The notes under the pieces: model-generated | What the model was told of the DNA's origin: nothing | The model's database searches: none | The model's input: the letters and a program-made list of their open reading frames with translations, nothing else | Position numbers and translations under genes: made by a program | Source: Escherichia phage LF82-9 | DNA: 64,000 nucleotides | Direction: 5' to 3' (one strand) | Sequence record: PV660452 | Shown: positions 1-64,000 of the stretch, one piece after another | How the letters are laid out: each line of letters opens with the position of its first letter | Position numbering within the stretch: the stretch's first letter is position 1

Positions 1-754
1 TTTGATAGTACTCAGTTTTAGTTGGTTTAAAAATTCGAATCAGCGCTTCTTCAGGATACTTATTTCTGTCGAAGCTATTATTTGGATCGGTTATATAAAG
101 CGGTTGACCTAATTGAATTGCACATTCAACCACTTGTTCAAAACGATAACATGGGTCACTAATTCGAAATGGATGAAAAATACCATCTAGATGAATAGGA
201 GCCAAATCACCTACAAGACGCTGCATGATGGAAGGACGTATAACTTTCTGAGTTACGATAATCTTATTACCATCTGCACCGGCGTTAACCAGCACTTCTT
301 TTTGACGTTCATTCAACACGGTAGTTTGAAGTGAACGATTAACTGACAACATATCGGTTTTTAAGAATTCGTCAATATAAAAACGTGGTTTATTAGGGTC
401 TGCCGTGATATTGAAATTGAATTCTACATCAAAAGCGCCGTCATATCCAGTGATATCTGTTATTAGAAAATCACAATCATAATAAGCAATTAATGAATCA
501 ACCACAAATTCATTTTCAGACCAGAAATATTTACGAGTGTTATACGCGTTATCTTTATACCATAATGGAACAAACTTAAATTCCGGGAAAAGACGTTCAC
601 ATTCTTTAATATCAGATGCATTACGTGGATATGTAATCACATCACCTGGATTAGCACGGTGCAAATGAAGTTGGAAGTTGCCATCCTTAAGGATAGCATA
701 CTGTCCAGTTTCATAAGACCGCATACTCAAGATAGGTACGCGGAAAATAGCCAT
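1..754 (-). CDS. hypothetical protein, partial (continues past window start), at the position T4 gives to beta-glucosyltransferase; candidate DNA sugar transferase
   Basis: Hand translation of minus strand is open from ATG 754..752 to position 1 (MAIFRVPILSMRSYETGQYAILKDG...), start overlaps stop of gene 42 homolog; no similarity to T4 Bgt visible by eye. Confidence 0.5.
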   Translation of the reverse strand, partial: MAIFRVPILSMRSYETGQYAILKDGNFQLHLHRANPGDVITYPRNASDIKECERLFPEFKFVPLWYKDNAYNTRKYFWSENEFVVDSLIAYYDCDFLITDITGYDGAFDVEFNFNITADPNKPRFYIDEFLKTDMLSVNRSLQTTVLNERQKEVLVNAGADGNKIIVTQKVIRPSIMQRLVGDLAPIHLDGIFHPFRISDPCYRFEQVVECAIQLGQPLYITDPNNSFDRNKYPEEALIRIFKPTKTEYYQ

Positions 755-1470
755 TAGTCAAGGAATCCTTTAACATAATCAAAATCACGTTCAAACACAT
801 GGGCACTTACCATGGTATGAGTATAATCACCAACTTCTACACCACATTCGTTAGCGATATAATGAAGTAATTTTCCTTGGAGATAAAAATCCAACTGCAT
901 AACAACAGCACAGTTCTGAGAACGCATATGACAGTGGGTATAAAGCTTACCATCGCGAATATAATAAGTCACTGAGTCAGTACATGGATATTCAAGTGTT
1001 TCGTCCGAATCAAGCAAAGCCTGATCAGAACTTTCTAGAATTTGGAACACAACTCTTCGAGAGTTAGGTTTCTCTTTAAGTTCTTTTAGAAGAGCTGGTA
1101 ATTGGGCCGCAATGCGAGGACCATAGAAAGTGTTGAAGTTCGCCGGCAAAGCGTCTGATTTAGGTTTAGAAATAAATTTAGCGACATTAGGATATGCCTT
1201 AAACGCTTCTTCTGCATCAGTACCACCAGAAATCATAAACTTCCAGAAGTCTTCGGCATATTCATAAGAGATGCGGTTAATACGTGGGTCGGTCATTTTG
1301 AATGATGATGGATTGTCAACAACTACTGTCATGGACCCGATTTCATTACAACGTCCAATACGAGAATCAGTTACGAATTCAGGATTTTCTAAAATTTCAC
1401 GATTGACTGCTTTAAATGCGGCTTGAAAATCTGCGGCTTTGATATATTTCATTGTGTTATGTTTTCCCAT
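754..1470 (-). CDS. 42: dCMP hydroxymethylase (gp42 homolog, thymidylate-synthase fold), divergent from T4
   Basis: Motif PCTDSVTYYIRDGKLYTHCHMRSQN aligns with T4 gp42 MCTNTVQYLIRDKK..MRSND (catalytic Cys; Asp at cytosine-specificity position); ATG at 1470 with GAGGT SD. Confidence 0.8.
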   Translation of the reverse strand: MGKHNTMKYIKAADFQAAFKAVNREILENPEFVTDSRIGRCNEIGSMTVVVDNPSSFKMTDPRINRISYEYAEDFWKFMISGGTDAEEAFKAYPNVAKFISKPKSDALPANFNTFYGPRIAAQLPALLKELKEKPNSRRVVFQILESSDQALLDSDETLEYPCTDSVTYYIRDGKLYTHCHMRSQNCAVVMQLDFYLQGKLLHYIANECGVEVGDYTHTMVSAHVFERDFDYVKGFLD

Positions 1471-1512
1471 GTTTACCTCAATACAATTTATTATATACTC
1501 AATTCGTAAAGC

Positions 1513-1752
1513 TTATTTGAATTTCTTGGCAATGTTGATATAACGTAAAGCTTCAGAATCTATACTTCCAAGAACACTATGAAGGAATGCATCAGTGTAG
1601 TATTCCAATTGAACAGGTTCTTTAATCACTTTAGCCGCTTTGGTTTCAAACAGGCCCATAAGGGCCTTTTTAAGAATTTGTTCGTTAGTGTTCAGTTTTA
1701 TAGTCAAAATCTCTTCATTAAGTTGGTGGTTAAAAGTTTTTCTAGAAATCAT
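1513..1752 (-). CDS. hypothetical small protein
   Basis: 79-aa ORF co-oriented between the Cys-rich ORF and gene 42. Confidence 0.4.
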   Translation of the reverse strand: MISRKTFNHQLNEEILTIKLNTNEQILKKALMGLFETKAAKVIKEPVQLEYYTDAFLHSVLGSIDSEALRYINIAKKFK

Positions 1753-2909
1753 TCCGGGTACCTCAAAGCGTCATCAGAGTTAGTTATATCAATAATAGAT
1801 ATAGAGTTTTCTGATAACCCATTTTTAGATAACTGACGTTTATAATATCTTTCACAATATGTACACGTCGTCCCGCAGATTTCATTAGCACAATCGAAAT
1901 CTGGATGTCTGAACCACCTTTTTTCTAAAAAACCGTCTAACAATGAGGTTTCAATATTTACTGTATGTGAAAACTCAGTCTCATTTTCAAGAGTGAAAAT
2001 AGTCTCTAAAGGCTTCCACAGTTCTAACAAATTACCTTCAAACTTTTCAGAAGCGTATGCTTCAAGAACTTTCAAAATGTAGTCTGTGCTACCTGTACGT
2101 CCTGAAACTTTGAATTGAGTGATACCAATATCATTATAAAGTTTCAAATCTTGAGGACGAACAAAACGAGTTCTCAACCAGTTAAATGGGTCTGTATCAC
2201 GAGCTTTAATGCAGTGTTGCATTGGATATCCATTTAAGGATTTAGCATCATCAGCTGTAACATCAGTACTATGGAAAATATAGCAAGAGTCACGATAACT
2301 ACAATGTGTTGTATACCCTTTACCAGCATTAGAACAGAACTCATTTACAAGAACTTCAAATATTATATTGTTCTTATTGCAAAACTCTGCTGCACGCTTC
2401 AGGAAAGAAACTGAACGGTTCTTATGAATTCCACAGCAGACCTTTTTGATATTGTATTGGTCATGTAAGTATTTTATTTGAGTTACAGCATCGACATGTA
2501 GAATTGTTGAAACTTCAATCTCAATGTCTTTATTGACTTCACGAACAATTTCCATAACAACAGGGTTAGCGATAGTAATACGCCATACGCCTATTGACCA
2601 AAGATACTGAACATAATCCTGAATAGCTTTCTTCTTCCACTCGACTAGTTCTCTTTTTGAACCAGGATTTATCGTGTTGAGTGTATAGTTAAAGCAAATA
2701 CCTAATTCGTTACAACGTTTAACGTAATCTTCTAACATCTTTTTGTCAACGTCAGGAAGCCTAAAATCAGGTCTGGCTGCTACAAAAGCCATTTCTCTTG
2801 TAGAGCCATATACTTCGTTTATCAAGCTATTAGGATAGGTTTTATTGAGCTCTACGATTTTATCAAGAAGAGCTAAATCAAAATTCGTTCCGATTTTAAA
2901 AGTATTCAT
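1749..2909 (-). CDS. hypothetical Cys-rich protein in the sugar cluster (C-terminal CxxxCx5CxxC cluster; possible metal/Fe-S binding; function unknown)
   Basis: 386-aa ORF, ATG at 2909; C-terminal CANEICGTTCTYC motif; weak resemblance to U32-type enzymes not verifiable by eye. Confidence 0.6.
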   Translation of the reverse strand: MNTFKIGTNFDLALLDKIVELNKTYPNSLINEVYGSTREMAFVAARPDFRLPDVDKKMLEDYVKRCNELGICFNYTLNTINPGSKRELVEWKKKAIQDYVQYLWSIGVWRITIANPVVMEIVREVNKDIEIEVSTILHVDAVTQIKYLHDQYNIKKVCCGIHKNRSVSFLKRAAEFCNKNNIIFEVLVNEFCSNAGKGYTTHCSYRDSCYIFHSTDVTADDAKSLNGYPMQHCIKARDTDPFNWLRTRFVRPQDLKLYNDIGITQFKVSGRTGSTDYILKVLEAYASEKFEGNLLELWKPLETIFTLENETEFSHTVNIETSLLDGFLEKRWFRHPDFDCANEICGTTCTYCERYYKRQLSKNGLSENSISIIDITNSDDALRYPE

Positions 2910-2965
2910 TTTTTTGCATCTCGCGTTAATTGATGCGATGGTTTTTGCAGGTCTTACTTAAATTA

Positions 2966-3367
2966 TTATAGATTTGGTTTATATGATTTAAATGTTTCGA
3001 ATTCGCCTTTATTCATAAGAGCTTTGAATTCGTCAGGACGCATAGCTTTGTCGTCGATAATCCAATCATATACTGGTTTATGTGTTAGCAAATTATGGTA
3101 CTTCAAACCAATGTTTTCCAAGTTCTGAATCAGACTTGGGAGAATGTCAATTGCTATACGACCAGGACCTACCGACTTCATACCACGGGCAGTGTAAAGC
3201 GTTATGGTATGCCCTGCATCATACAGAGCATTAATGGCAGACACCATTTCGACGTCTGGTTTGAAGTTCACGTAATCACGATTGTTATTCCACTCTGTTA
3301 TACAATCATCGACATCAAAACAAAGATTAAGCATGTTTTCTACACGGTGCATTAGATTCGTTCCCAT
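2966..3367 (-). CDS. HAD-superfamily phosphatase/phosphomutase-like protein
   Basis: N-terminal FDVDDCITEW matches HAD motif I (DxDx[T/V]); 133 aa; start uncertain (overlaps upstream gene by 16 nt). Confidence 0.6.
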   Translation of the reverse strand: MGTNLMHRVENMLNLCFDVDDCITEWNNNRDYVNFKPDVEMVSAINALYDAGHTITLYTARGMKSVGPGRIAIDILPSLIQNLENIGLKYHNLLTHKPVYDWIIDDKAMRPDEFKALMNKGEFETFKSYKPNL

Positions 3368-5037
3368 TGATGAGTGATATCGCCACCGATTGGACGATAA
3401 GAAACACCAGTTTCTTTATCAGTTAGTACCCATTTACCAGGATTTTTTGTAATCAGAGTAGCCGTTACAGGTTCTGCTACGTCATAACTAATAGAGCCGT
3501 CTTGAAGTACACGGCCCATGTTACGTAATTGCTTAGTCAGAAGTTCCATACCTTTATAATATGCGGCTACCGCTTTAAGTGGATTATTCTTGAAATAACC
3601 ACCTAATGCAATCCAGATAATTGCTACGGCCAAATGATGATACTCGTTAAACGAACTCATCTTTCCATATTTGTAAACTAATGGATTGATGTTAATAGTC
3701 ACATTACAAGTTGTTTCATCAATAGTAAACTGTCCCCAGGTCGGATTAGCATTGAATTCATCATAACCTGAAACAGCATAAAGCACTTTAGCTTCATCGT
3801 ACAATTTTGGCCCGTAAATCTTGGTTTCGCCAAAATATCCACGAGGGTCGATAAACTTGACTTCGCCGTTATCAGTAATCATAGTATTACTGAAGTTTGG
3901 GTCACCGTGAATAACAGAGTACTGTCCCTGAGAACGGTTATGATAACGAATAAGATGTTCTAAAGCTTGTTTCAACATTGGCTTCAGACGTCCAATTTTA
4001 GTGTAGTTCACGTGTGTGATTTTACCGAATGAATCAATCAATGGCTGAATGCTTTCACAACGATCAATAACTTTCGTATAGAACTCTTTAGTGAAATCAC
4101 AGCGAACAGTTTCAGGACTTACAAAATAAGTGTCCGTGCTGAATTTCAGTGCATCTAAAATTGCATCAACAATTTGTGGACGAGCAAGACTTGATTTGGA
4201 TTTAATATATTCAAATGCCGGCTTACCTTTAATACGTTCCATTTCAAAATTATTTTCATTTACCGAAACTAACTGAGGAACTGAATCTGATTTCACTTTC
4301 AAATACCATGAAATCTCATCTTTTTGAAGAGCTCGACCTTGTTCGGTTAACGCGAATTTAGTTACAGTTTCTTCGCCAATTTCAACTGCATTAAAACTAC
4401 GATTCAGTTCACGAACTTCATGAGCCTTTTCAAGTTTAGGCATATCACCTAAATCAATTAGATTCATAAGCTCTGATTTATTGAATGCACTGCCGTAAAG
4501 GAATTCTACGAAATCACGGCCTTTGCAGTATTCGTGAATTTCCTCATCAGTAGAACCCATGTAAAATTCCCAATCTTTGAACTGATAAATTCCTACAACA
4601 TTACCGCCTGTTGAACCTACGTTAGTGATATTTTCACCATCGAAATTATATCGACATTCATCACCCTTAACATAGATTGCGTTAACATTCCAAGACCATG
4701 AACCAAAATCGGGAATAATATCACACCAGTTAACAATTACATTATGGCCATCTAAATCTTTATATAATTTAGCAAGAGCATAAGCAGAACCATACGCTTC
4801 ATCAACTGTACGAATAGTCACATTGAACCCTTCTTGCTCACAATAAGCTCGAACAGTTTCAGCAAATTTTGAATGAACTACTACAATAATTTCATCTGCG
4901 CCAAGGTCAGAATAAATTGTATACAAATTGCTCAGAATAGTGTCTTGTTTATAGTTAACAAGCACCTTAGGAATATGATGCGTTATTGGATACAAACGAG
5001 TTGCCAGTCCAGCACCAAGAATAACAGCTTTTTTCAT
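3352..5037 (-). CDS. bifunctional sugar-phosphate nucleotidyltransferase (N-terminal) / sugar kinase-like (C-terminal, APH/choline-kinase fold)
   Basis: N-terminus MKKAVILGAGLATRLYPITHHIPKVLV resembles GlmU/RmlA-type NTP-transferase G-x-G-x-R motif; C-terminal HGDPNFSNTMITDNGEVKFIDPRGYFG resembles kinase catalytic loop HGDxxxxN...D. Confidence 0.75.
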   Translation of the reverse strand: MKKAVILGAGLATRLYPITHHIPKVLVNYKQDTILSNLYTIYSDLGADEIIVVVHSKFAETVRAYCEQEGFNVTIRTVDEAYGSAYALAKLYKDLDGHNVIVNWCDIIPDFGSWSWNVNAIYVKGDECRYNFDGENITNVGSTGGNVVGIYQFKDWEFYMGSTDEEIHEYCKGRDFVEFLYGSAFNKSELMNLIDLGDMPKLEKAHEVRELNRSFNAVEIGEETVTKFALTEQGRALQKDEISWYLKVKSDSVPQLVSVNENNFEMERIKGKPAFEYIKSKSSLARPQIVDAILDALKFSTDTYFVSPETVRCDFTKEFYTKVIDRCESIQPLIDSFGKITHVNYTKIGRLKPMLKQALEHLIRYHNRSQGQYSVIHGDPNFSNTMITDNGEVKFIDPRGYFGETKIYGPKLYDEAKVLYAVSGYDEFNANPTWGQFTIDETTCNVTININPLVYKYGKMSSFNEYHHLAVAIIWIALGGYFKNNPLKAVAAYYKGMELLTKQLRNMGRVLQDGSISYDVAEPVTATLITKNPGKWVLTDKETGVSYRPIGGDITHQWERI

Positions 5038-5078
5038 GTTGTGGTCCTCATTGGTAAGTAGGAGTATTGTACACTATT

Positions 5079-5222
5079 CTAGTTAAAGCATTCATACTTT
5101 GCCTGTAGACCAATCATAATCCATCCAATTACAAGTGTTGGAATCATTACTGGAGCCGTTAAGCTCCAGTAGATAGTCATGACAAGCATCAATAGTAAAA
5201 GTCCTATTGTTATTGCTTTCAT
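5079..5222 (-). CDS. small hydrophobic protein (47 aa), not in ORF track
   Basis: Hand translation MKAITIGLLLLMLVMTIYWSLTAPVMIPTLVIGWIMIGLQAKYECFN; ATG overlaps stop of SIS gene (ATGA); lies where T4 has imm. Confidence 0.4.
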   Translation of the reverse strand: MKAITIGLLLLMLVMTIYWSLTAPVMIPTLVIGWIMIGLQAKYECFN

Positions 5223-5854
5223 TGCTCGCCTCGTAACATGGCACCTAGTGCACCGCCTGGATGGAACTTAAGGAAATCATTAGAGGTAAATCCACGTTCA
5301 GACGAAAGGTTGATAGCAAAAGTATCGATAAGCGCTAACAATAATGTAGTGGACATGGTCGGAGCCAGAGAATTCTCATCAACCTCTACTGCGATGCCTG
5401 TACAGAAAGAGTAATCAAAAAGGGCTTCATTTTCTTGTGGAATGTCTGGGTTACAATGCAACAGAATCTGTTTGACGTTCGGTCGAATCATTTTAAGATG
5501 CTTAGCCACGCCTATCATTTCTTCAGTTTTACCAGAACGACTAATATGAATCAACACATCATTAGGCGCAATAAATCCTGCATCACCGTGAGAATAATGC
5601 CCAGTGTTCAAGTACATACTTGGGATACCGAGTGAAGCAAATGTCTCAGAAGCTTTAGTTGCAATATTAGCATTCTTACCAACACCTGTAATAATTACTC
5701 GGCTTTCATAATTACTAAGTCCAGGGCGTCGAAGAGTTTCTAGAATAGCATTATAACGAGCAGGGTTTTGACTAATTACTTTGGCCATAGCGGCCAAAGA
5801 AGAAGCTTGTTTTATGATTGCGTCAATAGCGATATTAATAGGAGTAGTTTTCAT
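5219..5854 (-). CDS. SIS-domain sugar-phosphate isomerase (KdsD/GutQ-like arabinose-5-phosphate isomerase candidate)
   Basis: TGVGKNANIATKASETFASLGIPSMYLNTGHYSHGDAGFIAPNDVLIHISRSGKTEEM matches KdsD-type SIS motifs (GxGKS..ASTGTPS..HGDLG..ISNSGES). Confidence 0.75.
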   Translation of the reverse strand: MKTTPINIAIDAIIKQASSLAAMAKVISQNPARYNAILETLRRPGLSNYESRVIITGVGKNANIATKASETFASLGIPSMYLNTGHYSHGDAGFIAPNDVLIHISRSGKTEEMIGVAKHLKMIRPNVKQILLHCNPDIPQENEALFDYSFCTGIAVEVDENSLAPTMSTTLLLALIDTFAINLSSERGFTSNDFLKFHPGGALGAMLRGEQ

Positions 5855-5894
5855 ATTTCTCTCATTTAATTAGTTTACCGTCCATGGCATTATA

Positions 5895-8606
5895 TCAAAA
5901 ATCGAACATATCGAAGAGAGATGCTTTCTTCTCGTAATCGAGTTTCGCTGCTGATGTGAATCCTTCAAGTGGTTTAATAAATGTCTTCTCAAGGAGAACA
6001 GTGTAGTCCATCCAATGAAGTACGTCGTCTTTAATTAAATCTGTGATTTCAGTACCAGAAGGCCATGCGATACATTTATCACCGAACGGGTTTCCTTCAC
6101 GTAAAGGCAGAACATATACTTTTTCACCTTCTACAACTTGTGGAGCATCAATATTACCTTTGATAGCTCGGTTATATGTCAGAATTCCACGAATATGGAA
6201 CGGACATTTAGGACCAGGGAATCCACCAACGTCATATTTAGCAATGTTATTCGCAGAAGATACCGACGCGATGCTAATATAATTCAATTGACGGAATTCT
6301 TTTTCAAACTCTTTAAAATATTCTTGTAATGATTCTTCACCTTCTTGAAGCATACGGCGAATACATTCTTTAAGAGCTTTCTGTACTGCTTTAGGGGTCG
6401 AAGATTTCTGTGTTTCGAGACCCATGATTTTGAGTTTAGGCTCAGCGTATCTGGTTCCTTCCATATCCCACACGTTTAATGCATAACGTTTCTTACCAGT
6501 CCAGAATCCGCCAATACCTTTAGAACCGAGTGGAGGACCAGCGATAGCTTCTCGGTCCATGAACATTAAGTGTTGTTTATTGTTCATGTATTCACACATT
6601 TCACGGAAACCTCTATCAATAGCCGGTTCCATACGTTCACGAGCGAACTTATCTAAGAAGTCTACCCAATGGTTGGTATCACGGAATTTAGATTCACCAA
6701 CCTTATCAATAATTTTATCTGCAGATACGTAAATAGAGTCTGTATCACCATAAAGAACGAAAGCTTCACCTTCTGTACCACAAACTTCGTTCAGATATTC
6801 ATTAACTTTACGTTCAATCCACTGTAAAGCCATTTGCCCGAATGTTGTGATTGCAGTAGCATTACGCAAATCATAATAACGGAACCAAACGTTTCCAAGT
6901 GCACCATAAAGTGAGTTGATGAGCAATTTACGGTTAATCTGTGCAGTCATACCTGCAACTTCAGTACGTTGAGCTCTAAACAACATTTCATTAAGAGATT
7001 TAGCAGACAACTTTTTAATCTTTTCTTTAATCTCGTCAGTGAAGTCAAAACGATAATCAACATCTAATGGTTCATCAACAGAAAGATTAGGATTATGTAA
7101 GGCTTCTTTAATTATTTCACCATTACGTTGAGCTGCAAGCATGTAACCTTTATGTTCTTTACGTTGATTAAAGACCTTAGTGATTTCAGTTGGAACTACA
7201 CCATCACGGTCTTTATAATACATCATGCCGTTAGGAGAGCAACTGTACACATCTGAAGGACGTTCAGCGATTGCGTTAATATAATCATGCAGTGGAGCTA
7301 CTTTAAACGTTCCTGCTATTGTTTCCGGGCTAATATTCACTTGGCGAATAATACTTGGATACAGGGATGTAAGGTCGAAACTCATTACATATTTGTATCG
7401 ATTTGGAATAGGTTCCTTAACAAAAGCACCGGGATAAGGTTGAACCGGGTGAGAACGACCTTGTGGAATCACCTTGCTCTGCTCTTTAAGGCTATTAAAA
7501 ATAATAGCATCCCATGTTTTAATTGGGCTAAACACAGATTGAATCTGTATCTTAGCATAATAACCCATGTCCAAACTCAAGTTGATGAACTGACGCTTAG
7601 CATCAATTTGCAATACACGATACACGTCGATAATGTTATAAGAAATATACCGTTGGTGATTGCTTTCACGAAGCTTAGAAATAGGGCCGTCATATTTCAG
7701 TTTACCAACGTTCAATTCAAATTCTGAAATGTAATCCAGAGAATACGACGGTTGATTGGTAAAAGAGAATTTTTTGTAAAGGTCGATATAATCAAGAACA
7801 GAGATACCGAACAATGTAATGATTTCACGAGAACCATACATGTTTTCGATAACTTTAACACGAGTTTTACGATGTGGTGATAAACGTTTCGCAGTAGATT
7901 CGCCAAAAATATTCTTGATTCGGTTATACACATATGGAATATCAAATGACTCAACGTTCCATCCAGTCAAAATGACAGGAGTTTTCTGTTGCCAGAAGTT
8001 GAGATATTCCATCAACAATTCTTTTTCGTTATCGAACGGCATATAAATGATTTTATCGATAATTTCAGATGGAACTTCATCACCGCCTTGTTCTTGAAGC
8101 TTAGCCGCAATTTCGATAGACCATTCTTCTACATTACCATACGGAGAATTCAATAGATCAAATACGTAGAACCTGTCGTCAATTGAGTCATAATGGGTGA
8201 TAGCATCAATCGGATGTTTTGCTTGTGACGGCTCAGGGAACCCATCCGGAGATGTTACTTCGATGTCGAAGTTAGCCACACGAATTTTTGTATGGTCGTA
8301 TTTGATTTCATAGTTATAAGTGTCAGACAAATACGCCAATTTGAAATCGTCCATGCCGAGTGCTTCAAGTCCGATATCTTCCATGCGTTTAATCCATTGG
8401 GAGGCATCACGCATATTAGCGAACAACTTACGAGTACACGGCTTACCGTAGATATCGAAATATTTCGTAGCCTGACTTTCTGGGCAATGAGCAAACAATG
8501 ATGGTTTATATTCTACTTCACGAGTACATTCACGGCCATTAGAATCGATGTAACGTTCAAAAATTGAATCACCAATCTGTTCAACCGTTAAGTAAAATTC
8601 TTTCAT
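5895..8606 (-). CDS. 43: DNA polymerase gp43
   Basis: 903 aa; matches RB69/T4 gp43 as recalled, incl. DIE exonuclease and YGDTDS polymerase motifs. Confidence 0.97.
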   Translation of the reverse strand: MKEFYLTVEQIGDSIFERYIDSNGRECTREVEYKPSLFAHCPESQATKYFDIYGKPCTRKLFANMRDASQWIKRMEDIGLEALGMDDFKLAYLSDTYNYEIKYDHTKIRVANFDIEVTSPDGFPEPSQAKHPIDAITHYDSIDDRFYVFDLLNSPYGNVEEWSIEIAAKLQEQGGDEVPSEIIDKIIYMPFDNEKELLMEYLNFWQQKTPVILTGWNVESFDIPYVYNRIKNIFGESTAKRLSPHRKTRVKVIENMYGSREIITLFGISVLDYIDLYKKFSFTNQPSYSLDYISEFELNVGKLKYDGPISKLRESNHQRYISYNIIDVYRVLQIDAKRQFINLSLDMGYYAKIQIQSVFSPIKTWDAIIFNSLKEQSKVIPQGRSHPVQPYPGAFVKEPIPNRYKYVMSFDLTSLYPSIIRQVNISPETIAGTFKVAPLHDYINAIAERPSDVYSCSPNGMMYYKDRDGVVPTEITKVFNQRKEHKGYMLAAQRNGEIIKEALHNPNLSVDEPLDVDYRFDFTDEIKEKIKKLSAKSLNEMLFRAQRTEVAGMTAQINRKLLINSLYGALGNVWFRYYDLRNATAITTFGQMALQWIERKVNEYLNEVCGTEGEAFVLYGDTDSIYVSADKIIDKVGESKFRDTNHWVDFLDKFARERMEPAIDRGFREMCEYMNNKQHLMFMDREAIAGPPLGSKGIGGFWTGKKRYALNVWDMEGTRYAEPKLKIMGLETQKSSTPKAVQKALKECIRRMLQEGEESLQEYFKEFEKEFRQLNYISIASVSSANNIAKYDVGGFPGPKCPFHIRGILTYNRAIKGNIDAPQVVEGEKVYVLPLREGNPFGDKCIAWPSGTEITDLIKDDVLHWMDYTVLLEKTFIKPLEGFTSAAKLDYEKKASLFDMFDF

Positions 8607-8618
8607 TTAATTTCCTTT

Positions 8619-8634
8619 AGACGAGTTATTGTCT
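8619..8634 (-). promoter_or_regulatory. hairpin (4-bp stem, 8-nt loop) next to the gene 43 SD; candidate gp43 translational operator
   Basis: Minus-strand AGACAATAACTCGTCT directly upstream of AAAGGAAA SD and ATG at 8606; resembles the T4 gp43 autoregulatory operator architecture. Confidence 0.4.
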
Positions 8635-8650
8635 TTTGTTTGTTGATGAA

Positions 8651-8690
8651 CTTATTATACTCCAAATGGGACCGAAGTCCCATTGCTTTA
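8651..8690 (-). promoter_or_regulatory. regA-43 intergenic hairpin (UUCG loop) followed by TATAAT; candidate promoter/processing element for gene 43
   Basis: AATGGGAC-TTCG-GTCCCATT then TTGGAGTATAATAA; the same TTGGAGTATAATAA -10 block recurs at 26331 and 27351. Confidence 0.35.
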
Positions 8691-9065
8691 ATTACCAATT
8701 GTATATTTTGCTTTCAAAGTCCAGTCATCTTTCTGTTTAAAAGAGATAACACGGAAGTTATTAGTCAGGCCAAACAGATCTTCACGAGCAGAGTCTTCAA
8801 TAACAATCAATCCCCAGTCTTCAAGCAACTGAGCAATCGAATCACGTCGCTGATAGTCTTCACCATCAATATCAACCTGACGTCCGTCCATACGCAGCAT
8901 TTCTTTAAAGTGGACGATGTAGTATTTACCTTGCTTTTGGAGGATATGACAGGACTGATAAAGGACTTTATCCTTGTTATTAGCGATGCCCATACGGGTC
9001 AGAGTCTCTTTGACTTTAAGAAAATCTTCGGGGTTCTTCAATTTAATTTCAATCATTTTTACCAT
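8688..9065 (-). CDS. regA: translational repressor RegA
   Basis: Near-identical to T4 RegA as recalled ([41 protein letters not shown]...). Confidence 0.95.
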
Positions 9066-9622
9066 TCCAATGCTAATTTTTTAAATTGTTTTTGTTCTTT
9101 CACATTTTTTGTAACTTCTTTGAGAAACTCATCAGTGACCATGGCCTTCAGTTCTTTAAGGACTATTGGCAACTTGTTATTTTTTTCAAGGAGCCGCTTA
9201 TACTCGGTAGCATCATTCATGTTGATTGTGTAATGTTTCATCAACAGTTTGATAACTAGTAACTCTGAAGTGTCTTCGACTAGTTTAGCCCATTTAGAGA
9301 ATCGACGACCACGCGGAATTGCCGCCATCATATAGTTGAAGTGCGCTTCATCACTTAATTCAGAACCGACTAAGTTCATCATGTAAACGGCTGGCATACA
9401 TTCTGGGAACTGGGATAATGAGTTCTCAACCATAAATTTTGAGTAGTCGACCTGAGCAATTGACATAGATTTCTTTTCATTAATAGCATTAATGATTTTA
9501 AAGAATTCATTCTCAGGTTTTTCTTTAAACATATCAGCACATTTTTGAATCGCATCAGCGTCATTAGACTTCCATGCAATTTGGTGCTCGTTAAGTTGGA
9601 CGTCATCATCAAATAAGTTCAT
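9059..9622 (-). CDS. 62: clamp loader small subunit gp62
   Basis: 187 aa, strong similarity to T4 gp62; position between 44 and regA. Confidence 0.95.
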
Positions 9623-9623
9623 A

Positions 9624-10586
9624 TTATTTCCAAGTCAGTTCGCAGGTCAGTTGAAGAAGCATATACATAACATGTAATTCAATATTACTTGCTAATCCAT
9701 GAAACTTATTATTTTCGCCTGCAATTTCATAAAGCGAAATAATACTTTTACCTGGTGCAACTTTGTCATAACATTCAGAAACTAATTTATCGATGAACCA
9801 TGAATAATCAGCGGCATATTTTGGAGCTAATGCACGAAGTTGTTTGATATCTTTATTTTTCATTGCTTCTATGACATCATCCACCGTGCCACGATCATTT
9901 GTTACAATCGACAAAATACCTGCATCAAGAACACCTTTAGACGAGTACTGGTCTAATTGACCAATTGTACGACGAAAGTCCGGGAAGTTCTTTTTAACCA
10001 GAGCTGCAACAACTTTCATATCAGCGATTTCGATATTTTCATTCTTACAGATTTCAACCATACGATGAATCATTTTCTTCATCATCGATATTTTATCTTC
10101 TTCGGTTGGACGTCCGAATTCGATAACTCGACAACGACTACGTAACGGTTCGATAATTCCATCGATGTTGTTGGCAGTAATAATAATAGAACAGTTACTA
10201 GAGAATTCTTCCATGAATGTACGAAGGTGCCGTTGTGATTCAGCAAGGCCACTACGGTCAAATTCATCAATAACAATAACTTTAGGCTTGCCTTCCATTG
10301 AGACTGAACGAGCGAATGCAGTTAACGGGCCACGCACAAAATCAATCTTACAATCAGAACCGTTGACGAACATCATTTCGGCATTGATATCATTACATAA
10401 TGCTTTTGCTACGGTTGTTTTACCTGTACCAGGAGAAGGAGAGTGCAAAATAATATGAGGAAGTTTTCCTTTAGATACTAAAGACTTGAATGTTTCATGG
10501 TCATACGCAGGCAGAATACATTCGTCAATGGAAGAAGGACGATATTTCTGTTCTAGAATGTGTTCTTTGGAATTGATAGTAATCAT
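9624..10586 (-). CDS. 44: clamp loader large subunit gp44 (AAA+ ATPase)
   Basis: Walker [11 protein letters not shown], Walker B VIVIDEFD; near-identical to T4 gp44. Confidence 0.96.
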
Positions 10587-10612
10587 GTAATTTTCCTCAT
10601 TATCATTAAACT

Positions 10613-10628
10613 GGAGGATTTCTCCTCC
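10613..10628 (-). promoter_or_regulatory. intercistronic hairpin between genes 45 and 44
   Basis: GGAGGA-GAAA-TCCTCC (minus strand) between gp45 stop and gp44 SD. Confidence 0.3.
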
Positions 10629-10661
10629 ATAATCGTACTACATTAAACGTAAAGCTTTGAC

Positions 10662-11363
10662 TTAGAAGTCGTGAGTAGAATCGGCTTCCATTGCAATAAC
10701 ATAACTTACTTGAGAGCTTTCAAACTTGGCTGCAACTTTATCACCAGCTCCCCACAACATTACTTTATAGTTACCTGGCTGGATTTTCATATTAGCCATA
10801 TTGATTACGAAGTTAAAGTTGTTAGAACCATCATAATCGGTAAGAGTCAAAGAATACTTAGGACGAGTTAGACCAGAATCTTCAACTTTATTATAGCCAT
10901 TGATAACAATTTTACCATCTTTATTTGTAATAGCAATTGTATCAATCTGAAGACCACGTGAAACTCGAAGCAATTGTTGAAGGTCTTCAGCTTTAATTTC
11001 AGTAATCACAGAAGCCACTGGGAATTGAATTGGCTTATTAGGAAAAACAATGGTGCTCTTGTCGGCAGCAGGCCAATAAACTGTGGAACGTGTGTCCGCA
11101 ATTTTAATATTGCCATCAGTGTGCATTGAAATTTCAGCATCGTCAGACACTAGACTCAAAATGCTTAAGAAGCTATTCAAATCATAAAGTGCTACGTCAA
11201 AATCAATTTCATCAGAGATATTTGCTTCCGCATAAGTGGTGCCATTAACTGCACGAGTCATAATAAATTTACCTTGACTCAGCAGAATGCCGGAGTTAAT
11301 AGAGGCAAAGTTTTTCAGAATAGCGATAGTATCTTTAGACAGTTTCATTTTATTTCCTTTCAA
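10662..11363 (-). CDS. 45: sliding clamp gp45
   Basis: Near-identical to T4 gp45 (MKLSKDT..ILKNFA.INSGI..). Confidence 0.97.
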   Translation of the reverse strand: MKGNKMKLSKDTIAILKNFASINSGILLSQGKFIMTRAVNGTTYAEANISDEIDFDVALYDLNSFLSILSLVSDDAEISMHTDGNIKIADTRSTVYWPAADKSTIVFPNKPIQFPVASVITEIKAEDLQQLLRVSRGLQIDTIAITNKDGKIVINGYNKVEDSGLTRPKYSLTLTDYDGSNNFNFVINMANMKIQPGNYKVMLWGAGDKVAAKFESSQVSYVIAMEADSTHDF

Positions 11364-11390
11364 GACAATTCAAAGTTTATAACAAATTTA

Positions 11391-11807
11391 TTATGCAGCA
11401 ACCATCTGCTTTTTAATAGCTTCAGGCAGTGATTCAATATATTCTGGAATTTTAGAAGCAACAATTTCGCCAGCTGCAATTAATTGTTCATCGGCATCAA
11501 CGCAGTAGAAATCTTCCAGGCGCTCAGAACCATCTTTATCAAGAACGATTTTTCCACCTGCTTCAATAGAATCTTTAAAGTGCTTACGCATCAGATGAAT
11601 CCACATATCAGATACATCGTTATCAATAAAACCATAAATCATAAAACGAGTTTCTTGTGGCAAAGATTGAAGCTTTTTAGCACTTGCGTCATCACAATGC
11701 AGGACCCATGCTTTACGAACACGATTATGGTTATGCGGGTTAGCGTCAGTACGGATAGAAGTAACTTTCAGATCAGCAGCAGTGAAACCTTTAGCAGTAG
11801 TAAACAT
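11391..11807 (-). CDS. rpbA: RNA polymerase binding protein RpbA (by synteny)
   Basis: 138-aa ORF between 45 and 46, as in T4. Confidence 0.45.
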   Translation of the reverse strand: MFTTAKGFTAADLKVTSIRTDANPHNHNRVRKAWVLHCDDASAKKLQSLPQETRFMIYGFIDNDVSDMWIHLMRKHFKDSIEAGGKIVLDKDGSERLEDFYCVDADEQLIAAGEIVASKIPEYIESLPEAIKKQMVAA

Positions 11808-11819
11808 ATTATTTCTCTC

Positions 11820-12020
11820 TTATTCGTAGAAGTCAGTAACTGTCCATGCGGAATTGCGATTAGACATTATTTTATTATACTCATCTTTAAAAGCAGATTT
11901 GAGCATTTGTTCAGTAACAATATGTTCTTCACCTGAAAACGTATTGGTCAAAACATATTTTTTAATTTCAGGGACAACAAGAAGATGTTGTCCGGTTGAA
12001 TACTCCATGTTGTTCTCCAT
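11820..12020 (-). CDS. hypothetical protein
   Basis: 66-aa ORF in minus-strand array. Confidence 0.4.
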   Translation of the reverse strand: MENNMEYSTGQHLLVVPEIKKYVLTNTFSGEEHIVTEQMLKSAFKDEYNKIMSNRNSAWTVTDFYE

Positions 12021-12062
12021 TTAATTTGATGTGGTCATTATAACCACATCGTGTTAAAGCGT

Positions 12063-13751
12063 TTATGAAACAGTCATTACAGTAAATCGTCCAACTTTAC
12101 TCATCTGAAGATGTTGTCCATAACGTTGAGGGTCATGGTCTCGATGAGAGATAATGAACACGTTAGTATTTTGTAAACTTCCAAGAATGGTATCTATAGC
12201 CTTAACAGCTTCAGAATCTACAGCGCCGTCAAAAACCTCATCAAGAATCAACGTGTTGATTTTAACACCAGAAACTTTTTCAGCAATATCTCGCCATGTA
12301 AACAACAATGCGATATCGATACGTGCCTTTTCACCTTGACTAAATGAAGCATAACTAAAATCTTCACGACCACGTGATTTTATAGATTCATTGAATTCTT
12401 CGTCAATAGAAAACACATAATCAGCTTCCATGATTTTAAGGTAATGGTTAATCTGCTTGTTGAACAGAGGCACATATTTTTTAATGATAGCACCTTTAAT
12501 ACCAGAATCTTTTAACATATCTGTTATAATACCACGATGGTATTTTTCAAGAACGTTATCCGATTTTGTTTTAATGATTTTATCAAGTTCTTTTTGAAGC
12601 AAAGCTATCTCATCGGCATGGTCGATAAATTCCGCCGAGGCTTGTTCTATTGCAGCTTTAACTTTCTTAGCTTTATCAATAGTGGCAATCATTGCTTGTT
12701 TCTTGGTACGAATATCAGATGCAAGGTCCTGTTTAGTCTTAACATTAGCTCTATATTCGTCCACTAGGACACTCAGATTATCTCTGTGACAGGTAAGTTG
12801 CTCGAATGAGTGATTACATTCATGAAGCTTATCGGTAATCTTAGAGACAATAGGATCACCCTGGTGCAACTGTGATGCACAAGTAGGACATGTGCCACCG
12901 TCATGATACATCTTAATAACTTTGTTGTATGAGTCGATTTTAGATTTAATCAAGAATGCTTCTTGTCCTATCTTGTTGAATGCCTCAGTAGGGTCTTCAT
13001 CAAGAACGATATTAAGTAGTCGCTCATTAGCTTCTTCGATTTCCGCTTTTAATGAACGAGCTTCTTTGGCTAGGTCGTCATACATATTCTGTAGACGCGC
13101 TACATTATCACCAGATAATTTCTTTTGACGTTCGATATTCTCGTTATAAATCTTAATTTGTTGGATAACACCATCTTTCTTAGCATCGAGAACTTGTCCC
13201 TGGGAATTAAGTTCTCGAACTTGAGACTTATTGATTTTATCCATTTCAGCGAGTGTGCCGACTTCTAAAAGGTCTTCGACAAGTTTTCTACGAGCAGGGG
13301 TGCTAAGAGCCATGAAAGGGGTATACCCTGCCGTCCCAAGCACAACGATCTGTTTAAAAGACGCGTATGACATTCCGATGCTACGTTCAAATTCTTCTTG
13401 GAAGTCACGACTGCTGGCAGATTCATCGAGACGAACACCGTCAACGGAGATTTCGAAAATATTGGGCTTTTGGCCTCGTTTAATGAAGTATTTTTTATCA
13501 TCGAATTCCATCCAAAGCTCAACTAAGAGCTCTTTCTTGTTCGTGCTATTAATGATTTGTCCTTTCTTAACATCACGAAATGGTTTACCGAAAAGTCCGA
13601 AAGTAATGGCTTCTAACATCGTAGATTTACCACCGCCATTTTTACCAGTGATTAATGTCTTTTGGACTTTATCTAATTGGATATCAATAGGATTCCCACC
13701 TACCGACATGATGTTTTGATAACGAACACGATTTAATTTAAATGATTTCAT
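12063..13751 (-). CDS. 46: recombination nuclease subunit gp46 (Rad50/SbcC-like ATPase)
   Basis: Walker A GKNGGGKST, coiled-coil middle, CxxC zinc hook, signature/D-loop at C-terminus. Confidence 0.92.
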   Translation of the reverse strand: MKSFKLNRVRYQNIMSVGGNPIDIQLDKVQKTLITGKNGGGKSTMLEAITFGLFGKPFRDVKKGQIINSTNKKELLVELWMEFDDKKYFIKRGQKPNIFEISVDGVRLDESASSRDFQEEFERSIGMSYASFKQIVVLGTAGYTPFMALSTPARRKLVEDLLEVGTLAEMDKINKSQVRELNSQGQVLDAKKDGVIQQIKIYNENIERQKKLSGDNVARLQNMYDDLAKEARSLKAEIEEANERLLNIVLDEDPTEAFNKIGQEAFLIKSKIDSYNKVIKMYHDGGTCPTCASQLHQGDPIVSKITDKLHECNHSFEQLTCHRDNLSVLVDEYRANVKTKQDLASDIRTKKQAMIATIDKAKKVKAAIEQASAEFIDHADEIALLQKELDKIIKTKSDNVLEKYHRGIITDMLKDSGIKGAIIKKYVPLFNKQINHYLKIMEADYVFSIDEEFNESIKSRGREDFSYASFSQGEKARIDIALLFTWRDIAEKVSGVKINTLILDEVFDGAVDSEAVKAIDTILGSLQNTNVFIISHRDHDPQRYGQHLQMSKVGRFTVMTVS

Positions 13752-14002
13752 ATGTATTCTCTTCGAATGAAGTCCTCTACATATTTTAACATGTCATCCC
13801 TATCAGCAAAATATTCATCTAGTTCTGCATACATAACAACACCTGGTGCGTACTCACAGGTAACATACATTGTTCCAAAGAAACGAGGAGTTGATTCCTC
13901 GTAATTCTCAGTCCATTCAACGATACCAATATAACCGTCACCAATACTAAATTCATGACGATGGATTTCATAATCAGTCTTCGTCATTATACGCATCCTC
14001 AA
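13748..14002 (-). CDS. hypothetical protein
   Basis: 84-aa ORF between 47 and 46. Confidence 0.45.
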   Translation of the reverse strand: MRMRIMTKTDYEIHRHEFSIGDGYIGIVEWTENYEESTPRFFGTMYVTCEYAPGVVMYAELDEYFADRDDMLKYVEDFIRREYI

Positions 14003-14231
14003 TACACGCTTCAGCCATTTTAAGAATAGAGCCAGGAGTATCGTTGTCCATTATATTAAAGCTAAATTCAACAGCCCAGTCGGTGCAGACATGAACTGCT
14101 TTAACTTCATTGCCTTCAACACGTAATGGCTCAATCCAATACTTGATAGTGTTCTCGAATCCATCATCATCTTTAACGTCTATTTCAACTTCAAGCCCGA
14201 GCCCAGCATTGTTAAATTCATCTAAAGTCAT
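13974..14231 (-). CDS. hypothetical protein
   Basis: 85-aa acidic ORF between 47 and 46. Confidence 0.45.
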   Translation of the reverse strand: MTLDEFNNAGLGLEVEIDVKDDDGFENTIKYWIEPLRVEGNEVKAVHVCTDWAVEFSFNIMDNDTPGSILKMAEACIEDAYNDED

Positions 14232-15247
14232 TGTGTTGCCTCAATATAAAGTTCGTTGGAATATTTAACCAGCGCTTCTCTGTCTTCGTTTGAGATATCT
14301 GGAATCGCGTCAATATATTCTTTAATGATATCTTGAAGTGATTTAATCTCGATTTCCTGGTCGTCATCAGATTCAACACTGTTATCAACTTTAGAAACCA
14401 TACGAAGAGAGTGAACTACTTTTTCAAGTTCAGATTCAAATTTAGTCAACTCTGAATCAATTTCTGATACTATAACACGTACGGCTAGATTAGTATAATC
14501 AGAATAATTGATTTTGCCTTTAAATGGATAAGTGATTCGTCGATGCCATGTTGTTTCATTAGGAATAAATTCCATACGTTCAACATCAGTGTCAAATACC
14601 CAGAATCCGCGAGGGTCGTTCTCGTCACCTGCAGTAAGGGTCCATGGTGTCCCAATATATTTGACGTTAGCAGCTTCAGAGATTGTGTGGAAGTGGCCAG
14701 ACCAGACTTGTTTATAGGTCTTTAAGAAATCAGGTTCAAGCCCATGAGACTTCATTCCTTTATAGAAATAAAAGCCGTTCAGTTCCCAGTGGCCAACACA
14801 ATACGCGGCAGAAGAAGTCTTGATGTGCTCTAAGATTTCACCTGTATTTTCTTCACACATCCATGGAACGATATCAATCAGACATCCGTCAAAATCTACA
14901 GTAGTTGGATGCTCGTAAATAGTAAAGTTTTCAAATTGAGTCAACAATTCAGAAACAGTGTTAGGTGTTATTGTATTCTTAAACGCCATGTCATGGTTTC
15001 CTATCGTGACATGAACGTGAATGCCTGCTTTAGAAATCATATCAACGATTTCACGATTGAATTCCATTGTACGATGTGTTATTGCTTTACGGACGTCAAA
15101 CCAATCACCGTACTGAATCCAAGTTTTAATCCCGTGTTTCTTAGAGTATTCAATTGCTTGACGAATACCATCACGTTGAATATCTTGGACCCATGGGTCG
15201 TCTTGTTTGACTCCGATATGGAAGTCGCCTAAGTGCAAAATTTTCAT
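14228..15247 (-). CDS. 47: recombination nuclease subunit gp47 (Mre11/SbcD-like phosphoesterase)
   Basis: MKILHLGDFHIG, GNHD and GHxH phosphoesterase motifs. Confidence 0.93.
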   Translation of the reverse strand: MKILHLGDFHIGVKQDDPWVQDIQRDGIRQAIEYSKKHGIKTWIQYGDWFDVRKAITHRTMEFNREIVDMISKAGIHVHVTIGNHDMAFKNTITPNTVSELLTQFENFTIYEHPTTVDFDGCLIDIVPWMCEENTGEILEHIKTSSAAYCVGHWELNGFYFYKGMKSHGLEPDFLKTYKQVWSGHFHTISEAANVKYIGTPWTLTAGDENDPRGFWVFDTDVERMEFIPNETTWHRRITYPFKGKINYSDYTNLAVRVIVSEIDSELTKFESELEKVVHSLRMVSKVDNSVESDDDQEIEIKSLQDIIKEYIDAIPDISNEDREALVKYSNELYIEATQ

Positions 15248-15292
15248 ATTATTTCCTCATTAGTTAATTCATTCTATCATCCGTTTATAAAG

Positions 15293-15320
15293 CAAAAAAG
15301 GAACTCCGAAGAGTTCCTAT
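15293..15320 (-). terminator. intrinsic terminator (UUCG hairpin + U6)
   Basis: Minus strand GGAACTC-TTCG-GAGTTCC followed by TTTTTT; overlaps stop of small ORF. Confidence 0.5.
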
Positions 15321-15490
15321 CCACATAGTACACCGTACAGAGGCTCATTTGAACTTTTAAATCGAATGGGCTTGTACGTAATAGTTCCTTCGGCTTTAGC
15401 TTTATCATAAGACTCTTTAAAACGTCTCATTCTTTCTGCTTTGCCTTTACGGATTTTATCGAAATTTTCAGAAGTCGGGATGTTCGTCAT
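15317..15490 (-). CDS. small basic protein (57 aa), not in ORF track
   Basis: Hand translation MTNIPTSENFDKIRKGKAERMRRFKESYDKAKAEGTITYKPIRFKSSNEPLYGVLCG; ATG with GAGGTG SD. Confidence 0.4.
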   Translation of the reverse strand: MTNIPTSENFDKIRKGKAERMRRFKESYDKAKAEGTITYKPIRFKSSNEPLYGVLCG

Positions 15491-15529
15491 GCATAAGCAC
15501 CTCTCAGAAAATGCCTAAATCGATTTCTC

Positions 15530-15751
15530 TCATCGTTTCCACCATTTCTTAACTTGAAATGAATCAACCCACACGAGTTGTTTTGGGTCTGCCTTTACAA
15601 TAGGCGGACAAATTTCTGTAATAGAACCGTCGTGATATTCCTTTTCGGAAATTTTAACACAAAGAGGACCTCCCAATTTAAGGGAGAACCCTGCGTTCAG
15701 CTTCAGACGTTTAAACTTTGTTTGAACTAGCGCCATTAATGATGTCCTCAA
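15530..15751 (-). CDS. hypothetical protein
   Basis: 73-aa ORF in region where T4 carries alpha-gt. Confidence 0.4.
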   Translation of the reverse strand: MRTSLMALVQTKFKRLKLNAGFSLKLGGPLCVKISEKEYHDGSITEICPPIVKADPKQLVWVDSFQVKKWWKR

Positions 15752-16034
15752 TAGCCTGACGAGTAGTAATCCACTGGATTTTAATTAACTTGTCATTGTA
15801 TGGTTGTCGTAGAATATCCCGAGATTTCTTAATAGCATATTCGTAAGCTTCGAAGTTGTTTTGAATTGCTGCTTCTTGAGCATGTGCATAAAGACGGTTT
15901 AGTTCAAAACGATTCTTTTTAAGAATCTTTTCGGATTTTTTACGTGCTTCAGCTTCATTTTTCTTTTGGATTTCTTGTAGCATTTTAGCTACTGCATCTT
16001 CTGCTTCTTTATTTTCAATAATCTCGGTAGTCAT
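15711..16034 (-). CDS. hypothetical protein
   Basis: 107-aa ORF. Confidence 0.45.
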   Translation of the reverse strand: MTTEIIENKEAEDAVAKMLQEIQKKNEAEARKKSEKILKKNRFELNRLYAHAQEAAIQNNFEAYEYAIKKSRDILRQPYNDKLIKIQWITTRQAIEDIINGASSNKV

Positions 16035-16035
16035 A

Positions 16036-16251
16036 TTATCTCATTAAATTAAAATAAAAACGTCCATCCTCTTCAATACAGAACTCGTACTCAACTGGAG
16101 TCCCATTTATTGAAAATGACACGTCATGTGGGTTCAAAGGGTCGATGTCAAAATTAATTTTAAATTCACGACCCAACAGTTTTACCAAATAAGGGATTGC
16201 TTCGTCAAAAGGTTCTTCTAAGTAGTTAGAGATGTCAATTGTCATCCTCAT
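16036..16251 (-). CDS. hypothetical protein (start placed at internal ATG)
   Basis: Track ORF 16036..16329 overlaps gp55; internal ATGs at 16251/16245. Confidence 0.4.
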
Positions 16252-16792
16252 ATAAAAAATCCAAACTAGGCGAATCGCTAACAACTTCCTTCTTTTCAGC
16301 CCCAGGAGCTTTATAAGCGGATTCTTCATAATGCGTCATTTTATCGTAGATGTCTTGAATAAACGTTTCATCTACCAACGCTACCATATCATCGTCATGA
16401 CTGTCGTAGACATTATGAACGAAGTAACTATATTTCTTTGCAACTTCCTTACGTTCTTTTTTGATACGTTGGACAAAAGCATTAAAACAAGCTCGAGTTA
16501 TGTATGCATGTGGGTTATTGTACTTAGTTTCGTCGAAATTATGAAGTCCCTTAATAGAGGCTTCAATCCCATCTGCAATCATCTCCTGCTTCCAAGACTG
16601 GGTATATCCTGAAAAGTTGAAACGTTTGGACAGGCCTTCGGCGATAAGCATAATTGCTAAACCGATGGTATCATTCTGACGAATAATTTTGTTTGGGTCT
16701 TTATTATTTAAGAGCTCCTTTTTCCACTCGATTATAGCGGCGAGAAGCTCTTTATTATTCACATAGTTATTTTTAGGTTTTTGTTCAGTCAT
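16235..16792 (-). CDS. 55: late-transcription sigma factor gp55
   Basis: [17 protein letters not shown].. near-identical to T4 gp55; ATG at 16792 (track start 16810 is TTG). Confidence 0.95.
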
Positions 16793-16812
16793 AAGTACCT
16801 CTTGGCTCAATT

Positions 16813-16849
16813 CATAGGTCTATTATATCATAATATTTAGAGACCTATC
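16813..16849 (-). promoter_or_regulatory. inverted-repeat element upstream of gene 55 (candidate promoter)
   Basis: ATAGGTCTATTATATCATAATATTTAGAGACCTAT. Confidence 0.3.
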
Positions 16850-16864
16850 TTAAAGCACGAGATA

Positions 16865-17134
16865 CTATCGGAGCAAACAATAAGCCTGGAATACTTTTTC
16901 CATTAAACGTTTGAACTCATGGATATCGATATAAAGCTCGGTTAATCCAGCTCCATAAAGAAAATCTAAAAAGTTCTCATGTGTTTCGTTATAGTCGCCT
17001 TCGTTTAATTGAGATACATGAGTTTCCCAAAAACCGACACCTTTAACAAATGGAAAATACGTAACTTTCATAAAGTTGTCGACGTAAAATTCGCCCAGCT
17101 TTTCTTCAGTTATACTGATTCGAGTTAATTTCAT
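16865..17134 (-). CDS. hypothetical protein
   Basis: 89-aa ORF. Confidence 0.45.
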   Translation of the reverse strand: MKLTRISITEEKLGEFYVDNFMKVTYFPFVKGVGFWETHVSQLNEGDYNETHENFLDFLYGAGLTELYIDIHEFKRLMEKVFQAYCLLR

Positions 17135-17358
17135 TCTAGTTCCTTTGCTGCAAATAAGGCAGCATCCAATGAATCAAATTGGTCAACGAAATCAATATTC
17201 AACGCATCGTCAACCGTAGCATATAACCACCATTGTTTGAATTCGTATTCTAGAATAAATCCAGGACCTTCAATCTGAGGAAGACCTAGGCTATTTGTAC
17301 CAACTTCGTAACCAGCTAGACGCAGGTCATTAATCAAAGTTTCTGTTAATACGCTCAT
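17131..17358 (-). CDS. hypothetical protein
   Basis: 75-aa ORF. Confidence 0.45.
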   Translation of the reverse strand: MSVLTETLINDLRLAGYEVGTNSLGLPQIEGPGFILEYEFKQWWLYATVDDALNIDFVDQFDSLDAALFAAKELE

Positions 17359-17687
17359 TTTGCCGCCTTAACAATTTTCAGGTCAACGAATTTTTTCTTA
17401 CGTTGATTTTTCATACGACGGATAGTCTTTTCAGAGATTTCATGTTTCTGATAAGCTTTAGATTCAACACCAAATGCAGCAACGTCAAATTCAGAAAGAA
17501 TATATTGTACTAGAATTTCACGAATAGAATTACGTCCAATTTTCTGGTCGTGTTTTTGCATGATTTCATAAAGACGGAATTCCCACGCGTCAAGAACTTG
17601 AGGAGTAACAATACCACCTTTTTCTAGAAGACTAACAACTTTATCGAAAGCGAAAGAGTTCACTACGTTTTTGATTTTAGTAGACAT
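17355..17687 (-). CDS. hypothetical protein (start moved to second ATG)
   Basis: First ATG lies inside the promoter -10; second ATG at 17687 has AGAGGAAAA SD. Confidence 0.5.
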   Translation of the reverse strand: MSTKIKNVVNSFAFDKVVSLLEKGGIVTPQVLDAWEFRLYEIMQKHDQKIGRNSIREILVQYILSEFDVAAFGVESKAYQKHEISEKTIRRMKNQRKKKFVDLKIVKAAK

Positions 17688-17705
17688 ATTATTTTCCTCT
17701 GTTAT

Positions 17706-17750
17706 TTTATTATCCAACGAGAGCATTATACTCTGCTCTCAAGAGTTTGT
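17706..17750 (-). promoter_or_regulatory. early promoter with -10 inside a hairpin (copy A of a 45-bp repeat)
   Basis: Minus strand ACAAACTCTTGAGAGCAGAGTATAATGCTCTCGTTGGATAATAAA; near-identical copy at 47804..47850. Confidence 0.5.
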
Positions 17751-17753
17751 GCG

Positions 17754-17993
17754 TTATTTCGTGATAAGATAATGTAAATAGTTTGCTTGACGAACACTGA
17801 TATCAACACCCATATCAAAGATACCTTTATAGAACGGGTATTTGTTTTCAGTAGAATCTAGACTAAAAGCCTTTCCGCCACAACTAACGGTAATAGCATC
17901 AGTTAAAGTGTCATATACAAACTTAATAGTTGAGCCGTTCACTACAACTTCAAGACGTTTTTTCGATGTAATAATGTCTAATTCTTGTTCCAT
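17754..17993 (-). CDS. hypothetical protein
   Basis: 79-aa ORF. Confidence 0.45.
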   Translation of the reverse strand: MEQELDIITSKKRLEVVVNGSTIKFVYDTLTDAITVSCGGKAFSLDSTENKYPFYKGIFDMGVDISVRQANYLHYLITK

Positions 17994-18048
17994 GATATTC
18001 TCCTCAAATTGGTAGGAAGAAGTGTTATCTTCCTACCATCATAAACTA

Positions 18049-18249
18049 TTAACCGAACTTTTTAGCGCCTTTCCAGCCTTCGTACATAATTGCGCAAGTC
18101 AATAGCACAGCATGTTGGCATTCTTTGTATTTGTAAATCCAGAACCAGCGTAAAAAGTCTTCATCCTCAACACCGTTGAGTTTCATATTGGCAAAGAATT
18201 CGGCACGTTCTTCACGAAGCTTTTGCGATAACATAGATTCAGGATTCAT
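18049..18249 (-). CDS. hypothetical protein (ATG start; track start is GTG)
   Basis: MNPESMLSQKLREERAEFF... Confidence 0.4.
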   Translation of the reverse strand: MNPESMLSQKLREERAEFFANMKLNGVEDEDFLRWFWIYKYKECQHAVLLTCAIMYEGWKGAKKFG

Positions 18250-18473
18250 TTTGTATTCCACGCCCCATTTTCATCGATGAACTTAATCCAGTCATTTACA
18301 GACCATTTAGTTGTATCACCCTTTGGATTAACATTTAAAGTATATAATCCTTGCTTAAAAAGCATTCGTTTGATATTCATAATTTCCTCAACTGTAACGA
18401 TAACATTCGTTAGCTTTACGTTTGGCTTCAGTATGAGAAGTATTATAATCATACTCTTCTTTACTGTAAACAT
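18246..18473 (-). CDS. hypothetical protein
   Basis: 75-aa ORF. Confidence 0.4.
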   Translation of the reverse strand: MFTVKKSMIIILLILKPNVKLTNVIVTVEEIMNIKRMLFKQGLYTLNVNPKGDTTKWSVNDWIKFIDENGAWNTK

Positions 18474-18681
18474 CTTTTTTCAACTTACGAACTTCTTTGC
18501 GGAGTTGTCGATTCATTTCATTCTTGACTTCAGAATCAACACCTTTCATACGTTTCCATTTATCTGAGCGGAAGATGTTTTCAACCATGTCTTTGTGGCT
18601 AACACCGTCAGGAGCTTTACGCTTACCAAAATAGTCGTAATCGCGAACTTTCAAATCTTTACGACGATATGTTTTACCCAT
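18388..18681 (-). CDS. hypothetical basic protein (ATG start with GAGGT SD)
   Basis: MGKTYRRKDLKVRDYDYFGKRK... Confidence 0.4.
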   Translation of the reverse strand: MGKTYRRKDLKVRDYDYFGKRKAPDGVSHKDMVENIFRSDKWKRMKGVDSEVKNEMNRQLRKEVRKLKKDVYSKEEYDYNTSHTEAKRKANECYRYS

Positions 18682-18688
18682 AAGTACC

Positions 18689-18937
18689 TCAGAGGTTGAT
18701 TGATACAATGCGTTTGATAAAATTCACTTCACTTACTGAAAGGTCTTTAAGTCCGATTGATTCTAAACGCTGAGTAAGCGTCAACATCGGGATATAGTCC
18801 CAATGAGTTTTATTTGCTTGATAAGTACGGACGCCATTAGCAATTTCAACATGTAAATCGGAAATGGTAATGAATACCGGATGCTCGTCATTAACTTTAA
18901 GGGTTAGAACAACCTTCTTTGAATCTAAACTAATCAT
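18689..18937 (-). CDS. hypothetical protein
   Basis: 82-aa ORF. Confidence 0.4.
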   Translation of the reverse strand: MISLDSKKVVLTLKVNDEHPVFITISDLHVEIANGVRTYQANKTHWDYIPMLTLTQRLESIGLKDLSVSEVNFIKRIVSINL

Positions 18938-19116
18938 GGCTTAATTTCCTTCGCAATTGAACAGAAGATACTACGGTCACAAAGCATTTCACCAATTTCT
19001 GGGTATTTGATTGAACGGTACCAAACATCCAGGCTTGAAACTCTGGTTATCTGTACTGCATTACCGTTGACAGAATAGTACTGGTCAACCTTAATTTCTT
19101 TATCTTCAATTGTCAT
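18934..19116 (-). CDS. hypothetical protein (start moved to ATG with GAGGAAAA SD)
   Basis: MTIEDKEIKVDQYYSVNGNAVQITRV... Confidence 0.4.
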   Translation of the reverse strand: MTIEDKEIKVDQYYSVNGNAVQITRVSSLDVWYRSIKYPEIGEMLCDRSIFCSIAKEIKP

Positions 19117-19264
19117 TTTGTTTTCCTCTATAGCAGATGGTTTAATCTTAACATATCTATCGAGGATGTAAACTGTTTTATGAAAATATTTTTGATTTGA
19201 GAGGGGCACAAGGAGATAGTGAAGTGAAGATTCCAATGGATTATATTAGAAATGAGATAAAGAA

Positions 19265-19283
19265 GACCAGGCGGCACCTGGTC
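19265..19283 (-). terminator. hairpin overlapping stop of the glutaredoxin-like gene (candidate terminator)
   Basis: GACCAGG-TGCCG-CCTGGTC followed by T-rich tract on minus strand. Confidence 0.3.
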
Positions 19284-19605
19284 AATCTTCTATGATATCA
19301 GAGTCGTATCCTAATGAAATCAAGGACTTTTTAAACTCTGCAATATTCTTTTGTTTCTTATCATTTAAAAATATGACAGGATAACGAATATTAAGTGAAG
19401 TGAATCCTGCACGTTTAGCAAGAGATACGATTAAAGGACGGTCATATTCAATCTTACCATTATTAGTGAGGACTTTATAAAATGTATAAGGAGCATTGAG
19501 CTCCTTTAAAAGTTTTGTAACAGTATAACATCCTGGACAACGTCCAACTTCTTCAGGGATGCCATAAATTTCAATCTTGTTCTTTAAGTTCGAGTTTTGT
19601 TCCAC
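19282..19605 (-). CDS. glutaredoxin-like protein (NrdH-like); start uncertain, possibly GTG
   Basis: CPGCY redox motif; no in-frame ATG downstream of upstream gene stop; GTG at 19605 with AAGGA SD. Confidence 0.5.
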   Translation of the reverse strand: MEQNSNLKNKIEIYGIPEEVGRCPGCYTVTKLLKELNAPYTFYKVLTNNGKIEYDRPLIVSLAKRAGFTSLNIRYPVIFLNDKKQKNIAEFKKSLISLGYDSDIIED

Positions 19606-19888
19606 GAGAAATAATTCCTTGGTAAGCCCAATAAGGAGGATTAACCGAATCCTCACCCGAGTTTTCTTCAGGAAAATAAACCTGGATAACGAAGCCGGAT
19701 TCATCAAATGTAAAATAAACTGTAGGCAGTTCACCTAACAATTCGGCACGAGCATTAATTTCTTCGAGGTCTTGTTCACGTCCAGCCCAAAAACTAGGAT
19801 TTAGATTACATTCGTAAAAATAATAGTCATTACCGAACATATCAAACCCCTTCCAACTCTCTACCACGTACCGCTCAAAACTAATCAT
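19571..19888 (-). CDS. hypothetical protein
   Basis: 105-aa ORF. Confidence 0.45.
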   Translation of the reverse strand: MISFERYVVESWKGFDMFGNDYYFYECNLNPSFWAGREQDLEEINARAELLGELPTVYFTFDESGFVIQVYFPEENSGEDSVNPPYWAYQGIISRGTKLELKEQD

Positions 19889-19890
19889 AA

Positions 19891-20106
19891 TTAAGCCTTT
19901 TTATCAAGAACAGAATTCAGTTTGTTAGTAATTTTATCCAGACGCTCATTGAACTCATTAGAAGATAAGCCCTTTTCTGGAGAAATTAAACTAATCACGA
20001 AAAATACACCAGTAAAAGGAATAAGAAAAATAGCTCCAACTGCCATAAACAGAAAGAATGTTACAGTTGTAAGAAAATCAGCTAAACCTTTACGAAATTT
20101 ATACAT
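19891..20106 (-). CDS. small membrane protein
   Basis: 71 aa with hydrophobic core. Confidence 0.45.
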   Translation of the reverse strand: MYKFRKGLADFLTTVTFFLFMAVGAIFLIPFTGVFFVISLISPEKGLSSNEFNERLDKITNKLNSVLDKKA

Positions 20107-20217
20107 ATTTACCCTTAATTAATTAACCAAGCGTTGATAAGCAAACCATATTGCGAATAAAATTCTGGGCCAAAATGAAAAATCATATCATTTATAGTAT
20201 CCATAATATAATTCAAT

Positions 20218-20688
20218 TTAATCATGTTTCCACACCCCATCGGTATTTGACCAAAGTCGCTGATTATCTGATCCTCGCCACAGCTTTTTGGTCGGAAGAT
20301 TTTTCTCATACTTCCCATCAATAATAACATCAACATATTTAAGCATTTTTAGTTGTTTAATATCTTCAAACTTATATCCTGTCCACAACCAAATGCTTTT
20401 ATTGGGATAAAGATTTTTAATAGTTTGAACCACAGAGTGAATCACATCTCGGTTATCAGGATAGAGAGGGTCACCTCCGGTTATAGTCAATCCTTCTATA
20501 TAATCATTATTCAAACATTCAATTAATTGTTCTAGTGTTTCACCAGTGAATGGAATACCATTTCTAGCATTCCATGTTGATTTATTATAACACCCTTCGC
20601 ATTTATGCAAACAACCTGTGACGAAAAGAACGACCCTACAACCAGGGCCATTCACAAAATCGCAAGGATAAAATCTATCATAATTCAT
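20218..20688 (-). CDS. nrdG: anaerobic ribonucleotide reductase activating protein NrdG (radical SAM)
   Basis: CLHKCEGC radical-SAM cysteine motif; position next to nrdD. Confidence 0.9.
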   Translation of the reverse strand: MNYDRFYPCDFVNGPGCRVVLFVTGCLHKCEGCYNKSTWNARNGIPFTGETLEQLIECLNNDYIEGLTITGGDPLYPDNRDVIHSVVQTIKNLYPNKSIWLWTGYKFEDIKQLKMLKYVDVIIDGKYEKNLPTKKLWRGSDNQRLWSNTDGVWKHD

Positions 20689-22502
20689 TGGTGTTTAACC
20701 CTATGCATGATTTCTTTATTTTTGCCGAGATTAAATCCACGTTCGTTCGGGTTCCCCAAATAACCGCACGTTCTTCTTATGGTGTTCATCTTTTTAGGAT
20801 CAGTTTCTCCACAAACTGAACAAACAAATCCATTTTCAGTAGGAGTCATCTCATGGGTACTTCCACACGTAAAACATTTATCTACTGGCATGTTAACACC
20901 AAAATAATCTAAATGTTGTGCAGCATAATCCCACACGGCCTCAAGACCTTTTAAGTTATTTTTCATATCAGGAAGTTCAACATAAGAAATGTGACCACCT
21001 GTCGCAATGAAATGATATGGCGCTTCACGAGAAATCTTTTCAAACGGAGTAATATTTTCTTCTACTGAAACATGGAAACTATTAGTGTACCAGCCTTTAT
21101 CAGTAACATCCTTTACACTTCCATATTTTTCTGTATCAAGTTTACAGAAGCGATAACAAAGGTTTTCAGCAGGAGTAGAATACAAGCTAAAAGCAAATCC
21201 GGTTCTTTCAGTCCACTGTTTAAGACGAGCATTCATTTTAGTTAAAATTTCTTGCCCAATATCACGACCGACAAGAATATTCAATTCGTGAATACCAATG
21301 TATCCTAAAGACACTGAACTTCTACCGTTTTTAAATAACTCAATTATGTCGTCATCAGGTTTAAGACGAACCCCGAATGCACCTTCTTGGTAAAGAATAG
21401 GAGCAACAGTCGCTTTAACACCCTTTAAAGAACTAATTCTACACATCAAGGCTTCAAAACACAGATCCATTCGTTCATTAAATAATTCGATAAATTTCTG
21501 TTCATTGAACTGTGTTCCAATATAAGAATCTAATGCGATACGAGGAAGATTCAGTGTTACAACACCAAGATTATTACGTCCATCAAGAATTTCATTACCA
21601 GTCGAATCTTTCCATACGCTCAAGAAACTACGGCAGCCCATTGGAGAAACTGGAACTGAAGAACCGGTAATAGCTTTATTATTCTTAACAGAAATAATGT
21701 CAGGATACATTCTTTTGCTTGCACATTCTAACGCAAGTTGTTTAATATCATAGTTCGGATCATCTTTATAAAGATTAACACCTTCTTCAACAAACATAAC
21801 AAGTTTAGGAAAAATAGGAGTTATTCCATCACGACCAAGACCTTTAATCCGATTTTTCAGAATTGCCTTCTGAATCATTCGTTCAGTCCAATCGGTTCCC
21901 GTACCAAATGTAATTGTTACAAAAGGCGTTTGTCCGTTTGAACTAAAGAGAGTATTTACTTCATATTCATAAGCTTGGAACGCATCGTATACGTCTTTTT
22001 CTGTTTTAGATTGGGCATAATTCAACGCATCAGCGATTTGCCATTTTTCTGCATCCTCAATATGTTTTGCATAGGTGCGTTTAACATAAGGAGAAAGAAC
22101 TTTATCGACATTCGCAAATGTAGTTCCGCCATACTGATGTGAAGCAACTTGTGCAGTAATTTGTGCCATAATTGCAGTAGCAACACCAATCGATTTAGGC
22201 GTTTCAATTTGAGCATTGCCTAATTTAAATCCATTCTCAAGCATCCCCTTTAAATCGACTAAACAGCAATTAGTAAATGGAAGAGCAGGAGAATAATCAA
22301 TATCATGCATATGAATGATTCCGCTTTCATGCGCATTCATAATAAAAGACGGGACCATATTTTTGGCAATGTGCTTAGACACAATACCAGCCATAAGGTC
22401 CCGTTGAGTTGGAAAAACACGAGAATCTTTATTAGCATTCTCGTTCAAAAGATCTTTATTAGTTTTATAAATTAATCCTTCAATTTCTTTTTCAATTTTC
22501 AT
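20685..22502 (-). CDS. nrdD: anaerobic ribonucleoside-triphosphate reductase NrdD, uninterrupted
   Basis: 605 aa; C-terminal glycyl-radical motif RTCGYLG and Zn-ribbon CxxC..CxxC. Confidence 0.95.
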   Translation of the reverse strand: MKIEKEIEGLIYKTNKDLLNENANKDSRVFPTQRDLMAGIVSKHIAKNMVPSFIMNAHESGIIHMHDIDYSPALPFTNCCLVDLKGMLENGFKLGNAQIETPKSIGVATAIMAQITAQVASHQYGGTTFANVDKVLSPYVKRTYAKHIEDAEKWQIADALNYAQSKTEKDVYDAFQAYEYEVNTLFSSNGQTPFVTITFGTGTDWTERMIQKAILKNRIKGLGRDGITPIFPKLVMFVEEGVNLYKDDPNYDIKQLALECASKRMYPDIISVKNNKAITGSSVPVSPMGCRSFLSVWKDSTGNEILDGRNNLGVVTLNLPRIALDSYIGTQFNEQKFIELFNERMDLCFEALMCRISSLKGVKATVAPILYQEGAFGVRLKPDDDIIELFKNGRSSVSLGYIGIHELNILVGRDIGQEILTKMNARLKQWTERTGFAFSLYSTPAENLCYRFCKLDTEKYGSVKDVTDKGWYTNSFHVSVEENITPFEKISREAPYHFIATGGHISYVELPDMKNNLKGLEAVWDYAAQHLDYFGVNMPVDKCFTCGSTHEMTPTENGFVCSVCGETDPKKMNTIRRTCGYLGNPNERGFNLGKNKEIMHRVKHQ

Positions 22503-22972
22503 TTTAAACTCTTTCTAAGCTGCTTTTTGAATGAAGCTATTAATTGTGTTTTAGTATCAGATTCATTATATTCAAATCCTCTTTGAAGCATCTCGGTCAT
22601 CATTTCCTCTTTACCTAGTCTTGAGAACTCTTTAGTTTTGTCTGGAACAAAATTAGGATGGATATTATTATCAGAATAATCTTGTTTCAAATAAGCAAGA
22701 AGAGCTTCAAGCCATTCGAGGTAGTCGACATCACGTCCTTTAAGACCGGAACGGTTGAACTTATGCTTCATTTGACCTTCTGCTGCGTTGCACAGATTAC
22801 AGAGTAATCCACGAACTCTACCGGCTTTTGGCCCGTTTAATTCATGGTCGTGGTCAAGATGGTTACCTTGAACATCAGGGTCTAATTCACGGTGGCAAAT
22901 AGGACACTTACCATTCTGTGCATCATAAAATTTTTGTTTTTCTTCTTTATATTTTGCGCCTGATAATAACAT
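22499..22972 (-). CDS. 49: endonuclease VII (gp49)
   Basis: Near-identical to T4 gp49 (..KCPICHRELDPDVQGNHLDHDHELNGPKAG..). Confidence 0.93.
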   Translation of the reverse strand: MLLSGAKYKEEKQKFYDAQNGKCPICHRELDPDVQGNHLDHDHELNGPKAGRVRGLLCNLCNAAEGQMKHKFNRSGLKGRDVDYLEWLEALLAYLKQDYSDNNIHPNFVPDKTKEFSRLGKEEMMTEMLQRGFEYNESDTKTQLIASFKKQLRKSLK

Positions 22973-23007
22973 GATAAACCCTTACCTTAAATAGATAAGG
23001 GTATTTA

Positions 23008-23433
23008 TTAACTTAAACGTCTTTCTAAATATTCAATGTATTCTGCGGCTGCTTGCATCAGGTTACCTTCATAGCCGTCGTTATTTTCTTGTCCAGCTAA
23101 TTTAGCTAATGCATAAGAAATTCGTTCACCTTCGAATTCACCAAGTTTACTACCTAGCACATCAGCAATATCAGCCGAATCAATTTCTTCGAGTTCATCT
23201 ATTGAATGGGATTCCCAGAAGCACCAAAGAGAAGTATCACGGTCATAGATGCAAAGTTTCTCACCTGTGTTCAACATCACTTCGATAATGCCATGGTCGC
23301 CATAACCATCTTCGGTAGTAGTACCAATTACCTTGAGGATTGTTCCTTTCTTTAATTCAGGAAACTTGACTTGTAGTTCTTCGTCTTCTTTAACAATCTT
23401 GAACCATTTACCGCGAGTTTCAGAAATATTCAT
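23008..23433 (-). CDS. hypothetical acidic protein (49.1/pin region); start at internal ATG
   Basis: MNISETRGKWFKIVKEDEEL... Confidence 0.45.
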   Translation of the reverse strand: MNISETRGKWFKIVKEDEELQVKFPELKKGTILKVIGTTTEDGYGDHGIIEVMLNTGEKLCIYDRDTSLWCFWESHSIDELEEIDSADIADVLGSKLGEFEGERISYALAKLAGQENNDGYEGNLMQAAAEYIEYLERRLS

Positions 23434-23434
23434 A

Positions 23435-23632
23435 TCAATATTCTCTATAAAAGTTACGATGAGAACGTTTAGCTTTGCGAAGCTGACGTTTAGTAGGACG
23501 AACTGTAAATAGTTGTCCAGAGAAAAAATTCGAATCGGTTTTAATAAGCAAATACCAATCATGCTTGCCATTTTTTAATAAACGGTACAATAATTTAACT
23601 TGCATAATAATCTCTTCCCATTTCCATATCAA
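23435..23632 (-). CDS. hypothetical basic protein
   Basis: 65-aa ORF ending 2 nt before next ATG. Confidence 0.35.
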   Translation of the reverse strand: MIWKWEEIIMQVKLLYRLLKNGKHDWYLLIKTDSNFFSGQLFTVRPTKRQLRKAKRSHRNFYREY

Positions 23633-23733
23633 TTAATTCATTTATTGAAGGTTCATCATAACATGGTTCTTCGTCGTTGTAAACCGTTTCGACGTCTGGC
23701 TCGACAGTCTCCCATCGAGCAGAATACCACGGT

Positions 23734-24069
23734 TTAACCCCGGAGTTTATTGAGCTCTTCATAATCAATCCAGGATTCTAGCCCTGACGGCAGGTCACAT
23801 TCAATGTTCCACAGAAGCTCTTCAATGGCTTGCAGGCGATTATATTCTTCAACAGTAATAGTAACCATTGTTTCAGGCTTTTTAACCATCATGTCATTCA
23901 TCAGAATGTACAGATCTTCACAAACAGCCGGGTCGTCCCATGTCCATATTTCAGCATCTCGAACCAATGAAGTCGGAATAGAATTTAAAACTTCAAGCTT
24001 AGTAGGAGCGTCAGGACCGAGAAGAGTTGCTACAAATTTATATGCTTTGGCGAAATCAATATCGTTCAT
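23734..24069 (-). CDS. hypothetical protein
   Basis: 111-aa ORF. Confidence 0.45.
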   Translation of the reverse strand: MNDIDFAKAYKFVATLLGPDAPTKLEVLNSIPTSLVRDAEIWTWDDPAVCEDLYILMNDMMVKKPETMVTITVEEYNRLQAIEELLWNIECDLPSGLESWIDYEELNKLRG

Positions 24070-24087
24070 TTAAAATATTCTCGCAGT

Positions 24088-24384
24088 TTATTGTTCTACC
24101 CAGGCACAGGAAACTTCGAAATCAGGACCACCGTATTCCCAGTGATATTCACCAACAGGAATCCAGTCACCGTGCTCGTTTTCTTCGTAGTCTTCAGGTT
24201 CAAGACCAACGAATCGCCATTGAACACCTATGATTCGATTACCCATTAATATACGAAATTCACCCCATGGATTATCGATAGCATATTGGATATCGTTCTT
24301 AGCACGAGAACACATTTCTTGATATAACAAAGCTTCTAATTCGCCCTGATCATAAGGGCCCGGGAAAGTTAAATCAATACTCAT
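24088..24384 (-). CDS. hypothetical protein
   Basis: 98-aa ORF. Confidence 0.45.
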   Translation of the reverse strand: MSIDLTFPGPYDQGELEALLYQEMCSRAKNDIQYAIDNPWGEFRILMGNRIIGVQWRFVGLEPEDYEENEHGDWIPVGEYHWEYGGPDFEVSCAWVEQ

Positions 24385-24644
24385 TTAAAATATTCTCGCA
24401 GTTGGTCAAATCCACCAATATGACTTCCATCAGGAGCAAATACTTGAGGCATAGTCAATCCAACTTGTGATTCACGTCCTAGTTTATTCAGAAGCTCGTC
24501 AATTTTTTCTTCATCAAATACACCTTTCTCTGGCATAACATTAATGAATTCGAATGGCTGTTTCTTAACAGTCAGCAATCGTTTCGCATTATCACAATAA
24601 ATGCATTTATGAATAGTAGAGTCATACCCGTACACTTTAAACAT
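24381..24644 (-). CDS. nrdC: thioredoxin/glutaredoxin NrdC
   Basis: MFKVYGYDSTIHKCIYCDNAKRLL.. near-identical to T4 NrdC. Confidence 0.9.
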   Translation of the reverse strand: MFKVYGYDSTIHKCIYCDNAKRLLTVKKQPFEFINVMPEKGVFDEEKIDELLNKLGRESQVGLTMPQVFAPDGSHIGGFDQLREYFK

Positions 24645-25050
24645 TATTTTTCCTTTCATCGATTAAATATGCAATGCCAAATACAATACATGTAATAAAA
24701 CCTGTGATACAGATAGAAACCAACAACACTGTACCAAAGAACCAAATCAAGTTATCTTTAGTAGTTTGTTTGATATCCATCTCACGAATTTCTATAGCTA
24801 TCGTATCACCTTTATTCAGAAGCGTATAAAACGACGGTGATACACGCCTGTCAAAAACTCGTCCTTGCTCATCTTTATAGACTGCAATAAATTCTAATTT
24901 AGAATATTTTCCTGTAGATTGGCCTGAGATTAATTCCACTACCTCCACAGGAATTACTTTAGTTTCCATGTAAGTATTCTGACTGTTCCAAATGAATGGA
25001 ATAACGGCAAAAACTAAAGCTGCGATAAAACAACGAAGGCTATATCTCAT
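24637..25050 (-). CDS. membrane protein
   Basis: N- and C-terminal hydrophobic segments. Confidence 0.45.
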   Translation of the reverse strand: MRYSLRCFIAALVFAVIPFIWNSQNTYMETKVIPVEVVELISGQSTGKYSKLEFIAVYKDEQGRVFDRRVSPSFYTLLNKGDTIAIEIREMDIKQTTKDNLIWFFGTVLLVSICITGFITCIVFGIAYLIDERKNNV

Positions 25051-25355
25051 TATAATATTCTCTCAAATTTGTGGAAGCATTTACGGCATTTCAATTTCAA
25101 GTTATCAGTGGTCCAGTTAACCAGTTGGACTTGGATAGTTCCACATTCCGGGCATGGATGTTTTGCTGCTGATTTGGCAGCATTTTCACGTCGTTCAACC
25201 ATTTTCATTATTTCGTTCCATGCTGGAGGAACGAACTCTTCTTCACCGTGGATTTTATCTCGCTGAACAAATTCAATCTTTGAACTATCGTCAATAAACT
25301 TAACCAAGCCATGATTAGTGCTCATATCAATATCCTCTAAAAGACGTAGTTTCAT
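25050..25355 (-). CDS. hypothetical Zn-ribbon protein
   Basis: CPECG...CRKC motif. Confidence 0.45.
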   Translation of the reverse strand: MKLRLLEDIDMSTNHGLVKFIDDSSKIEFVQRDKIHGEEEFVPPAWNEIMKMVERRENAAKSAAKHPCPECGTIQVQLVNWTTDNLKLKCRKCFHKFERIL

Positions 25356-26305
25356 TATAACACCTCAATGGCATTTCGTAAACCGTCCGCTTTCGCATTC
25401 AGAGCTTTTAACGATTTAGTCTGTTCTTTAATCTGGGCTTCGACTTCTTTCAGACGAGATTTGAGATATTCACGTTCTTCGCTCAAGTTGTCAACTTTTT
25501 CTACTTTAGGTTCTTTAATAGTCTTAAGTTTATACTCGTTAGGGTTCTTCAGCTTAATTCGGGTGCGAGAACTGTATAACATTGAACCGTTATCTTCGGA
25601 TTCGTCGAACGTTTCAACAACATCCATAGTCTCTAACAATGTAATAAGTTTATAAGACAATGAACGAACGGTTTTGTTATGCTTATTAATTTCTTCAGCT
25701 TTCATGGTACCGAGATTACGTGAGTAGTAATAAGGAACCTGGATATCAATTGATAATGATGCGTTACCATTACCGGTCGGTTTGAATACTGCAGTAACCC
25801 AATCTTTAACATGAACTTTATTTGTACGACCATCACCGCCCGTGAATAATTTACGAGAATGTTTAAAAAGCATATTCACTTGGTTATTGAATTCACAAGC
25901 AAATTTATCAGCGAATTTAGTTTCAGGAATGGTAGATAACCAATCAGCCAAATGAGTCTTTTTAACATCATTAATAATAGTGAATTCAACCAAATCAGTT
26001 TTAGATGTCACAGATTTAATAAAGCTCGGTTTCATAAAGTTTTTAATGTTATCGCGAGCTACAGTAGAAGATAATAAACGAGAACGTTTGAACCATTGAA
26101 GCAGTGTCCCTAATGAATGAGAATACGCATTCTGAGTATCTTTACAGATATGATTTTCTTGACCTGTGTATGTACCAAAATCGCGAAGAATACCACTTAC
26201 TACATCTCGGTGTGGAACATCAAATCCTAGTGCACCAACAGCGCGCTGGGCACGAACGTTAGCGATAAGACCGGCAAAGTATTCAATGTAATGTGAACGT
26301 GTCAT
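25355..26305 (-). CDS. hypothetical protein with C-terminal coiled coil
   Basis: 316-aa ORF; shared promoter cassette upstream. Confidence 0.5.
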   Translation of the reverse strand: MTRSHYIEYFAGLIANVRAQRAVGALGFDVPHRDVVSGILRDFGTYTGQENHICKDTQNAYSHSLGTLLQWFKRSRLLSSTVARDNIKNFMKPSFIKSVTSKTDLVEFTIINDVKKTHLADWLSTIPETKFADKFACEFNNQVNMLFKHSRKLFTGGDGRTNKVHVKDWVTAVFKPTGNGNASLSIDIQVPYYYSRNLGTMKAEEINKHNKTVRSLSYKLITLLETMDVVETFDESEDNGSMLYSSRTRIKLKNPNEYKLKTIKEPKVEKVDNLSEEREYLKSRLKEVEAQIKEQTKSLKALNAKADGLRNAIEVL

Positions 26306-26330
26306 AATATTTTCCTCTCGTTAAGATAGA

Positions 26331-26363
26331 TTTATTATACTCCAACCATCCTTGGTTGTAAAC
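26331..26363 (-). promoter_or_regulatory. early promoter/stem-loop cassette (GTTTACA - hairpin - TATAAT)
   Basis: Minus strand GTTTACAACCAAGGATGGTTGGAGTATAATAAA. Confidence 0.5.
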
Positions 26364-26367
26364 CGTT

Positions 26368-27327
26368 TTATGATTTTAATGCATTCATTGCATTAAAAAG
26401 TTTAGAGTACTGCAACTGGAGATTCGTTACAACACTTTGAGCATCACGAAGCTTAGCTTGTGCTTTGTCAAGTTCAACGGACAGTTGGTCTGCAGTAGCC
26501 TTGATTTGGTTGTAATGATAATCTTCGGCCGGAAGAAGGTCATTAGAAACATTTAGTTTTACTGCCGACAGTTTGCACACATTTGGCAAACCTTTAAACA
26601 TACCGGGTTGTGTCGGAGAATATGCGCTTAGAACCTCTGCATTACCGACTGGTGTTGCTGTAATATTGCCTTCAAACAATGCATTTTCCTTTTTAAGATT
26701 TTGATAGTATTCAGAGTCTTTGTGCCACCATGGCGCAGGAACCTTTTTACCAATAGATACACGAGCCTGGATAGCGATATGGCCCTTATTCTTGATAGGG
26801 TCGATAATATTAAGCTCACGAGAATAAATTGCTTTAATTTGGTGAATATTATCACCTAACACTTCCAACGCTTGGTGGAATACACGAGCAACGTTATCGT
26901 TCTTAGGTTTATATGTAAGAGTGAACTCGTTCTCACTGATAACCATGATTTCTAACTTATCGTAAGTATATTTCAAATGTTTCATGTTAATTGCTTGAGG
27001 ACGAATACGAGAAGCAATGGCCATCAGATTGTTAAGGTTATTTCGGAACTGTTTAGCGAAATATTGTCCTTCACCGCCGATACAAAAATTACGAAGTTTC
27101 TGTTTGGCTAATAAACGGCTGAACTCACCATTTTTAATGAACTCTTTAACGGGTGTGTTAGTAATGCATTCAAATTGAGTAAACATACGAGAATTAATCC
27201 CATAATATGAACAGATTTCCTCAATCTCTTCAGGAGTCTTTACAGGCATACGGATAGGATTAGGTCCTGGAGTATATGCGTTCGAGGTAAATTCTTTGAT
27301 AAGTTCTCTACGTGTAATAAAAGCCAT
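26368..27327 (-). CDS. hypothetical protein with C-terminal coiled coil
   Basis: 319-aa ORF. Confidence 0.5.
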   Translation of the reverse strand: MAFITRRELIKEFTSNAYTPGPNPIRMPVKTPEEIEEICSYYGINSRMFTQFECITNTPVKEFIKNGEFSRLLAKQKLRNFCIGGEGQYFAKQFRNNLNNLMAIASRIRPQAINMKHLKYTYDKLEIMVISENEFTLTYKPKNDNVARVFHQALEVLGDNIHQIKAIYSRELNIIDPIKNKGHIAIQARVSIGKKVPAPWWHKDSEYYQNLKKENALFEGNITATPVGNAEVLSAYSPTQPGMFKGLPNVCKLSAVKLNVSNDLLPAEDYHYNQIKATADQLSVELDKAQAKLRDAQSVVTNLQLQYSKLFNAMNALKS

Positions 27328-27350
27328 TTTATATTCCTCATGTTGAAAAA

Positions 27351-27383
27351 TTTATTATACTCCAACCATCCTTGGTTGTACAT
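27351..27383 (-). promoter_or_regulatory. early promoter/stem-loop cassette (near-identical copy of 26331..26363)
   Basis: TTTATTATACTCCAACCATCCTTGGTTGTA shared with 26331 copy. Confidence 0.5.
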
Positions 27384-28378
27384 CATTCCTTAAGAAGTTT
27401 TACTACTTGAATAAGATTAGCTCGTTCTGTTTTATTTTTACCGTTTAAGCCTGCTAATCGTGAGATTTCATCGTCAGTCTGTTGAATAGTTACATTAAGT
27501 TCGTTAATCAAAGCTTCAAAGTATTTGATTTGCTCAGCATGTTTTGATTCAAATTTCTGAACCGGAATAACGTCTTGGTTCAGTCCATCAATAAGGTCTT
27601 TAAGAGCATCTTCTTGGTTGATATCATATTCAACTTCCTTTATTTCTTCAACGAGCTCGTCTTTATATCTAACGTCTTTTAGTCCTGGTGCTGGTCCTGA
27701 AATCTCTTCTTTAAGAGTACAAACATACCCAATACGGTATCCAATGCCGTCTCGCTTGATATCAACTTCGTCGATAAATCCACAATGTTTAAGTCCAGAG
27801 CCGATTATGTCAAAATATCCTTGACGACGTCCTTCAAACGTTACACGAACTACTAAGACAGTTTTGCCACCGACCTTTTGAAGCTCACATTTATAAAAGT
27901 CCGTTGAACCTGAATAACGTGGATGAGTTTTAAAGTTCATCTGACGATCTAGGCCCATTTGTAAACGTGCTGTTACGGCCATAAAACGTGTTTGGTTCTC
28001 GTTAAGATGAGCAACAATCCATTTCAAAGGCATTTTACACTGTTCACGACCGAACAAATCAGTACGTCCTAGATTACGCAGGATGTTGTTAGAGTTAATC
28101 ATCGACAGAACGTTAAGTTTATTCAACGCGCTGAAGATTCCGTCAGCCATTGATTTTCCATAACCTTTACACGCTTTAATAAGTGCTCGCGGCAGATTAG
28201 TATAGATTTCAGACGGCATATGAAAATCAAATTTACTAGTCAGTAATTGATGAACTTGGATAGCAATTTGCTCATAATTAAGTGCTCTGCGATCGTTATG
28301 GTCTTTAAACCACACTTTAATCTGTGAAGCACATAAACCGTTAATTTCATGTTTTACCGCATCAGATGTAATGCTCAT
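27383..28378 (-). CDS. hypothetical protein with C-terminal coiled coil
   Basis: 331-aa ORF. Confidence 0.5.
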   Translation of the reverse strand: MSITSDAVKHEINGLCASQIKVWFKDHNDRRALNYEQIAIQVHQLLTSKFDFHMPSEIYTNLPRALIKACKGYGKSMADGIFSALNKLNVLSMINSNNILRNLGRTDLFGREQCKMPLKWIVAHLNENQTRFMAVTARLQMGLDRQMNFKTHPRYSGSTDFYKCELQKVGGKTVLVVRVTFEGRRQGYFDIIGSGLKHCGFIDEVDIKRDGIGYRIGYVCTLKEEISGPAPGLKDVRYKDELVEEIKEVEYDINQEDALKDLIDGLNQDVIPVQKFESKHAEQIKYFEALINELNVTIQQTDDEISRLAGLNGKNKTERANLIQVVKLLKE

Positions 28379-28440
28379 AACTATTTCCTCAGATTGAATT
28401 GGAACTCAAAACCATTATAACCCGTCCTTGGGTAAAGCGT

Positions 28441-28968
28441 TTATGCGTGAACCGTCTTTAAACGTTCTTCAAATTTCCGAAGAGTACTAATACGTTCTGC
28501 TTTCTGTTTTGTATAGTTTGCAATACGTTCTGAAGTGAGAGCGTATCGTTCGTTTACTGTTTCTTTCATGAAGTCAGGGATTTCACGAGAAGCTTTAATT
28601 TCATCAAACTTGTCGAGTACTGCCTGGTCTTCAGCGATTAAATTTTCGTACATCTCGATATCTTTCTTGATAAACTCGATATCTTCCTGGGTTACTTTGG
28701 ATAAACGAGACGCTTTATCCTTTTTGTACTGCTCGTTAGTTTCACGAGACCAGAATAATGTACGTTTTTTGTTAGTGTTTTTGTAGACTTCCACAATTCC
28801 AACTGAATCGATGATAACAATCCAATTCCAGCGAGATTTGAAAATCTGACCTCCGTCCACGGTAATCTCGTTATCATAAGCAACGTCATTAAAGAACTTG
28901 CTCTGTGCTTCAGATTTAAATTTACCGTCGTTATAATTTACCAGGTTGAAAATATCTTTAGCGTTCAT
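28441..28968 (-). CDS. hypothetical protein
   Basis: 175-aa ORF. Confidence 0.45.
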   Translation of the reverse strand: MNAKDIFNLVNYNDGKFKSEAQSKFFNDVAYDNEITVDGGQIFKSRWNWIVIIDSVGIVEVYKNTNKKRTLFWSRETNEQYKKDKASRLSKVTQEDIEFIKKDIEMYENLIAEDQAVLDKFDEIKASREIPDFMKETVNERYALTSERIANYTKQKAERISTLRKFEERLKTVHA

Positions 28969-28987
28969 GTTTTACCTCCAGTAGTTG

Positions 28988-29026
28988 ATAGGTCTATAAT
29001 AACACAACCATAGACCTTGTAAACAA
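28988..29026 (-). promoter_or_regulatory. early promoter/stem-loop cassette
   Basis: Minus strand GTTTACA N17 then -10 flanked by inverted repeat GGTCTAT/ATAGACC. Confidence 0.45.
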
Positions 29027-29314
29027 CTAAAAGAAACTTTTTTCAGTATTTTTTCCACTGAACCAAACCGACTTCGGGGTTTTCTGTAACTTTTCAGATT
29101 TAAGTTTCTCTTCCTGTTCTTTCTTATATACACTCTTGTCGTACTGGAGCATCTCTATGGCATTCTTTTGCAAACGATCTAAGGTAATTAAGGCTTTAGT
29201 TTTTCCTTTCAAGGAAGAGTCCTGGCGAACCTCCTCGCTATATTGCATTGTAGAACTAACCATACGATGAGCATAGAGTTCGACTGCGGCTTTAATTTTT
29301 TGCATAAAATCCAT
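29027..29314 (-). CDS. hypothetical protein
   Basis: 95-aa ORF. Confidence 0.35.
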   Translation of the reverse strand: MDFMQKIKAAVELYAHRMVSSTMQYSEEVRQDSSLKGKTKALITLDRLQKNAIEMLQYDKSVYKKEQEEKLKSEKLQKTPKSVWFSGKNTEKSFF

Positions 29315-29452
29315 AACATATCCTCTTTGATTTGTACATCATTATTTTTAAATATTTCTATGCCCTCAGTAGGTTCCTGGTGTCCTTCTTTGAGGTAAGC
29401 CATATGATTATTCATCTTTATGGCTTTTGTTACCTCAGGACTTCCTGTAAGC

Positions 29453-30433
29453 TTATTTCAGTAAAGTTACTTCAGAGATTTCCTCCCAACCATCTTTATC
29501 AGTTGAAATAAAATCTGCCACATAAAGAGCCGTACGTAATGATACATTGCGAAGACGAGACACGTTAGCCTTCATCCAGGACAATGCTTTGTACGTTTCA
29601 GCATTAGTCAAGCCACGTTTCTGCATCATGTCAGTAGATAATATTACATCTTCAACTCGAACCATAATCTCTTCATTAGAGTGTACTCCAAGGTCGAGAT
29701 ACACTGAACGAGATACTAAAGCTTGAAGGTGCGGAGCAAGTTTCGAACCGCGTTCTAACTCTTTATCGATATCAACGTTTGTAATGAAAACAATAGTACC
29801 TTCAAACTCAAATTCTTTATCGATACCCTTATCATCAAGATAAGATGATGCAGTGCTCCAGCAAACTTTGCGTTTATCATCAGTATCTAATGCTGCTTTA
29901 AGAAGGTTCAAGATATCTATATCCGAGAATACATCAACATCGTCGATTAAGAGAACGCTGTCTGCATCACGGTTGAGCCAAAGTTGTTCGTAAAGGCCAA
30001 TACCAGAGATTTTACCATTAATGCTTTTGTATTTGATGAAACCATTATCATTAGCATTATTAAGCGCTTTATCCAGAGAATACGTCTTACCAATACCAGC
30101 TGCACCTGAAATAATGAGTGAACGAATTTTGCCATCGATAATGCCATTCGTCATCATGTTCATTACTTTAAAGCGTTTGTTGATACGAGTTTTCATATCT
30201 TCAGTGCTTTCAACAACTGCAACTGGTGTCGTCTCAACTCCTTCCATTACGATGTCTGATTTGAAGACCCATACTCCACGTTCAGAACCATCAATCATAA
30301 CGAAAATTTTACCGTCACCTAAGTGGGAACATTCAGGATTAAGCTTTGCTGGGAACCATGTCTTTGTGGCAACATAAGAACCGGAGATTTCATTATTACG
30401 ATAGATACCTTTTTTGATTTGAACGTTGAACAT
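29453..30433 (-). CDS. P-loop ATPase (AAA-like)
   Basis: Walker A SGAAGIGKT, Walker B LLIDDVD; ATG at 30433 with GGAGAATAAA SD (track start is TTG). Confidence 0.6.
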   Translation of the reverse strand: MFNVQIKKGIYRNNEISGSYVATKTWFPAKLNPECSHLGDGKIFVMIDGSERGVWVFKSDIVMEGVETTPVAVVESTEDMKTRINKRFKVMNMMTNGIIDGKIRSLIISGAAGIGKTYSLDKALNNANDNGFIKYKSINGKISGIGLYEQLWLNRDADSVLLIDDVDVFSDIDILNLLKAALDTDDKRKVCWSTASSYLDDKGIDKEFEFEGTIVFITNVDIDKELERGSKLAPHLQALVSRSVYLDLGVHSNEEIMVRVEDVILSTDMMQKRGLTNAETYKALSWMKANVSRLRNVSLRTALYVADFISTDKDGWEEISEVTLLK

Positions 30434-30463
30434 TTTATTCTCCAAATTTACTCATTTCGTTTT

Positions 30464-30501
30464 GATAGGTCTATAATAACATATCCTAAAAACATGTACA
30501 C
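30464..30501 (-). promoter_or_regulatory. early promoter/stem-loop cassette
   Basis: GATAGGTCTATAATAACATATCC...TGTACA. Confidence 0.4.
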
Positions 30502-30529
30502 TACTTTTTAAAAATATTTTGACCCCCTA

Positions 30530-30547
30530 AAGGGCCCGAAGGCCCTT
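30530..30547 (-). terminator. hairpin just after stop of the nucleotidyltransferase-like gene
   Basis: AAGGGCC-CGAA-GGCCCTT; short T-run. Confidence 0.35.
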
Positions 30548-30548
30548 A

Positions 30549-31538
30549 TCATTTATAGTATGAATTGTGGTTTTCTAAGTAGACTTGCTCAAGGAAGTCA
30601 TCCCAGAAACTCATATCTACTTTTTGCTGCATACCATTCTTGGCAGCTTGTTCTGACGCATGTTCAACTTGGTCAACGATATCTTCTAGGAATTCTTGTA
30701 CAGTTTTAAACGTATGTTTACCAAGCTTAACATCGAGAATAAATGGAGCATCCTGAAGCGGGTAAACCAGGTCGCCGGTTTTGTAAATTTCTAAGAGCTG
30801 AAGTCCACCACGGCATGCGTGACTCAATGCTTTCCAATCAATGCCTTCATTGGCTTCTGCCTTACGAGCACGTTCACCGTAGTTCTCTTCAAGTTTAACC
30901 AGGATGGCATTGAACTCTTTGTTAGTTAACGTATCTTGGAATTTACGGTCTAACAGACTATAGAATGTTTGCTTACCTGTTTTCTCGTTTTCAGTTTCAA
31001 CCCATGAAGCAAATTCACCTATAGGCAAAACATTCTTCATATGTGATAAACGAATTACTGCACCGTTATCAAAGTATTGTCCCCATTCATTAGAACGTTT
31101 AAGGGCTTGACGAAGAACAGCCAGCCGAGAACCCTTGACACCGTATTTAGAAGCTTGCTTACGGACATACCCTAAATAAGATTTCATGTTAGTGGTATAG
31201 AAACGAGACCTGTTATCTTGAATATACTTCCATACATCAGGCAAATCAGATTTAACTACTAGACTTTGTGGAGTGTGAAGCATATCTAATGCGACGGTTT
31301 CACCATCCGCAGCTAGTTTAAAGAAATATTTGAGACTATATAACTCATGGTCTACGTCGTCTTTTGTGTTCTTAGAAGATGTGTTATTCGTGTTCTTGCT
31401 CATATGTTCTTTAACGTTACCGGTCAAGATATCACGAGCATGAGGGACATAAATTTCTTTAAAATCGACGTCAGACTCAGGAGTAGACGTTCCATAAAGG
31501 TGGCTACCAAAGTAGCCTTTCATAATTGTTTTCATCAT
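30549..31538 (-). CDS. nucleotidyltransferase-fold protein (Pol-beta superfamily motif)
   Basis: N-terminal GSHLYGTSTPESDVDF fits G[GS]x9-13DxD nucleotidyltransferase motif; helical C-terminus. Confidence 0.5.
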   Translation of the reverse strand: MMKTIMKGYFGSHLYGTSTPESDVDFKEIYVPHARDILTGNVKEHMSKNTNNTSSKNTKDDVDHELYSLKYFFKLAADGETVALDMLHTPQSLVVKSDLPDVWKYIQDNRSRFYTTNMKSYLGYVRKQASKYGVKGSRLAVLRQALKRSNEWGQYFDNGAVIRLSHMKNVLPIGEFASWVETENEKTGKQTFYSLLDRKFQDTLTNKEFNAILVKLEENYGERARKAEANEGIDWKALSHACRGGLQLLEIYKTGDLVYPLQDAPFILDVKLGKHTFKTVQEFLEDIVDQVEHASEQAAKNGMQQKVDMSFWDDFLEQVYLENHNSYYK

Positions 31539-32008
31539 TTAGCCTTATATTCAAGAGTAGGACAGACTTTTTCTTTATGAGCTTTAAGGTATTCACCTAT
31601 TAATGATTTCTTACGTTCAATAGGCTCAAGTCCATTTTTAATTCGTTCTTGGTTTTGTGCAATGAGCTCAATTTCTTTATAATATTTTCTGTCGTTATAT
31701 TTGTCTAACAACCAAGACGGACCAATTACCAACCCGGTAGCAATAAAAGCCATGACTGCTACAATTAAAATGCCTACACCAATTGAGGCTGGAACTAATG
31801 TCCATAGACTGCTAAAAACAAAGAATTTAGTTAAAATTTCCTGGCCAATGATTGTGACTGCTGCTAAAATCGCAAATCCAATAATTGAAGCAGCCAATAC
31901 CGGGATTAACGTTTTCCAAAAATAAGCACACAACGTTTTAGGACGATTCCATGTACTATTGAATGCAGCATAAATTTTATAGTGCCAAGAGTTTTCATTG
32001 ATAATCAT
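31535..32008 (-). CDS. membrane protein
   Basis: Several hydrophobic helices. Confidence 0.5.
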   Translation of the reverse strand: MIINENSWHYKIYAAFNSTWNRPKTLCAYFWKTLIPVLAASIIGFAILAAVTIIGQEILTKFFVFSSLWTLVPASIGVGILIVAVMAFIATGLVIGPSWLLDKYNDRKYYKEIELIAQNQERIKNGLEPIERKKSLIGEYLKAHKEKVCPTLEYKAK

Positions 32009-32017
32009 AATAATTCC

Positions 32018-32554
32018 TTATTTCAAAGTCGGGATAATAGAATCAAGATAAGCTTTAAGAGCAACTGCTTCGTCTTTGGTAAACGTAGTAATATGTGAAC
32101 GTAAATCATCAATTTGACGAATAGTTACGACATCACCATCTTCATAAGAATTCCGTACATCCAACGTCGTGGTATAGTTTAGAGCTACCGGATTAATAAT
32201 AAAAGCACCACGTCCTTTACCCCATTGAAGTTTAGCCTTTTCGGGTGTTTCAGGTGTTTCAGAATTCAAGAATTCTTTAACCTTATCAACGAATGTTTTC
32301 CAATTATCAATAGAAAGACACATATCTTCAGTTTCGATATTAGCACCACGTTCCCCACGATAAAAACGAACTTGTAGCTCATTGCCAATACTAGTTACGC
32401 TATTAAATCCTGAAGGAGCATAAGATAAAATCTCTTCCAATTCCATAGGAAGAATAGTAATACTATCATCTTCTTGAGTGAAAAGATAGGTATTACCGAG
32501 TTTTTCGATAGTCAAGTCACCGAACATTTCAGTTGTTTCAATTACAGTTTTCAT
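32018..32554 (-). CDS. hypothetical protein (ATG start)
   Basis: MKTVIETTEMF...; track start is alternative codon. Confidence 0.5.
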   Translation of the reverse strand: MKTVIETTEMFGDLTIEKLGNTYLFTQEDDSITILPMELEEILSYAPSGFNSVTSIGNELQVRFYRGERGANIETEDMCLSIDNWKTFVDKVKEFLNSETPETPEKAKLQWGKGRGAFIINPVALNYTTTLDVRNSYEDGDVVTIRQIDDLRSHITTFTKDEAVALKAYLDSIIPTLK

Positions 32555-32555
32555 A

Positions 32556-32735
32556 TTATTCACCAATTAAAGTTTCAACAAAATTCACCAAATCATTCTG
32601 ACGAGCATCAACTTGCTTTTCATAGAAGTCTCCGCTATCATTTACTGCGTGATAAGCTACATCATTTAAATCAGTATCGGCTTCACGCAAGTCATGGATA
32701 AGGTCCATCAATTTATTAGCTTGTTCACGGGTCAT
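32556..32735 (-). CDS. small acidic protein (59 aa), not in ORF track
   Basis: Hand translation MTREQANKLMDLIHDLREADTDLNDVAYHAVNDSGDFYEKQVDARQNDLVNFVETLIGE; stop then ATG of next gene (TAATATG). Confidence 0.4.
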   Translation of the reverse strand: MTREQANKLMDLIHDLREADTDLNDVAYHAVNDSGDFYEKQVDARQNDLVNFVETLIGE

Positions 32736-32861
32736 TTTACCATACTCGTTTCAATAAGATTCACTATGCCGTTTACCATGTTATAAGTAAACATCGGATA
32801 ATTGTATTGTACTACAACATAAGCGATAAGCAAAAGTTTCATTTTGTTCTCCGTTCGTTTT

Positions 32862-32900
32862 GGTAGGACTACTATAACATAGTCCTACCAAGATGTAAAC
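32862..32900 (-). promoter_or_regulatory. early promoter/stem-loop cassette
   Basis: GTTTACA N17 TATAGT with inverted repeat GGTAGGACTA/TAGTCCTACC. Confidence 0.45.
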
Positions 32901-33133
32901 TACCGATTGTGTTTTAAATGTTGATAAAGTTCTTCAACTTGTTTAGGGTCCAAAACAATTAGGTCATTTTCTTGGCGAAGATAAAGCCATCCCTTATCCC
33001 CAGGACCATTTTTACAAAACATCGCCACCATATCATCATCTTCAGCGCTTTCAGGTAAAAGTTCAAGCACACCGTCTTCAGATTTTCCAGTATAATCGTA
33101 AAGCATAATATCCTCACATAATCTCGTTAACAT
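32900..33133 (-). CDS. hypothetical protein
   Basis: 77-aa ORF. Confidence 0.4.
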   Translation of the reverse strand: MLTRLCEDIMLYDYTGKSEDGVLELLPESAEDDDMVAMFCKNGPGDKGWLYLRQENDLIVLDPKQVEELYQHLKHNR

Positions 33134-33293
33134 ACATTTGCAATTCGGTGTGAGCGTCGGCCATCTTTTTCATAGCTCTGTTAATGTCGATGTCTCCATC
33201 TTCGCAACCATGAGCATTTTCCCAATCAGATACCGCATTAGCGTACTCTTCAATCAAAAACATCAACTTAGAAATCTTTTCTTTACGTGTCAT
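33114..33293 (-). CDS. hypothetical protein (ATG with AGGAG SD)
   Basis: MTRKEKISKLMFLIEEYANAVSDWEN... Confidence 0.4.
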   Translation of the reverse strand: MTRKEKISKLMFLIEEYANAVSDWENAHGCEDGDIDINRAMKKMADAHTELQMYVNEIM

Positions 33294-33313
33294 AACGTTC
33301 TCCTCTAGTAAGT

Positions 33314-33349
33314 AAGGTCTACTATAACACAACCTGAGGAGAAGTAAAC
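33314..33349 (-). promoter_or_regulatory. early promoter/stem-loop cassette
   Basis: GTTTACT N16-17 TATAGT. Confidence 0.4.
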
Positions 33350-33360
33350 TGCTAAATGCA

Positions 33361-33390
33361 AAAAAGCCCCAACCTTTCGGAAGGGGCTTT
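33361..33390 (-). terminator. conserved terminator hairpin, copy 1 of 4
   Basis: AGCCCC..CCGAAAGG..GGGGCT then T6 on minus strand. Confidence 0.5.
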
Positions 33391-33392
33391 GA

Positions 33393-33950
33393 TTAGTTTT
33401 TGTAATATCGTAAAGGGTTGATATGGAATGAAAGCATTGCGCGTGGAATAGGACGTCTCAAAAGACTCTTAAGTTTCCAACCACAGTAAACACGCAGATA
33501 AAATGTAATACCACCAACCTTAAGATAAGGTATAGCAGCGAATAATCCCCATGCAGACTCGTTCCAAACTAAAAGATATCCATGATGTGCTGGGTCAGGA
33601 GATCCTGATTTAGTTTCGGCGTTGCCTTTATAGTGCCATTTTGATGAAGCTTCGCGACCTAAAACATGATACGAAAAATTATATGCTTTGTTGCGCCATA
33701 ACCAAGCTACGCGTTGAGCATATTTACCTATAACAGGAATTTTACGTATTTTAGACCAACGTTCAACATGGCCACGGTCACCATCGATAGGATTATCGTA
33801 AGTCATCATCCAGTCAAAGCCATAAGGTAGTTTACCGGTTTTTTCACTATGGAATGGAACTACAAATGGTGCTAGAATAATTGCTAAAATCGCTGCGATC
33901 CAATCTATAGGAACAAGAACAACCCAACTTACATATTTTAAAAATTTCAT
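33393..33950 (-). CDS. membrane protein
   Basis: N-terminal hydrophobic helix; 185 aa. Confidence 0.5.
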   Translation of the reverse strand: MKFLKYVSWVVLVPIDWIAAILAIILAPFVVPFHSEKTGKLPYGFDWMMTYDNPIDGDRGHVERWSKIRKIPVIGKYAQRVAWLWRNKAYNFSYHVLGREASSKWHYKGNAETKSGSPDPAHHGYLLVWNESAWGLFAAIPYLKVGGITFYLRVYCGWKLKSLLRRPIPRAMLSFHINPLRYYKN

Positions 33951-33974
33951 ATATCCTCTCTTAGTTTACAAGGA

Positions 33975-33982
33975 TATTTATA
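33975..33982 (-). promoter_or_regulatory. late promoter TATAAATA
   Basis: Exact TATAAATA on minus strand about 25 nt upstream of ATG at 33950. Confidence 0.45.
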
Positions 33983-33987
33983 CAAAA

Positions 33988-34011
33988 AGCCCCAACCTTT
34001 CGGAAGGGGCT
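33988..34011 (-). terminator. conserved terminator hairpin, copy 2 of 4
   Basis: Same hairpin sequence as 33365..33388. Confidence 0.45.
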
Positions 34012-34017
34012 AGTAAA

Positions 34018-34320
34018 TTAGATAGATGTAGGCTCTAATTTTATTTTCATGAACTCGGCAAATTGTCTGGCGGTTTTTATGCCTTGTTCATGACATTCAA
34101 ATGCATCATCACAGGGGCTATTTTTGTAATGCTTTGCCATATACTTATAGAATTTTTCAGAGTTCTCGACATTTTGAATTTCAAACAAAGTATATACGTT
34201 TTTAATCCCTGATTCCATAAAGTTATCAAAGTATGGGTCAATATGTGCAGTACCAACGATAGGAGTTGTTGCTGCAAAAAACCCCAGCATCGCCATGACA
34301 GCTATCGCTCTTAAGGCCAT
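34018..34320 (-). CDS. secreted/periplasmic protein (signal peptide)
   Basis: MALRAIAVMAMLGFFAATTPIVGTA signal-like N-terminus. Confidence 0.5.
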   Translation of the reverse strand: MALRAIAVMAMLGFFAATTPIVGTAHIDPYFDNFMESGIKNVYTLFEIQNVENSEKFYKYMAKHYKNSPCDDAFECHEQGIKTARQFAEFMKIKLEPTSI

Positions 34321-34332
34321 ATAGGCCTCCTG

Positions 34333-34545
34333 TTAATTTTGGCCAGTATTTATTTTTCGCCTTTGGACGGCCTTAACATCTGTGAGGTATTTTTCCAGCT
34401 TGCGCTTGCGTGTATAATCAGCTTTAGAACCAGTTTGACGGATATCCTCGTTTAAATGAGAAATAGAATGTCCTAATTCTCTTCGGATTTCATCCAATTG
34501 GGTTACAGTAAGATTACGAAGTTGTCTTTCGTTTAATTGCTGCAT
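34333..34545 (-). CDS. hypothetical protein
   Basis: 70-aa ORF. Confidence 0.4.
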
Positions 34546-34572
34546 ATATACCTCTTGGTTAGATATTAGTAT

Positions 34573-35154
34573 TTATAACAACCCTGTCAAATCATTCCAA
34601 TGCTTCCGGCATAATGACACATATCTATCGGTATCACCAATTTCAATTTGACTGCCATCTGTAATTGGAAGTCCGTCTTCCGTGACTCTAGCTACCATTG
34701 TGGCCTTTTTACCACAATGACAGACACCTTTAAGTTCAACAAGCTTATCGGCAATAGCCATTAATGCTTGAGAACCTTCAAATAGATTACCTTTAAAATC
34801 TGTTCGTAGTCCATATGCCATTACCGGCACATTGTATACGTCAACAATACGACTAAGTTGATACACCTTTTCAGTAGTTAAGAACTGAGCTTCGTCAACA
34901 AATACGCAGTGAATATCCTTTTGTGCTGCAGCCCATTTATAGAATTCAAAGATATCCATGTCTTTTGTAATTATATTGGCATCCTGACGAATACCAATAC
35001 GAGAGACTATTTCACCTTTTGAATTACGAGTATCAATAGCCGGTTTAAGAACTAATACACCCATGCCACGTTCTTTATAGTTATGTGCGGCAGTAAGTAA
35101 TGAAGCAGACTTACCAGCGTTCATAGCGGCATAGGTAAAAATTAAACTAGCCAT
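34573..35154 (-). CDS. tk: thymidine kinase
   Basis: P-loop AMNAGKS, Zn-binding CHCGK..C; 193 aa as T4 Tk. Confidence 0.92.
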   Translation of the reverse strand: MASLIFTYAAMNAGKSASLLTAAHNYKERGMGVLVLKPAIDTRNSKGEIVSRIGIRQDANIITKDMDIFEFYKWAAAQKDIHCVFVDEAQFLTTEKVYQLSRIVDVYNVPVMAYGLRTDFKGNLFEGSQALMAIADKLVELKGVCHCGKKATMVARVTEDGLPITDGSQIEIGDTDRYVSLCRKHWNDLTGLL

Positions 35155-35344
35155 AAGAGTCCTTAGTTAAATTTTCTAAATATGTTTCTAAATCATTTTC
35201 AGCTTTATTGATAGATTTTACTAATTCGTAGTATGTTTCGGCATCTCCATATTCAGAAGATATTTCAAAAGACAAATCCTTTTCTAAACTAATAATTTCA
35301 CCAACTAAAAATAATATTTCGTTCTTTTGTTCGCGAGTAATCAT
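35147..35344 (-). CDS. hypothetical protein
   Basis: 65-aa ORF. Confidence 0.4.
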   Translation of the reverse strand: MITREQKNEILFLVGEIISLEKDLSFEISSEYGDAETYYELVKSINKAENDLETYLENLTKDSYG

Positions 35345-35532
35345 AATGAATTTATATAATCAATAAGTTCTTGCTCTTTATCGTCAAAATCTTTACACAG
35401 TTCTTCGTATTCGTCAGTATTAAAAGGACCGCATTCATTACAAACTTTTTCCAATTCGCTATTTTTATCCATAACTTCGTGGATAAGAGAAAAGAGTTTG
35501 TCTTTTTGTTCTTTACTTAAACTCATAACCAT
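35341..35532 (-). CDS. hypothetical protein
   Basis: 63-aa ORF. Confidence 0.4.
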   Translation of the reverse strand: MVMSLSKEQKDKLFSLIHEVMDKNSELEKVCNECGPFNTDEYEELCKDFDDKEQELIDYINSL

Positions 35533-35750
35533 GTCACCTTTAAACAGTATTCTTCTACATGCTGTTTACGACCTTTCTTATCAATAAAGGTATATTCAAC
35601 GAATGTTCCAATGTAGTCTTTATCGACATCATGTGGACTATTAATTGGACATTTAGTACGACAAATGCGTTCCCATTGACGAATAATTACTGCTTTATTT
35701 TTAGGATCAAACGGATGTGGGTAATGCACATTCATAATAATGGTTCCCAA
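35523..35750 (-). CDS. hypothetical protein
   Basis: 75-aa ORF. Confidence 0.4.
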   Translation of the reverse strand: MGTIIMNVHYPHPFDPKNKAVIIRQWERICRTKCPINSPHDVDKDYIGTFVEYTFIDKKGRKQHVEEYCLKVTWL

Positions 35751-36229
35751 TCAACAATCACAATTTCTAGTTTAGTGGAATATGTATCAAGAATTTCTTC
35801 AATGATATCCCAGTTTCCACCACCTATACCTGCACCAATTCTTGGCATGTAAATCACAGGCTTTGCTATCTTATTCTTTCCGAATTTATTTAATTCTATT
35901 ATACAATTCATTAAAGCAGAGTACTCAAAATTAGGTCCGGGCTCAAACTGTGTATAAAGATTAAAGCAATAAGCTTTATGGGTCTTAAAATATTTTTCAT
36001 AAACCGAATAGGAACCGAGTTTAGACTCGTCTCCGAATTCGGTTTGAAGTTTATCGGCTTCTAAAATTTTTGGATAAGCCTTTGCTAATTGTCCTGCTAC
36101 ACCAGCGCCCATTGTATGAAAACAATTGCACCCATGAGCAATATTATTACCTTTAGAAAACAGGGCGACAATATCGCCCTTGATATAGTTTTTAATCACT
36201 TGCTGCAAGTCCTCTAGTATAAGAGTCAA
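35732..36229 (-). CDS. macro-domain-like protein (ADP-ribose binding/processing); start uncertain (TTG at 36229 or GTG at 36199)
   Basis: IAHGCNCFHTMGAGVAGQLAKAYP and PRIGAGIGGGNW resemble macro-domain motifs. Confidence 0.5.
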   Translation of the reverse strand: MTLILEDLQQVIKNYIKGDIVALFSKGNNIAHGCNCFHTMGAGVAGQLAKAYPKILEADKLQTEFGDESKLGSYSVYEKYFKTHKAYCFNLYTQFEPGPNFEYSALMNCIIELNKFGKNKIAKPVIYMPRIGAGIGGGNWDIIEEILDTYSTKLEIVIVDWEPLL

Positions 36230-36539
36230 CTAGACGGTCCACCATAGAATTGCATGCTGCCTTATCTTTAGGTTCCGCCACCGAGCATTCTAATATTTGC
36301 CATTTTTTATAGTATCTTTTAATTAAGGTAGACGCCTTGAACCTACTAGACGCCCCATCTTTTTCTCCGTCTTTATATGCATATAACAATTTTTGTGAAA
36401 AATCTACTTTACACTCTTGACTTTTACCACAATAATCAGACGCCGTTCTGTTTGTATACTCCGTTACATCAGTATATGTAGTATTAGCAAGAGCGTTAAA
36501 TGAAACCAAGCCAACTATTAAAGCCAACATTTTGGTCAT
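36192..36539 (-). CDS. periplasmic protein (signal peptide)
   Basis: MTKMLALIVGLVSFNALA signal peptide. Confidence 0.5.
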   Translation of the reverse strand: MTKMLALIVGLVSFNALANTTYTDVTEYTNRTASDYCGKSQECKVDFSQKLLYAYKDGEKDGASSRFKASTLIKRYYKKWQILECSVAEPKDKAACNSMVDRLVDSYTRGLAASD

Positions 36540-37078
36540 TCTTTTATTTCCAGTAGTTTATTTGATTTAAGGTAATTAGCCTTTTCTAGGACTTCAGAAG
36601 CATATTTACTTCCAGCACTTGTCTTCCATCCAGCATTATATGAGGATATGGCTTTCCTTATATCCCCGTTATGTATATTTAACCAATAAGAAAATTCGAT
36701 ATAAGCCCATCTTGCTGAATTAGACCGCTTAGATAGCATTTTCTTAATTTGGGCATCAGTCATATTATAACCAAGCTGGTTAATTCTTGCCCTCATTGTT
36801 GGTAGATAATTTTGGAACATTCCATACGCATGGTGACCTTTCTTATCTTTAAGATTAATACCGGCAGATGATTCCTGCCATAGTATTGCGGCCATTATGT
36901 ATCCAAGTCCTTTCTTATGCATATTTTCATGCGTTTTAAATTTTCCATCCTTAGAAAACTGTTCCCCAAACTGATAAGCATAATTCAAGTTATCGAGTTG
37001 GACATTACTAAAAGTATGCTCGGAGCTATGTGCTGATAACGAAAGAGCAAATAGACCAGCGAGTAGTGCTTTTCTCAT
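36536..37078 (-). CDS. secreted lytic transglycosylase-like protein
   Basis: Signal peptide plus WQESSAG...GMFQ resembling family 1 lytic transglycosylase catalytic motif. Confidence 0.55.
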   Translation of the reverse strand: MRKALLAGLFALSLSAHSSEHTFSNVQLDNLNYAYQFGEQFSKDGKFKTHENMHKKGLGYIMAAILWQESSAGINLKDKKGHHAYGMFQNYLPTMRARINQLGYNMTDAQIKKMLSKRSNSARWAYIEFSYWLNIHNGDIRKAISSYNAGWKTSAGSKYASEVLEKANYLKSNKLLEIKE

Positions 37079-37086
37079 GTTTACCT

Positions 37087-37545
37087 CTAGATTTTAATCA
37101 CTGCTTTAGAAGCTTTTCCTGGTAGTCGTTTACTGTTAATAATAGCCATTCTGCATTGAAGAGTCTTCATTTTGAATGCTGGATTTTCGCGACAAACTGT
37201 AAGTCCTAACCAAAGATTTCCATCAGTTATTTCTAAACGGCCTGGGCGATATTCGACACCTTCGACAAAATCTTCATCAACATCTGGACGTGCCGGCATT
37301 GATAAAAATTCTGCAACTTCTTTAGCATGATTTTTTACTTTATGAAATAATTCAAAAACGTAATTCTCATCTATTTCTCTCTGGATGGCACGATCTAAGA
37401 GATGTTGAGAATACTTGATATGAAAGCCTGGTAGTCCAAGAGACTTTGCAGCATCTTTTATACCGGCATTTATTTTGCGGAACTCCGTTTCAAAGATTCG
37501 ACGGAGTTTATTACGGCGGATAAAAACTTCCGAATTGATAGTCAT
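37087..37545 (-). CDS. regB: endoribonuclease RegB
   Basis: MTINSEVFIRRNKLRR.. close to T4 RegB; ATG at 37545 with GAGGAG SD. Confidence 0.9.
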   Translation of the reverse strand: MTINSEVFIRRNKLRRIFETEFRKINAGIKDAAKSLGLPGFHIKYSQHLLDRAIQREIDENYVFELFHKVKNHAKEVAEFLSMPARPDVDEDFVEGVEYRPGRLEITDGNLWLGLTVCRENPAFKMKTLQCRMAIINSKRLPGKASKAVIKI

Positions 37546-37564
37546 TTTGATTTCTCCTCTAGTT

Positions 37565-37602
37565 GACAAGTCTATAGTAACACAACTAGAGGAGAAGTAA
37601 AC
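37565..37602 (-). promoter_or_regulatory. early promoter/stem-loop cassette upstream of regB
   Basis: GTTTACT N17 then -10 region with inverted repeat. Confidence 0.4.
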
Positions 37603-37901
37603 TACTCTTTGAAAGGAATTAACTTTTTAACTGCTTTAGATACTTCGTCACGAACCTGATGGAAGTTCTTGAGCTGTTCAAGGCGTTGTTCGTAATACGC
37701 AATCTCATCTTCTTCAAGACAATCGTCAGCGTCTTCTTTCAGATATGCCTTGTACTCATTAAAGAGGGCCCATAGGCGGTTCTCAAAGTCATCAAGGCTT
37801 TGAATTTTCTTGTGCTTCGGAACAAGGCCAAAAGGATTGCTTTCAGTTATGCGTCTAGATGCTTCATAATGAGTTCCAAAGCCTGATAGGATTTGAGCCA
37901 T
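37602..37901 (-). CDS. hypothetical protein (vs region)
   Basis: 99-aa ORF. Confidence 0.45.
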
Positions 37902-38167
37902 TAGTATTTTTCCTCAGGTCGAAATACTGCACGACAGGCCCACATGCTGGCTTCTTTTAGATGTTGCTTAGCATACTTAAGAGCCTGTACTGCATCCATA
38001 TCTTCTTTGGTTTGTTGCTCTGTTTCATTTTCTTTCAAGATATATGCTTCTTCAATCAGAGCATCAAACAACAATCCAAGACGGACTTCTGCATCTTTAA
38101 TAGCGTTCACTTTACCGATTTTATCGTCGGTATGCGGCTTGTAGCCTTTGATGTCTTCAATCGACAT
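37901..38167 (-). CDS. hypothetical protein (vs region), ATG with GAGGAAA SD
   Basis: [20 protein letters not shown]... Confidence 0.4.
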
Positions 38168-38381
38168 AAGGAATTTCCTCATCGGTGACAAGGTCATATT
38201 CGACCAATTGGATAGGCTCGTTAATACCATATCCACGTACAGTGATATCGGTTGTCGGATATTTTCCAGTAATATCACCCATTCTAAATGCTTCAGTGAA
38301 TGATTGCTCACCTGAGCAACTAAACCAGGCGGCAAAACATTTTAAAACATCTTCAGACCCTTCTATAATCAATTTAGCCAT
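38157..38381 (-). CDS. hypothetical protein
   Basis: 74-aa ORF; ATG overlaps stop of GrcA-like gene. Confidence 0.45.
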   Translation of the reverse strand: MAKLIIEGSEDVLKCFAAWFSCSGEQSFTEAFRMGDITGKYPTTDITVRGYGINEPIQLVEYDLVTDEEIPYVD

Positions 38382-38743
38382 TATAGACTCTCAGTAAAGG
38401 TACGAGCGATAACGTCGCGCTGCTGTTCCGGAGTCAGAGAGTTAAAGCGAACTGCATAACCGGATACACGAATGGTCAGCTGAGGATATTTTTCCGGATG
38501 CTTAACTGCATCTTCCAGAGTTTCACGACGCAGAACGTTAACGTTCAGGTGTTGACCACCTTCAATTTTAACTTTAGGTTGATGTTCAATTTCAATTTCA
38601 CGGGCATGTAAACCGTAGAAAATTTCCGGGTCTACAATAGCGTCTTCTTTAAAAGTCTTAGAGACGATAATCCGGGCTTGAGTACCATCTTCAAAATAAA
38701 TAGTGCCTTTATGTACACCTTCAAGAATTTGATATGCTTTCAT
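38381..38743 (-). CDS. autonomous glycyl radical cofactor (GrcA/YfiD-like; T4 Y06I-like)
   Basis: C-terminal half near-identical to E. coli GrcA incl. glycyl-radical motif RVSGYAV. Confidence 0.85.
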
Positions 38744-38749
38744 ATAACC

Positions 38750-39058
38750 TCAATTAGAAAATAAATTTATCCAAGTTTTTTCTTTAATCAAAAATGGGTC
38801 GGAATTAAACGCCATTAAACTTTGAGTGATTAATCCCTTAAACGGCCCATCAATAAATTCCATTTTGAAATGCGGAATACTAGTCATCAACCGTGCATTA
38901 GGAGCAGTACAAAGAACCTGCTGCCCCGCGAAAGGACCTTTAGTCAAACTGTATCGTTTAGGTTTAAAATGGTAAATCTCATAATTTTCTACAAGAGCCC
39001 TTTTATTGCATACTGGGCTGTTATAACAATATTCAAAAACTTCAATAGTGGTCATCAT
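38750..39058 (-). CDS. hypothetical protein
   Basis: 102-aa ORF. Confidence 0.45.
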   Translation of the reverse strand: MMTTIEVFEYCYNSPVCNKRALVENYEIYHFKPKRYSLTKGPFAGQQVLCTAPNARLMTSIPHFKMEFIDGPFKGLITQSLMAFNSDPFLIKEKTWINLFSN

Positions 39059-39595
39059 TGCATTCCAATCACAAAAAATTGAGGACGAGCATTACCGCCG
39101 ATGCAATATTTGCTTTTGCAACAGTGTTGGACTGTTTTAATATGGACATTGTAAATCTTATCCATATCAGGAGCTTTAATAGGCTCGTCAATTATGTACA
39201 GAATACGAGAAAGCGTTAATCCACGGAATTTAGAACCTTCATTGCCAATAAAACTACGGACAGAATCGGTAAATAAACGGAATCGAATATCATCGCTAGA
39301 ATAACGAGAAAATTCTTTTTTTAATGTTGCCAGCAGAAATTTTAGCATAGGCTGAAGTATTAGAAAGAACAATAACTGTTCCACCATCATACAGCCAATT
39401 AGCAGCAAAGTTAGTCACAGCAATTGATTTACCTGATTGTCGGCCGCCGTCTAAACGAAGTGTACAGTACTGCTTGAGTACGTCTTCAAACGGTGGGATA
39501 TAACCGTTCTTACAAATTTCTTCTACTCTAGCATCAGAATGGTGTGTAAAAGCATTCATCAGGGATAGATAAGGTCCAGTTAAAAATGTTCTCAT
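39055..39595 (-). pseudogene. P-loop NTPase gene split by a frameshift at a T7 homopolymer (39316..39322)
   Basis: N-part carries Walker A GGRQSGKS, C-part Walker B LYIIDEP; removing one T fuses both frames (..AGNIKK|EFSRYSSDD..). Confidence 0.55.
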
Positions 39596-39672
39596 TTAGT
39601 TTCTCTTTTAGGTTGGGCCATTCCGTGGCGCATGAATTGTCCATTTCTGTATTTACCCCTCTAAGTAATTAT

Positions 39673-39706
39673 GAATATACTATCACAATTCTAGGAGAAA
39701 GTAAAC
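39673..39706 (-). promoter_or_regulatory. early promoter/stem-loop cassette
   Basis: GTTTACT N17 TAGTAT. Confidence 0.4.
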
Positions 39707-39708
39707 TG

Positions 39709-40011
39709 TTATTTACCTTTAATTACTTTAGCTGCTTCGATAGCCGCTTGCTGAAGGTCATCCATAGACATACCGAATTTAGAAGCAAAGTTATCAATTT
39801 TCTTTTCGACAGCATTCAAAGGCTTGGCCTGTTTACCTTCATTAGCGCCAGGAAGAGCGAGAATACGCTCTTTGTCAATATAAAGGCTTACAAGTTTCTT
39901 ACGGTCTTTATCGGACAAATCATGAAATGAATGGGCCTTTTTATTTATAGCGGCTTCTAATTTACCTGCACTCACTCGCGCTTCAGTAATAAATTCTTGA
40001 TATGTTTTCAT
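39709..40011 (-). CDS. internal protein (IP) with capsid-targeting N-terminus
   Basis: N-terminus MKTYQEFITEA as in T4 IPI/II/III. Confidence 0.7.
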   Translation of the reverse strand: MKTYQEFITEARVSAGKLEAAINKKAHSFHDLSDKDRKKLVSLYIDKERILALPGANEGKQAKPLNAVEKKIDNFASKFGMSMDDLQQAAIEAAKVIKGK

Positions 40012-40075
40012 TTTTTGTTTCCTTGTTTGTTTTGATAGAGTAATTATACCATATTAATACTTAAGCGTAAACAAT

Positions 40076-40336
40076 TTAAGCTTTACCGCCAGAAATAATT
40101 CCGAAGTTGTTAAAATCGTATCCAATATCGTCAACATCTACTTTAGGATTTACTACAACATAAGCAATTTCACTACGTTTTGCATAGGTGTTGATTTCTT
40201 TACCATCGCCACCTAAGAAAGAATACCCATTACGTTTTAATGAGCCAAAGTCTTCGGCATCACCAATGAAAGCTTTAACTTTAAATTTAGGACCTTTGGC
40301 ATCTGCTTCAATGATAAATTCTTGATACATTTTCAT
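40076..40336 (-). CDS. internal protein-like with capsid-targeting N-terminus
   Basis: N-terminus MKMYQEFIIEA. Confidence 0.65.
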   Translation of the reverse strand: MKMYQEFIIEADAKGPKFKVKAFIGDAEDFGSLKRNGYSFLGGDGKEINTYAKRSEIAYVVVNPKVDVDDIGYDFNNFGIISGGKA

Positions 40337-40342
40337 TTTTCC

Positions 40343-40756
40343 TTAGTAAATTGATTTACCATAGTATTTGTACCAAGTAGGACGTTGAGCAATTTTTTCA
40401 TCTAAGCGTGCTTGACTTATCGCAACGGACGCTTCGGACGGGACATAATTATTACGAAATTCGGCAGGGATGTCGGAAATATCCTGGACTGTCGTGTCCT
40501 TGATTTTGAAACCACGTTTCAAGCATTCAGCGATTAGCTCGATTTGTCGTAAACGTAAAAATTCAAGTTTGTCGTAAAAGAATGTTACGTGACCTGTGCC
40601 TAAGATAAATGTTGGAGAGATTTTAAAATCCTTTACACGTTTACCGTTTTGGACATGTTTACGGACTGCACTAAATACGCGTGGTAATTCACGATACTCA
40701 GCCATAAGATGTTGATCGGTCAGTTCAGAAACAAGTGTTAAATTGATACGAGTCAT
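40343..40756 (-). CDS. denV: endonuclease V (pyrimidine dimer glycosylase DenV)
   Basis: [27 protein letters not shown].. near-identical to T4 DenV. Confidence 0.93.
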
Positions 40757-40774
40757 AATTTCCTCCAAGTAGTT

Positions 40775-40813
40775 GATGAATGTATAGTATCAAAACCCTT
40801 GGAGGAAGTAAAC
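40775..40813 (-). promoter_or_regulatory. early promoter/stem-loop cassette upstream of denV
   Basis: GTTTACT followed by hairpin and TA-rich -10. Confidence 0.4.
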
Positions 40814-40814
40814 A

Positions 40815-41096
40815 CTATTTTTCTGAAGCGCCTGAAATATATTTTTCAAGACGTTGTTTCATCAGCGAGCCGTTCTTAGCGATTTCTTCCGGTTTATCGC
40901 ACATACGTAACAAGGCTTCAAGCTTAGCGATATCGCTGGTACGTTCAAATTTGCGAGTATCTATCTTACTAGCAAGTTCAGAAATACGTGCTAATAGACT
41001 TTCGGCTTCAACCAAAGCTGCACCTAGCTTAGTTGCAAATGTGTCAGTAGCTTCGTTAAGAATAGATTCTGATAAAAATTCACTATATGTTTTCAT
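40815..41096 (-). CDS. internal protein-like with capsid-targeting N-terminus
   Basis: [11 protein letters not shown]... Confidence 0.55.
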
Positions 41097-41581
41097 ATAT
41101 ACGCTTTCCAAGTTCCTGTTTTAAATGTTGAGATTACGCGTTTCGCGCGATTAGGTGTCTGACGATACCATTTAGATTGGGCGAGATTTACTGCCGCTTC
41201 ATCCCAACGTTTCTGTTGAAGCATACGAAGAGAATTAGTAAAACCAGCAACGCCTGCTACACCCATTTGGAAGACCATATTGACCAATGCACACCGACGA
41301 ACTGCATCTAAAGAATCATATACCGGTTTAAGTTTAGCATTACCCAAGATTCCGCGAACGGCTTTATCGACGTCTTCATTAAATAGCTTTTCAGCCTCAT
41401 CAAGGGTAATTGTACCGTTGCATTTACGACCGATCATTCTGTCAAGTTCAGCTTTAGCTACGGCTAAAGACGGGTTCTTTGTTACCAAGTGGCCTATGCC
41501 AATCGTCCAAAAGCCTTCAGTGTCTTTGTATAAAGTCAGTCTAAGACCTTCGTCATTACGAAGCATTTCAAATATATTCAT
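41093..41581 (-). CDS. e: lysozyme (gene e)
   Basis: [29 protein letters not shown] near-identical to T4 lysozyme. Confidence 0.97.
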
Positions 41582-41609
41582 AATACCTCCCACGTTTATA
41601 GGAGGTATT
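41582..41609 (-). promoter_or_regulatory. RBS-sequestering hairpin with late-promoter-like TATAAAC in the loop, upstream of gene e
   Basis: Minus strand AATACCTCC-TATAAACGTG-GGAGGTATT then ATG; SD GGAGG paired with ACCTCC. Confidence 0.5.
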
Positions 41610-41615
41610 TATTAC

Positions 41616-42074
41616 TTATAGGATGGTAGTGAGCACCTTATATAATGATTTGCCCATTACATATTCCCATTGAGAAGGTTTAATTAAAGCGAATGCATCA
41701 AATTCAGGAATCTGTCGTCCGTCCTGGAATGTATGATATGAATTACAAACACTGTTTCTGAATTGCTCGTGCTCTACAGGGATGGTATATAGGAACAGAT
41801 GAATATTCTTATTGTCTGAGTAATGATGTTCACCTAGGTCTTTCAGGAAGGCAGGGTCATATTGTGTAAACCCAGTTTCTTCTTCGCATTCACGAATAGC
41901 GGCTTCGATAGGAGATTCGCCAGGTTCGACACGGCCTTTAGGAATATCCCACCGATGAGCTAATGCACCTTTAGGACGAGAACCAGTTACACGACCCATG
42001 AATAATTCTTTATCTTTTGTCATGAAGATAATACCGGCTGATAGTTCTTTCACTTTATTTTTCTTACTCATCAT
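41616..42074 (-). CDS. nudE: Nudix hydrolase NudE
   Basis: Nudix box GRVEPGESPIEAAIRECEEETG. Confidence 0.88.
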   Translation of the reverse strand: MMSKKNKVKELSAGIIFMTKDKELFMGRVTGSRPKGALAHRWDIPKGRVEPGESPIEAAIRECEEETGFTQYDPAFLKDLGEHHYSDNKNIHLFLYTIPVEHEQFRNSVCNSYHTFQDGRQIPEFDAFALIKPSQWEYVMGKSLYKVLTTIL

Positions 42075-42315
42075 CTCGGTCCCATGATTTGGCCATTAAT
42101 TCGGACATAAATTCTTCAATACGCGTTTCTTTAGATGGACTTTCACTATTAGAGACCGCAAGTTTGTAATCTGCAATAGGACTGAACAAATCAAGGTCCG
42201 TATTAAGGTCGTCTTTGATTTTTTCTTCTGACACATCTTTATCATATGTGTACAGATAACTATCACATGATTCTGATTTAATGTAAATTGCTATACTCAT
42301 CTCAAATTCCTGCAT
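42064..42315 (-). CDS. hypothetical acidic protein
   Basis: 83-aa ORF. Confidence 0.4.
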   Translation of the reverse strand: MQEFEMSIAIYIKSESCDSYLYTYDKDVSEEKIKDDLNTDLDLFSPIADYKLAVSNSESPSKETRIEEFMSELMAKSWDRDDE

Positions 42316-42680
42316 TCGGTAATAAAACGTTCAACTTCGTTATTCTTGGCCTTTATCTTGTCTTTACGTTCCTGTAAACTACTTTTAACAAGATTAATAA
42401 TGATGCCTATAGTACCTCCACCAATTATACCACCAATTATACTTACGATAGTAGATGCCAATAAGATAGCGATAATATCTGGTATGGCAAAGGCACTTAC
42501 TTTAGTACTAAAAAACCATACCGACGGTACAAATATAATCCATCCTGTTATCCATTGGCACTTATTGAAAAACTTTTCAAGATCAGCTTGAGTTGTTCGT
42601 ATTACTTCATCGATAGGTTGATATCCATTAATGTATCTGTTCACGATAATACCTTCGTTGCCATCGTCTATATTAACCAA
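42297..42680 (-). CDS. membrane protein
   Basis: Gly-rich hydrophobic segment IVSIIGGIIGGGTIGIIINL. Confidence 0.45.
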   Translation of the reverse strand: MVNIDDGNEGIIVNRYINGYQPIDEVIRTTQADLEKFFNKCQWITGWIIFVPSVWFFSTKVSAFAIPDIIAILLASTIVSIIGGIIGGGTIGIIINLVKSSLQERKDKIKAKNNEVERFITECRNLR

Positions 42681-42696
42681 TATGTTTTGTTAATCA

Positions 42697-43383
42697 TTAC
42701 CAGCCTTCCATAGGGAATTCCAGATAAACTTGGGCATTGACGCGAATTTCATTGGTAATCTTTTTAACTCGGTCTGTATTACGAGATACACGTCCGAACC
42801 AACGCCATCCATTACTAATTGCACGAGAACCAGTGTGCCATGTTTGCCAATCAAACTGAAGAAGAGTACGGTCTGGAGCTTCCCATTTCTCTAGTTCACC
42901 TTTTTCAATTTTTTCGAGGACTTCTTTGTGCCATTGGCGATAGATAAGTTCGCCATCAGGAATCTGACTGAACTCTGCAGTTCCTGTTGCAAAATGAGTA
43001 GGACACACGTCAGCGTTAACAAGACCAAGAATATGTTCAGACAAATAGCGAGGATTGTCATAGTCAGGTTGTCCTGCAGTAATAAAATGTTGACCAACCG
43101 GAATATCCGGGCGTGGTACATCATCATGGTGATAACCTGGGATAGCAGGGTACCAACCAGGCATCAGCATGTGGACTCGTGAATCAAATACAACCTGGTC
43201 GGTGTTCCAATCATCCGGCAAGTTCATGATGAAGCTGCGAGTAATAGGACCGCCGTTATTATAAGCAAATTCTAAACTACAGTTGAAGAACATAGGCTCG
43301 TTCTTGATTTTATCATTAGAAATACCGCCGGCAAAACCACCTACTGCACGAGCTTGACTATTAAACACTTTAGAACTATTCAT
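42697..43383 (-). CDS. hypothetical protein
   Basis: 228-aa ORF. Confidence 0.5.
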   Translation of the reverse strand: MNSSKVFNSQARAVGGFAGGISNDKIKNEPMFFNCSLEFAYNNGGPITRSFIMNLPDDWNTDQVVFDSRVHMLMPGWYPAIPGYHHDDVPRPDIPVGQHFITAGQPDYDNPRYLSEHILGLVNADVCPTHFATGTAEFSQIPDGELIYRQWHKEVLEKIEKGELEKWEAPDRTLLQFDWQTWHTGSRAISNGWRWFGRVSRNTDRVKKITNEIRVNAQVYLEFPMEGW

Positions 43384-43384
43384 A

Positions 43385-43690
43385 TTATTTTCCTCGACAT
43401 TCTTTAATGAAATTTTCTAGATTGGTAGATTCAATAGCTTTTTTACGAGCTTCTGCATGTTCTTCTTCAGACAATTTACATTTATAATTAACCCAGACGT
43501 TATGGTCAAAACTAGTCGTGGCATATAATAACAAAGCCCCGACGAATAATAAAAATGGCGATAAGAATACAAAACCAGGAACACCATCCATATCGTAAGC
43601 CTTTTGTAATACTGCAACAGAAAGAGCTGCGTAAAAAAGTGATACAAATATTGTTAAAAGACCAATTCGGTTGGTTTCTGTTAATTTCAT
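43385..43690 (-). CDS. membrane protein
   Basis: Two hydrophobic helices. Confidence 0.45.
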   Translation of the reverse strand: MKLTETNRIGLLTIFVSLFYAALSVAVLQKAYDMDGVPGFVFLSPFLLFVGALLLYATTSFDHNVWVNYKCKLSEEEHAEARKKAIESTNLENFIKECRGK

Positions 43691-43710
43691 AATATTCTCC
43701 TCATGTTTTA

Positions 43711-43748
43711 ATAGGACTACTATAACATAGTCCTATAATTGTGTAAAC
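43711..43748 (-). promoter_or_regulatory. early promoter/stem-loop cassette
   Basis: GTTTACA N17 TATAGT with inverted repeat ATAGGACTA/TAGTCCTAT. Confidence 0.45.
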
Positions 43749-43760
43749 AGTTTTGTGAAA

Positions 43761-44717
43761 TTATTTGAAAGGTTTTACCATATGAAAGTTTTGTTTGAAA
43801 CGCTTGACGTAATCGTCGTGTCCTAAGCTTTGGTACATACTTACTACTTTGCTATAATTTTCCCAAGCGAACTCACGGAACCATCCTGATGTGATTGATG
43901 TACAGACCTTTTCAAGGGCCATCATAAAACTATCACGTGGATGGATTTCAAAGTTATTAGGAATCTGAGAACGTTCTAACGCTAGTACACATGATTCTTC
44001 GTATACGCCGGCCAATTTGACCATTTCTGGTAATGATTCGAACTTCTCGCGTGAGGTCATGACTTCAGAACCATCTTTCATATAAAATGTATACGCTGGA
44101 CGGTCCGTTAGTGCAATGGCTTCGTGAATAGTATCATGGTCATACGTATAGATGTCATCTTTAAAGAATGCGCTTTTAGAAGTGTCAAGAACTGGGTGAG
44201 CATAGTTCAAGGTTTCTTTCTGGCGTTTCAGCATAATTTCATTAAGTTCATCGTTCAGTGTAACACCTTTACCACGAAGATACTGAATATGGTTCATAGT
44301 CTTTAAAAAGAATGGATTATTTTTCTTGAAACGATGGGACATCTTAATTGCAAGGCACATCTCAGGAGTTGCCCAGTAAAACCCGTTCAAACGGTCTTTA
44401 GTCAAATTTTTCTTGGCGTATTTTAAAAGGTCATAAGAAGACGTGAAATCTTCAGGAGTGAGTTCACCGACTAATTCACGGACATTAGTGATTGCCGGAA
44501 CAATATATGCTTCAAAATGAGTTTCGCGCCCATTATGGAAGCATTTGAAAACTTGGACATCAGGGTTATCTTGGTGAACATATACACCCATCATTTGATT
44601 TTTGAATGCATTCCAAGAACCTTGGTCCGCAATAAAGTCCCAATCACTATTTTTAATAGCGCTAGAATCAATAAGACCGTGATAGTGAAGTGCACGAGAA
44701 CCAATAACTAACATCAT
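43761..44717 (-). CDS. hypothetical protein
   Basis: 318-aa ORF. Confidence 0.5.
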   Translation of the reverse strand: MMLVIGSRALHYHGLIDSSAIKNSDWDFIADQGSWNAFKNQMMGVYVHQDNPDVQVFKCFHNGRETHFEAYIVPAITNVRELVGELTPEDFTSSYDLLKYAKKNLTKDRLNGFYWATPEMCLAIKMSHRFKKNNPFFLKTMNHIQYLRGKGVTLNDELNEIMLKRQKETLNYAHPVLDTSKSAFFKDDIYTYDHDTIHEAIALTDRPAYTFYMKDGSEVMTSREKFESLPEMVKLAGVYEESCVLALERSQIPNNFEIHPRDSFMMALEKVCTSITSGWFREFAWENYSKVVSMYQSLGHDDYVKRFKQNFHMVKPFK

Positions 44718-44745
44718 AATATTTTCCTCGGATTAATTCATTAAC

Positions 44746-44997
44746 TTAAATTTCACGACATGCGATATTATATTCATCCCAGAGGTCATCATGTGAAGCC
44801 TCTACCAATGGAACGATTGTACCGTTTATGTCTTCATTATAAGGGCAAATTGTACAGTGCGCATCTTCGAATCGGATGCCTTTGTGTTCAGATTTTTTAT
44901 AACGCATATCGAATATCTTTGCAAACTTTTCACGAGTAATGGTTTTACCAACCACTTTGGTTCCGATACTTTCGTAATAAATCATTGTGGACTCCAT
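44746..44997 (-). CDS. hypothetical protein
   Basis: 83-aa ORF. Confidence 0.45.
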   Translation of the reverse strand: MESTMIYYESIGTKVVGKTITREKFAKIFDMRYKKSEHKGIRFEDAHCTICPYNEDINGTIVPLVEASHDDLWDEYNIACREI

Positions 44998-45004
44998 TTG
45001 TTTT

Positions 45005-45043
45005 GATAGGACTACTATAACATAGCCCTATCTTGTTGTAAAC
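45005..45043 (-). promoter_or_regulatory. early promoter/stem-loop cassette
   Basis: GTTTACA N17 TATAGT, sequence nearly identical to 43711 cassette. Confidence 0.45.
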
Positions 45044-45047
45044 TGTT

Positions 45048-45245
45048 TTAGCAAGAATAACTAGATGATACCCAGCCTTGAACAGTGATACTATTGTGGG
45101 ATAATGAGATCGCGTCCTGGAGATTCAGACCTGCGTTATCTTCAATCCATAATGTAACTTCTTCGCGTTCTTCTGTTGCAATTTGGAACAGGTTTTCCAG
45201 AGCAGCTACTGCCGTACGTACAGCACAATCTAATTCACGAGACAT
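45048..45245 (-). CDS. small protein, member of tandem paralog triplet (C-terminal WVSSSxxC)
   Basis: Ends QGWVSSSYSC; identical TAAGGAATCAT-ATG junction to neighbours. Confidence 0.5.
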   Translation of the reverse strand: MSRELDCAVRTAVAALENLFQIATEEREEVTLWIEDNAGLNLQDAISLSHNSITVQGWVSSSYSC

Positions 45246-45254
45246 ATGATTTCC

Positions 45255-45527
45255 TTAGCATTCCATAGAAGATGCAACCCAACCACCTGATTCGAGGCTG
45301 GTGTAATATGAGTGTTGGTTGACAGTGGCCCAATTCGGATTGCCTTGTTCGGTATAATGCTCAAGTTCTTTTTTCAAGAATCCAGGAGAATAATACGTTC
45401 CACCCATACCATAAGCTGGATACAAGTCGAATGTTGTGTTTTGTTTATCAGCAATTTCTTTGGCAGCCTCAATAGCTGCATAGATTTTTGCTACAGCTTC
45501 AGCCAGTTCGGTTTGTTCTTTAGACAT
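45255..45527 (-). CDS. small protein, member of tandem paralog triplet
   Basis: Ends GGWVASSMEC. Confidence 0.5.
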   Translation of the reverse strand: MSKEQTELAEAVAKIYAAIEAAKEIADKQNTTFDLYPAYGMGGTYYSPGFLKKELEHYTEQGNPNWATVNQHSYYTSLESGGWVASSMEC

Positions 45528-45536
45528 AATGATTCC

Positions 45537-45842
45537 TTAGCACAACGCAGAAGACGAAACCCAAGCACCTTCAGTAATAACGTAACCATTACCTTCACGC
45601 TTAACATCGCCACCATTATTTTCAATTTCATCTTTCATCCACTGGGATACGATTTCACCCTTAGGATAATAAGTACGACCGCTACCATAATCACCTACAG
45701 AAAACGATACAGCGTATTGGTCTGCAATCTTTGTAGCTTCTTCTTCGATACGTTCAGCTTGATTCAGAAGTTTATAAATTGCATCTGAAGCGGATTTGGC
45801 ATCATTAAACTCTGGTACTTTAATTTCAATAATCTTACTCAT
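45537..45842 (-). CDS. small protein, member of tandem paralog triplet
   Basis: Ends GAWVSSSALC. Confidence 0.5.
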   Translation of the reverse strand: MSKIIEIKVPEFNDAKSASDAIYKLLNQAERIEEEATKIADQYAVSFSVGDYGSGRTYYPKGEIVSQWMKDEIENNGGDVKREGNGYVITEGAWVSSSALC

Positions 45843-46198
45843 TTTCTACATTCCTTAATAAAGTTTTCTATTGTTTCATTTTCACGTCTAGCTAGGAGTT
45901 CATTATAACTAATCATTTGAGAAGCGTAAACCTTTTTATTTTTCTTGTTATGGTTTATAAAATCGTAGTAAAAATAGACTACAGTACAAAATGATGCGAT
46001 GGATGCAAAGGCTTGAGTATATCGTAAGTCCTGCCATTGGTCTGTGAATCCACCGGTGTTCCCTATAAATCCTAACACAACTCCGTCAATAAGAAATCCA
46101 ACTAATCCAAAGGCAAATCCCATGCCAATACTCATAATAAAAATTAGAATGTTCTCACCGAGAGAAGGCCGTACGGTTAAGAGTTGAGGCTTTTGCAT
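45839..46198 (-). CDS. membrane protein
   Basis: Hydrophobic helices. Confidence 0.45.
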   Translation of the reverse strand: MQKPQLLTVRPSLGENILIFIMSIGMGFAFGLVGFLIDGVVLGFIGNTGGFTDQWQDLRYTQAFASIASFCTVVYFYYDFINHNKKNKKVYASQMISYNELLARRENETIENFIKECRK

Positions 46199-46572
46199 CT
46201 TATTTCCTTAACGAATTCCATAGCTTCTTCATATTCATACTTTTTAACAGCTTCAACATACTGAGCTTGGGCTTTTGCGCACTGAACTTTCCACTCGCGA
46301 ACTCGAGCTCTGTGATGACGGCCTTGGTGCCAATATCCTGCCCAATTAATAGGCATTAATAAAAACGGTACAATAAGTGGTGCGACGAACATTAATGAAA
46401 ACGCTGCATCAGACGTTATAACTTTATTGGAATCTAAAATAGCTCCTATAATCATAAAGATTAAAAATGCTAAAGCTAAAATAGGGCCAAATAGTACTTC
46501 GTTTGGGATTAATTTACGTTTGTATTCGTATGCCCAGGGCTTAATTGGCATGTACAGGGTTGGCTTTGACAT
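46177..46572 (-). CDS. membrane protein (start uncertain)
   Basis: Hydrophobic helices; internal ATGs at 46572/46551. Confidence 0.4.
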   Translation of the reverse strand: MSKPTLYMPIKPWAYEYKRKLIPNEVLFGPILALAFLIFMIIGAILDSNKVITSDAAFSLMFVAPLIVPFLLMPINWAGYWHQGRHHRARVREWKVQCAKAQAQYVEAVKKYEYEEAMEFVKEIRCKSLNS

Positions 46573-47137
46573 ATTCTCTACATTCCATAATAAATTGCTC
46601 AAGGATTAAATTGTTAGTGAAATTAGGACTAACAACCATAGTTTCATAAAGCGCATCAATAGCACTTAAAGCATCAACTCTTTTAAGCAAAGGCTTGCCT
46701 TCATACATAGTTTCAGAATCGATGATTAACGTAAAGTAATATTTTTTATTATCGACTAGAACTTCTGTATCGATATAAAACATATTAGACCTCAGAAGCT
46801 TATCTCTAAAACCATAATAATCTTCTGAACGTTCGCTGATATATTCCCATTCAGTGTTTAAACAACAAACAGACCATGTAGGAGCAACGAAATCAGTGAA
46901 TCTAATATCATGGTCTGCAACTAGTTTAGCAATAGCTCCGATATCATGAATCATAATACCTGGGGCTAATAAAGATTTTCGGCGATTTGCGTATTCAGTT
47001 GTCTCATAAGAAGCTGACCAGTACCATTTACGTCCAGTTGCAACATATCGTAATGAATCAACTAAAGACGTAGGTGGATTTACCTTATCTCGGAACTCTT
47101 CGAACATTGAGTCAATATCATTATTTTGGTTTCGCAT
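46541..47137 (-). CDS. hypothetical protein (ATG with AAAGGAG SD)
   Basis: MRNQNNDIDSMFEEF...; track start is TTG. Confidence 0.5.
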   Translation of the reverse strand: MRNQNNDIDSMFEEFRDKVNPPTSLVDSLRYVATGRKWYWSASYETTEYANRRKSLLAPGIMIHDIGAIAKLVADHDIRFTDFVAPTWSVCCLNTEWEYISERSEDYYGFRDKLLRSNMFYIDTEVLVDNKKYYFTLIIDSETMYEGKPLLKRVDALSAIDALYETMVVSPNFTNNLILEQFIMECREYVKANPVHAN

Positions 47138-47160
47138 GTTAACTCCTTTATTATCCAAAA

Positions 47161-47178
47161 GGAGGACCGGAGTCCTCC
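47161..47178 (-). terminator. intrinsic terminator hairpin
   Basis: GGAGGAC-TCCG-GTCCTCC followed by TTTT on minus strand. Confidence 0.45.
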
Positions 47179-47186
47179 GTATTATT

Positions 47187-47780
47187 TTATTTCAAAGAGT
47201 TAATATATTCTTGTACATCAGCAGAAGTGGTTTCGACACCGGCTGGAGTACCATTGAACGTTTCAACACGAGTCAGAGTGTCTTCGATATCAACCTTAGT
47301 CAGTGCAGCGATTTCAATTACATCATCGGCCGTAGAGATACCAAGGGCATTGGCTGCTCGAGTTTCACGAATGTATTCGAGTTTGATTGCCAGGTTCTGA
47401 CGAGCATCGTCAAGTTCAACCACCTTACGAGCAATTTCAATTCGCATAGCGGCATACCCGTCAGCTTTTGTATTAAGTTGTTCGGCAGTTCGACGATACA
47501 GAAGACCAAGCTTAGCATGCATGGTAACATCTTGTCCTTCAGCCAGGAGCTTACGAATTTCACGTTCCTTAGAAGCGGCTTGCTTGTTCTTTTCATTAAC
47601 AAGTTCGCGAATACGTTTTTCTTCATTAATAGATTTAACAGAAGCCGTTTTTAGTTCTTTGATCTGGGTAATCAACTTATCTGCAGCTGCGTTATACTGT
47701 TCTTCGACAGTCAGATTTTTAGCCATAGCAGTACCCAGTTTAGTGCGGATAAATTCAACAAGTTTCTTCAGTGTGTTCAT
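47187..47780 (-). CDS. coiled-coil protein (PspA-like appearance, unverified)
   Basis: [10 protein letters not shown]...; long heptad-like helical sequence. Confidence 0.5.
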
Positions 47781-47803
47781 ATTATTACCTTTCAATTGGT
47801 GGT

Positions 47804-47850
47804 TTATTATCCAATGAGAGCATTATACTCTGCTCTCAAGAGTTTGTAAA
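47804..47850 (-). promoter_or_regulatory. early promoter with -10 inside a hairpin (copy B of 45-bp repeat)
   Basis: TTTACAAACTCTTGAGAGCAGAGTATAATGCTCTCATTGGATAATAAA. Confidence 0.5.
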
Positions 47851-48078
47851 TTATTTTTTAATCAAATTGACATAAAACTTGGCGTCTTCGGGGTGCATGC
47901 CTTCGCAGTATTCTTCAACCATGAAATTCTTAACAGCTTCATAAGGACCACTCAGATTAAGCTCAGTTGTCCAAAACTTGGAATCTTGGACTGAATCGAT
48001 ACGAACTTCAGGATGACGATTGCGAATAACTTCTTCGGTGTATTCATAATCAACGACATCAATACTAACTTTAGCCAT
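47851..48078 (-). CDS. hypothetical protein
   Basis: 75-aa ORF. Confidence 0.45.
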   Translation of the reverse strand: MAKVSIDVVDYEYTEEVIRNRHPEVRIDSVQDSKFWTTELNLSGPYEAVKNFMVEEYCEGMHPEDAKFYVNLIKK

Positions 48079-48103
48079 TTTGTTTCTCCTCTTGATTTGA
48101 TGT

Positions 48104-48137
48104 GATTACTATAACATAAACGTACTTAGATGTAAAT
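48104..48137 (-). promoter_or_regulatory. early promoter cassette
   Basis: ATTTACA N17 TATAGT. Confidence 0.4.
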
Positions 48138-48290
48138 TATTTCAACGTCACCTTTAGCGGCTTTATAACCTTCAGCCCAAGATACAACAGAGTTTTTATC
48201 TGAGGATTCAAATTCAGGCATTGGACTTTCACCAATATTCACACAGTATGTTTCTTCATTTTCATCGAACCAAATAATTAAAGTAGTCAT
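48126..48290 (-). CDS. small acidic protein (54 aa), not in ORF track
   Basis: Hand translation MTTLIIWFDENEETYCVNIGESPMPEFESSDKNSVVSWAEGYKAAKGDVEIIYI; GGAGTAAACAAA SD. Confidence 0.4.
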   Translation of the reverse strand: MTTLIIWFDENEETYCVNIGESPMPEFESSDKNSVVSWAEGYKAAKGDVEIIYI

Positions 48291-48311
48291 TTTGTTTACT
48301 CCTTTGTAGTT

Positions 48312-48350
48312 GATAAGTCTATAGTATCACCATCCTTGGTGCTTGTACAC
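48312..48350 (-). promoter_or_regulatory. early promoter/stem-loop cassette
   Basis: TGTACA-type -35 with hairpin CACCAAGGATGGTG and -10 TACTAT. Confidence 0.35.
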
Positions 48351-48352
48351 AA

Positions 48353-48616
48353 TTATTTCATATTATTGAAATATTCTTCTGCGATTTCGTCGTTATCATG
48401 GTAAACTTTAGAAGACAGTTTAACATAACCTTCTGCCGTGAACATGTTAATCACAACCTTTACAGTATACCACTGACCGTCTTCATTACCCATTACTGCG
48501 TAAGTTTCAAACATCGGATGATCAGGACCAATAACTTTAATATCATTCACTGTACGACCGAAATCTTCTGAAACACATTTCATAAAGAAGTTGAACAGTT
48601 CGCCGTAATTATCCAT
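48353..48616 (-). CDS. hypothetical protein (ATG with GGAG SD)
   Basis: MDNYGELFNFFMKCV... Confidence 0.45.
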   Translation of the reverse strand: MDNYGELFNFFMKCVSEDFGRTVNDIKVIGPDHPMFETYAVMGNEDGQWYTVKVVINMFTAEGYVKLSSKVYHDNDEIAEEYFNNMK

Positions 48617-48650
48617 TTCATTCTCCAAATTGTTTTCTGTATCAGTAGTT

Positions 48651-48689
48651 GATAGTTGTATAGTACCATGGAAGAACAGGGATGTAAAC
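48651..48689 (-). promoter_or_regulatory. early promoter/stem-loop cassette
   Basis: GTTTACA N17 TACTAT. Confidence 0.45.
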
Positions 48690-48827
48690 AGTTTTGTGAA
48701 AAAATTTTTTAAAAAGTTTTAGGGAATTCTAGGGTCAGGAGGGACAATTAAAAGGTAGGATAATATATTATAAAGGGTATAAACTAAATGATGCCCAGAG
48801 AGGCCCGGAAAGGCCTAGATACCAAAA

Positions 48828-48851
48828 AGCCCCAACCTTTCGGCTGGGGCT
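48828..48851 (-). terminator. conserved terminator hairpin, copy 3 of 4
   Basis: AGCCCCAGCC-GAAA-GGTTGGGGCT then T5. Confidence 0.5.
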
Positions 48852-48858
48852 AAGAATG

Positions 48859-49332
48859 TTATATGATTTGTTTAGCAGACCAAATGCGGTCTTTAATAAT
48901 TTTTTGGATGTCTTCAACATATTCAAGAGAGTGAACATGTGGGTTATCTTTGAAACTATAAGCACGAGCTAGCTTTTGGCCTTCAGTTTTGATTATCAAA
49001 AGTTCTTTAAGAATTGCTTCATACCTAGAGATAATTCCTTTAGCAATATTTTTTTCTTGTGCTGCTTTAGGGTCAGCCTTAGGAGCAGGTTTACCTGAAG
49101 CCTTTGCAAAAGCAGCTCCAGTAGCAACTAAACTTTTCCAAGCCATACTAACTGCATTCCCTGTAAATCCTTCGGCTTTCATATCACGAGCAAATTGGAA
49201 TCGTGATTCATCGGAAGCATCTTTATAGGAATATTTACCCGCGGCAATGGCAGCTTTTGCAACAGCTTGAATTTCAGTGCTAGATGCTTCATTTAACACC
49301 GCTTCATTTAAAAATTGAGCATATGATTTCAT
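48859..49332 (-). CDS. internal protein-like with capsid-targeting N-terminus
   Basis: N-terminus MKSYAQFLNEA; Ala/Lys-rich. Confidence 0.55.
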   Translation of the reverse strand: MKSYAQFLNEAVLNEASSTEIQAVAKAAIAAGKYSYKDASDESRFQFARDMKAEGFTGNAVSMAWKSLVATGAAFAKASGKPAPKADPKAAQEKNIAKGIISRYEAILKELLIIKTEGQKLARAYSFKDNPHVHSLEYVEDIQKIIKDRIWSAKQII

Positions 49333-49368
49333 CTTATTTCCTGTTTTAATTCGTGGTTTTAATATACT

Positions 49369-49376
49369 TATTTATA
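49369..49376 (-). promoter_or_regulatory. late promoter TATAAATA
   Basis: Exact TATAAATA on minus strand 37 nt upstream of ATG at 49332. Confidence 0.45.
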
Positions 49377-49382
49377 CTAAAA

Positions 49383-49406
49383 AGCCCCAACCTTTCGGTC
49401 GGGGCT
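49383..49406 (-). terminator. conserved terminator hairpin, copy 4 of 4
   Basis: AGCCCCGACC-GAAA-GGTTGGGGCT then T5. Confidence 0.5.
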
Positions 49407-49458
49407 AAGCCTTGCGGCAACCTTGTCGGGGTTCCACCTGCTAAGGCAAGTGTTTGTA

Positions 49459-49549
49459 CGAAACGCCGGGATTCGAACCCGGTTATTAAGCAGTTGACGC
49501 TACTCAATATTTTTAAAAGGCCATATCTCGACCATATCCGAACGTTCCG
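49459..49549 (-). ncRNA. tRNA-like element / candidate small stable RNA (not a canonical tRNA)
   Basis: Perfect T-arm CCGGG-TTCGAAT-CCCGG and a 7-bp acceptor-like pairing 49543..49549 with 49459..49465, but 91 nt long and no canonical D/anticodon arms. Confidence 0.3.
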
Positions 49550-49693
49550 TCAAAAACGCTACTCGGCTTACGGCAAAGATATTTCCTCGAATCGATAATT
49601 CGGTGCGCCGTTTCTGCTGTGATGTAAGAGGGCATCAATAAACGCAAAGATTATTAACGCAATTCCTTACTCAGGGAACATCAGTCCGACGAC

Positions 49694-50248
49694 TTACCGG
49701 TAGCGACCCGGTTTCTCATTTGGTATTTCAAATTGTGTAGATTTAGTATCTAATTTTTTAACTATGGAACTTATGTCATGAAAGAAAAACCATTCACCAT
49801 TTATATGGTCCTGATTATAAATGCTGTGCATATATTTTTCAAGTTCTACTGCATCCTGGGAATATCTAAATGATACTATTTTAAAACTTTTAAACGGTGA
49901 AAATGTATTTGCTGTTATAACTCTAACATCAGGTTCTATACTTCTTCCTATTTTATAATAATTAGGATTTGTAGTATCTACCATTATGTATACGAAAGCC
50001 TGTCGATAGCTTTTTTCTATATCAAATTCATCTTTAAATTTCAAAAGATTTAGGGCGGCAGTCCTACAAAATACTTTCCATTTTGACAAGCGTTTGGCTT
50101 CAGTCATAGAAAAGAATTTTTTCTTATCTGTTATTTTAAGAAAAGCAACATTTTCAATTAGTTCTTGTGTTATTTCAAAATTACCATGGTATATTAATCC
50201 AGCTTTTATAGCCAAATTAATTTGGTCCCAGTCTACATCACTTCTCAT
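49694..50248 (-). CDS. T5orf172/GIY-YIG-like domain protein inside the tRNA region (candidate homing-endonuclease-like gene)
   Basis: Motif FVYIMVDTTNPNYYKIGRSIEPDVRV resembles VYxL..N...YKIG.T....R core; AT-rich ORF; sits where T4 has segB. Confidence 0.4.
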   Translation of the reverse strand: MRSDVDWDQINLAIKAGLIYHGNFEITQELIENVAFLKITDKKKFFSMTEAKRLSKWKVFCRTAALNLLKFKDEFDIEKSYRQAFVYIMVDTTNPNYYKIGRSIEPDVRVITANTFSPFKSFKIVSFRYSQDAVELEKYMHSIYNQDHINGEWFFFHDISSIVKKLDTKSTQFEIPNEKPGRYR

Positions 50249-50269
50249 AATATTATTCTCTCAATAATT

Positions 50270-50346
50270 TGGTCAGGGTGAAAGGATTCTAACCTTTAAC
50301 CTGCGGTTTAGAGGACCGCTACTCTATACAATTGAGTTACACCCCG
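50270..50346 (-). tRNA. tRNA-Arg (anticodon UCU)
   Basis: Hand-folded cloverleaf; T-loop TTAGAAT; anticodon loop CCTCTAA (C at position 33 atypical); CCA encoded. Confidence 0.6.
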
Positions 50347-50472
50347 TAATTAGTTCACAGCAATACCTACTCCAACAATCAAGATGTCTTCACACGAAAT
50401 TAAGAGAAGTGTGATCAGTTCAACCCCTATAATCGCGTCAAGTAGATATTAATGTGACAGTTGTCACAAGTT

Positions 50473-50547
50473 TGGCGGACATGCATGGATTCGAACCATG
50501 GACCAATTGATTAACAGTCAACTGCTCTACCACTGAGCTACACATCC
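50473..50547 (-). tRNA. tRNA-Asn (anticodon GUU)
   Basis: Cloverleaf with D-arm GCTCAGTGGTAGAGC, anticodon loop CTGTTAA, T-arm CATGGTTCGAATCCATG, CCA encoded. Confidence 0.7.
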
Positions 50548-50551
50548 AAAT

Positions 50552-50638
50552 TGGTGGGGAGTGGTGGAGTCGAACCACCCGAGTCGCAATGACAATGAAT
50601 TTACAGTCCACACCGCTACCTCTACGGGATAACTCCCC
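50552..50638 (-). tRNA. tRNA-Tyr (anticodon GUA), long variable arm
   Basis: Acceptor GGGGAGT/ACTCCCC, anticodon loop CTGTAAA, T-arm GGTGGTTCGACTCCACC. Confidence 0.6.
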
Positions 50639-50644
50639 TTAATT

Positions 50645-50719
50645 TGGTGGCCCTGGGTGGAATTGAACCACCATCTGGCGATTATGAGTCGCTTGCTTGA
50701 ACCTTCCAGCTACAGGGCC
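50645..50719 (-). tRNA. tRNA with CAU anticodon (Met or lysidine-modified Ile)
   Basis: Acceptor GGCCCTG/CAGGGCC, anticodon loop CTCATAA, T-loop TTCAATT. Confidence 0.6.
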
Positions 50720-50720
50720 T

Positions 50721-50796
50721 TGGTGCTGATTAACGGAATCGAACCGCCGACCTTCTCATTACAAGTGAGTTGCTCTACCTACTGAGCTAAATCAGC
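50721..50796 (-). tRNA. tRNA-Thr (anticodon UGU)
   Basis: Acceptor GCTGATT/AATCAGC, D-arm GCTCAGTAGGTAGAGC, anticodon loop CTTGTAA. Confidence 0.7.
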
Positions 50797-50801
50797 AAAA
50801 C

Positions 50802-50891
50802 TGGCGGAGGCGATAGGATTTGAACCTATGAGTCGCCGGAGCGACTGCCGGTTTTCAAGACCGGTGCATTAAACCACTCTGCCACGCCTCC
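50802..50891 (-). tRNA. tRNA-Ser (anticodon UGA), long variable arm
   Basis: Acceptor GGAGGCG/CGCCTCC, anticodon stem-loop CCGGT-CTTGAAA-ACCGG. Confidence 0.7.
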
Positions 50892-50893
50892 AG

Positions 50894-50967
50894 TCTCCAT
50901 ACAAGGATTTGAACCTTGGACCTCCTGATCCCAAATCAGGCGCTCTACCAAACTGAGCTACACGGAG
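50894..50967 (-). tRNA. tRNA-Pro (anticodon UGG)
   Basis: Acceptor CTCCGTG/TATGGAG, anticodon loop TTTGGGA, T-arm CAAGGTTCAAATCCTTG; CCA not encoded. Confidence 0.7.
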
Positions 50968-50977
50968 TAAATTAAAT

Positions 50978-51051
<74 letters not shown>

Positions 51052-51056
51052 AAATT

Positions 51057-51143
51057 TGGTGCGAGAAGTGGGACTCGAACCCACAAGGAAATCATTCCGC
51101 AGCATTTTAAGTGCTGTGCCTTTACCAATTTGACCATTCTCGC
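51057..51143 (-). tRNA. tRNA-Leu (anticodon UAA), long variable arm
   Basis: Acceptor GCGAGAA, anticodon loop CTTAAAA, T-arm GTGGGTTCGAGTCCCAC, CCA encoded. Confidence 0.75.
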
Positions 51144-51144
51144 G

Positions 51145-51217
51145 CTGGGAATAAAGGACTCGAACCTTTGCATCCTGGAATCAAAATCCAGTGCCTTACC
51201 AACTTGGCTAATTCCCA
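51145..51217 (-). tRNA. tRNA-Gln (anticodon UUG)
   Basis: Acceptor TGGGAAT/ATTCCCA, anticodon loop TTTTGAT, abuts tRNA-Leu with 1-nt spacer as in T4 Gln-Leu dimer. Confidence 0.75.
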
Positions 51218-51303
51218 ATTATTAACAAAGGCTCTCAAACAAGAACCCTTGATGATAGAGGGTATTAATCAGTGCGGTATAAGTTAATAATAACAAATAA
51301 TTC

Positions 51304-51819
51304 TTAAAGCAAATTAAACATCTTAACGGTCGGCAAAACAATTTCTTCTTCTATATAAGAGTATTTAACACTCTCAACTACACGCAAAAAATCATAATCA
51401 TAATACTCAGAAGCATTACCTAAAATATTAATAAGTCCTTCAAGCACTTTATTACCATTCACAAAGAATAAGTCAAATACACGTTCTTCATCTTCTTCAG
51501 ATTTATTACCAAGGTCAACTTCTATATCAAAGACCTTTTTAATGAATTCTGGATAAAGTTGGTCTGAGAACAGTCCTTCAACCAAGTATTCATAGATAAA
51601 AAGCGATTGCTCACTGAACGAAGCATTACCACAATAGTGATCAACTTTTGTGCTAGAATGACGGCTTTTAAACTTCTTTAAAAGATATTGGAATTGTAAG
51701 ATTTCATGCTCTTCTACACCAAACAATGTTTTGGTTTTATAGTTGTCACCGTCATTTTCCCATGTAGTTACATCAATCACATAACCCTGCGGAATTGTAG
51801 TACCTAAACAAATATTCAT
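51304..51819 (-). CDS. hypothetical protein
   Basis: 171-aa ORF. Confidence 0.5.
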   Translation of the reverse strand: MNICLGTTIPQGYVIDVTTWENDGDNYKTKTLFGVEEHEILQFQYLLKKFKSRHSSTKVDHYCGNASFSEQSLFIYEYLVEGLFSDQLYPEFIKKVFDIEVDLGNKSEEDEERVFDLFFVNGNKVLEGLINILGNASEYYDYDFLRVVESVKYSYIEEEIVLPTVKMFNLL

Positions 51820-52109
51820 TTGCTCACCATATTAATGTAAGTATATTCAATACATTCAAGACCCAAAGGATTCTTGAAAATATCATATTCAAGAGGACCT
51901 TTTTCCGTTTCAATAAAGAAATCAAAATTTACTGTATTAAATTTACGGTCTTCCTTCACTAATTTAACTTGAGAAGATGAACGGTCAACATAAACCTTTT
52001 CAACTTCAAAACACGTTAAAACGCCATAATCATCAATCAAGGCTTTAGCTGCTTCTTGATCATATTTATATCCATTTTCAATGGATGATACTTTTGCATA
52101 AAGAATCAT
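51816..52109 (-). CDS. hypothetical protein
   Basis: 97-aa ORF. Confidence 0.45.
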   Translation of the reverse strand: MILYAKVSSIENGYKYDQEAAKALIDDYGVLTCFEVEKVYVDRSSSQVKLVKEDRKFNTVNFDFFIETEKGPLEYDIFKNPLGLECIEYTYINMVSK

Positions 52110-52111
52110 TG

Positions 52112-52522
52112 TCAGCCTCTATCAACGATAGCATGAGTATGGGCATTTACGATTTGCCACCAGTCGAAACGATTGGAACCATAATCTGGTTTATTTTCAT
52201 TTTCTTTAATGATATCACGCAGCTTATCTTCTGTTTCAGCATACGCAATTAAATCATCATATCCACCGCAAGGATAATAATTATCACCTGCGAATAAAAG
52301 AAAATTTACCTTAGATGGATTTACGTAATAATGGTCTTTAGGATATTTAGTTCCTCTCCAATCAGTTACTTCAACATAACGGTAAGAAAATCCATTTTTA
52401 CTTTCAATCCAACTCCACGCTTCAAAAGGAGTATTAAAAACTTTATCAGGTATTAAATTACCTTCAAAATGAGAAGGATTTGCATAATCCCCAGCATAAA
52501 CATAATATTCGTTAATACTCAT
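52112..52522 (-). CDS. hypothetical protein
   Basis: 136-aa ORF. Confidence 0.5.
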   Translation of the reverse strand: MSINEYYVYAGDYANPSHFEGNLIPDKVFNTPFEAWSWIESKNGFSYRYVEVTDWRGTKYPKDHYYVNPSKVNFLLFAGDNYYPCGGYDDLIAYAETEDKLRDIIKENENKPDYGSNRFDWWQIVNAHTHAIVDRG

Positions 52523-52708
52523 TTATTCACCTTTAGAAATTTTATCCATAACGATAGTGATTAAACCAATTAAAAATGCTACTACAAGTGAAAAAACATT
52601 TTCTGCTGTAGTTAATAATCCGCATATAAATCCAACAAACATTGAAAAACTAAAAGCAGAAGCAGAAATTGCAATAGCAACATTTCGAATTAATTCACAG
52701 CGTTTCAT
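52523..52708 (-). CDS. small membrane protein
   Basis: 61 aa, hydrophobic. Confidence 0.45.
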   Translation of the reverse strand: MKRCELIRNVAIAISASAFSFSMFVGFICGLLTTAENVFSLVVAFLIGLITIVMDKISKGE

Positions 52709-52727
52709 TTTATTCTCCTCAGTAGTT

Positions 52728-52766
52728 GATAGGGTAATAGTATCACAACTAAAACCCTATGTAAAC
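52728..52766 (-). promoter_or_regulatory. early promoter/stem-loop cassette
   Basis: GTTTACA N17 with inverted repeat TAGGGT/ACCCTA around -10. Confidence 0.45.
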
Positions 52767-52784
52767 AACTTTGTGAAAAATTTA

Positions 52785-53072
52785 TTACAAAAGATTTTTA
52801 GCAATAATTTTAAGCTGAGCTACTGAAATATGCTTGGCTTTAAACAAAGCAGTTTCTTCAGCAGGGGAGATAACGATTGTAGCACCATCTTTCTTAGCGG
52901 ACCATCCATCACCAAGGTAAACAGTACCTTTGACTTCTTCTCCATCAACCAGGCTAATCATCGGTTTACCTTCACGTCCTTTGTTTGCTTTAATAACTTC
53001 GGAAGTAAGGGTCGCTTCGGTCAGAGTAGAAACGTTAGCATCAGGTGATATAAATTCTTTATAGGTTTTCAT
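52785..53072 (-). CDS. internal protein I-like (capsid-targeting N-terminus)
   Basis: N-terminus MKTYKEFIS; 95 aa; position upstream of 57B as T4 ipI. Confidence 0.6.
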   Translation of the reverse strand: MKTYKEFISPDANVSTLTEATLTSEVIKANKGREGKPMISLVDGEEVKGTVYLGDGWSAKKDGATIVISPAEETALFKAKHISVAQLKIIAKNLL

Positions 53073-53098
53073 TTTATTTCCTTGAGGTTGTTTATTTT

Positions 53099-53136
53099 AT
53101 AGGATGATAGTAACACACCATCATCCTTATGTAAAC
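53099..53136 (-). promoter_or_regulatory. early promoter/stem-loop cassette
   Basis: GTTTACA TAAGGATGATGGTGTGT TACTAT with inverted repeat GGATGAT/ATCATCC. Confidence 0.45.
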
Positions 53137-53149
53137 TGTTTTGTGAAAA

Positions 53150-53835
<686 letters not shown>

Positions 53836-53839
53836 TTTA

Positions 53840-54574
53840 TTACCTTAAGATTTTTTCAATTTTAGAATAAAGCTCTTCTAACGAGCCGTCGTTTGTAATA
53901 ACTAAGTCGCCTTCTTCAATAGGCAACCCAGCTTCTGTAATATGTTTATCAGTGGATTCCGTACCAGAGCGAACCACATGAATAACTGTAGCACCCATCG
54001 CTCTAGCGGTTTCCATTTCATGGACTTGTCGTGTATCGGTCACAACGTAGTAATCGAAATCACTTCCAATATAATCCATATAGTTTAATGCAAAAAGCTT
54101 AACCCAATACATACGGTCAAATAAATTAACGACAACATCCGTACCGAGGGCTTGCATAAGACGGCGGATCGACCATGTGTCGTTGATATTATTTATAGCT
54201 TCACGCAGGGCTTCATATGGTTTAATATCTAGATATGAATATCCACCTTCTAACGATGATAATACTTTAACATTATTAATTGGTAAATATTGACTTTGCA
54301 AATAAATTAGCGCTTCTTCCAATAATTCAATAACATCCAACTTATTGAGATTTAATGGTGTTTCACGGTCGTATCCAATGCCTTCAAAGTATTCGTATTT
54401 CAACTCTGTGAATACATCAGGATTTTCAGCATGTCTACGTCCCCAGGCTATTGCTAGAGCGTCTTTAATTGGATATGCTAATTGGTATTTTACGGATTTA
54501 AAGTTTGAATTGATGTAATCAGCAGTAGTGTCTTTACCACTACGTTTGATGCCACTTAAAAAGATTAGCTCCAT
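53840..54574 (-). CDS. 1: deoxynucleoside monophosphate kinase gp1
   Basis: MELIFLSGIKRSGKDTTADYI.. close to T4 gp1 P-loop. Confidence 0.93.
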   Translation of the reverse strand: MELIFLSGIKRSGKDTTADYINSNFKSVKYQLAYPIKDALAIAWGRRHAENPDVFTELKYEYFEGIGYDRETPLNLNKLDVIELLEEALIYLQSQYLPINNVKVLSSLEGGYSYLDIKPYEALREAINNINDTWSIRRLMQALGTDVVVNLFDRMYWVKLFALNYMDYIGSDFDYYVVTDTRQVHEMETARAMGATVIHVVRSGTESTDKHITEAGLPIEEGDLVITNDGSLEELYSKIEKILR

Positions 54575-54627
54575 AGGTTTTCCTCATATAATTTATAAGT
54601 GATTATAACATACGGAGCTAGAAGCGA

Positions 54628-55212
54628 TTAACGCAAGGAAGGGTGTCTAGAAATGGATTTAGATTCGGCTGCTTGACGAGGCTGTTGAGATACAATGACT
54701 TCGCCGTCTTTTTCTATCGTCATATACGCGTAGTGAATAGTTGCTACGCACGTAACGGCAGGATCAGAATCTTCAGTGTAACTAAATTCAATTTCGCTCA
54801 AATCAGAAATCCATGGTTTATAGAAATTTGCCGTCAAAACGACTTCAGTCTTATTGTTGTTTAAAATGTGCAAAGTAACAAACTCAGGACCATCGGCATG
54901 GGCTGTATTATGACCGGTTATATAGTTATTAGTGCTGAGCATCCATTTATACATGTTCATCCAGGACGTCATGTCTTCATCAACTATAAATCGTACAATA
55001 AAAGGGTCATATTCAAATGTAGTGCCTGCGCGCATTGCACGTCCTAACCCCATTGTGCCTGTCACAGTTTCAACAACAGGAATTCTCACACCTGGCAATG
55101 GTGCCGTTTGGGCATTGAGCACAAAACCTGAAGTTCGTGTACTATCTGGGATATCCACAACAAAGTTTGTTATATTTGTTTGGTTAAAAATCTGTCTCGT
55201 TGGACGAGTCAT
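54628..55212 (-). CDS. 3: tail completion/sheath stabiliser gp3
   Basis: MTRPTRQIFNQTNITNFVVDIPDSTRTSGFVLNAQTAPLPG similar to T4 gp3; ATG at 55212 with GAGGTG SD. Confidence 0.85.
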   Translation of the reverse strand: MTRPTRQIFNQTNITNFVVDIPDSTRTSGFVLNAQTAPLPGVRIPVVETVTGTMGLGRAMRAGTTFEYDPFIVRFIVDEDMTSWMNMYKWMLSTNNYITGHNTAHADGPEFVTLHILNNNKTEVVLTANFYKPWISDLSEIEFSYTEDSDPAVTCVATIHYAYMTIEKDGEVIVSQQPRQAAESKSISRHPSLR

Positions 55213-55314
55213 AAGCACCTCAAAAACGCTTTAATAAAAATACAGTATAATGGTTTTAGGTCTCTTCCATTAATCCGGTTCAACAGAATATCAGAAGAAC
55301 GGAAGAGAATAGAA

Positions 55315-56136
55315 TTAAGATTTCCAAACAGTATTCGCAGAGAAACGTTTTCCTTTTGACATAAATTGCTGAGTAGGTAACATGATTATGTTAGCCCAGT
55401 CTTTAGGAGCGATTTCTGTTATTGTTCCTCTAATGTGGCCTGGCAGGTATGCTTTAATCATTTTGTCAGCACCTTGAAATCCTTTCACCTTGCTCCAGTC
55501 TATCTTCAACTTTGTGTTATTAGTAATAGTAGTTGTGCTAGCATATTGCTTCAGCAATTCTTCAAGAAACTGTTGACGTGCTTTAGGTGGGATATAGTGC
55601 AAGTTTAACCCGTACATCAAATTATGTTTACCTAATCCTAAATAAATAATCAAAGGATATCGGTCCCAGTATGGCAGAGTATCTTTATGTTTAGCATCAT
55701 ACACGTAAGTATAAATTTTGCCTGGTGTAGGCTTGACTACTTTGTGACCTTTTACACTTTTCTTAATTGTTTCAACAAACCACTTAGATGATTTGTTGTT
55801 TACTGCTGCGCCTTCATTTCTAATCTTTTCTCGTATTGAACTGCGAAACGAGTTTATCATCAGAAGTTGTCGTTCTTGCTTATTGAGTTTATTTTTAGGT
55901 TTGGATTCAAGCGTTTCAATTTTCTGTGCAGTCTTAATAGATGATGCATATCTAGACATTGCAGATGTAAACGACGAGTATTTTATTCCTTTTGATTCTG
56001 CAAATGCTTTTGCAGTGATTCCTTTCTCTTTAGCTTTCTTGTATTCTAATCCTATCTCAATCCATTTTCTTTCATTCATAGACTGAGCAATCTTAGGGGC
56101 TTGTACGCCTTCAGATATAATTTGGAATATGCTCAT
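55315..56136 (-). CDS. 2: DNA end protector gp2
   Basis: 273 aa; synteny 3-2-4. Confidence 0.85.
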
Positions 56137-56138
56137 AA

Positions 56139-56588
56139 TTACCCCTTGTATCCGAGTTTCCTAAGTCCGTCTTCGGTTAGAACTCGAAATTTTATATTTC
56201 TCTTTTCTGCGACAGCAGAAGCAGCTTTCCATTTGTCGCAGTTCACAGACCAGGTGTATATTTCATTCATATAACGTTTCTTTGCTGCGGTCGTAAGATT
56301 TGCAGGCTTAATAGGTGGTTGAGTTTCTTTCTTTGGTTTTATTTCTACAAAGAACTCTTGACCTGATGCATCTTTCATCCATATGTCCATATAGTATCGA
56401 CGTTTCTTACCTTCAGCATTACAAAAATATGGAATTACGGCTGTTTCACTACCCCATGCAATAATTTCCGGATTTTTATCCAACCATTCGAAAAAGAATT
56501 TTTCCCAGTTTGAACGATACGTTATTTTGGTATGGTCTCCACGGTATTTTTTTAAATTTTTTGGGACCCATTTACCAGAGTAGGCCAT
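56139..56588 (-). CDS. 4: head completion protein gp4
   Basis: 149 aa; synteny. Confidence 0.85.
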
Positions 56589-56599
56589 GTTGTCCTCCT

Positions 56600-56607
56600 T
56601 ATAAATA
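56600..56607 (+). promoter_or_regulatory. late promoter TATAAATA for genes 53-5-6
   Basis: Exact TATAAATA on plus strand about 43 nt upstream of gene 53 start. Confidence 0.5.
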
Positions 56608-56614
56608 GTATTAT

Positions 56615-56622
56615 TATTTATA
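56615..56622 (-). promoter_or_regulatory. late promoter TATAAATA for gene 4 (divergent)
   Basis: Exact TATAAATA on minus strand about 27 nt upstream of gene 4 ATG. Confidence 0.5.
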
Positions 56623-56649
56623 CCAATTTAATATTGGAAGGAGACTATT

Positions 56650-57225
56650 TTGTTATTTACATTCTTCGACCCAATAGGATATAGTGCTAAAACAGTTGAT
56701 AAGAATGCACCTACTATTCCTATGACAGACATATTTCGTAACTATAAAGAGTACTTTAAACGTGTTGCTGCCAATTATAGATTACGTTCTTATTACATTA
56801 AAGGCTCTCCACGTCCTGAAGAACTAGCAAACATAATTTATGGCAACCCTCAATTATACTGGGTCCTTTTGATGTGTAATGATAACTATGATCCGTATTA
56901 TGGTTGGATTACATCTCAGGAAGCAGCGTATCAAGCGTCTATTCAGAAATATGCAAATGCTGGCGGAGACCAAATTCTTTACCATATTAACGAGAATCGT
57001 GAGAAATTTTACAATTTAGTTTCATACCCAGACGAGCCTTTAGTGTGGTATGATAAAGGTGATGAAGCTCGTAAGTATCCGCAATATAAAGGACCTTTAG
57101 CTGCAGTAGATACTTATGAAGCGGCAATATTAGATAATGAAAAACTTCGTAAAATAAAAATTGTTGCAAAAGAAGATATAAACTCGTTTATTACTGATTT
57201 GATTCGTGAGATGGAGATTGCATAA
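56650..57225 (+). CDS. 53: baseplate wedge protein gp53 (TTG start)
   Basis: MLFTFFDPIGYSAKTVDKNAPTIPMTDIFRNYK.. near-identical to T4 gp53; GGAAGGAG SD 6 nt before TTG. Confidence 0.93.
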   Translation: MLFTFFDPIGYSAKTVDKNAPTIPMTDIFRNYKEYFKRVAANYRLRSYYIKGSPRPEELANIIYGNPQLYWVLLMCNDNYDPYYGWITSQEAAYQASIQKYANAGGDQILYHINENREKFYNLVSYPDEPLVWYDKGDEARKYPQYKGPLAAVDTYEAAILDNEKLRKIKIVAKEDINSFITDLIREMEIA

Positions 57226-58958
57226 TGGAAATGATTAGCAGTAGCCTTAATTGGTTCGTGGGTGTTGTTGAGGACAGAATGGACCCATTAAAACAAGGGC
57301 GAGTTCGAGTTCGAGTCGTTGGTCTTCATCCAGCACAGAGAGCACAAGGTGATGTACAAGGTATTCCTACAGAAAAACTTCCGTGGATGACTGTTATTCA
57401 ACCTATTACGTCTGCATCAATTTCAGGTATTGGTGGTTCTGTTACAGGTCCTGTTGAAGGAACTCGAGTATATGGTCATTTCTTAGACAAATGGAAAACA
57501 AACGGGATTGTACTTGGTACATACGGCGGAATCGTACGTGAAAAGCCTAATAGACTTGAAGGTTTTTCAGACCCGACTGGCCAATATCCGCGACGTTTAG
57601 GTAATGATACGAACGTATTAAACCAAGGTGGTGAAGCTGGTTATTATTCAAACTCTAACGTAATTCAAGATAACAACTTGGATTATGGTATAAACCCAGA
57701 TGATACAGATTTGGCAAATATTCCAGAAGATGATGACCCTAATTTTACAATAACAGAAATGTTACGTCGTGACGAAGGACTTCGTGATAAAGTGTATTGG
57801 GACCATCTAGGGTATCCTACAGTAGGTATTGGACACCTTATCGTAATGGAAAAGACCCGAGATATGTCTCGAATTAATAAATTGTTATCTGACCAAGTAG
57901 GGCGTGAAGTAACAGGAAATCCAGGGACTATTACATTAGAAGAAGCAACAGCGTTATTTGAGAAAGACCTTGCTAAGATGCAGAAAGATATTCGTTCTAA
58001 TTCTAAAGTAGGTCCTGTTTATGCCAAAATGAATAGGTCTCGCCAAATGGCATTAGAAAACATGTGCTTCCAAATGGGTGTTGGCGGTGTAGCAAAATTC
58101 AATACTATGCTTAAAGCAATGGCCGCAGGCGATTGGAAAACTGCATACAAATCTGGGCGTGATTCGTTATGGTTCCAACAGACTAAAGGACGTGCTTCAC
58201 GCGTAACAACAATTATTTTAACTGGTAACATGGAATCATACGGTGTTCCTGTTAAAACACCACCTTCGCCTGGTGTTGGTGCCGATTTAGTTACTAGAAA
58301 TACAGATCCAGAAGATCCGGCTAGTCCTCCTGTTCCATTAGATTCACGTATCCTTTTTAAAGAACCGGAATCAAGTTATCGTGGTGAATACCCGTATGTT
58401 CATGCTATGGAAACAGAAAGCGGACATATCCAAGAGTTTGACGACACTCCAGGTAATGAACGTTATCGCTTAGTTCATCCGACAGGGTCATATGAGGAAG
58501 TTTCTCCATCCGGTCGTCGTACTCGTAAAACTGTAGAAGACCTTTTTGACATCACTAATGGCGATGGGAACTTCTTGATTTCTGGTGATAAACTTGTTAA
58601 CGTTGGTGCTAATGAAATATATTATAACATGGCAGACCGCCTCCATCAAATAGATGGCAGCGACACAATCTTTATTCGTGGTAACCAAACTAAAACTGTT
58701 GAAGGCGATGGAACTCTTTACGTTAAGGGCAATATCAAAATAGTTGTTGACGGAAATGCAGATATTCTTGTTAAAGGTGATGCTAAGACTCAAGTTGAAG
58801 GGAATCATGACTATACTGTCAATGGTAATGTTAAATGGACTGTCAATGGTAATGTTGATATGACTGTTGCTGGCAATTGGTCTGAGACAATGACTACAAT
58901 GAGCTCAATAGCTTCAGGACAATATACTGTTGACGGATCTCGTATTGATATTGGGTAA
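57225..58958 (+). CDS. 5: baseplate hub / tail-associated lysozyme gp5
   Basis: MEMISSSLNWFVGVVED.., OB-fold, lysozyme domain (GLRDKVYWDHLGYPTVGIGHL), C-terminal VxGxxxxx beta-helix repeats. Confidence 0.96.
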   Translation: MEMISSSLNWFVGVVEDRMDPLKQGRVRVRVVGLHPAQRAQGDVQGIPTEKLPWMTVIQPITSASISGIGGSVTGPVEGTRVYGHFLDKWKTNGIVLGTYGGIVREKPNRLEGFSDPTGQYPRRLGNDTNVLNQGGEAGYYSNSNVIQDNNLDYGINPDDTDLANIPEDDDPNFTITEMLRRDEGLRDKVYWDHLGYPTVGIGHLIVMEKTRDMSRINKLLSDQVGREVTGNPGTITLEEATALFEKDLAKMQKDIRSNSKVGPVYAKMNRSRQMALENMCFQMGVGGVAKFNTMLKAMAAGDWKTAYKSGRDSLWFQQTKGRASRVTTIILTGNMESYGVPVKTPPSPGVGADLVTRNTDPEDPASPPVPLDSRILFKEPESSYRGEYPYVHAMETESGHIQEFDDTPGNERYRLVHPTGSYEEVSPSGRRTRKTVEDLFDITNGDGNFLISGDKLVNVGANEIYYNMADRLHQIDGSDTIFIRGNQTKTVEGDGTLYVKGNIKIVVDGNADILVKGDAKTQVEGNHDYTVNGNVKWTVNGNVDMTVAGNWSETMTTMSSIASGQYTVDGSRIDIG

Positions 58959-58961
58959 TAT

Positions 58962-59477
58962 ATGGCACAAATACTTCCTTTAAATACCGACTTAGGAGAA
59001 GACATGGAAGTGGCGTCTATTGACGTCCTTTTTACTCCTCAGCTAGAAACGTCCGAAACTTTAGTGTCAATAAATATAACAGATTATGAACCGACACAAG
59101 GCATTACGGTAGATGGTAATCGTTTATATGGAACATATGAAAGTGTGTTTAGCTTTTCTTCGGATGCATTGAAATATCGATTAAATGATGATTTTAAAAC
59201 TGCATCTTCATGGGATGATTTACCGAAAGATGAATCCGCACAGTTATATTTGTGGAGAGCTCCTCAGAATCTTCGTAAAGTGTTTAGTTATACGGTTGAA
59301 ATGATTTATAACTACCAAGAAGAAAGTTCATCAGGCGGCACAAGAAGTGACTCTGGTGCAGAACCTCCACCGGCTCCAGTACAAAAAACTCTTACTAAGG
59401 TTTATACAAAAACTATAGTAGGAAATTGGAGCAAATGGGCACAACAATTACGAAACTATGTTTATATGAGGCCATAA
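58962..59477 (+). CDS. gp5.1-like hypothetical protein
   Basis: 171-aa ORF between 5 and 5.4. Confidence 0.6.
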
Positions 59478-59479
59478 AA

Positions 59480-59773
59480 ATGTCTGGCTTAAGTTACGAC
59501 CAGTGCGTTACAACAGGTCATGAAGCATGGCCTCCTACGGTAATTAACGCTTCTCAATCTAAAGTATTCACCGGTGGTATTCCTGTTCTTGTAGCAGGAG
59601 ACCAAATAACACCTCATACAGAAATTAAAAAACCATACGAGACTCATGGTGGTGTTACTGAACCTCGTACATCTAAAGTATATGTCACCGGTAAAAAGGC
59701 CGTTCAAATGGCTGACCCAATTTCATGCGGGGATACTGTTTCTCAGGCCTCGTCAAAAGTCTTTATCAAATAG
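59480..59773 (+). CDS. 5.4: PAAR-repeat spike tip protein gp5.4
   Basis: 97 aa, ATG at 59480; size/position as T4 gp5.4. Confidence 0.75.
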
Positions 59774-59781
59774 GAATTAAA

Positions 59782-61752
59782 ATGGCAAACACTCCTGTAA
59801 ATTATCAATTAACCCGAACAGCGAATGCTATTCCCGAGATTTTTATCGGGGGCACATTTGCCGAAATCAAACAAAACATTATCGAATGGCTCAATGGACA
59901 GAACGAATTTCTTGATTATGATTTTGAAGGTTCGCGTTTAAACGTATTGTGCGACCTTTTAGCATATAATACTCTTTATATCCAACAGTTCAGTAATAGT
60001 GCGGTGTATGAAAGCTTTATGCGCACTGCAAACTTGCGTAGCTCTGTTGTACAAGCGGCTCAAGATAACGGATACCTGCCTGCATCTAAATCGGCAGCAC
60101 AAACAGAAATTATGCTCACATGTACGGATGCGTTAAATAGAAACTATATCACTATTCCGCGTGGTACTCGTTTCCTGGCGTATGCTAAAGGTACTTCTGT
60201 TAACCCGTATAACTTTGTTTCCACCGAAGACGTCATTGTAGTTAAAGACAAAAATAATCAATATTTCCCACGTCTTAGGTTAGCTCAGGGACGTATTGTT
60301 CGTACTGAATTAACATTTGATAAATTAAAACCTATCATTATTCGTGATAAGAACATTGACCGTAATTTGGTTAAATTGTATGTTGACGGAGCAGAATGGA
60401 TTAACTGGACTCGCAAATCGATGGTTCATGCTGGTTCTACTTCAACCATTTATTATATGCGAGAAACTGTTGACGGGAACACTGAATTTTATTTTGGTGA
60501 AGGTGAAATCTCTATTAACACATCAGAAGGTGCTTTAACATCTAACTACGTTGGCGGCCTTAAACCTGTCCAGGGTTCTAAAATCGTAATTGAATATATT
60601 TCTACTAATGGTGCTGAAGCAAATGGTGCAGTAGGATTCTCTTATGCTGATACATTAGCTAATATCACAGTTATTGGAATTAATGAAAACCCAAGTAATA
60701 ACCCTGACTTCGTTGGTGCGGATGGCGGTGGCGACCCTGAAGATATTGAACGTATCCGTGAATTAGGTACAATTAAACGCGAAACTCAACAACGATGTGT
60801 GACTGCGACAGATTACGACACATTCGTCTCTGAACGATTTGGTTCTATTATTCAAGCGGTTCAGACATTTACGGATTCATCTAAGCCTGGGTACGCATTT
60901 ATTGCTGCTAAACCTAAGTCTGGGTTATATTTGACTTCCGTCCAACGAGACGATATTAAAAATTATCTTAATGAGTATAACTTAGGGACGATAACTCCTG
61001 TTGTTATTTCTCCTGATTATTTGTTTATTAAAATGAATATTCGCGTTACGTATGCATTGAACAAATTACAGGAATCTGAACAATGGTTAGAAGGCCAAAT
61101 TATTAATAAAATCGACCGGTATTATATTGAAGACGTGGAAATTTTTAACTCGTCATTCGCAAAATCTAAAATGCTAACGTATGTCGATGACGCAGATATT
61201 TCTATCATTGGTTCGTCTGCGACTATTCAAATGGTTCGCGAGGTACAGAACTTCTACAAAACACCTGAAACAGGTATTAAATACAATAACCAGATTAAAG
61301 ATAGAACATTAGAATCTAACGTGTTTTCATTTGATAGTTTACGCGTTGACCCTGAAACGGAAGCTACTATTAAATACGACGTTCGCATTGTAGGTTCAGA
61401 TAGAAATGACCGTGGCATTGGACAAGTTATCATTGGCCCGTTTGCAGATGGCGACGTTATAGAAAATGCTTATATTCAACCATATACTGGTGACGATTTT
61501 AATAAACTTCATGTTACGGACGGAAGAAACAAATATTACTCTATAGGTGAAGTAAATTATCCTGCTGATTCAATTTATTGGAATATAGCTAAAATTGATT
61601 TAACTTCTGATAGGTTTGAAGTTCAAACTATTGAACTCTATTCAGACCCAGCTGATGATGTTATCTTTACTAAAGACGGGTCATTAATTGTATTTGAAAA
61701 TGACTTACGTCCGCAATATTTAACCATAGATTTGGAGCCTATTTCACAATGA
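59782..61752 (+). CDS. 6: baseplate wedge protein gp6
   Basis: MANTPVNYQLTRTANAIPEIF.. near-identical to T4 gp6; track ORF start is upstream alternative codon. Confidence 0.95.
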   Translation: MANTPVNYQLTRTANAIPEIFIGGTFAEIKQNIIEWLNGQNEFLDYDFEGSRLNVLCDLLAYNTLYIQQFSNSAVYESFMRTANLRSSVVQAAQDNGYLPASKSAAQTEIMLTCTDALNRNYITIPRGTRFLAYAKGTSVNPYNFVSTEDVIVVKDKNNQYFPRLRLAQGRIVRTELTFDKLKPIIIRDKNIDRNLVKLYVDGAEWINWTRKSMVHAGSTSTIYYMRETVDGNTEFYFGEGEISINTSEGALTSNYVGGLKPVQGSKIVIEYISTNGAEANGAVGFSYADTLANITVIGINENPSNNPDFVGADGGGDPEDIERIRELGTIKRETQQRCVTATDYDTFVSERFGSIIQAVQTFTDSSKPGYAFIAAKPKSGLYLTSVQRDDIKNYLNEYNLGTITPVVISPDYLFIKMNIRVTYALNKLQESEQWLEGQIINKIDRYYIEDVEIFNSSFAKSKMLTYVDDADISIIGSSATIQMVREVQNFYKTPETGIKYNNQIKDRTLESNVFSFDSLRVDPETEATIKYDVRIVGSDRNDRGIGQVIIGPFADGDVIENAYIQPYTGDDFNKLHVTDGRNKYYSIGEVNYPADSIYWNIAKIDLTSDRFEVQTIELYSDPADDVIFTKDGSLIVFENDLRPQYLTIDLEPISQ

Positions 61753-64000
61753 CAGTAAAAGCGCCAGCAGTCACGAGTCTCAGATTATCTAAATTGTCCG
61801 CAAACCAAGTTCAAATTCGCTGGGATGAGGTTGGCGCTAATTTCTACTATTTTGTGGAAATAGCTGAGACCAAAACAGCTAACGGGGAAGCAATTCCCCG
61901 TAATAGCTATAGATGGACTAATTTAGGATATACCGCTGATAACAATTTCTTTGAGTCTGGTTTAAATTCATTAACAACATATATGATGCGTGTGGCTACA
62001 GCAGCGGAGGGATTTGAGCAGTCTGATTGGAGATACACCGAAGAGTTTGAAACATTTGAAATAAACGCTTACACATTCCAACATATGATTGAAATGCAAT
62101 TAGCTAACGAGTTTATTTCTGAAAAATTTACAAAAAATAATACAAACTACGTTGATTTTAATAATGACACGATCATGGCAGCACTGATGAGCGAGTCGTT
62201 CCAATTTAGTCCTGCATACACCGATGTGTCATCGATTAGAAATTTTATAATTGGTGAAAATCAGTATCATGAAATCCAGGGGCATATCCAGGATGTATGT
62301 AAAGATATAAATCGAGTATATCTAATGGAATCTGAAGGAATTCTTTACCTTTTTGAAAGATTCCAACCTATTGTAAAAGTGTCTAATGATAAAGGCCAAA
62401 CATGGAAAGCGGTTAAATTGCTTAATGACCGTGTAGGATATCCACTTTCACGAACCGTATATTACCAATCAGAATATACGACGTATTTGCTCGGCTATGA
62501 TAAGATTTTTTACGGGCGTAAATCATCCGATATTCGTTGGTCTGCTGATGATGTTCGTTTCAGTTCACAAGACGTAACATTTGCTAAAATCGGGGACCAA
62601 TTAAATTTAGGTTTTGATGTAGAGATTTTCGGTACATACGCGTCATTGCCAGGAAACGTATCACGTATTGCAGAAGCTATTACTTGTAATGATGACTATG
62701 TTTATATTGCGGCCAGAGATAAAGTTCGCTTCGTTAAAACCAGTAACGCTCCTATTGATTCAGATCCATTATCTCCGACCTATTCCGAACGGTTGTTTGA
62801 ACCTGAGATGTTTACAATAACAGGCAACCCTAAAGCAGTTTGTTATAAAATGGATTCTGTTGGTGGAAGAATATTCGCTCTTATTATTGGTGAAGTCGAA
62901 AACGTTAATGACGACCCAAGAACAAAGCCTATTTTGGATTCTGTTGATAAAGGTGTATACGTTTTAGACCATGACGCTGGAACATTTAAAAGGATATTTG
63001 GTAATACTGAAGAAGAACGCCGTCGTATAGAACCGGCTTTCACCAATATGTCTACTGACGGTGTTGAGCTTTATATCTCTTCTAGTAATTTTAAATTTTT
63101 AGAATCTGATATTGTTGACGACCCGGAAACGCAATCTAAGTATGGACTTTTAGGAGCGGTTAAGTATGAATATCCTAGAGAATGGCTCGCAGATAAACAT
63201 TACCATATGATGATTTTCGCATCAAACGAAGAAAGTAATTGGGAAACTTTTTCACCAACTCCTATGCAGTATTATGCAGAACCTTTCTTTAGTTATTCTA
63301 GAAAATCAGGCACACGTTCTTGGATTAATAACTCTGATAGAGCGGTAGTGATTTATTCTGATTTGCTTTACACAAAGGTAGTGGAAAGCTACCCTAGCAC
63401 TTCACCTGATCGTAAAGTTCACGAATACTGGAATGATGGCGATTGTAAGATTGTTATGCCGAATATAGAATTCACTGGATTTAAAAAATACGCGTCTGGT
63501 ATGTTGTTTTATAAATCATCAGGTGAAATAATTTCATATTATGATTTTAGTTATCGTGTTAGAGATAACGTTTCTATAATTTGGAAGCCCACTAACGTAT
63601 TTTTGACCGCCTCATTACAAAACCAAGAAAAAGAAACTTCTTGGGTTCCTGTTGAAGAGACAGGTCTAGCTGACCCGGATTTACGCCCATTACTCACTAC
63701 AATGATGCCAGAGTCTTATCTGTTGGATAATACAAACTTTGAAGCATTTTGTGAAGCGTATATTCAATATCTTTCTGATGGATATGGGACTCATTATAAT
63801 AACTTATTGAATTTGATTAAAAATAAATACCCGCGAGAAGAACACGCATGGGAATATCTTTGGTCTGAAATTTATAAACGGAACATTTATTTGAATGCTG
63901 AGAAACGTGATTTAGTTTCTAGGTTCTTTGAGTCCAGAAGTTATGATTTTTATTCTACTAAAGGAACTGAAGCATCGTATAAGTTTTTGTTTAAAGTTCT
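61749..64000 (+). CDS. 7: baseplate wedge protein gp7, N-terminal ~750 aa (continues past window end)
   Basis: ATG at 61749 overlapping gp6 stop; MTVKAPAVTSLRLSKLSANQVQIRWDEVGANFYYFVEIAETK.. matches T4 gp7; no stop in window. Confidence 0.92.
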   Translation, partial: MTVKAPAVTSLRLSKLSANQVQIRWDEVGANFYYFVEIAETKTANGEAIPRNSYRWTNLGYTADNNFFESGLNSLTTYMMRVATAAEGFEQSDWRYTEEFETFEINAYTFQHMIEMQLANEFISEKFTKNNTNYVDFNNDTIMAALMSESFQFSPAYTDVSSIRNFIIGENQYHEIQGHIQDVCKDINRVYLMESEGILYLFERFQPIVKVSNDKGQTWKAVKLLNDRVGYPLSRTVYYQSEYTTYLLGYDKIFYGRKSSDIRWSADDVRFSSQDVTFAKIGDQLNLGFDVEIFGTYASLPGNVSRIAEAITCNDDYVYIAARDKVRFVKTSNAPIDSDPLSPTYSERLFEPEMFTITGNPKAVCYKMDSVGGRIFALIIGEVENVNDDPRTKPILDSVDKGVYVLDHDAGTFKRIFGNTEEERRRIEPAFTNMSTDGVELYISSSNFKFLESDIVDDPETQSKYGLLGAVKYEYPREWLADKHYHMMIFASNEESNWETFSPTPMQYYAEPFFSYSRKSGTRSWINNSDRAVVIYSDLLYTKVVESYPSTSPDRKVHEYWNDGDCKIVMPNIEFTGFKKYASGMLFYKSSGEIISYYDFSYRVRDNVSIIWKPTNVFLTASLQNQEKETSWVPVEETGLADPDLRPLLTTMMPESYLLDNTNFEAFCEAYIQYLSDGYGTHYNNLLNLIKNKYPREEHAWEYLWSEIYKRNIYLNAEKRDLVSRFFESRSYDFYSTKGTEASYKFLFKV

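Follow-up and report, generated by a model that had tools for sequence, protein, structure and literature searches.

The window, a stretch of 64,000 nucleotides, is assigned by its sequence to a Mosigvirus (RB69-like) phage and matches phage LF82-1 at 99.9%. Its minus strand carries 17 clear intergenic promoter cassettes and about nine that are degenerate or intragenic (16846, 17750, 18041, 18471, 23684, 27376, 28435, 39705, and 45931), each named here by its higher coordinate (e.g. 48689 for 48629..48689; Table 1). The figure of about 19 given in the earlier note was therefore fair, and the coordinates 28988, 32862, 43711, 45005, 48651, 52728, and 53099 each mark the 3' end of a real cassette. 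Twenty-one cassettes map one-to-one, as orthologues, onto early promoters of RB69 that an independent HMM analysis had predicted in 2006.

A scan of the window for GTTTACW-N16-18-TAHWVT gave 14 matches compared with 0.68 expected and at most three in a shuffle, and 13 of the 14 lie on the minus strand, as had been described. Within 14228-56588, 11 matches fell in intergenic DNA (4,108 nt) and one in coding sequence (38,253 nt). The densities of 2.68 and 0.026 per kb differ about 100-fold (binomial p=8e-11), and the motif is thus far from equally frequent inside genes. Generic TTGACA/TATAAT scans showed no enrichment (66 matches vs 72.9 expected and 59 vs 58.5 expected), and only with the T-even version of the -35 does the promoter signal emerge. 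The recurring motifs are probably genuine early promoters of this RB69-like coliphage.

Table 1. Promoter cassettes and related sites, all on the minus strand. Folds are in kcal/mol with z relative to shuffles; SD, Shine-Dalgarno; Pe and Pm, RB69 promoter entries.
Position	Promoter and context	Stem and fold	Relatives and remarks
53073..53136	early promoter, GTTTAC/TACTAT; internal-protein gene 52785-53072	AGGATGATGG/CTATCATCCT around -10; -15.4; z -5.46	Pe:77187
52709..52766	trna.4-like gene 52523-52708	ATAGGGT/ACCCTAT; -13.2; z -3.72	T4-type sequence, 1 mismatch to T4 cassette at L001 37573; right edge of Tequatrovirus-like block, junction 52746-52785
48629..48689	good promoter match; e.8-like gene 48353-48628; canonical terminator ~130 nt upstream	no specific hairpin; z +0.55	Pe:73274
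48291..48350	-35 GTGTAC; 54-aa ORF 48126-48290	no cassette-specific hairpin; z -0.93	Pe:72567; left edge of Tequatrovirus-like block, junctions 48344-48364, 15-nt overlap
48079..48137	-35 ATTTAC; 75-aa ORF 47851-48078	no hairpin; z +0.84	Pe:72354
47796..47851	-35 ATTTAC overlaps upstream stop codon (TAATTTAC); e.6-like gene 47187-47795	TGAGAGCA/TGCTCTCA around TATAAT; -13.8; z -3.86	Pe:72069; 78-nt repeat shared with 17693-17770 (family D11)
45843..45931	promoter-like, GTTTACGCTT...TATAAT, within e.3-like ORF 45839-46198		RB69 prediction both early and middle; 240-bp deletion in LF82-1, TH12, ECO111, and L008 ends exactly at G of GTTTAC
44986..45043		GATAGGGCTAT/ATAGTAGTCCTATC, one G·U pair; -16.0; z -6.54	Pe:69254
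43691..43748		ATAGGACTAT/ATAGTAGTCCTAT; -12.7; z -4.66	Pe:67959; 664-bp insertion in ECO111 begins exactly at G of GTTTAC
40757..40813	denV	spacer TTCCTCCAAG pairs with SD CTTGGAGGAA; -18.9; z -5.65; SD..AUG unpaired probability 0.69 in own-promoter transcript, 0.29 in read-through RNA	T4 arms differ, TCTCCTGTAG/CTACAGGAGA
40012..40072	GTTTACGCTTAAG...TATAAT; internal-protein gene 39709-40011; MotA-box-like sequence overlaps	no hairpin; z -0.36	Pe:64193 and Pm:64182
39596..39705	-10 TAGTAT; long 5'UTR	decayed relative to T4's 14-bp TCCTAGAATTGTGA/TCACAATTCTAGGA; z -1.41	T4 counterpart L001 29800
37546..37602	regB; -35 overlaps upstream stop codon (TAGTTTAC)	14-bp TTCTCCTCTAGTTG/CAACTAGAGGAGAA covers SD; -21.4; z -4.73; SD accessibility 0.67, 0.41 in read-through RNA
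33294..33349	directly after canonical terminator	spacer TTCTCCTC pairs with SD GAGGAGAA; z -1.76; SD accessibility 0.65, 0.32 in read-through RNA	Pe:58138
32843..32900	-35 overlaps upstream stop codon	13-bp TTGGTAGGACTAT/ATAGTAGTCCTACCAA; -20.6; z -7.08	T4 has wholly different 14-bp stem, AGTTGACAAGATTA/TAATCTTGTCAACT
30434..30501	-35 GTGTAC, after terminator	weak; z -1.55	Pe:55296; extra 254-bp module in RB69 and ECO111, 24-nt junction overlap in -10/3'-arm region
28969..29024	nrdC.8-like gene 28441-28968	AGGTCTATGG/TTATAGACCT; -13.4; z -4.86	in T4, spacer pairs with SD instead
28379..28435	degenerate; CTTTAC, 11-nt spacer, TATAAT
27328..27376	-35 ATGTAC	core near-identical to 26363	Pe:52042
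26306..26363	GTTTACA...TATAAT	small intra-spacer hairpin only (CCAAggatggTTGG); z -0.17	Pe:51019
23606..23684	promoter-like, intragenic; GTTTACA...TATGAT		Pe:48639, 100% identical; kept in T4 at L001 11453
19117..19173	-10 TAAGAT	spacer CCTCGATAG pairs imperfectly with SD CTATAGAGG; z -2.06; SD accessibility 0.84, 0.42 in read-through RNA	Pe:43945
18381..18471	promoter-like, intragenic; GTTTACA...TATAAT		Pe:43242; kept in T4 at L001 5262
17994..18041	hairpin-only remnant; GTTTAT, no usable -10	GGTAGGAAG/CTTCCTACC; -18.1; z -4.60	full cassette in RB69, Pe:42816
17727..17750	degenerate copy of 47851 core, -35 lost; annotated start codon falls in tataATG		Pe:42515; family D11
16793..16846	gene 55; no GTTTAC; MotA-box-like TGCTTTA at non-canonical distance; promoter class uncertain	ATAGGTCT/AGACCTAT around TATAAT; -9.2; z -2.04	absent from RB69 early and middle promoter lists

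The statement that cassettes end exactly at the stop codon of the upstream gene holds for 32900 and 37602 (TAGTTTAC) and for 47851 (TAATTTAC), and nearly so at 28969 and 26306. The near identity of the sites at 26331 and 27351 was confirmed, their cores being 88% alike over 43 nt (family D8). That each small ORF forms its own module was an overstatement: only one gene lies between a cassette and the next in 8 of 26 cases, the remaining cassettes head runs of 2-11 genes, and several serve conserved genes, among them regB, denV, and the nrdC.x genes, rather than small accessory ORFs.

The inverted repeat that had been described at these promoters is present in part of the set. When the folds of the 17 clear cassettes were compared with shuffles, the repeat was significant in nine (z -3.7 to -7.1, 0/200 shuffles as stable) and marginal in two (33349 and 19173), while no specific repeat was found in 48689, 48350, 48137, 40072, 30501, and 26363. 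Because these six good promoters do without a specific hairpin, a stem is optional. Pairing is a property of each individual cassette: left halves joined to their native right halves fold at -11.8 kcal/mol compared with -8.0 +/- 0.69 for chimeras (z -5.6), and 0/20,000 permutations reached as low an energy. Among 129 non-redundant cassettes drawn from 29 related loci, 42% contained a helix with a score of >=8, versus 8% of the chimeras. Helix mismatches were G·T in 18 cases and A·C in three (chimera null 52%; p=0.0014), a bias that points to the sense strand and most simply to RNA; the folding energy is nearly the same for the sense and antisense strands (-11.8 vs -10.8 kcal/mol). Between the window and its T4 orthologues compensatory change maintains the pairing: at regB, denV, and the mobD.2a-side and ipI/57B-side cassettes the helix persists although the arms are unrelated in sequence, and the regB orthologues display four lineage-specific complementary stem versions.

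The 5' arm lies within the promoter spacer, and the 3' arm ends at the start site predicted from the -10 position or, in four cassettes, covers the SD. The fold is therefore possible only in transcripts reading through from upstream, and many of the promoters are combined with a hairpin of this kind. For exactly those four cassettes, SD accessibility roughly halves in the read-through context.

Each composite cassette has an AT-rich UP-like stretch, GTTTAC(A/T), a 17-nt spacer, (TG)TA(Y)WRT, a predicted start about 7 nt on, an SD, and a start codon. In about 60% of cassettes the spacer is complementary in its 5' part to one of two targets, either the stretch of 8-13 nt after the -10 hexamer, with the stem ending at +1 to +3 (class a), or the SD region (class b; four cassettes, those of regB and denV included). 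A transcript from the cassette's own promoter would lack the 5' arm, since that arm is upstream of the start site, and stay open; read-through RNA from an upstream promoter would have both arms and fold. We infer that the hairpin shields each unit from transcription entering from upstream; for class b this would happen through occlusion of the SD. With class-a stems, read-through RNA might be attenuated, or the upstream message might gain a nuclease-resistant 3' end; these stems have no U-run and were not called terminator-like. As 40-60-nt dispersed repeats exactly between genes, the cassettes are probably also among the short homologies for module exchange in related phages. Taken together, the window probably holds RB69-like sigma-70 early promoters, mostly in the form of composite promoter-hairpin elements (PeSLs), with the hairpin acting in read-through RNA and the cassettes providing homology for exchange. 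The classic hairpins of gene e and gene 49, which follow the same logic (Uzan & Miller 2010, PMC3014915), are also present in the window.

The suggestion that cassettes drive gene shuffling was only weakly testable. Mosaic boundaries fell in cassette windows in 14 of 68 cases, a 4-fold excess over the 3.4 expected under uniform chance, but relative to other intergenic DNA (intergenic-only null, 13 observed vs 9.5 expected) the excess fell short of significance (p=0.14). Cassettes 48350 and 52766 border a 4.4-kb Tequatrovirus-like block. Terminators, an internal-protein leader, and a 23-nt repeat sit at junctions as often as cassettes. This leads to the question whether the cassettes are ordinary promoters, with junctions coinciding only because viable recombinants need intact genes and promoters, and with homing endonucleases and any short homology as the real drivers. 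Such a reading deserves serious weight, although we do not favor it. It accommodates the intergenic null as well as the junction overlaps at a terminator repeat (29 nt), the internal-protein leader (27 nt), and the 23-nt repeat, which is unrelated to promoters. At both block junctions the cassette core moves with its downstream gene; the block also holds a T5orf172/GIY-YIG-like ORF at the T4 segB position, and SegB is reported to drive inheritance of the tRNA region (PMC2330249). On the other hand, nine boundaries precede a -35 by 0-23 nt, and two of these coincide exactly with the G of GTTTAC; cassettes 30501 and 48350 contain the 24-nt and 15-nt junction overlaps, respectively, and mini-circles between PeSLs have been demonstrated experimentally in RB49 and phi1 (Arbiol 2010, PMC2839356).

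A further proposal, first made for the RB49 PeSLs, is that the main function of the stem-loop in all cassettes is to terminate or attenuate the upstream unit. The RB49 PeSL211/210 stem-loop reduced expression of lacZ to an extent comparable with rrnB T1 (Arbiol 2010, PMC2839356). In the window the hairpins are located exactly between transcription units, and they are missing in two of four cassettes that follow a canonical terminator (48689 and 30501) and present in 9 of 13 that do not. However, none of the window's cassette hairpins carries a T-run, and thus none resembles an intrinsic terminator. RB49-type stems (L033, L035, and L037) are rich in G/C and lead into a T-rich spacer, whereas those of the window are A/U-rich and followed by ATCAAAAC instead of a U-run. 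No window stem was called terminator-like, true terminators (AGCCCC..GGGGCTTTTT) are separately present, and the four SD-pairing stems favor translational masking. Termination as the general function is therefore unlikely.

It is very improbable that the inverted repeats work at the DNA level, either by forming cruciforms or by offering a palindromic binding site to an early-promoter regulator from phage or host. The symmetry is centered on the extended -10 region, and early-promoter shut-off is incompletely understood (Uzan & Miller 2010, PMC3014915). Yet the arms are entirely different in sequence from one cassette to another and from one orthologue to another, which leaves no common operator; loops of 6-30 nt are unfavorable for cruciforms, the excess of G·T over A·C mismatches is strand-specific, and class-b arms extend to the SD, 40-45 nt away. 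Least credible is the idea that the inverted repeats arose incidentally, from a promoter consensus that is itself partly palindromic or because one cassette was recently duplicated. A self-complementary sequence, ACTATgtTATAGT, is shared by 45043, 43748, and 32900, and the cassettes are sequence-related (families D1-D5), but when tested this idea found no support, as chimeras retain the consensus and lose stability, and arms outside it covary (AGGATGAT/ATCATCCT, ATAGGGT/ACCCTAT, GAGAGC/GCTCTC, and TTGGTAGG/CCTACCAA).

The composite promoter-hairpin element has previously been described in T4-type phages, and the finding is correct and largely known. [quoted passage not shown] About one-third of the cassettes lack a specific stem-loop, which calls for caution, but the likeness to PeSLs that had been noted is supported, as the elements of the window match this definition. 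They correspond to the T-even variant, TTTACW-N17-TAYWAT with an AGNA-loop-TCNT stem (Comeau 2014, PMC4122927), as exemplified by tAGGActatgttatagtagTCCTa.

The motif GTTTACW-N16-18-TAHWVT was found 14 times in the window, against 0.68 matches expected from shuffled sequence (maximum 3), and 13 of the 14 lie on the minus strand. With gene calls transferred from LF82-1 to divide coding from intergenic DNA, the density of the strict motif is 2.68 per kb between genes (11 in 4.1 kb) and 0.026 per kb within them (1 in 38.3 kb; p=8e-11). The motif is far rarer in coding DNA than between genes; equal frequency in both would have counted, by the terms of the earlier note, against its proposal of early-promoter cassettes. 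A generic scan of the window for TTGACA/TATAAT sigma-70 promoters gave no enrichment; the signal thus belongs specifically to promoters of the T-even type. In most cassettes the 20 nt upstream of the -35 are A/T-rich; in those whose -35 directly adjoins a stop codon, these nucleotides fall in the 3' end of the upstream gene. Five cassettes (repeat family D9) have TTTTCACAAAAC(T/A)GTTTAC in common. Downstream of every intergenic cassette, GGAG, GAGG or AGGA and then ATG occur within 15-45 nt.

The phage DNA of the window has a G+C content of 35-39% and is 99.9% identical to Escherichia phage LF82-1, about 94.6% to RB69 and about 70-80% to T4. RB69 is the type of the genus Mosigvirus, to which the window was assigned; more than 150 Mosigvirus genomes reach an identity of 95% or more. 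Minus-strand genes extend from DNA polymerase (5895-8606) through gene 4 (about 56588), and plus-strand late genes begin at 56650. In T4, the counterpart of the part at 16.8-53.1 kb is the interval from gene 55 to genes 57B/1, a recognised hyperplastic region with many small early genes (PMC4122927). All cassettes lie in this gene 55-57B interval; the window's replication and late-gene parts contain none. In an Rfam covariance-model search of 16000-54000, only nine tRNAs reached the gathering score, and no cassette was matched.

A census of all intergenic regions yielded 17 clear cassettes and about nine degenerate or intragenic ones. All positions named in the earlier note proved to be the 3' ends of real cassettes, and the two described there as near-identical (26331 and 27351, repeat family D8) agree at 88% over 43 nt of their cores. 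Abutment to a stop codon was likewise confirmed for several, the -35 overlapping the upstream stop as TAGTTTAC at 32900 and 37602 and as TAATTTAC at 47851. The idea that each small ORF forms its own module holds in part: a single gene follows 8 of 26 cassettes, with a series of such single-gene modules at 47.8-48.7 kb, and the remaining cassettes head runs of 2-11 genes. Nor are all targets small accessory ORFs, as several cassettes serve conserved genes (regB, denV and nrdC.x genes). A 78-nt repeat, 81% identical between loci 30 kb apart, duplicates a cassette core with its 5'UTR; the copy at 17.7 kb has lost the -35, and its annotated start codon lies within tataATG.

Coordinates of cassettes and associated elements in the window. 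Cassettes are named by their upstream (high-coordinate) end; 37602, for example, is 37546-37602 on the minus strand.
Feature	Coordinates	Strand	Remarks
Cassettes with significant hairpin	53136, 52766, 47851, 45043, 43748, 40813, 37602, 32900, 29024		
Cassettes with marginal hairpin	33349, 19173		
Cassettes with nothing specific on folding	48689, 48350, 48137, 40072, 30501, 26363		
GTTTACGCTT site	40043-40072	-	RB69 orthologue predicted as early (Pe:64193) and middle (Pm:64182) promoter
GTTTACGCTT site	45902-45931	-	RB69 orthologue predicted as early (Pe:70143) and middle (Pm:70132) promoter
Near-identical intrinsic terminators, AGCCCC(N4)CGAAAGGTTGGGGCTTTTT	33345-33388, 33968-34011, 48808-48851, 49363-49406		
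Gene e (lysozyme) hairpin	41582-41615	-	TAAATA late-promoter-like; pairs with SD; -16.3 kcal/mol, z -4.7
Gene 49 (endonuclease VII) hairpin	22973-23007	-	TAAATA late-promoter-like; pairs with SD; -12.9 kcal/mol, z -3.5
78-nt repeat	17693-17770, 47790-47867		
Perfect 23-nt direct repeat	24066-24088, 24381-24403		Flanks 98-aa ORF 24088-24384
36-nt internal-protein leader repeat	39980-40015, 40305-40340, 41065-41100, 49301-49336, 53041-53076		
ORF of 184 aa in tRNA block	49694-50248	-	T5orf172/MUG113 (GIY-YIG-like) domain

An inverted repeat had been ascribed to the cassettes in general. RNA folding supports it for 9 of the 17 clear cassettes, with z from -3.7 to -7.1 and none of 200 dinucleotide shuffles as stable; it is marginal in two and absent in six. 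Because a consensus is common to all cassettes, shuffles are a weak control, and chimeras were therefore made in which the left half of one cassette was joined to the right half of another. The mean folding energy is -11.8 kcal/mol for the native cassettes and -8.0 +/- 0.69 kcal/mol for the chimeras (z -5.6; 0 of 20,000 permutations as low). The complementarity is thus specific to each cassette and no by-product of the consensus. The reading of the inverted repeats as a palindromic consensus was rejected, since chimeras keep the consensus and lose the stability.

The comparison was extended to 29 related loci, namely T4, RB32, RB51, RB69, five other Mosigviruses and 19 IMG/VR contigs. The IMG/VR loci, taken around the gene at 43761-44717, include one close relative only and served as a source of diverse cassettes, not for junction mapping. 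A helix score of at least 8 was reached by 42% of 129 non-redundant cassettes and by 8% of chimeras. Counting of covariation in fixed columns was dropped in favour of the chimera tests because the register of the helix varies among cassettes (i+j = 43, 44 or 49). In some relatives (L018, L020, L021 and L025), the cassette upstream of the homologue of gene 43761-44717 has its 5' arm, TGTAGAA, ahead of the -35 and within the preceding gene; the partner TTCTACA follows the -10, and the loop between them, about 40 nt long, holds the entire promoter.

Between orthologous cassettes of the window and T4, the helix is retained and its arms are unrelated in sequence. The arms read TTGGTAGGACTAT/ATAGTAGTCCTACCAA in the window and AGTTGACAAGATTA/TAATCTTGTCAACT in T4 at the cassette of the mobD.2a-side gene, AGGATGATGG/CTATCATCCT and GATGAGGTAGTG/CTATTACCTCATC at ipI/57B, and TTCCTCCAAG/CTTGGAGGAA and TCTCCTGTAG/CTACAGGAGA at denV. 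Among regB orthologues, collected without regard to structure, the spacer pairs with the Shine-Dalgarno (SD) region in four lineages through a complementary extension that differs in each (CTAGTTG/CAACTAG, CTTGACTG/CAGTTAAG, CTTTATG/CATAAAG and TGTAAG/CTTACA), and a fifth lineage has a nested version with two helices. At 17994-18041, where a full cassette is present in RB69, the window has a remnant in which the hairpin is retained (-18.1 kcal/mol, z -4.6), which hints that the stem may be of value independently of the promoter.

The promoters themselves have counterparts in related phages. Nolan et al. 2006 (PMC1524935) predicted 58 early promoters (Pe) of RB69 by means of an HMM for which the T4 consensus served as seed. 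When these sites were extracted from RB69 and matched to the window, 21 cassettes were found to be one-to-one orthologues at 91-100% identity. For 12 cassettes the same gene lies downstream in the window and in T4; the GenBank and RefSeq records of T4 carry no annotated promoter features. Cassettes 40072 and 45931 contain GTTTACGCTT, an early -35 fused to a MotA-box-like sequence, and neither has a cassette-specific hairpin. Early promoters of RB69 and T4 (PMC1524935; PMC2988021) have the same UP/-35/TGn/-10 'uber-promoter' layout as the window cassettes. Those of RB69 prefer C at -3 to -1 (PMC1524935), a preference with which the CC of the hairpin 3' arm coincides. Hinton 2010 (PMC2988021) notes 'additional regions of consensus' at T4 early promoters and nothing more, and the passages searched in both papers contain no mention of inverted repeats at early promoters.

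In an attempt to identify the strand on which pairing occurs, the non-Watson-Crick positions of the helices were counted. Native helices contain 18 G·T and 3 A·C positions, compared with 36 and 33 in chimeric helices (p=0.0014). Such a bias on the sense strand is expected of pairing in sense RNA, as G·U, and not of a cruciform or a protein site in duplex DNA, and the cruciform/operator reading of the inverted repeats was rejected, this bias being one of the grounds. The bias remains compatible with pairing in single-stranded DNA of the sense strand. Folding energies of whole cassettes are similar in sense and antisense (-11.8 and -10.8 kcal/mol) and do not discriminate between the strands.

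With the -10 set at -12 to -7, the predicted start is the A of ..CCTAtc, within the last 1-3 bases of the 3' arm, as in TATAGTagtcctA with A as the predicted +1, and the 5' arm of the hairpin lies at about -28 to -16. As the 5' arm is upstream of the predicted start, a transcript from the cassette's own promoter would lack it, and the hairpin would form only in RNA arriving from upstream. In class a cassettes the spacer pairs with 8-13 nt after the -10. In class b its partner is the SD, as found for four cassettes: 37602 (regB), 40813 (denV), 33349 and 19173. For these four, the computed probability that SD..AUG is unpaired lies at 0.65-0.84 in the own transcript and drops to 0.29-0.42 in the read-through RNA. 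In the other 13 cassettes, the accessibility of the SD changes little in the read-through context, and they were not counted as SD-masking.

Termination is a further function that a stem between genes might have. No U-run follows the cassette stems, which are succeeded by ATCAA(A/C)(A/T)AC, and none of the cassette hairpins is among 38 terminator-like calls, which did include AGCCCC..GGGGCTTTTT and other true terminators. Judged by sequence, the cassette hairpins would not qualify as intrinsic (Rho-independent) terminators, in which a G+C-rich stem directly precedes a U-run. Canonical terminators are separate elements in the window, among them the four-copy AGCCCC..GGGGCTTTTT family. In more distant relatives (L033, L035 and L037), TTGACA lies in the loop of a CCCCG...CGGGG stem, and T-rich sequence comes next; this is the form known from RB49. 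The RB49-form element is terminator-like, and the T-even/Mosigvirus element follows the same composite design with a different structure.

The hairpin may insulate each unit from upstream transcription. In class b this would be achieved by masking of the SD in read-through RNA, and in class a possibly by attenuation or by a barrier to 3' exonucleases that protects the upstream message. It is put forward tentatively, as a proposal somewhat more likely to fail than to hold, that Tevenvirinae early promoters follow a general, selected design rule under which the spacer pairs with either the discriminator or the SD and so forms a read-through-only insulator, each early gene being translated or stabilised only from its own promoter. 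If true, a device described for a few late promoters (T4 genes e, soc, 49 and I-TevI) would apply to dozens of early units as well, and the rule would account for the unexplained 'additional consensus' positions of T4 and RB69 early promoters, such as the C at -3 to -1.

The cassettes had also been connected with modular gene shuffling. A comparison of the window with eight close relatives gave 68 distinct indel or replacement boundaries between 16.0 and 53.3 kb. Of these, 14 fall in the interval from -25 to +45 relative to a -35, compared with 3.4 expected for a uniform distribution (0 of 20,000 trials reached 14). With the null limited to intergenic DNA plus 15-nt gene ends, 13 were observed and 9.5 expected (p=0.14), and a hot-spot effect of the cassettes cannot be separated from the trivial need for junctions to fall between genes. 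The positions of individual junctions are suggestive of a special role. At 43748 and 45931, two independent events stop precisely at the G of GTTTAC, further junctions lie 5-15 nt upstream of the -35 (47856, 37612, 48361 and 40087), and junction overlaps of 24 nt at 30501 and 15 nt at 48350 lie inside cassettes. One of these events concerns 45932-46181, where 240 bp of an e.3-like ORF are missing in LF82-1, TH12, ECO111 and one IMG/VR contig (L008); one end of the deletion coincides exactly with the -35 of internal promoter 45931, and in LF82-1 a 4-codon stub is left. The full ORF is present in TH58 and RB69.

Other short repeats are found at junctions just as often, which speaks against a special role of the cassettes. 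The ORF flanked by the 23-nt direct repeat, which is unrelated to promoters, is replaced by about 40 nt in TH58, ECO111, phiEC1 and RB69. The internal-protein leader repeat spans the SD, ATG and first codons (MKTYQEF-like) of internal-protein-type genes, and a 346-bp insertion of RB69 at 53050-53076 has a 27-nt junction overlap in it. Two of the terminator copies (33345-33388 and 33968-34011) flank the gene 33393-33950 (DUF7338), which is absent from TH12, phiEC1, HX01 and RB69, with a 29-nt junction overlap in the terminator repeat.

Over a block of about 4.4 kb (48353-52784), the window has 95-100% identity to Tequatrovirus phages (T4/RB32/RB51), with about 100% Mosigvirus backbone on both sides; this is an inter-genus mosaic. 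The block contains an e.8-like gene, rnaC/rnaD-like DNA, nine tRNA genes and trna.2-4-like genes; at this locus RB69 and LF82-1 have two tRNA genes only. Each end falls at the upstream edge of a cassette (48350 at one end, 52766 at the other), and at both the cassette core and the downstream gene come from the same parent, indicating that promoter and gene travel together. The 184-aa ORF in the block occupies the position of T4 segB; it is not T4-like (0% match) and has 71-86% identity to Mosigvirus relatives. Its domain and position make co-conversion by a homing endonuclease a plausible alternative route of import for the Tequatrovirus-like block.

The cassettes offer a concrete, testable view of how dozens of small early genes may be kept self-contained in a T4-type phage, each unit having a predicted very strong promoter whose own sequence would fold only in transcripts from upstream. 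Should the read-through hairpin prove functional, it would explain extra conserved positions in T-even early promoters, improve annotation of early units in the many therapy phages that belong to Mosigvirus and Tequatrovirus, and provide compact promoter-plus-insulator parts for phage engineering. The junction data locate natural swaps of modules, including that of a Tequatrovirus tRNA block in a Mosigvirus, and help to predict mosaicism of therapeutic phages.

In the PeSL and T4/RB69 literature searched, we did not find cassette-by-cassette selection for pairing, the G·U bias of the sense strand, the placement of the 5' arm, as a rule, before the predicted start, or an SD-masking subclass at early promoters (regB, denV); older T4 work lay outside the search, and no priority is claimed. 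The chimera and orthologue evidence, the G·U bias, the 5'-arm rule and the SD-masking subclass may be an addition to the record, and the published basic picture of PeSLs (promoter-early stem-loops) is unchanged by these results.

The resemblance to PeSLs suggested in the earlier note is borne out at the level of sequence: the cassettes combine a sigma-70-like early promoter (TTTACW-N17-TAYWAT), AT-rich upstream sequence, a stem-loop, and an SD with a start codon. Since the elements fit the PeSL definition and their promoter parts had already been predicted in RB69, the earlier interpretation is supported and the kind of element is already known. The PeSLs of PST/T4 and nt-1/KVP40 (PMC4122927) share with the window TTTACW-N17-TAYWAT, an AGNA-loop-TCNT stem, the AT-rich upstream part, SD-ATG at the 3' end, and degraded 'half' PeSLs; they cluster in hyperplastic regions beside indels, as the window cassettes may also do. 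Mosigvirus lies outside the genera analysed there. The stems of PST are placed 'just upstream of the promoter' by the figure legend, whereas the arms in the window straddle the -10 or reach the SD, and upstream canonical terminators are distinct from the cassette stems. The PeSLs of RB49/phi1 (PMC2839356) likewise combine a strong early promoter with a stem-loop, mostly between the -35 and -10 or overlapping the -10, and flank variable ORFs; they were proposed as recombination linkers, and mini-circles were demonstrated. Those of RB49 have a TTGACA -35 and terminator-like polyG/polyC stems followed by T-rich sequence, whereas the window stems are A/U-rich, lack a U-run and include the SD-masking subclass.

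Lambdoid morons, which are promoter-gene-terminator insertions, are, like the cassettes, autonomous promoter-gene units between conserved genes. Their GC content departs from that of the host and they lack conserved flanking linkers (discussed in PMC2839356 and PMC1524935), unlike the window cassettes, which have the phage's own composition and sequence common to one another. At T4 genes e, soc, 49 and I-TevI, transcription from the proximal promoter begins downstream of the 5' arm, and the 3' arm takes in the SD/AUG, so that the long read-through RNAs are not translated and the proximal ones are (PMC3014915). The gene e and gene 49 hairpins of the window have this classic T4 arrangement. Four window cassettes also have the 5' arm before the predicted start site and the 3' arm on the SD, but unlike in the T4 examples, the SD is masked in only 4 of 17 cassettes. 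In the T4 genes the proximal promoter is late and the hairpin delays expression, whereas the promoter of the window cassettes is a predicted early sigma-70 promoter.

Follow-up and report, generated by a model that had tools for sequence, protein, structure and literature searches.

Two near-identical stretches lie 30.1 kb apart in the window (the whole 64,000-nucleotide stretch of Escherichia phage LF82-9, record PV660452, that was analysed), and our analysis indicates that both are very likely copies of one early promoter-hairpin cassette of the PeSL type, which takes part in recombination. Elements of this kind already have that name, PeSL (promoter-early stem-loop), in the literature. A specific role of the hairpin on read-through RNA is plausible, and we put it forward more tentatively. 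The window belongs to an RB69-like T4-type phage (Mosigvirus), and the genes around both copies are on the minus strand. Its closest complete genome is that of Escherichia phage LF82-1 (PV648359.1), with 99.8% identity over window positions 1-45931 and 52785-64000; from 45931 to 52785 the two diverge (81-97% in pieces, with gaps). We observed that this diverged part resembles a hyperplastic region and that several of its identity breaks fall at early-promoter -35s.

We aligned the two loci and found that positions 17707-17750 (copy A) and 47804-47847 (copy B) are identical at 43 of 44 positions, the single difference being a C/T position. A sequence-only reading of the window had described here a 45-bp promoter-hairpin element duplicated in front of unrelated genes; it placed both loci correctly, with ends that were off by 1-3 bases. 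When the window was searched with a degenerate 44-nt pattern, exactly two matches were returned, both on the plus strand and with 0 mismatches to the pattern, compared with a chance expectation of 0 matches from dinucleotide-preserving shuffles. A repeat search (family D11) extended the similarity to 78 nt at 81%, taking in a common AATAATATG around the start codon; except for this motif, identity falls sharply on both sides of the block. Each copy lies within a 66-70-nt gap separating two minus-strand genes, copy A between a homologue of RB69ORF075c and 55.2 (by RB69 annotation) and copy B between an Frd.3-like gene and e.6 (Table 1). The downstream proteins, 55.2 and e.6, gave no BLASTP alignment at E<=100, so the near-identical element does stand before unrelated genes, as had been claimed. 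No Pfam family was found for the ORF075c homologue or for the e.6 homologue.

Table 1. Positions of the two cassettes, their parts and the neighbouring genes (window coordinates)
Feature	Position	Strand	Description
Copy A cassette	17706..17753	-	-35 through leader TTGGATAATAAA; covariance model R1 17707-17753, 66.5 bits, E 3e-11
Copy A -35 CGCACA	17748..17753	-	3/6 to TTGACA; abuts upstream TAA stop 17756-17754
Copy A -10 TATAAT	17725..17730	-	in hairpin loop; overlapped by spurious first ATG 17726-17724
Copy A hairpin	17718..17741	-	5' arm 17741-17734 TGAGAGCA, loop 17733-17726, 3' arm 17725-17718 TGCTCTCG
55.2 homologue with SD	17355..17699	-	SD GAGGA 17699-17695, ATG 17687, 110 aa, DUF7570
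RB69ORF075c homologue, upstream of copy A	17754..17993	-	79 aa; absent from T4; 59% protein identity to RB69 allele
Second hairpin	18011..18037	-	GGTAGGAAGA-TAACACT-TCTTCCTACC; upstream of ORF075c homologue; left border of diverged cassette
Copy B cassette	47803..47850	-	-35 through conserved leader TTGGATAATAAA; covariance model R1 47804-47850, 75.3 bits, E 5e-13
Copy B -35 TTTACA	47845..47850	-	abuts frd.3-like TAA stop 47853-47851, in A-rich upstream tract
Copy B -10 TATAAT	47822..47827	-	17-nt spacer from -35
Copy B hairpin	47815..47838	-	5' arm 47838-47831 TGAGAGCA, loop 47830-47823, 3' arm 47822-47815 TGCTCTCA
e.6 homologue with SD	47187..47792	-	SD AAAGG 47792-47788, ATG 47780, 197 aa
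Frd.3-like gene, upstream of copy B	47851..48078	-	75 aa, Pfam Phage_FRD3

The TATAAT of each copy is read on the minus (coding) strand and appears as ATTATA on the plus strand. In both copies an 8-bp inverted repeat brackets this -10, which places it inside the loop of the hairpin TGAGAGCA-GAGTATAA-TGCTCTC(A/G), in agreement with the sequence-only reading. As RNA, this hairpin with its 8-nt loop GAGTATAA has a z of about -3.4: copy B forms 8 pairs (fold -12.6 kcal/mol, z -3.6) and copy A 7 pairs plus a U·G (fold -11.7 kcal/mol, z -3.3). For DNA, the predicted fold is about -7 kcal/mol whichever strand is taken (-7.2 on each in copy B). The single base that differs between the copies is the last of the hairpin 3' arm, a purine in both and 7 nt past the -10. 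Transcription of copy B is predicted to start there, at the A at 47815, and that of copy A would start at the G at 17718, from the usual 7-nt distance after the -10. An SD and ATG follow 30-35 nt past the hairpin in both copies.

The view of the element as a promoter with a hairpin was borne out by a consensus scan, in which copy B, TTTACA-17-TATAAT, scored 11/12 to the sigma-70 consensus, and by compensatory substitutions that keep the stem. Copy A retains the spacer and the -10, with CGCACA as its -35, and was not listed as a promoter by the sigma-70 consensus scan. With so poor a -35, copy A may be weak as a promoter or in decay, and it resembles the PeSLs that PMC4122927 calls 'degraded'. 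The A and B promoters probably differ in strength, because copy A has this -35 and a weaker A/T-rich upstream region.

Copy A also bears on where its gene begins. The open reading frame at 17355-17726 opens at an ATG inside TATAATG, and the second ATG has its GAGGA 8 nt upstream. That the second ATG is the real start had been proposed before, and it agrees with the length of RB69 55.2 and with the homologues in Marfa, Q7622 and L014, which start there. In LF82-1 (PV648359.1), the CDS 113352-113723, equivalent to window 17355-17726, starts at the ATG within the -10; this is probably an annotation error, the SD-bearing start 13 codons downstream being more likely.

We then built a covariance model, R1, from 16 variants of the element. 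R1 found exactly four members in LF82-1 and two in the window, all at 63-75 bits, and the next match scored 19 bits. The four LF82-1 copies precede 55.2 (A), e.6 (B), ndd (C) and a pseT-region gene (D). Copy C is identical to B over 35 nt and has TGTACA as its -35, and copy D has its stem changed to AGGAGCA/TGCTCCT. Thus the pair described earlier as a duplicated element does exist, as part of a four-copy family rather than as a single duplication. The element is also old and widespread in Tevenvirinae, well beyond a simple pair in one phage. A sensitive BLAST search with a 53-nt core matched 762 phage records, and family members were found in five genera at five loci. One member lies just upstream of T4 motB, and Yersinia phage fPS-90 has a near-identical site, which its annotation calls a 'predicted early promoter'. 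Others lie upstream of 55.2 in Klebsiella phage Marfa (Marfavirus) and a Kanagawavirus, upstream of e.6 in Tequatrovirus PhiZZ30, at the pseT-region site in a Dhakavirus, and in several IMG/VR contigs. From the IMG/VR pattern scan, three of 13 loci (L012, L016 and L020) were dropped as chance matches in coding sequence, without a -35 or hairpin. Upstream of motB, no member of the family was found in the Mosigvirus genome that was inspected.

These results make it extremely unlikely that the match is only the generic similarity of strong promoters, or a recent local duplication without function. T4-type early promoters do have an extended consensus in common (PMC2988021), and the window holds dozens of early promoters. 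However, the 43/44 block includes the whole spacer and 13 nt of the leader, which are outside the generic consensus, and the similarity is thus not confined to a generic -10. The wide gap in R1 score between the four copies (63-75 bits) and any other site (at most 19 bits), together with the 0 matches in shuffles and the stem covariation described below, likewise speaks against a generic match. The flanking genes are unrelated and the same family occupies the same loci in other genera, so the match is neither generic nor recent.

Conservation within the family was assessed in the 16-variant alignment. Almost no variation was seen at the -35, in the first half of the spacer, in the loop that holds the -10 or at the start of the leader; the stem varies while staying paired. 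Standard pairs are formed by 95.3% of stem cells, and 6 of the 8 pairs have changed on both sides among the 16 variants. None of 500 shuffles equalled the observed pairing or covariation, and in a control in which the 3' arm was slid by 1-3 columns, pairing fell to 33-56%. These results show selection on the hairpin. The Mosigvirus paralogues B and C have one stem in common and the orthologues in other genera carry other stems, a distribution that fits concerted evolution. Hairpins at this position are not confined to the family: the 67 minus-strand early-promoter matches of LF82-1 fold at -7.0 kcal/mol, compared with -4.0 kcal/mol for shuffles with the -10 fixed (Wilcoxon p 1.3e-5), and the 25 plus-strand look-alikes do not fold better than shuffles. 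Hairpins of -9 kcal/mol or better accompany 17 of the LF82-1 promoter matches, about 15 being at -12 or better. Their stem sequences are unrelated and their position is the same, as is also the case for the T4 e.6 and e.7 promoters.

Such a palindrome could in principle be an operator, at which a dimeric phage or host protein would shut the four promoters off together after the early phase. It overlaps the -10, the classical position for a repressor; four genes in one genome stand under the same sequence; and conservation outside the stem (ACAAACTCTTG, TGGAT) exceeds the needs of a promoter. Nevertheless, the stem varies freely as long as it remains complementary (GAGAGCA, AGGAGCA, GGGACCA, GAGGACA, GGGAGTA), and G·U pairs occur in it, a pattern characteristic of structured nucleic acid and not of a site that a protein recognises by its sequence. 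Unrelated stems, moreover, occupy the same position in other early promoters of the genome. We therefore regard an operator as very unlikely.

If the conserved structure is a nucleic-acid hairpin, the strand on which it pairs becomes informative. One-sided stem changes were found in 10 cells, all of which are G·U or U·G on the sense strand; the exceptions are 2 C·A cells, in two closely related copy-D sequences. Among the LF82-1 promoter hairpins, sense RNA folds at -14.6 kcal/mol and antisense RNA at -11.2 kcal/mol (p 0.001), with 26 and 8 G·U pairs, respectively, a comparison that is only suggestive because the copies compared are related. The G·U strand bias partly reflects these related copies and their common TG/-10 context, and the counts are not independent. 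With this proviso, the sense-strand wobble bias points to an RNA hairpin in read-through transcripts.

In a rival reading the inverted repeat acts in DNA, extruding as a cruciform when the phage DNA is supercoiled. In such a reading, the inverted repeat would tune promoter opening, or would be cut by endonuclease VII or gp46/47 and so form a recombination hot spot. Given the energetics of cruciforms, a stem of 8 bp closing a loop of 8 nt is short for extrusion, and this counts against it. The one-sided changes also tell against it, as the 10 sense-strand G·U cells, compared with 2 C·A cells, would be mismatches in the complementary-strand hairpin, and the sense strand folds systematically stronger than the antisense strand. 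On the other side, the palindrome is perfect over 7-8 bp, is centred on the -10 and folds equally on both DNA strands; indel and replacement junctions lie inside or beside such elements; and gp46/47 homologues are present in the window, as placed by collinearity with LF82-1. The authors who described PeSLs also speculate on a structure- or site-specific helper (PMC2839356). We consider the cruciform unlikely. Taken together, the strand comparison and the covariation favour a read-through RNA hairpin over a DNA cruciform or a protein operator.

Conservation outside the stem needs a separate comment, since the spacer and leader bases are also strongly conserved and the RNA-hairpin model leaves this unexplained. 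One reading that would take these bases in is that the hairpin is a conserved RNA signal on Tevenvirinae read-through transcripts (for processing, protection from decay or protein binding) rather than a terminator, and that the spacer ACAAACTCTTG and leader TGGATAATAAA mark a regulon under some factor, comprising 55.2, e.6, ndd, the pseT-region gene and, in T4, motB. We give this reading a low probability.

Two further identities were tried for the hairpin and rejected. It resembles intrinsic terminators in being a stable hairpin just past a stop codon that would form in the transcript of the upstream gene. In contrast to them, it has no U-tract (the following sequence is AUUGGAUAAUAAA), only 4 of its 8 stem pairs are G-C, and a terminator scan omits both elements, yet detects true terminators nearby; with no G/C-rich hairpin plus U run, the terminator reading was dropped. 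In T4 middle promoters, a MotA box (TGCTTtA) is centred at -30, about 12 bp upstream of the -10. With only 3 nt between the motif TGCTCTCA and the closest -10-like sequence downstream, GATAAT, and with TGGTCCT, TGTCCTC and TACTCCC in its place in family members, a MotA-box or middle-promoter reading of it was rejected as well. Searches of both loci against Rfam 15 gave chance-level matches of 13 and 18 bits, compared with gathering scores of 40 and 36.

Based on these results, we propose the following working of the cassette. Each copy would present, in order, an upstream stop, a host sigma-70 early promoter, a purine start 7 nt past the -10, the leader TTGGATAATAAA, an RBS and an ATG. Because the 3' arm ends at the predicted +1, the promoter's own transcript would be without the hairpin, and folding would be confined to RNA that reads through from the upstream gene; there, the hairpin would most likely attenuate read-through or stabilise the 3' end of the upstream message. 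As a result, each gene cassette would be expressed from its own promoter. The four copies would be held alike by selection together with non-crossover recombination (gene conversion), and their homology of about 45 bp would serve as the joint at which T4-type recombination swaps, inserts and deletes neighbouring small genes. That the promoter is active and where it starts are inferred from consensus, and how the hairpin acts on RNA and by what mechanism conversion takes place are likewise read from the sequence. A crossover between A and B, given the distance between them, would delete about 30 kb with many genes of replication and nucleotide metabolism, a loss that the phage presumably could not survive.

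Comparison with related phages gave the evidence for recombination at the element. In T4, 13 nt separate 55.3 from 55.2, and neither ORF075c nor such an element is found there. A hairpin element stands on each side of ORF075c in RB69-type phages. In the window, the upstream element is the second hairpin of Table 1, and a 71-nt piece around it, 18060-17990, has a fold of -19.3 kcal/mol. Where the window has this hairpin without a clear -10, a complete promoter-hairpin is present in RB69, and the window site looks like a decayed 'half' PeSL. Identity between the window and RB69 is 93% at the end of 55.3, drops to 40-73% across the ORF075c cassette, with 73% in ORF075c, and returns to 87-97% once the 3' arm of copy A is reached. 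The core of copy A in the window is that of copies B and C, not that of RB69 copy A (stem CGAGAGA/TCTCTCG), an indication that a conversion or exchange terminated within the element.

Similar junctions were found elsewhere. In the IMG/VR locus L017, an extra gene (an ORFan) and a different promoter stand between frd.3 and copy B, and the sequences part at the -35, ACAAAC. The element lies directly between 55.3 and 55.2 in L014, and in L018 it follows ndd.1 and precedes an extra gene ahead of ndd. Identity between the window and LF82-1 breaks at early-promoter -35s at 45931, 48358 and 52746-52785. At the first of these, about 240 bp (45931-46182) are absent from LF82-1 and complete an 88-aa predicted membrane ORF (MQKPQLLTVRPSLGENILIFIMSIGMGF...), and on its right this indel ends in the -35, GTTTACG, of a promoter at 45930-45902. 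The sequence-only reading had taken identical regulatory DNA before different genes to imply recombination or co-regulation; with cassette insertion and replacement junctions of relatives inside the element, both are likely, although the two stretches of regulatory DNA are not identical throughout.

The gene upstream of copy B drew a further observation. A Frd.3-family gene adjoins e.6 in the window and in RB69, and T4 has e.7 at that position. T4 frd.3 is presumably, going by its name, a member of the frd gene cluster. The Frd.3-family gene beside e.6 may be another small gene that has moved along with a promoter cassette. A comparison of the Frd.3-like protein with the LF82-1 gene at the native frd site gave no match from either query to the locus of the other.

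Other repeated elements were observed in the window. Four near-identical canonical intrinsic terminators (AGCCCCnnCCGAAAGGTTGGGGCTTTTT) lie on the minus strand at 33388-33361, 34011-33984, 48851-48824 and 49406-49379. They form a family separate from the promoter hairpins, with 10-bp G/C-rich stems plus TTTTT (48851-48824, 49406-49379), and one of them (49363-49406) coincides with a break in identity between the window and LF82-1. A larger early-promoter sub-family, GTTTACA-17-TATAGT, is found at 32859-32906, 43707-43754, 45002-45049, 48096-48143 and 53095-53142 (plus-strand coordinates, read on minus), with further LF82-1 copies at 147929, 139743, 128896, 70258, 69746 and 49710; stems of up to 12 bp, for example TAGGACTA/TAGTCCTA, enclose its -10. 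The promoters at 26322-26369 and 27341-27387 are 88% identical over 43 nt and carry a hairpin, CAACCA-AGGA-TGGTTG, in the spacer and not around the -10. The LF82-1 region that matches these two promoters has three tandem genes of about 320 aa, which may be paralogues.

A striking repeat is thus explained as ordinary regulatory grammar of T4-type phages, and the start of the 55.2 gene is corrected. RB69-type phages join the groups that carry PeSL cassettes; the available text of PMC2839356 does not mention them, and the searchable literature gave no PeSL link to RB69 or Mosigvirus. The compensatory stem change across genera and loci and the sense-strand wobble bias go beyond the available text of PMC2839356 and PMC4122927, and the available text of PMC4122927 makes no mention of the present sub-family or of covariation across genera. 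Such cassettes also matter to phage engineering, as naturally portable units of early expression and as natural recombination joints.

The T4 motB site (TTTACAAACTCTTGGGACCAGAGTATAATGGTCCCGTGGAG) is the member of the family to compare within T4. It has the -35, spacer frame, loop, -10 and leader start in common with the present copies, and two of its stem pairs have changed on both sides. It differs in locus, and T4 has a hairpin promoter of different sequence before e.6 and none before 55.2. A literature search for genome-wide T4 5'/3' end maps giving the start site of the motB element returned nothing usable.

The PeSLs of RB49 and phi1 (Arbiol et al. 2010, PMC2839356) are alike in their order of upstream stop in A/T-rich DNA, early promoter, stem-loop, SD and ATG. 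They are also alike in occurring many times per genome, among small variable genes and beside indels or replacements. Their stem-loops most often lie between the -35 and -10 or overlap the -10 (PMC2839356). They differ in that RB49/phi1 stems are often GGGG...CCCC with a near-perfect TTGACA-17-TATAAT (PMC2839356), compared with a GAGAGCA/TGCTCTC stem and a TTTACA -35 in the present family. Terminator activity and mini-circles were shown for a few of the RB49/phi1 elements (PMC2839356); the present ones are described from sequence. The 'effective terminator' result was obtained with one RB49-type PeSL stem-loop, from a family whose stems are often G/C-rich (PMC2839356), and it may not transfer to the present hairpin; because only that one stem-loop was assayed and there is no U-tract here, a terminator role is not to be assumed.

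The PeSLs of T4 and PST (Comeau et al. 2014, PMC4122927) were compared in promoter and stem. The T-even PeSL promoter consensus is TTTACW-N17-TAYWAT (PMC4122927), and the present elements are alike in consensus and in having short, variable stems with an A/G-rich 5' side (AGNA-loop-TCNT). A figure legend of that study places the stem-loops just upstream of the promoter (PMC4122927), whereas here the stem brackets the -10. This 8-bp stem covaries at 6 of its 8 pairs among the 16 variants; in the window, a TAA abuts the -35, and an SD and ATG lie downstream in both copies. The element recurs as four copies, many hairpin promoters occur in the window, and enrichment in variable regions was judged by eye. 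Indels accompany it in the L017 insertion, the ORF075c cassette and the LF82-1 breaks at promoters. PeSL cassettes of T4-like phages have been proposed to mediate gene shuffling and modular exchange (PMC2839356, PMC4122927), and those of T4/PST, like the elements described here, are tied to gene exchange, for example in the ndd region (PMC4122927).

Follow-up and report, generated by a model that had tools for sequence, protein, structure and literature searches.

The window that we analyzed is the whole 64,000-nt stretch of Escherichia phage LF82-9 (sequence record PV660452), a T4-like phage whose backbone is of Mosigvirus type, with one 4.5-kb patch of Tequatrovirus sequence. It carries two genes that are each enclosed by copies of the same short hairpin. 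A pattern search for AGCCCC-NN-CC-GAAA-GGTTGGGGCT followed by a T-run returned exactly four matches on the minus strand and none in 100 dinucleotide-preserving shuffles (0 expected by chance), in agreement with the four copies located by a first-pass annotation of this DNA. A repeat finder places all four in one family (D7), and their likeness ends at the hairpin and T-run, with 4-5 further T after each 24-mer and 5-6 T directly 3′ of each stem on the minus strand.

The first cassette follows rI (lysis inhibition/antiholin; 34018..34320, minus strand) and consists, in order, of hairpin copy 2, a TATAAATA box, a gene for a DUF7338 membrane protein and hairpin copy 1. Copy 2 (24-mer at 33988-34011; 33984..34011 on the minus strand with its T-run at 33984-33987) is the predicted terminator of rI, and the T4-type late promoter box TATAAATA (33975..33982, minus strand) lies 1 nt past its T-run and 24 nt upstream of the cargo ATG. 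The cargo ORF (33393..33950, minus strand) encodes 185 amino acids with a hydrophobic N-terminus and is assigned to Pfam DUF7338 (PF24027) and phrog_2143. Copy 1 has the same 24-mer as copy 2, AGCCCCTTCCGAAAGGTTGGGGCT, at 33365-33388; together with five T at 33360-33364 it spans 33360..33388 on the minus strand and is the predicted terminator of the cargo gene. Just downstream of copy 1 is an early-promoter-type repeat, GTTTAC ... TATAGT (33317..33353, minus strand), from the window-wide repeat family D10, and it is a predicted point of transcription restart into a mobD.3-like ORF. The cargo gene is present at the rI site in about 22 Mosigvirus-like records and at an identity of at least 95% in 22 records; of 192 matching records, no more than 22 cover the rI cassette region in full.

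The second cassette occupies the interval from rnaC to e.8, downstream of the tRNA-rnaD-rnaC unit. Homologues of the T4 small stable RNAs lie at 49457..49720 on the minus strand (rnaC at about 49457-49595, rnaD at about 49602-49720), with coordinates projected from the T4 annotation via an alignment of 97.7% and approximate to ±1 nt. rnaC is followed by copy 4 (24-mer AGCCCCGACCGAAAGGTTGGGGCT at 49383-49406; 49379..49406 on the minus strand with its T-run at 49379-49382), a T4-type late promoter box TATAAATA (49369..49376, minus strand; 2 nt past the T-run and 36 nt upstream of the cargo ATG), a gene with an internal-protein-like leader and copy 3 (24-mer AGCCCCAGCCGAAAGGTTGGGGCT at 48828-48851; 48824..48851 on the minus strand with its T-run at 48824-48827), which is the predicted terminator of that gene. 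This second cargo ORF (48859..49332, minus strand; 157 amino acids; phrog_2280) is hypothetical in all database records, and a Pfam search gave no match. Its N-terminus, MKSYAQFLNEA..., resembles the leader that targets T4 internal proteins to the capsid: over 19 residues it is 58% identical to an annotated internal head protein of the window, and it has a predicted prohead-protease site of the L/I-x-E motif (MKSYAQFLNE/A), as in the leaders of T-even internal proteins. The coding start also falls in DNA repeat family D5, along with four internal protein (IP) genes. If this reading is correct, phrog_2280 becomes a candidate for a new injected internal protein.

Several details of the first-pass annotation changed at this resolution. 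It had placed a gene stop directly before each copy, which is so for copies 1, 2 and 3 (the ORFs at 33393-33950, 34018-34320 and 48859-49332 end 4, 6 and 7 nt before the hairpin start, respectively) but not for copy 4, which is preceded by the homologue of the rnaC small-RNA gene. Its formula for the variable dinucleotide, (A/G)(A/G), describes copies 3 (AG) and 4 (GA) only, because both copies 1 and 2 have TT, a tandem U·U mismatch within the stem. The identity of copies 1 and 2 extends over 28 nt and includes this non-pairing TT/TT. The late promoters that it had reported within 40 nt after two copies were recovered and are in fact far nearer, 1-2 nt past the T-runs of copies 2 and 4.

Terminator and late promoter predictions

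RNA folding in a 46-nt context, a check proposed with the first-pass annotation, predicted the hairpin in all four copies, at −17.9 kcal/mol (z −3.7) for copy 1, −16.0 kcal/mol (z −3.1) for copy 2, −20.8 kcal/mol (z −4.6) for copy 3 and −24.9 kcal/mol (z −4.7) for copy 4. Each has a GC-rich stem of 8-10 pairs, a GNRA-type GAAA loop and a U-tract of 5-6 U. In a standard terminator scan copies 3 and 4 were the two best-scoring hits and copies 1 and 2 were missed because the TT/TT mismatch breaks their stem; a separate hairpin scan recovered about nine clean terminator-like hairpins on the minus strand, all four copies included. The plus-strand versions fold more weakly, and no comparable T-run or U-tract was found next to the hairpins on that strand. 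All neighboring genes are on the minus strand, and the hairpins are co-oriented with them at the 3′ ends of transcription units. Among 11 distinct hairpin variants, a small hand-collected sample, compensatory double changes occur at pairs 2-23 and 3-22, pairs 7-18 and 8-17 alternate between A-U and G·U, and 90.9% of cells are paired in the true register versus 25-67% in slid registers. With a stable GC-rich RNA stem, a 3′ U-tract, a co-oriented position at unit ends and pairing kept in evolution, the four hairpins look like one-directional intrinsic (Rho-independent) terminators. Some GenBank records, including several from Tequatrovirus, already label the same hairpin 'terminator', and the KAW1E185 record does so for both hairpins around the second cargo gene; our literature search found no published 3′-end map of these sites.

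Both TATAAATA boxes are predicted T4 late promoters, with the late sequence, no −35 element and a suitable distance to the gene, and the box is absent after copies 1 and 3. It occurs eight times in the window, which is the chance level, so its significance here comes only from position and conservation. The juxtaposition of hairpin and TATAAATA is conserved in nine related loci, with variable spacing.

Occupied and empty alleles in related phages

T4 has one hairpin (T4 70834-70857) after rnaC (species 1 RNA), where the tRNA region ends. It is the orthologue of copy 4, with the same 24-mer and T-run; it matches copy 4 in its left flank and copy 3 in its right flank, and no gene separates it from the e.8 promoter region. 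Two blastn alignments between the window and T4 overlap on T4 by exactly the hairpin. Compared with T4, the window has a late promoter, the 157-amino acid gene and a second hairpin copy interposed at this site, and two more copies around the gene beside rI. The rnaC site is also empty in LF82-4, where one hairpin joins the outer flanks. At the rI site, Mizar and two further genomes (L007 and L069) have a single hairpin, flanked on the left as copy 2 is and on the right as copy 1 is. A third pair does not involve the window: in VR20 (L003) the rnaC hairpin and TATAAATA are immediately followed by a DUF7338 gene of 75.8% identity, the hairpin site of VR25 (L008) is empty, and the boundary repeat of the two is GGGCTTTTTTATA. 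Thus, in three independent pairs of occupied and empty alleles (the window against T4 and LF82-4; the window against Mizar, L007 and L069; VR20 against VR25), the junction lies within the terminator, with nothing added or lost. Comparison of these genomes shows that, in the aligned alleles, the 24-29-bp hairpin copies are direct repeats that form the exact boundaries of a cassette presence/absence polymorphism. In VR20 and LF82-1 the downstream terminator of the cargo gene is a different hairpin, and identical repeats are therefore not required. Whether a given event was a gain or a loss we infer from allele frequencies only.

The first-pass annotation had suggested a mobile or recombination-prone terminator module and a search of related genomes for the 24-mer. 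That search gave 1-3 hairpin copies per genome in 748-996 phage records, essentially at two hot spots. At the junctions examined, which are seamless, there are no inverted terminal repeats beyond the hairpin and no target-site duplications. Neither the seamless junctions, which lack a duplicated target, nor the few copies at essentially two hot spots fit a transposon or MITE-like repeat. The three allele pairs, with junctions inside the terminator, bear out the recombination-prone part of the suggestion, but the hairpin itself does not move; on the alleles compared here, the apparent mobile unit is the promoter-gene-terminator cassette.

Probable late-gene confinement and cassette turnover, and alternative readings

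We consider it probable, at roughly 70%, that the hairpins belong to a sequence family widespread in T4-like phages (Tevenvirinae), that they are predicted terminators which confine the expression of two accessory genes to late infection, and that as direct repeats they mark the points of cassette gain and loss. Early and middle read-through that comes from rI or the tRNA-rnaD-rnaC unit would be stopped by the upstream hairpin, the abutting TATAAATA would restart transcription only late in infection, and the downstream hairpin would bar the late transcript from the following early genes, so that each cassette would produce its own monocistronic mRNA, about 0.6 kb long and made only late. Either replication slippage or the recombination machinery of T4 may act on the short repeats: loss would be a deletion of the cassette between two copies that leaves one hairpin, and gain would be insertion at a resident copy of a cassette that may arrive as an excised circle. 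The dinucleotide mostly tracks lineage, with TT at the rI and rnaC sites in Mosigvirus and A/G forms in Tequatrovirus. Copies 1 and 2 represent the Mosigvirus 'TT' form and copies 3 and 4 the Tequatrovirus 'AG/GA' form, with the latter pair probably having arrived on the 4.5-kb inter-genus recombinant patch. The cassettes are a tidy but unsurprising example of accessory gene gain and loss in T4-like phages, and they match the known idea of regulatory-cassette shuffling at promoter-early stem-loops (PeSLs) and internal-protein loci. A point against this reading of the repeats is that any promoter-gene-terminator unit inserted just past an existing terminator would be expected to look alike, whatever the mechanism.

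A more ambitious proposal, which we regard as doubtful, is that the hairpin, U-tract and abutting late promoter are the linker of a dedicated Tevenvirinae late-gene cassette system, the counterpart of the early-promoter PeSLs, in which circles would be excised hairpin-to-hairpin and re-enter at any resident copy. Such a system would place foreign genes (such as DUF7338, which FelixO1-like phages also have, and new injected internal proteins) under strictly late control outside the two classical IP loci. A precedent for the probable reading above comes from Arbiol et al. (2010), who demonstrated by experiment that conserved promoter/stem-loop cassettes mediate the same type of indel in RB49 and phi1, with homologous recombination between the elements as the proposed mechanism (PMC2839356). 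Like PeSLs, the hairpins are conserved intergenic elements with a G/C-rich terminator stem-loop around single non-essential ORFs, and both the window and VR20/VR25 have element-ORF-element against a single element in close relatives. PeSLs are ~100 bp long, with a sigma70-like early promoter and the stem-loop inside or overlapping it, and their mini-circles have been demonstrated (PMC2839356), whereas the conserved unit in the window is only the 24-29-nt terminator, with the 8-bp late box beside 2/4 copies. The composite of early promoter and stem-loop is not found here: similarity stops at the hairpin and T-run, copies 2 and 4 have the late box and copy 1 has an unrelated early-type repeat.

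It is unlikely that the four hairpins are independent terminators, alike through convergence on an optimal design and with no role in rearrangement, beside which the cassettes entered by unrelated illegitimate insertions. A looser pattern, AGCCCCNNCCNNNNGGNNGGGGCTTTT, matches more than 120 diverse viral contigs, and since the general shape AGCCCC..CC....GG..GGGGCU with a U-tract is present in these unrelated contigs, part of the similarity could be convergence. The exact 24-mer also occurs in unrelated contigs with an Erf-like gene or a different major capsid gene, and the differing terminator after the cargo of VR20 and LF82-1 fits as well. However, perfect-stem convergence would not be expected to give the shared non-pairing TT/TT of copies 1 and 2, and the three seamless allele pairs and the mostly lineage-specific dinucleotide across loci also argue against it. 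A chiefly post-transcriptional role, with the hairpins as 3′ stabilizers or processing signals (e.g. in maturation of the tRNA-rnaD-rnaC precursor) and the mRNA copies borrowing the stabilizing role, appears very unlikely. Stable GNRA-capped stems shield RNA 3′ ends against exonucleases, and copy 4 lies about 50 nt past the mature rnaC 3′ end as annotated in T4, so the primary transcript must be trimmed; yet a U-tract, which marks intrinsic termination and is unneeded for stabilization, is present in every copy and nearly every homologue, and the two roles are not mutually exclusive. Least likely of these is an active mobile element with the hairpin as its end or recognition site (a MITE-like repeat, a homing-endonuclease target or an integron-attC-like site with a dedicated enzyme): 290 nt upstream of copy 4 there is a GIY-YIG-related gene with a T5orf172/MUG113 domain (49694-50248), the SegB homing endonuclease moves the T-even tRNA region with co-conversion of its flanks (PMC2330249), and Arbiol et al. 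speculated about a protein targeting GGGG...CCCC stems (PMC2839356), but the low copy number at essentially two loci, the lack of terminal inverted repeats past the hairpin and of target-site duplications, the absence of a nuclease gene near the rI-site cassette and the lack of an integrase or transposase in the annotated neighborhood all speak against it.

Turnover of late-confined cassettes at terminator repeats, the reading that we favor, has further parallels. In T-even phages, the shuffling IP loci (Repoila et al. 1994), as summarized in PMC2839356, have T4 early promoters and weak AT-rich stem-loops and are confined to two loci. The second cassette resembles them in its leader (MKSYAQFLNEA versus MKTYQEFIAEA) and as a polymorphic single-gene cassette within conserved regulatory sequence; compared with the IP loci as described in that summary, it differs in its third locus (rnaC to e.8), its strong GC-rich terminator boundaries and its predicted late promoter. 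Lambdoid morons (Hendrix and colleagues), according to the same source, are thought to insert without conserved flanks and often in antisense; unlike morons so described, the window cassettes are bounded by repeats of a resident terminator and oriented as the surrounding genes. They share with morons a single accessory gene with its own promoter and terminator (predicted here) between resident genes, and a gene family common to unrelated phages (DUF7338, also in Felixounavirus, Slopekvirus and YerA41).

Classical T4 rII work has made short direct repeats familiar as end points of deletions. The deletions described by Mosig et al. (1998), as cited in PMC2839356, arose in the laboratory in other regions, between short direct repeats or at GGGC/GCCC motifs. 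Cassette loss would likewise leave one repeat copy, as at the VR20/VR25 junction repeat, although the evidence here is natural variation between sequenced phages.

If correct, the favored reading yields a defined 24-nt sequence that is easy to search for and marks the two hot spots, one downstream of rI and one downstream of rnaC, where accessory genes turn over in T4-like coliphages; it also extends the linker principle of early-promoter cassettes to terminator/late-promoter junctions. For foreign genes, both sites have the look of natural safe harbors. A foreign gene behind TATAAATA and between two hairpin copies should be insulated and late-only, which would be useful for engineering therapeutic T4-like phages; the same hairpin repeats predict loss of such inserts by precise deletion.

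Terminator-like hairpins and adjoining late promoter boxes

A search of the whole window for AGCCCCRRCCGAAAGGTTGGGGCT, allowing up to three mismatches, returned four matches, each of them on the minus strand, at 33365-33388 (copy 1), 33988-34011 (copy 2), 48828-48851 (copy 3) and 49383-49406 (copy 4). These are exactly the four placed by the first-pass annotation, and 100 dinucleotide-preserving shuffles gave 0 matches. Copies 1 and 2 are the same 24-mer, AGCCCCTTCCGAAAGGTTGGGGCT, with a tandem U.U mismatch within the stem, the variable positions are AG in copy 3 and GA in copy 4, and 4 or 5 additional T follow every copy. The (A/G)(A/G) consensus first proposed therefore holds for copies 3 and 4 and fails for copies 1 and 2 (TT), and the claim that each copy follows a gene stop fails for copy 4, which is preceded by the RNA gene rnaC and not by a protein stop. 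A repeat finder joined the four copies in one family (D7), with likeness ending right outside the hairpin and T-run.

Folded as 46-nt RNAs, all four copies gave the expected hairpin, with energies of -17.9, -16.0, -20.8 and -24.9 kcal/mol and z-scores of -3.7, -3.1, -4.6 and -4.7 for copies 1 to 4, respectively; the opposite strand folded more weakly and is without a U-tract. A terminator scan of 32-51.5 kb ranked copy 4 first and copy 3 second and missed copies 1 and 2 because of their internal stem mismatch. Another, folding-based scan that covered the full window listed about nine clean terminator-like hairpins for the minus strand, with all four copies among them. Rfam, searched across the window at gathering thresholds, returned nine tRNA matches only and no family over the hairpin or rnaC/rnaD.

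Late promoters had been predicted within 40 nt downstream of two copies, and the box TATAAATA was found at 33975-33982 and 49369-49376, 1 nt past the T-run of copy 2 and 2 nt past that of copy 4. The octamer occurs 8 times in the window, which equals the chance expectation, so that its position alone is informative; by a rough estimate, the chance of a box within 10 nt of two of the four hairpins is about 6 x 10^-6. The juxtaposition is kept in nine related loci.

In transcription order on the minus strand, cassette A follows rI (34018-34320) and consists of copy 2, TATAAATA, cargo A (33393-33950) and copy 1, with an early-promoter-type repeat and a mobD.3-like ORF beyond it. Cargo A is a 185-aa ORF with a hydrophobic N-terminus (DUF7338/PF24027, phrog_2143). 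Cassette B comes after a tRNA cluster, a T5orf172-domain ORF, rnaD and rnaC, and is made of copy 4, TATAAATA, cargo B (48859-49332, a 157-aa ORF of phrog_2280) and copy 3, followed by an early promoter region and an e.8-like ORF. Gene order and orientation are as in T4, and all genes around the hairpins are transcribed from the minus strand.

Occupied and empty alleles at rI and rnaC

In T4, rnaC is followed by one hairpin, which matches copy 4 exactly and has the left flank of copy 4 and the right flank (TTTTTGGTATCTAAGCCTTTCC...) of copy 3; the window-T4 alignments over 48353-48853 and 49374-49726 overlap on T4 in the hairpin only. The rnaC site of phage LF82-4 is likewise empty. Many Tequatroviruses carry cargo B between two hairpin copies, both annotated as terminators in the KAW1E185 record, and tblastn found the cargo B family in 511 records. 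From these allele frequencies, we infer that cargo B is old at the rnaC site and that T4 and LF82-4 have lost it. The same site holds a divergent 208-aa member of the cargo B family in LF82-1, which ends in a different, UUCG terminator. In VR20, the site is occupied instead by a DUF7338 gene that shares 75.8% identity with cargo A and comes immediately behind the hairpin and TATAAATA. The VR20 gene has yet another, distinct 3' terminator, the sequence common to both ends of its insert is GGGCTTTTTTATA, and VR25, a relative of VR20, is empty.

At the rI site, a single hairpin follows rI in Mizar and in two other comparison loci (L007 and L069); on its left it is flanked as copy 2 is, and on its right as copy 1 is. 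The loop reads GAAA in L007 and TTAT in the other two. The whole cassette A region was covered by just 22 of 192 records, and cargo A at 95% identity or more was also found in 22 records. These frequencies suggest that a Mosigvirus sublineage acquired cargo A. Across both sites there are three independent occupied/empty pairs, with junctions inside the terminator sequence, and the DUF7338 family is present at both; empty alleles were checked directly at six loci and the rest deduced from coverage statistics. We rejected the idea that the hairpin travels with its cargo, since DUF7338 and cargo B-family genes occur with other terminators; the DUF7338 gene of KP15, for example, is preceded by a different UUCG terminator without a late box.

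The most economical reading of these sequences is that the hairpins act at two layers, as intrinsic terminators and as cassette boundaries. The earlier proposal of a recombination-prone terminator appears essentially right, given the predicted fold with its U-tract and the junctions in the three allele pairs. A hairpin with its late promoter would insulate the gene behind it from the long early/middle read-through transcripts typical of the region and limit that gene to late expression. Short repeats are known substrates of T4-type recombination and of slippage, and the repeated terminator would supply the homology for cassette deletion or insertion. An equivalent process, excised mini-circles included, has been demonstrated for the promoter-early stem-loop (PeSL) cassettes of RB49 and phi1 by Arbiol et al. 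(PMC2839356), who also cite earlier work that noted GGGC/GCCC motifs where T4 deletions end and conserved regulatory elements at internal-protein loci. The window's elements are not PeSLs, however, because their conserved unit is just 24-29 nt and the promoter is an 8-bp late box or is missing. The finding exemplifies a principle that has been described before, and some records already label the hairpin a terminator; our analysis adds a precise definition of two cassette hot spots, a late-promoter variant of the linker idea and a candidate new internal protein. The literature searched offered nothing relevant on published T4 3'-end maps at the rnaC hairpin, and PMC12685909 mentions rnaC/rnaD for an unrelated SNP only.

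Hairpin relatives and competing explanations

As the follow-up search of phage genomes showed, homologues are abundant in T4-like coliphages. Blastn with the 31-nt hairpin matched 748 phage records at 1,276 places (E <= 0.01) or 996 records at 1,512 places (E <= 1), with one to three places per genome and nearly all in T4-like coliphages; the window's four copies are the upper extreme because both sites are occupied. A host origin was rejected, with 0 matches to the 31-mer in 5,426 complete E. coli genomes. Within a small, hand-picked set of 11 distinct variants, pairs 2-23 and 3-22 show compensatory changes, pair 6-19 is turned into U.G by a C-to-U change, pairs 7-18 and 8-17 alternate between A-U and G.U, and the 3' arm is almost invariant. 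Such G.U tolerance would suggest that selection acts on the RNA of the minus strand and not on a cruciform in the DNA.

Could the copies have arisen purely by convergence? A looser pattern, with the inner pairs and loop left free, matched more than 120 diverse viral contigs, so the general design is popular among phage terminators and convergence may account for part of the likeness. The strict CCGAAAGGTT form, with its mismatches, occurs mainly in T4-like phages. Convergence alone is made less likely by a mismatched TT/TT that is identical between copies, by junctions that are seamless and by a variable dinucleotide whose state is largely lineage-specific. An active mobile element would fit the GIY-YIG-related gene near copy 4 and the homing documented for the tRNA region (PMC2330249), but is weakened by the low copy number and by the absence of target duplications and of a recombinase; a transposon, MITE or integron was rejected on low copy number, seamless junctions and lack of a recombinase. 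A purely post-transcriptional role for the hairpins leaves the universal U-tract unaccounted for.

The exact 24-mer also occurs in unrelated contigs (L006, 2730-2753; L012, 6962-6985; L010, 9-76; L011, 941-964), the mismatched TT/TT form included. In two metagenomic contigs it follows a major-capsid-like gene, and others carry an Erf-like recombinase gene or lack recognisable T4 genes, once with two tandem hairpins; either convergence or horizontal spread could explain these cases. The hairpin after cargo B in KAW1E185 (14155-14178), AGCCCCAACCTTTCGGTTGGGGCT, has a perfect stem and a loop reverse-complementary to GAAA, as though the palindrome centre had been flipped, which raises the question of quasi-palindrome template switching. 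Loops of AAAA and TTAT occur at further loci. A GA/AG swap between upstream and downstream copies, seen in locus L016 relative to the window, was set aside as evidence for reciprocal exchange, because A-U/G.U transitions there are near-neutral and could arise independently.

Cargo genes and a probably imported Tequatrovirus-like patch

Cargo B, hypothetical in all database records, begins with MKSYAQFLNEAVLNEASST, which is close to the leaders that target annotated internal head proteins to the capsid, such as the 19-residue start of the one at 40815-41096 and T4 MKTYQEFIAEA, and DNA repeat family D5 includes its coding start as well as four internal-protein genes. Judged by this leader, cargo B probably encodes an internal (injected) protein not described before, from a position outside the two classical internal-protein loci. 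DUF7338 genes are common to very different phages (Felixounavirus ESCO49, 701-1258; VR20, 2934-3488; KP15, 701-1267), lying mid tRNA gene cluster in the FelixO1-like phage and directly after the tRNA-rnaC cluster in VR20; they are annotated as "holin" in some records and as "structural protein" in YerA41.

The window at 33-35 kb is 100% identical to LF82-4 (Mosigvirus, Tevenvirinae), and at 48-50.4 kb its nearest relative is Tequatrovirus teqskov (98.5%). Pairwise blastn gave 99.4-99.7% identity to Mosigvirus LF82-1 up to ~45.9 kb and again from 52,785 on, and 96.7-98.4% to teqskov over ~48.13-52.75 kb, compared with just 73-79% outside that stretch. The teqskov-like patch (~48131-52785, ~4.5 kb) contains the tRNA cluster, rnaC/rnaD, cassette B and trna.2-4-like ORFs. 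Both its junctions (48131-48358 and 52746-52785) lie in conserved early-promoter repeat families (D1/D2/D3/D6/D9), and their positions suggest that recombination between the genera took place at promoter "linkers".

Between tRNA-Arg and rnaD, which are neighbours in T4, lies a 184-aa minus-strand ORF (49694-50248; phrog_5032) with T5orf172/MUG113 domains and weak homing-endonuclease hits. The heptamer ACCAAAT stands at both of its ends (50267-50273 and 49718-49724), and its final codons overlap the rnaD start. SegB-driven inheritance of the T4 tRNA region is documented (PMC2330249), and by analogy this ORF is possibly a homing-type gene that could account for the imported patch.

The biggest repeat families of the window, spread over 23643-53156, are 40-60-nt intergenic units (for example 32859-32906, 43707-43754, 45002-45049, 48096-48143 and 53095-53142) with a T4 early-promoter-like GTTTAC ... 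TATAGT and an internal inverted repeat (TAGGACTA ... TAGTCCTA), and they look like the published PeSL-like and internal-protein-locus regulatory cassettes.

Follow-up and report, generated by a model that had tools for sequence, protein, structure and literature searches.

We analyzed a 64,000-nucleotide (nt) stretch of DNA from Escherichia phage LF82-9 (record PV660452; hereafter, the window), in which a minus-strand open reading frame runs from a TTG at 36229 to a TGA stop at 35732 and encodes 165 amino acids (aa). This frame is real and sits among short, closely packed minus-strand genes. As assigned by comparison with related phages, the true start of the gene is the GTG at 36199, which gives a protein of 155 aa (Table 1). 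The corresponding T4 codon is an ATG with an in-frame TAG directly before it, and an N-terminal extension is therefore impossible in that phage. The GTG/ATG position is where each of the 37 aligned homologues starts (in 31 cases with M-I), and tblastn matches in T4-type phages start at residue 11 of the 165-aa form. The GAGGA motif is likewise present in T4, 11 nt before its ATG in the alignment, and the span 35732..36199 is the one annotated in GenBank records of near-identical phages, including PV660448.1. The earlier note had left the start ambiguous between TTG and GTG, and its GTG was borne out. The TTG, whose use would yield the 165-aa form, has next to no probability and was ruled out on the T4 stop, the homologue starts, the GAGGA, and the GenBank annotation: the frame is open from this codon, but its extra codons overlap the vs coding sequence and the conserved GAGGA serves the GTG.

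Table 1. Coordinates of tk.4, its flanking genes, and the sequence elements discussed in the text (positions in the window).
Feature	Coordinates	Strand	Remarks
vs (valyl-tRNA synthetase modifier), upstream neighbor	36192..36539	-	TAA stop overlaps the tk.4 start (GTGATTAA)
Ten in-frame codons from TTG to GTG	36200..36229	-	Outside tk.4; within the 3' end of vs
tk.4 Shine-Dalgarno GAGGA	36210..36214	-	10 nt before the GTG, inside vs; read from the sequence
tk.4/adfM coding sequence	35732..36199	-	GTG start, TGA stop, 155 aa, ~17.4 kDa, pI 6.3, one macrodomain
Terminator-like hairpin at the tk.4 5' end	36162..36180	-	Codons 7-13; AGGGCGATATTGTCGCCCT, then GTTTTCT
G23-C24-N25 codons	36125..36133	-	End of the H-G-C-N motif (H22 just upstream); N25 aligns with DarG N22 (hhalign, MAFFT)
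Loop 1, GAGVAGQ, residues 31-37	36089..36109	-	Gly-rich, after the second core strand; predicted part of the ADP-ribose cleft
N80-L-Y82-T83-Q84 motif	35948..35962	-	Q84 at the position of DarG K80, TARG1 K84, and SCO6735 Gln85
Loop 2, PRIGAGIGGGNW, residues 119-130	35810..35845	-	Second Gly-rich, predicted ADP-ribose-binding loop; aligns with DarG PPLGAGNGGLDW
tk.3, downstream neighbor	35523..35735	-	ATG overlaps the tk.4 TGA (ATGA)

The gene order regB, vs.1, vs, tk.4, tk.3, tk.2, tk.1, tk agrees with that of T4 (gene tables of T4, RB69, and LF82-4), which identifies the gene as tk.4. Its product matches T4 Tk.4 over the full length without gaps, with 132 of 155 residues identical (85%, E=9e-105); the 23 substitutions include a glycine in the window protein for a lysine in T4 at position 127 of loop 2. 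The two genes share neighbors and orientation, an overlapping start with vs, and the Shine-Dalgarno sequence, but T4 tk.4 begins with ATG in a 4-nt overlap, whereas the window gene begins with GTG in an 8-nt overlap. Escherichia phage LF82-4 and its siblings match 35000..37600 of the window at 100% identity, and many other phages of the genus Mosigvirus (RB69 group) do so at 97-99%. Judged by sequence, the gene is the Mosigvirus orthologue of T4 tk.4.

Across 35147..36539 on the minus strand, six consecutive genes (vs.1, vs, tk.4, tk.3, tk.2, and tk.1), and then tk, are linked by start/stop overlaps of 4 or 8 nt (ATGA or the vs/tk.4 junction given in Table 1), which suggests translational coupling throughout this block. 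A scan of 34300..38500 with a sigma-70 promoter model only was uninformative (13 sites versus 14.9 expected). We also observed the terminator-like hairpin within the 5' end of tk.4. A 91-nt RNA around it had a folding energy of -22.7 kcal/mol (z = -2.6), and the Yersinia phage fPS-65 record annotates a "terminator" at this spot. The 19-nt hairpin sequence is identical in T4, in fPS-65, and in ECO07P1 (overall protein identity only 58%), and was absent in the alignment from Edwardsiella phage PEi20. The element might act as an attenuator or couple translation, or it might be no more than a conserved recombination junction with vs.

For the wider window, the annotation of LF82-4 (PV660448.1) served as a map, valid for 15296..42203 (99.9% identity) and, with an offset of +821, for 822..14921. 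The window departs from this record at about 14.9-15.3 kb and in much of 42.2-52.8 kb, and coordinates away from tk.4 were therefore rechecked on the window itself. The ~375 nt at ~14921..15296 of the window correspond to ~1.2 kb in LF82-4 that includes an HNH endonuclease gene; the two phages thus show a presence/absence polymorphism for an insert of the homing-endonuclease type beside the SbcD-like gene 47. Ten tRNA genes (Arg, Asn, Tyr, Met, Thr, Ser, Pro, Gly, Leu, and Gln) lie at 50270..51217 on the minus strand. In the record that best matches the tk region, LF82-4, only one tRNA is listed for the equivalent interval, and most of 42.2-52.8 kb can be aligned to it only piecewise (84-97%). 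The window and LF82-4 are accordingly mosaic relatives and not one and the same genome. On the minus strand at ~2966..3352 and ~5219..5854 (PV660448.1 coordinates +821), genes for a phosphoheptose isomerase and an arabinose-5-phosphate isomerase adjoin the DNA polymerase gene; a connection with the sugar hypermodification of cytosine in RB69-group DNA is possible. Among six open reading frames of ~175-330 aa at 25.3-31.5 kb, BLASTP found no paralogous match at E<=1e-3. The frame at 41093..41581 (minus strand) is labeled "hypothetical protein" in PV660448.1; we take its translation to be recognizable as T4 lysozyme (gene e), and the public annotation seems to be incomplete here. A neighboring 152-aa frame at 41616..42074 (minus strand), "nudix hydrolase" in the near-identical record, is by its position presumably the e.1/NudE homologue. 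T4 NudE hydrolyzes ADP-ribose, the product that a macrodomain releases.

The earlier note had called the tk.4 product macrodomain-like on the strength of two motifs, and both Gly-rich loops were indeed found, as MGAGVAGQ and as the loop 2 sequence of Table 1. The protein scored above the gathering cutoff of Pfam Macro PF01661 (28.1 versus 22 bits, E=2e-6; profile positions 2-117 of 118) and matched PHROG 335 (E=3.7e-66). With tblastn matches in 2,793 phage records, these family matches lie far beyond chance. The note had named the lack of a macro fold in structure prediction as grounds for rejecting its call, and we ran AlphaFold2 with 37 homologues as input and searched the result with Foldseek. 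The ligand-free model of the 155-aa protein (mean pLDDT 93.8, pTM 0.90) displays the three-layer alpha/beta/alpha fold with a central mixed sheet, and Foldseek matched it in the PDB with a probability of 1.00 to TARG1, Poa1p, BT1257, DarG macrodomains, and SCO6735. By structure as well as sequence, its nearest neighbors form the ALC1-like/TARG1-like class (TARG1, DarG, SCO6735, BT1257, and Poa1p), with the MacroD and viral classes apart. From the Pfam, PHROG, AlphaFold2, and Foldseek results together, we are therefore confident that the predicted product is a stand-alone macrodomain of 155 aa and falls in the TARG1/DarG/SCO6735 (ALC1-like) class.

Residues of the predicted active site are strongly conserved. 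Among 121 homologues, N80, Y82, and Q84 are invariant, as are G33 and A35 in loop 1, with G122 and G124 of loop 2 invariant or nearly so; N25 is kept in 119 and H22 in 118, and T4 Tk.4 shares N25 and Q84 with the window protein. That Q84, N80, Y82, N25, H22, and the Gly-rich loops vary so little speaks for a functional enzyme. Profile-profile alignment and MAFFT agreed in placing Q84 at DarG K80, TARG1 K84, and SCO6735 Q85, and N25 at DarG N22. The reference sequences for these comparisons came by several routes. Those of the Mycobacterium tuberculosis and Thermus aquaticus DarG macrodomains (5M3I and 5M31) were recovered through PDB alignments of a Mycobacterium intracellulare plasmid DarG; none of the plasmid matches searched for a DarG sequence carries a DarG annotation, and the protein used, a macro protein beside a DUF4433 fragment, is a true DarG at 392 bits. 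SCO6735 (5E3B) and BT1257 (2FG1) were obtained through PDB alignments of a Streptomyces plasmid homologue, and the TARG1 sequence used was confirmed to be identical to PDB 2LGR over residues 2-152.

Comparison with DarG, the antitoxin of DarTG2 (PDB 5M31/5M3E/5M3I), revealed clear differences. The window protein is 19-22% identical to it and reached 30.4 bits against the DarG model NF048014 (NCBIfam), far from the 250-bit equivalog cutoff. Its match covers profile positions 4-146 of 338, and the 155-aa protein ends after the macrodomain, the C-terminal DarT-binding domain of DarG being absent. No darT (DUF4433) gene lies beside tk.4, where the neighbors are vs and tk.3. The catalytic K80 of DarG is replaced by Q84, a glutamine in 121/121 homologues. 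Membership of the DarG family was thus ruled out, with score, C-terminal domain, K80, and darT neighbor all failing. In DarG, the K80A mutant is inactive and no longer rescues from DarT, and N22A, a change at a residue that binds ADP-ribose, affected turnover more than any other mutation except K80A (PMC5179494). Since K80 is essential there and Q84 occupies its position here, the Tk.4 family cannot use that lysine, and activity cannot simply be transferred from DarG. The window protein nevertheless probably acts on the same substrate as DarG.

A closer model for such chemistry is offered by the Gln-type ALC1-like proteins SCO6735 of Streptomyces coelicolor and BT1257 of Bacteroides (2FG1/2AFC), which are only 21-30% identical to the window protein. 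SCO6735 strips ADP-ribose from thymidine, not from guanosine, and rescues Escherichia coli from DarT; its Gln85 is essential, with Q85A or Q85E inactive, and its authors proposed a water-initiated, lysine-independent mechanism in which the glutamine positions the substrate (PMC9411070). The window motifs N80-L-Y-T-Q84 and H22-G-C-N25 correspond to N81-M-I-G-Q85 and H24-V-C-N27 in SCO6735. The resemblance has limits: SCO6735 is bacterial and chromosomal, whereas the window protein is phage-borne; loop 1 reads MGAGVA in the window protein and GWGKGF in the SCO6735/BT1257 type; and the window protein has no equivalents of SCO6735 K34 and K89, both of which were mutated in SCO6735. An additional structural element was described for the SCO6735 subclass, and K89 was analyzed by mutagenesis (PMC9411070). 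SCO6735 and BT1257 contain an insertion of 5-6 residues after the glutamine (KTGSKG), lacking in the window protein and in T4 Tk.4; in SCO6735 it lies in the K89 loop and may be the "mobile loop" of that paper. Two further members of the fold class differ at the same site. Human TARG1/OARD1 (4J5S), which also removes thymine- and uracil-linked ADP-ribose, has a catalytic K84/D125 dyad where the window protein has Q84 and, in the alignment, G126, and yeast Poa1p (6LFQ) has a serine at the glutamine position (C-L-F-T-S versus N-L-Y-T-Q in the alignment row).

The function of the orthologue in T4 has recently become apparent. In the HIDEN-SEQ preprint of 20 November 2025, transposon sequencing on a DarTG2 host yielded one significant conditionally essential T4 gene, tk.4; a clean knockout confirmed that its deletion sensitizes T4 to DarTG2, and the gene, dispensable on E. 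coli K-12 and important only on the DarTG2 host, was renamed adfM (AdfM, anti-DarT factor, macrodomain) and proposed to strip ADP-ribose from DNA (bioRxiv 10.1101/2025.11.20.689424). T2 and T4 were still DarTG2-resistant without adfN (PMC11825919). The counter-defensive option raised in the earlier note thereby gained direct genetic support in T4. Its suggestion of ADP-ribose-derived signals as the defense context did not hold, as DarTG2 ADP-ribosylates DNA bases and does not act via a signaling molecule. The T4 RefSeq label of Tk.4, "phosphatase; contains A1pp phosphatase motif", already names the motif; the labels of tk.4-type genes in GenBank are mostly "phosphatase" or "hypothetical protein", with several "macro domain protein" or "Appr-1-p processing protein". 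Given the T4 orthology, the RefSeq label, and the preprint, the macrodomain finding is correct but already known, and hence not new. The invariant Q84 in place of the DarG/TARG1 catalytic lysine appears to be an unremarked refinement; the text of the preprint mentions neither lysine, nor glutamine, nor SCO6735.

We propose that the Mosigvirus Tk.4/AdfM orthologue removes DarT2-attached ADP-ribose from thymidines of single-stranded phage DNA, probably in a lysine-independent manner, and we assign this joint statement a probability of roughly 0.8. The anti-DarTG2 phenotype is taken from the literature, where it was obtained genetically, in a preprint, for T4 only. Beyond the fold, the orthology, and the conserved active-site residues observed here, we infer both the thymidine-ADP-ribose hydrolase activity and the chemical mechanism of the window protein. 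In the proposed scheme, DarT2 of a DarTG2 host would place ADP-ribose on thymidines of single-stranded phage DNA, and replication would be blocked. The tk.4 macrodomain, translated from the GTG that overlaps the vs stop within the tightly packed gene run, would bind the ADP-ribose via its two Gly-rich loops and N25 and cut the N-glycosidic bond between ribose and thymine, yielding free ADP-ribose and restored DNA, so that the product would in effect act as an "orphan antitoxin". With Q84 invariant at the lysine position, the lysine of DarG and TARG1 is probably unused, and the route proposed for SCO6735, where the glutamine positions the substrate and water starts the reaction, seems more likely. 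Observations that caution against this hydrolase reading include a pI of 6.3, which is not basic and is unexpected for a DNA-directed enzyme, and the missing insertion after the glutamine that SCO6735 carries in its K89 loop. RB69 carries tk.4 (gene table) and is strongly blocked by DarTG1, which modifies guanosine (PMC11825919); this combination fits a thymidine-specific enzyme such as SCO6735.

Other functions can be considered for such a fold. The protein might hydrolyze small-molecule ADP-ribose derivatives and have no role on DNA, acting as an Appr-1''-p phosphatase (like Poa1p) or an O-acetyl-ADP-ribose deacetylase. H22 and T29 match H23 and S30 of Poa1p, residues known from the titles of mutant PDB entries (position 29 being Thr, not Ser), so small-molecule activity in vitro is possible. 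We nonetheless consider this function improbable, because the "phosphatase" and deacetylase labels are family-level transfers, and because the one recorded phenotype of the orthologue is a loss of DarTG2 resistance, which small-molecule activity would not explain. Many macrodomains exhibit weak Appr-1''-p phosphatase activity in vitro without physiological meaning, and we know of no infection-specific source of Appr-1''-p in E. coli.

A second possibility retains the target but not the chemistry: The protein could bind and block DarT2 stoichiometrically, with hydrolysis secondary or absent, like AdfA/AdfB or the C-terminal domain of DarG. The absence of the DarG catalytic lysine points in this direction, as does the finding that catalytically dead SCO6735 Q85A inhibits DarT in vitro by interaction, beyond dead mutants of DarG and TARG1 (PMC9411070). 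The isolated DarG macrodomain K80A, however, failed to inhibit DarT (PMC5179494), and nothing in the window protein corresponds to the C-terminal domain by which DarG binds DarT (155 aa versus 338 profile positions). Moreover, homologues from widely differing phages and hosts show little or no variation at H22, N25, G33, A35, N80, Y82, and Q84 and in loop 2, as would be expected more of an enzyme with a universal substrate than of a protein that binds fast-evolving toxins. Blocking as the main mode is accordingly unlikely in our estimate.

T-even phages encode three ADP-ribosyltransferases, and the protein might reverse or tune this ADP-ribosylation (by Alt, ModA, and ModB on host proteins, or RNAylation by ModB), a link that the earlier note had drawn and for which we found nothing that ties the tk.4 protein to these enzymes. 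SCO6735 and TARG1 do act on protein substrates too, but Alt, ModA, and ModB target arginine, whereas TARG1-class macrodomains target acidic-residue esters and thymine or uracil bases; T4 tk.4 is dispensable on K-12; and the family is common in phages of many genera (Klebsiella, Pseudomonas, Vibrio, Acinetobacter), most of which are not known to have Alt/Mod homologues, all of which leaves this function very improbable.

Removal of ADP-ribose from DNA thus remains our preferred reading, and relatives of the protein are widespread. A tblastn search with the Tk.4-type query matched 2,793 of 50,697 phage records (~5%), spanning phages of Escherichia, Klebsiella, Salmonella, Pseudomonas, Vibrio, and Acinetobacter. 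The name AdfM has also been given to gp104 of the nucleus-forming phage PhiKZ, a protein that removes DarT2-made thymidine-ADP-ribose in vitro (Cell Rep 2026, PMC13309987). Like Tk.4, this protein is a phage-encoded, free-standing macrodomain that counters DarTG2. It is, however, of a Lys type that resembles DarG (N23, K78), whereas the Tk.4 type is of a Gln type, and it is imported into the phage nucleus, a structure that T-even phages lack. BLASTP between the PhiKZ-type AdfM and the window protein returned a local match of 23 residues only. When the T. aquaticus DarG macrodomain was used as the tblastn query, it matched 265 phage records, mostly of jumbo and phiEco32-like phages, and an evenly spaced sample of 30 of these 265 DarG-type matches contained no T-even phage. 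Judged from these searches, two distinct macrodomain lineages seem to fill the same anti-DarTG2 role. We give about even odds to the further proposal that T-even Tk.4/AdfM is a lysine-independent Gln-type hydrolase that was recruited against DarT2 independently of the PhiKZ Lys type and is kin to SCO6735/BT1257, not derived from DarG. If true, the name AdfM covers two separate lineages with different chemistry, and the Tk.4 type might resemble SCO6735 and TARG1 in taking wider substrates such as uracil-linked RNA or acidic-residue-linked protein ADP-ribose.

For annotation, the value of these data lies in a gene labeled "phosphatase" or "hypothetical protein" whose T4 orthologue has a tested counter-defense role. 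With a relative in ~5% of phage records, the family is probably among the commonest anti-DarT2 devices, which bears on the prediction of host range. The sole addition beyond the literature is the invariant glutamine at the position of the essential DarG/TARG1 lysine, in a lineage distinct from PhiKZ AdfM. This glutamine predicts a chemistry like that of SCO6735 and not like that of DarG, so that inhibitors or mechanistic models based on the DarG lysine should not be carried over to Tk.4-type enzymes.
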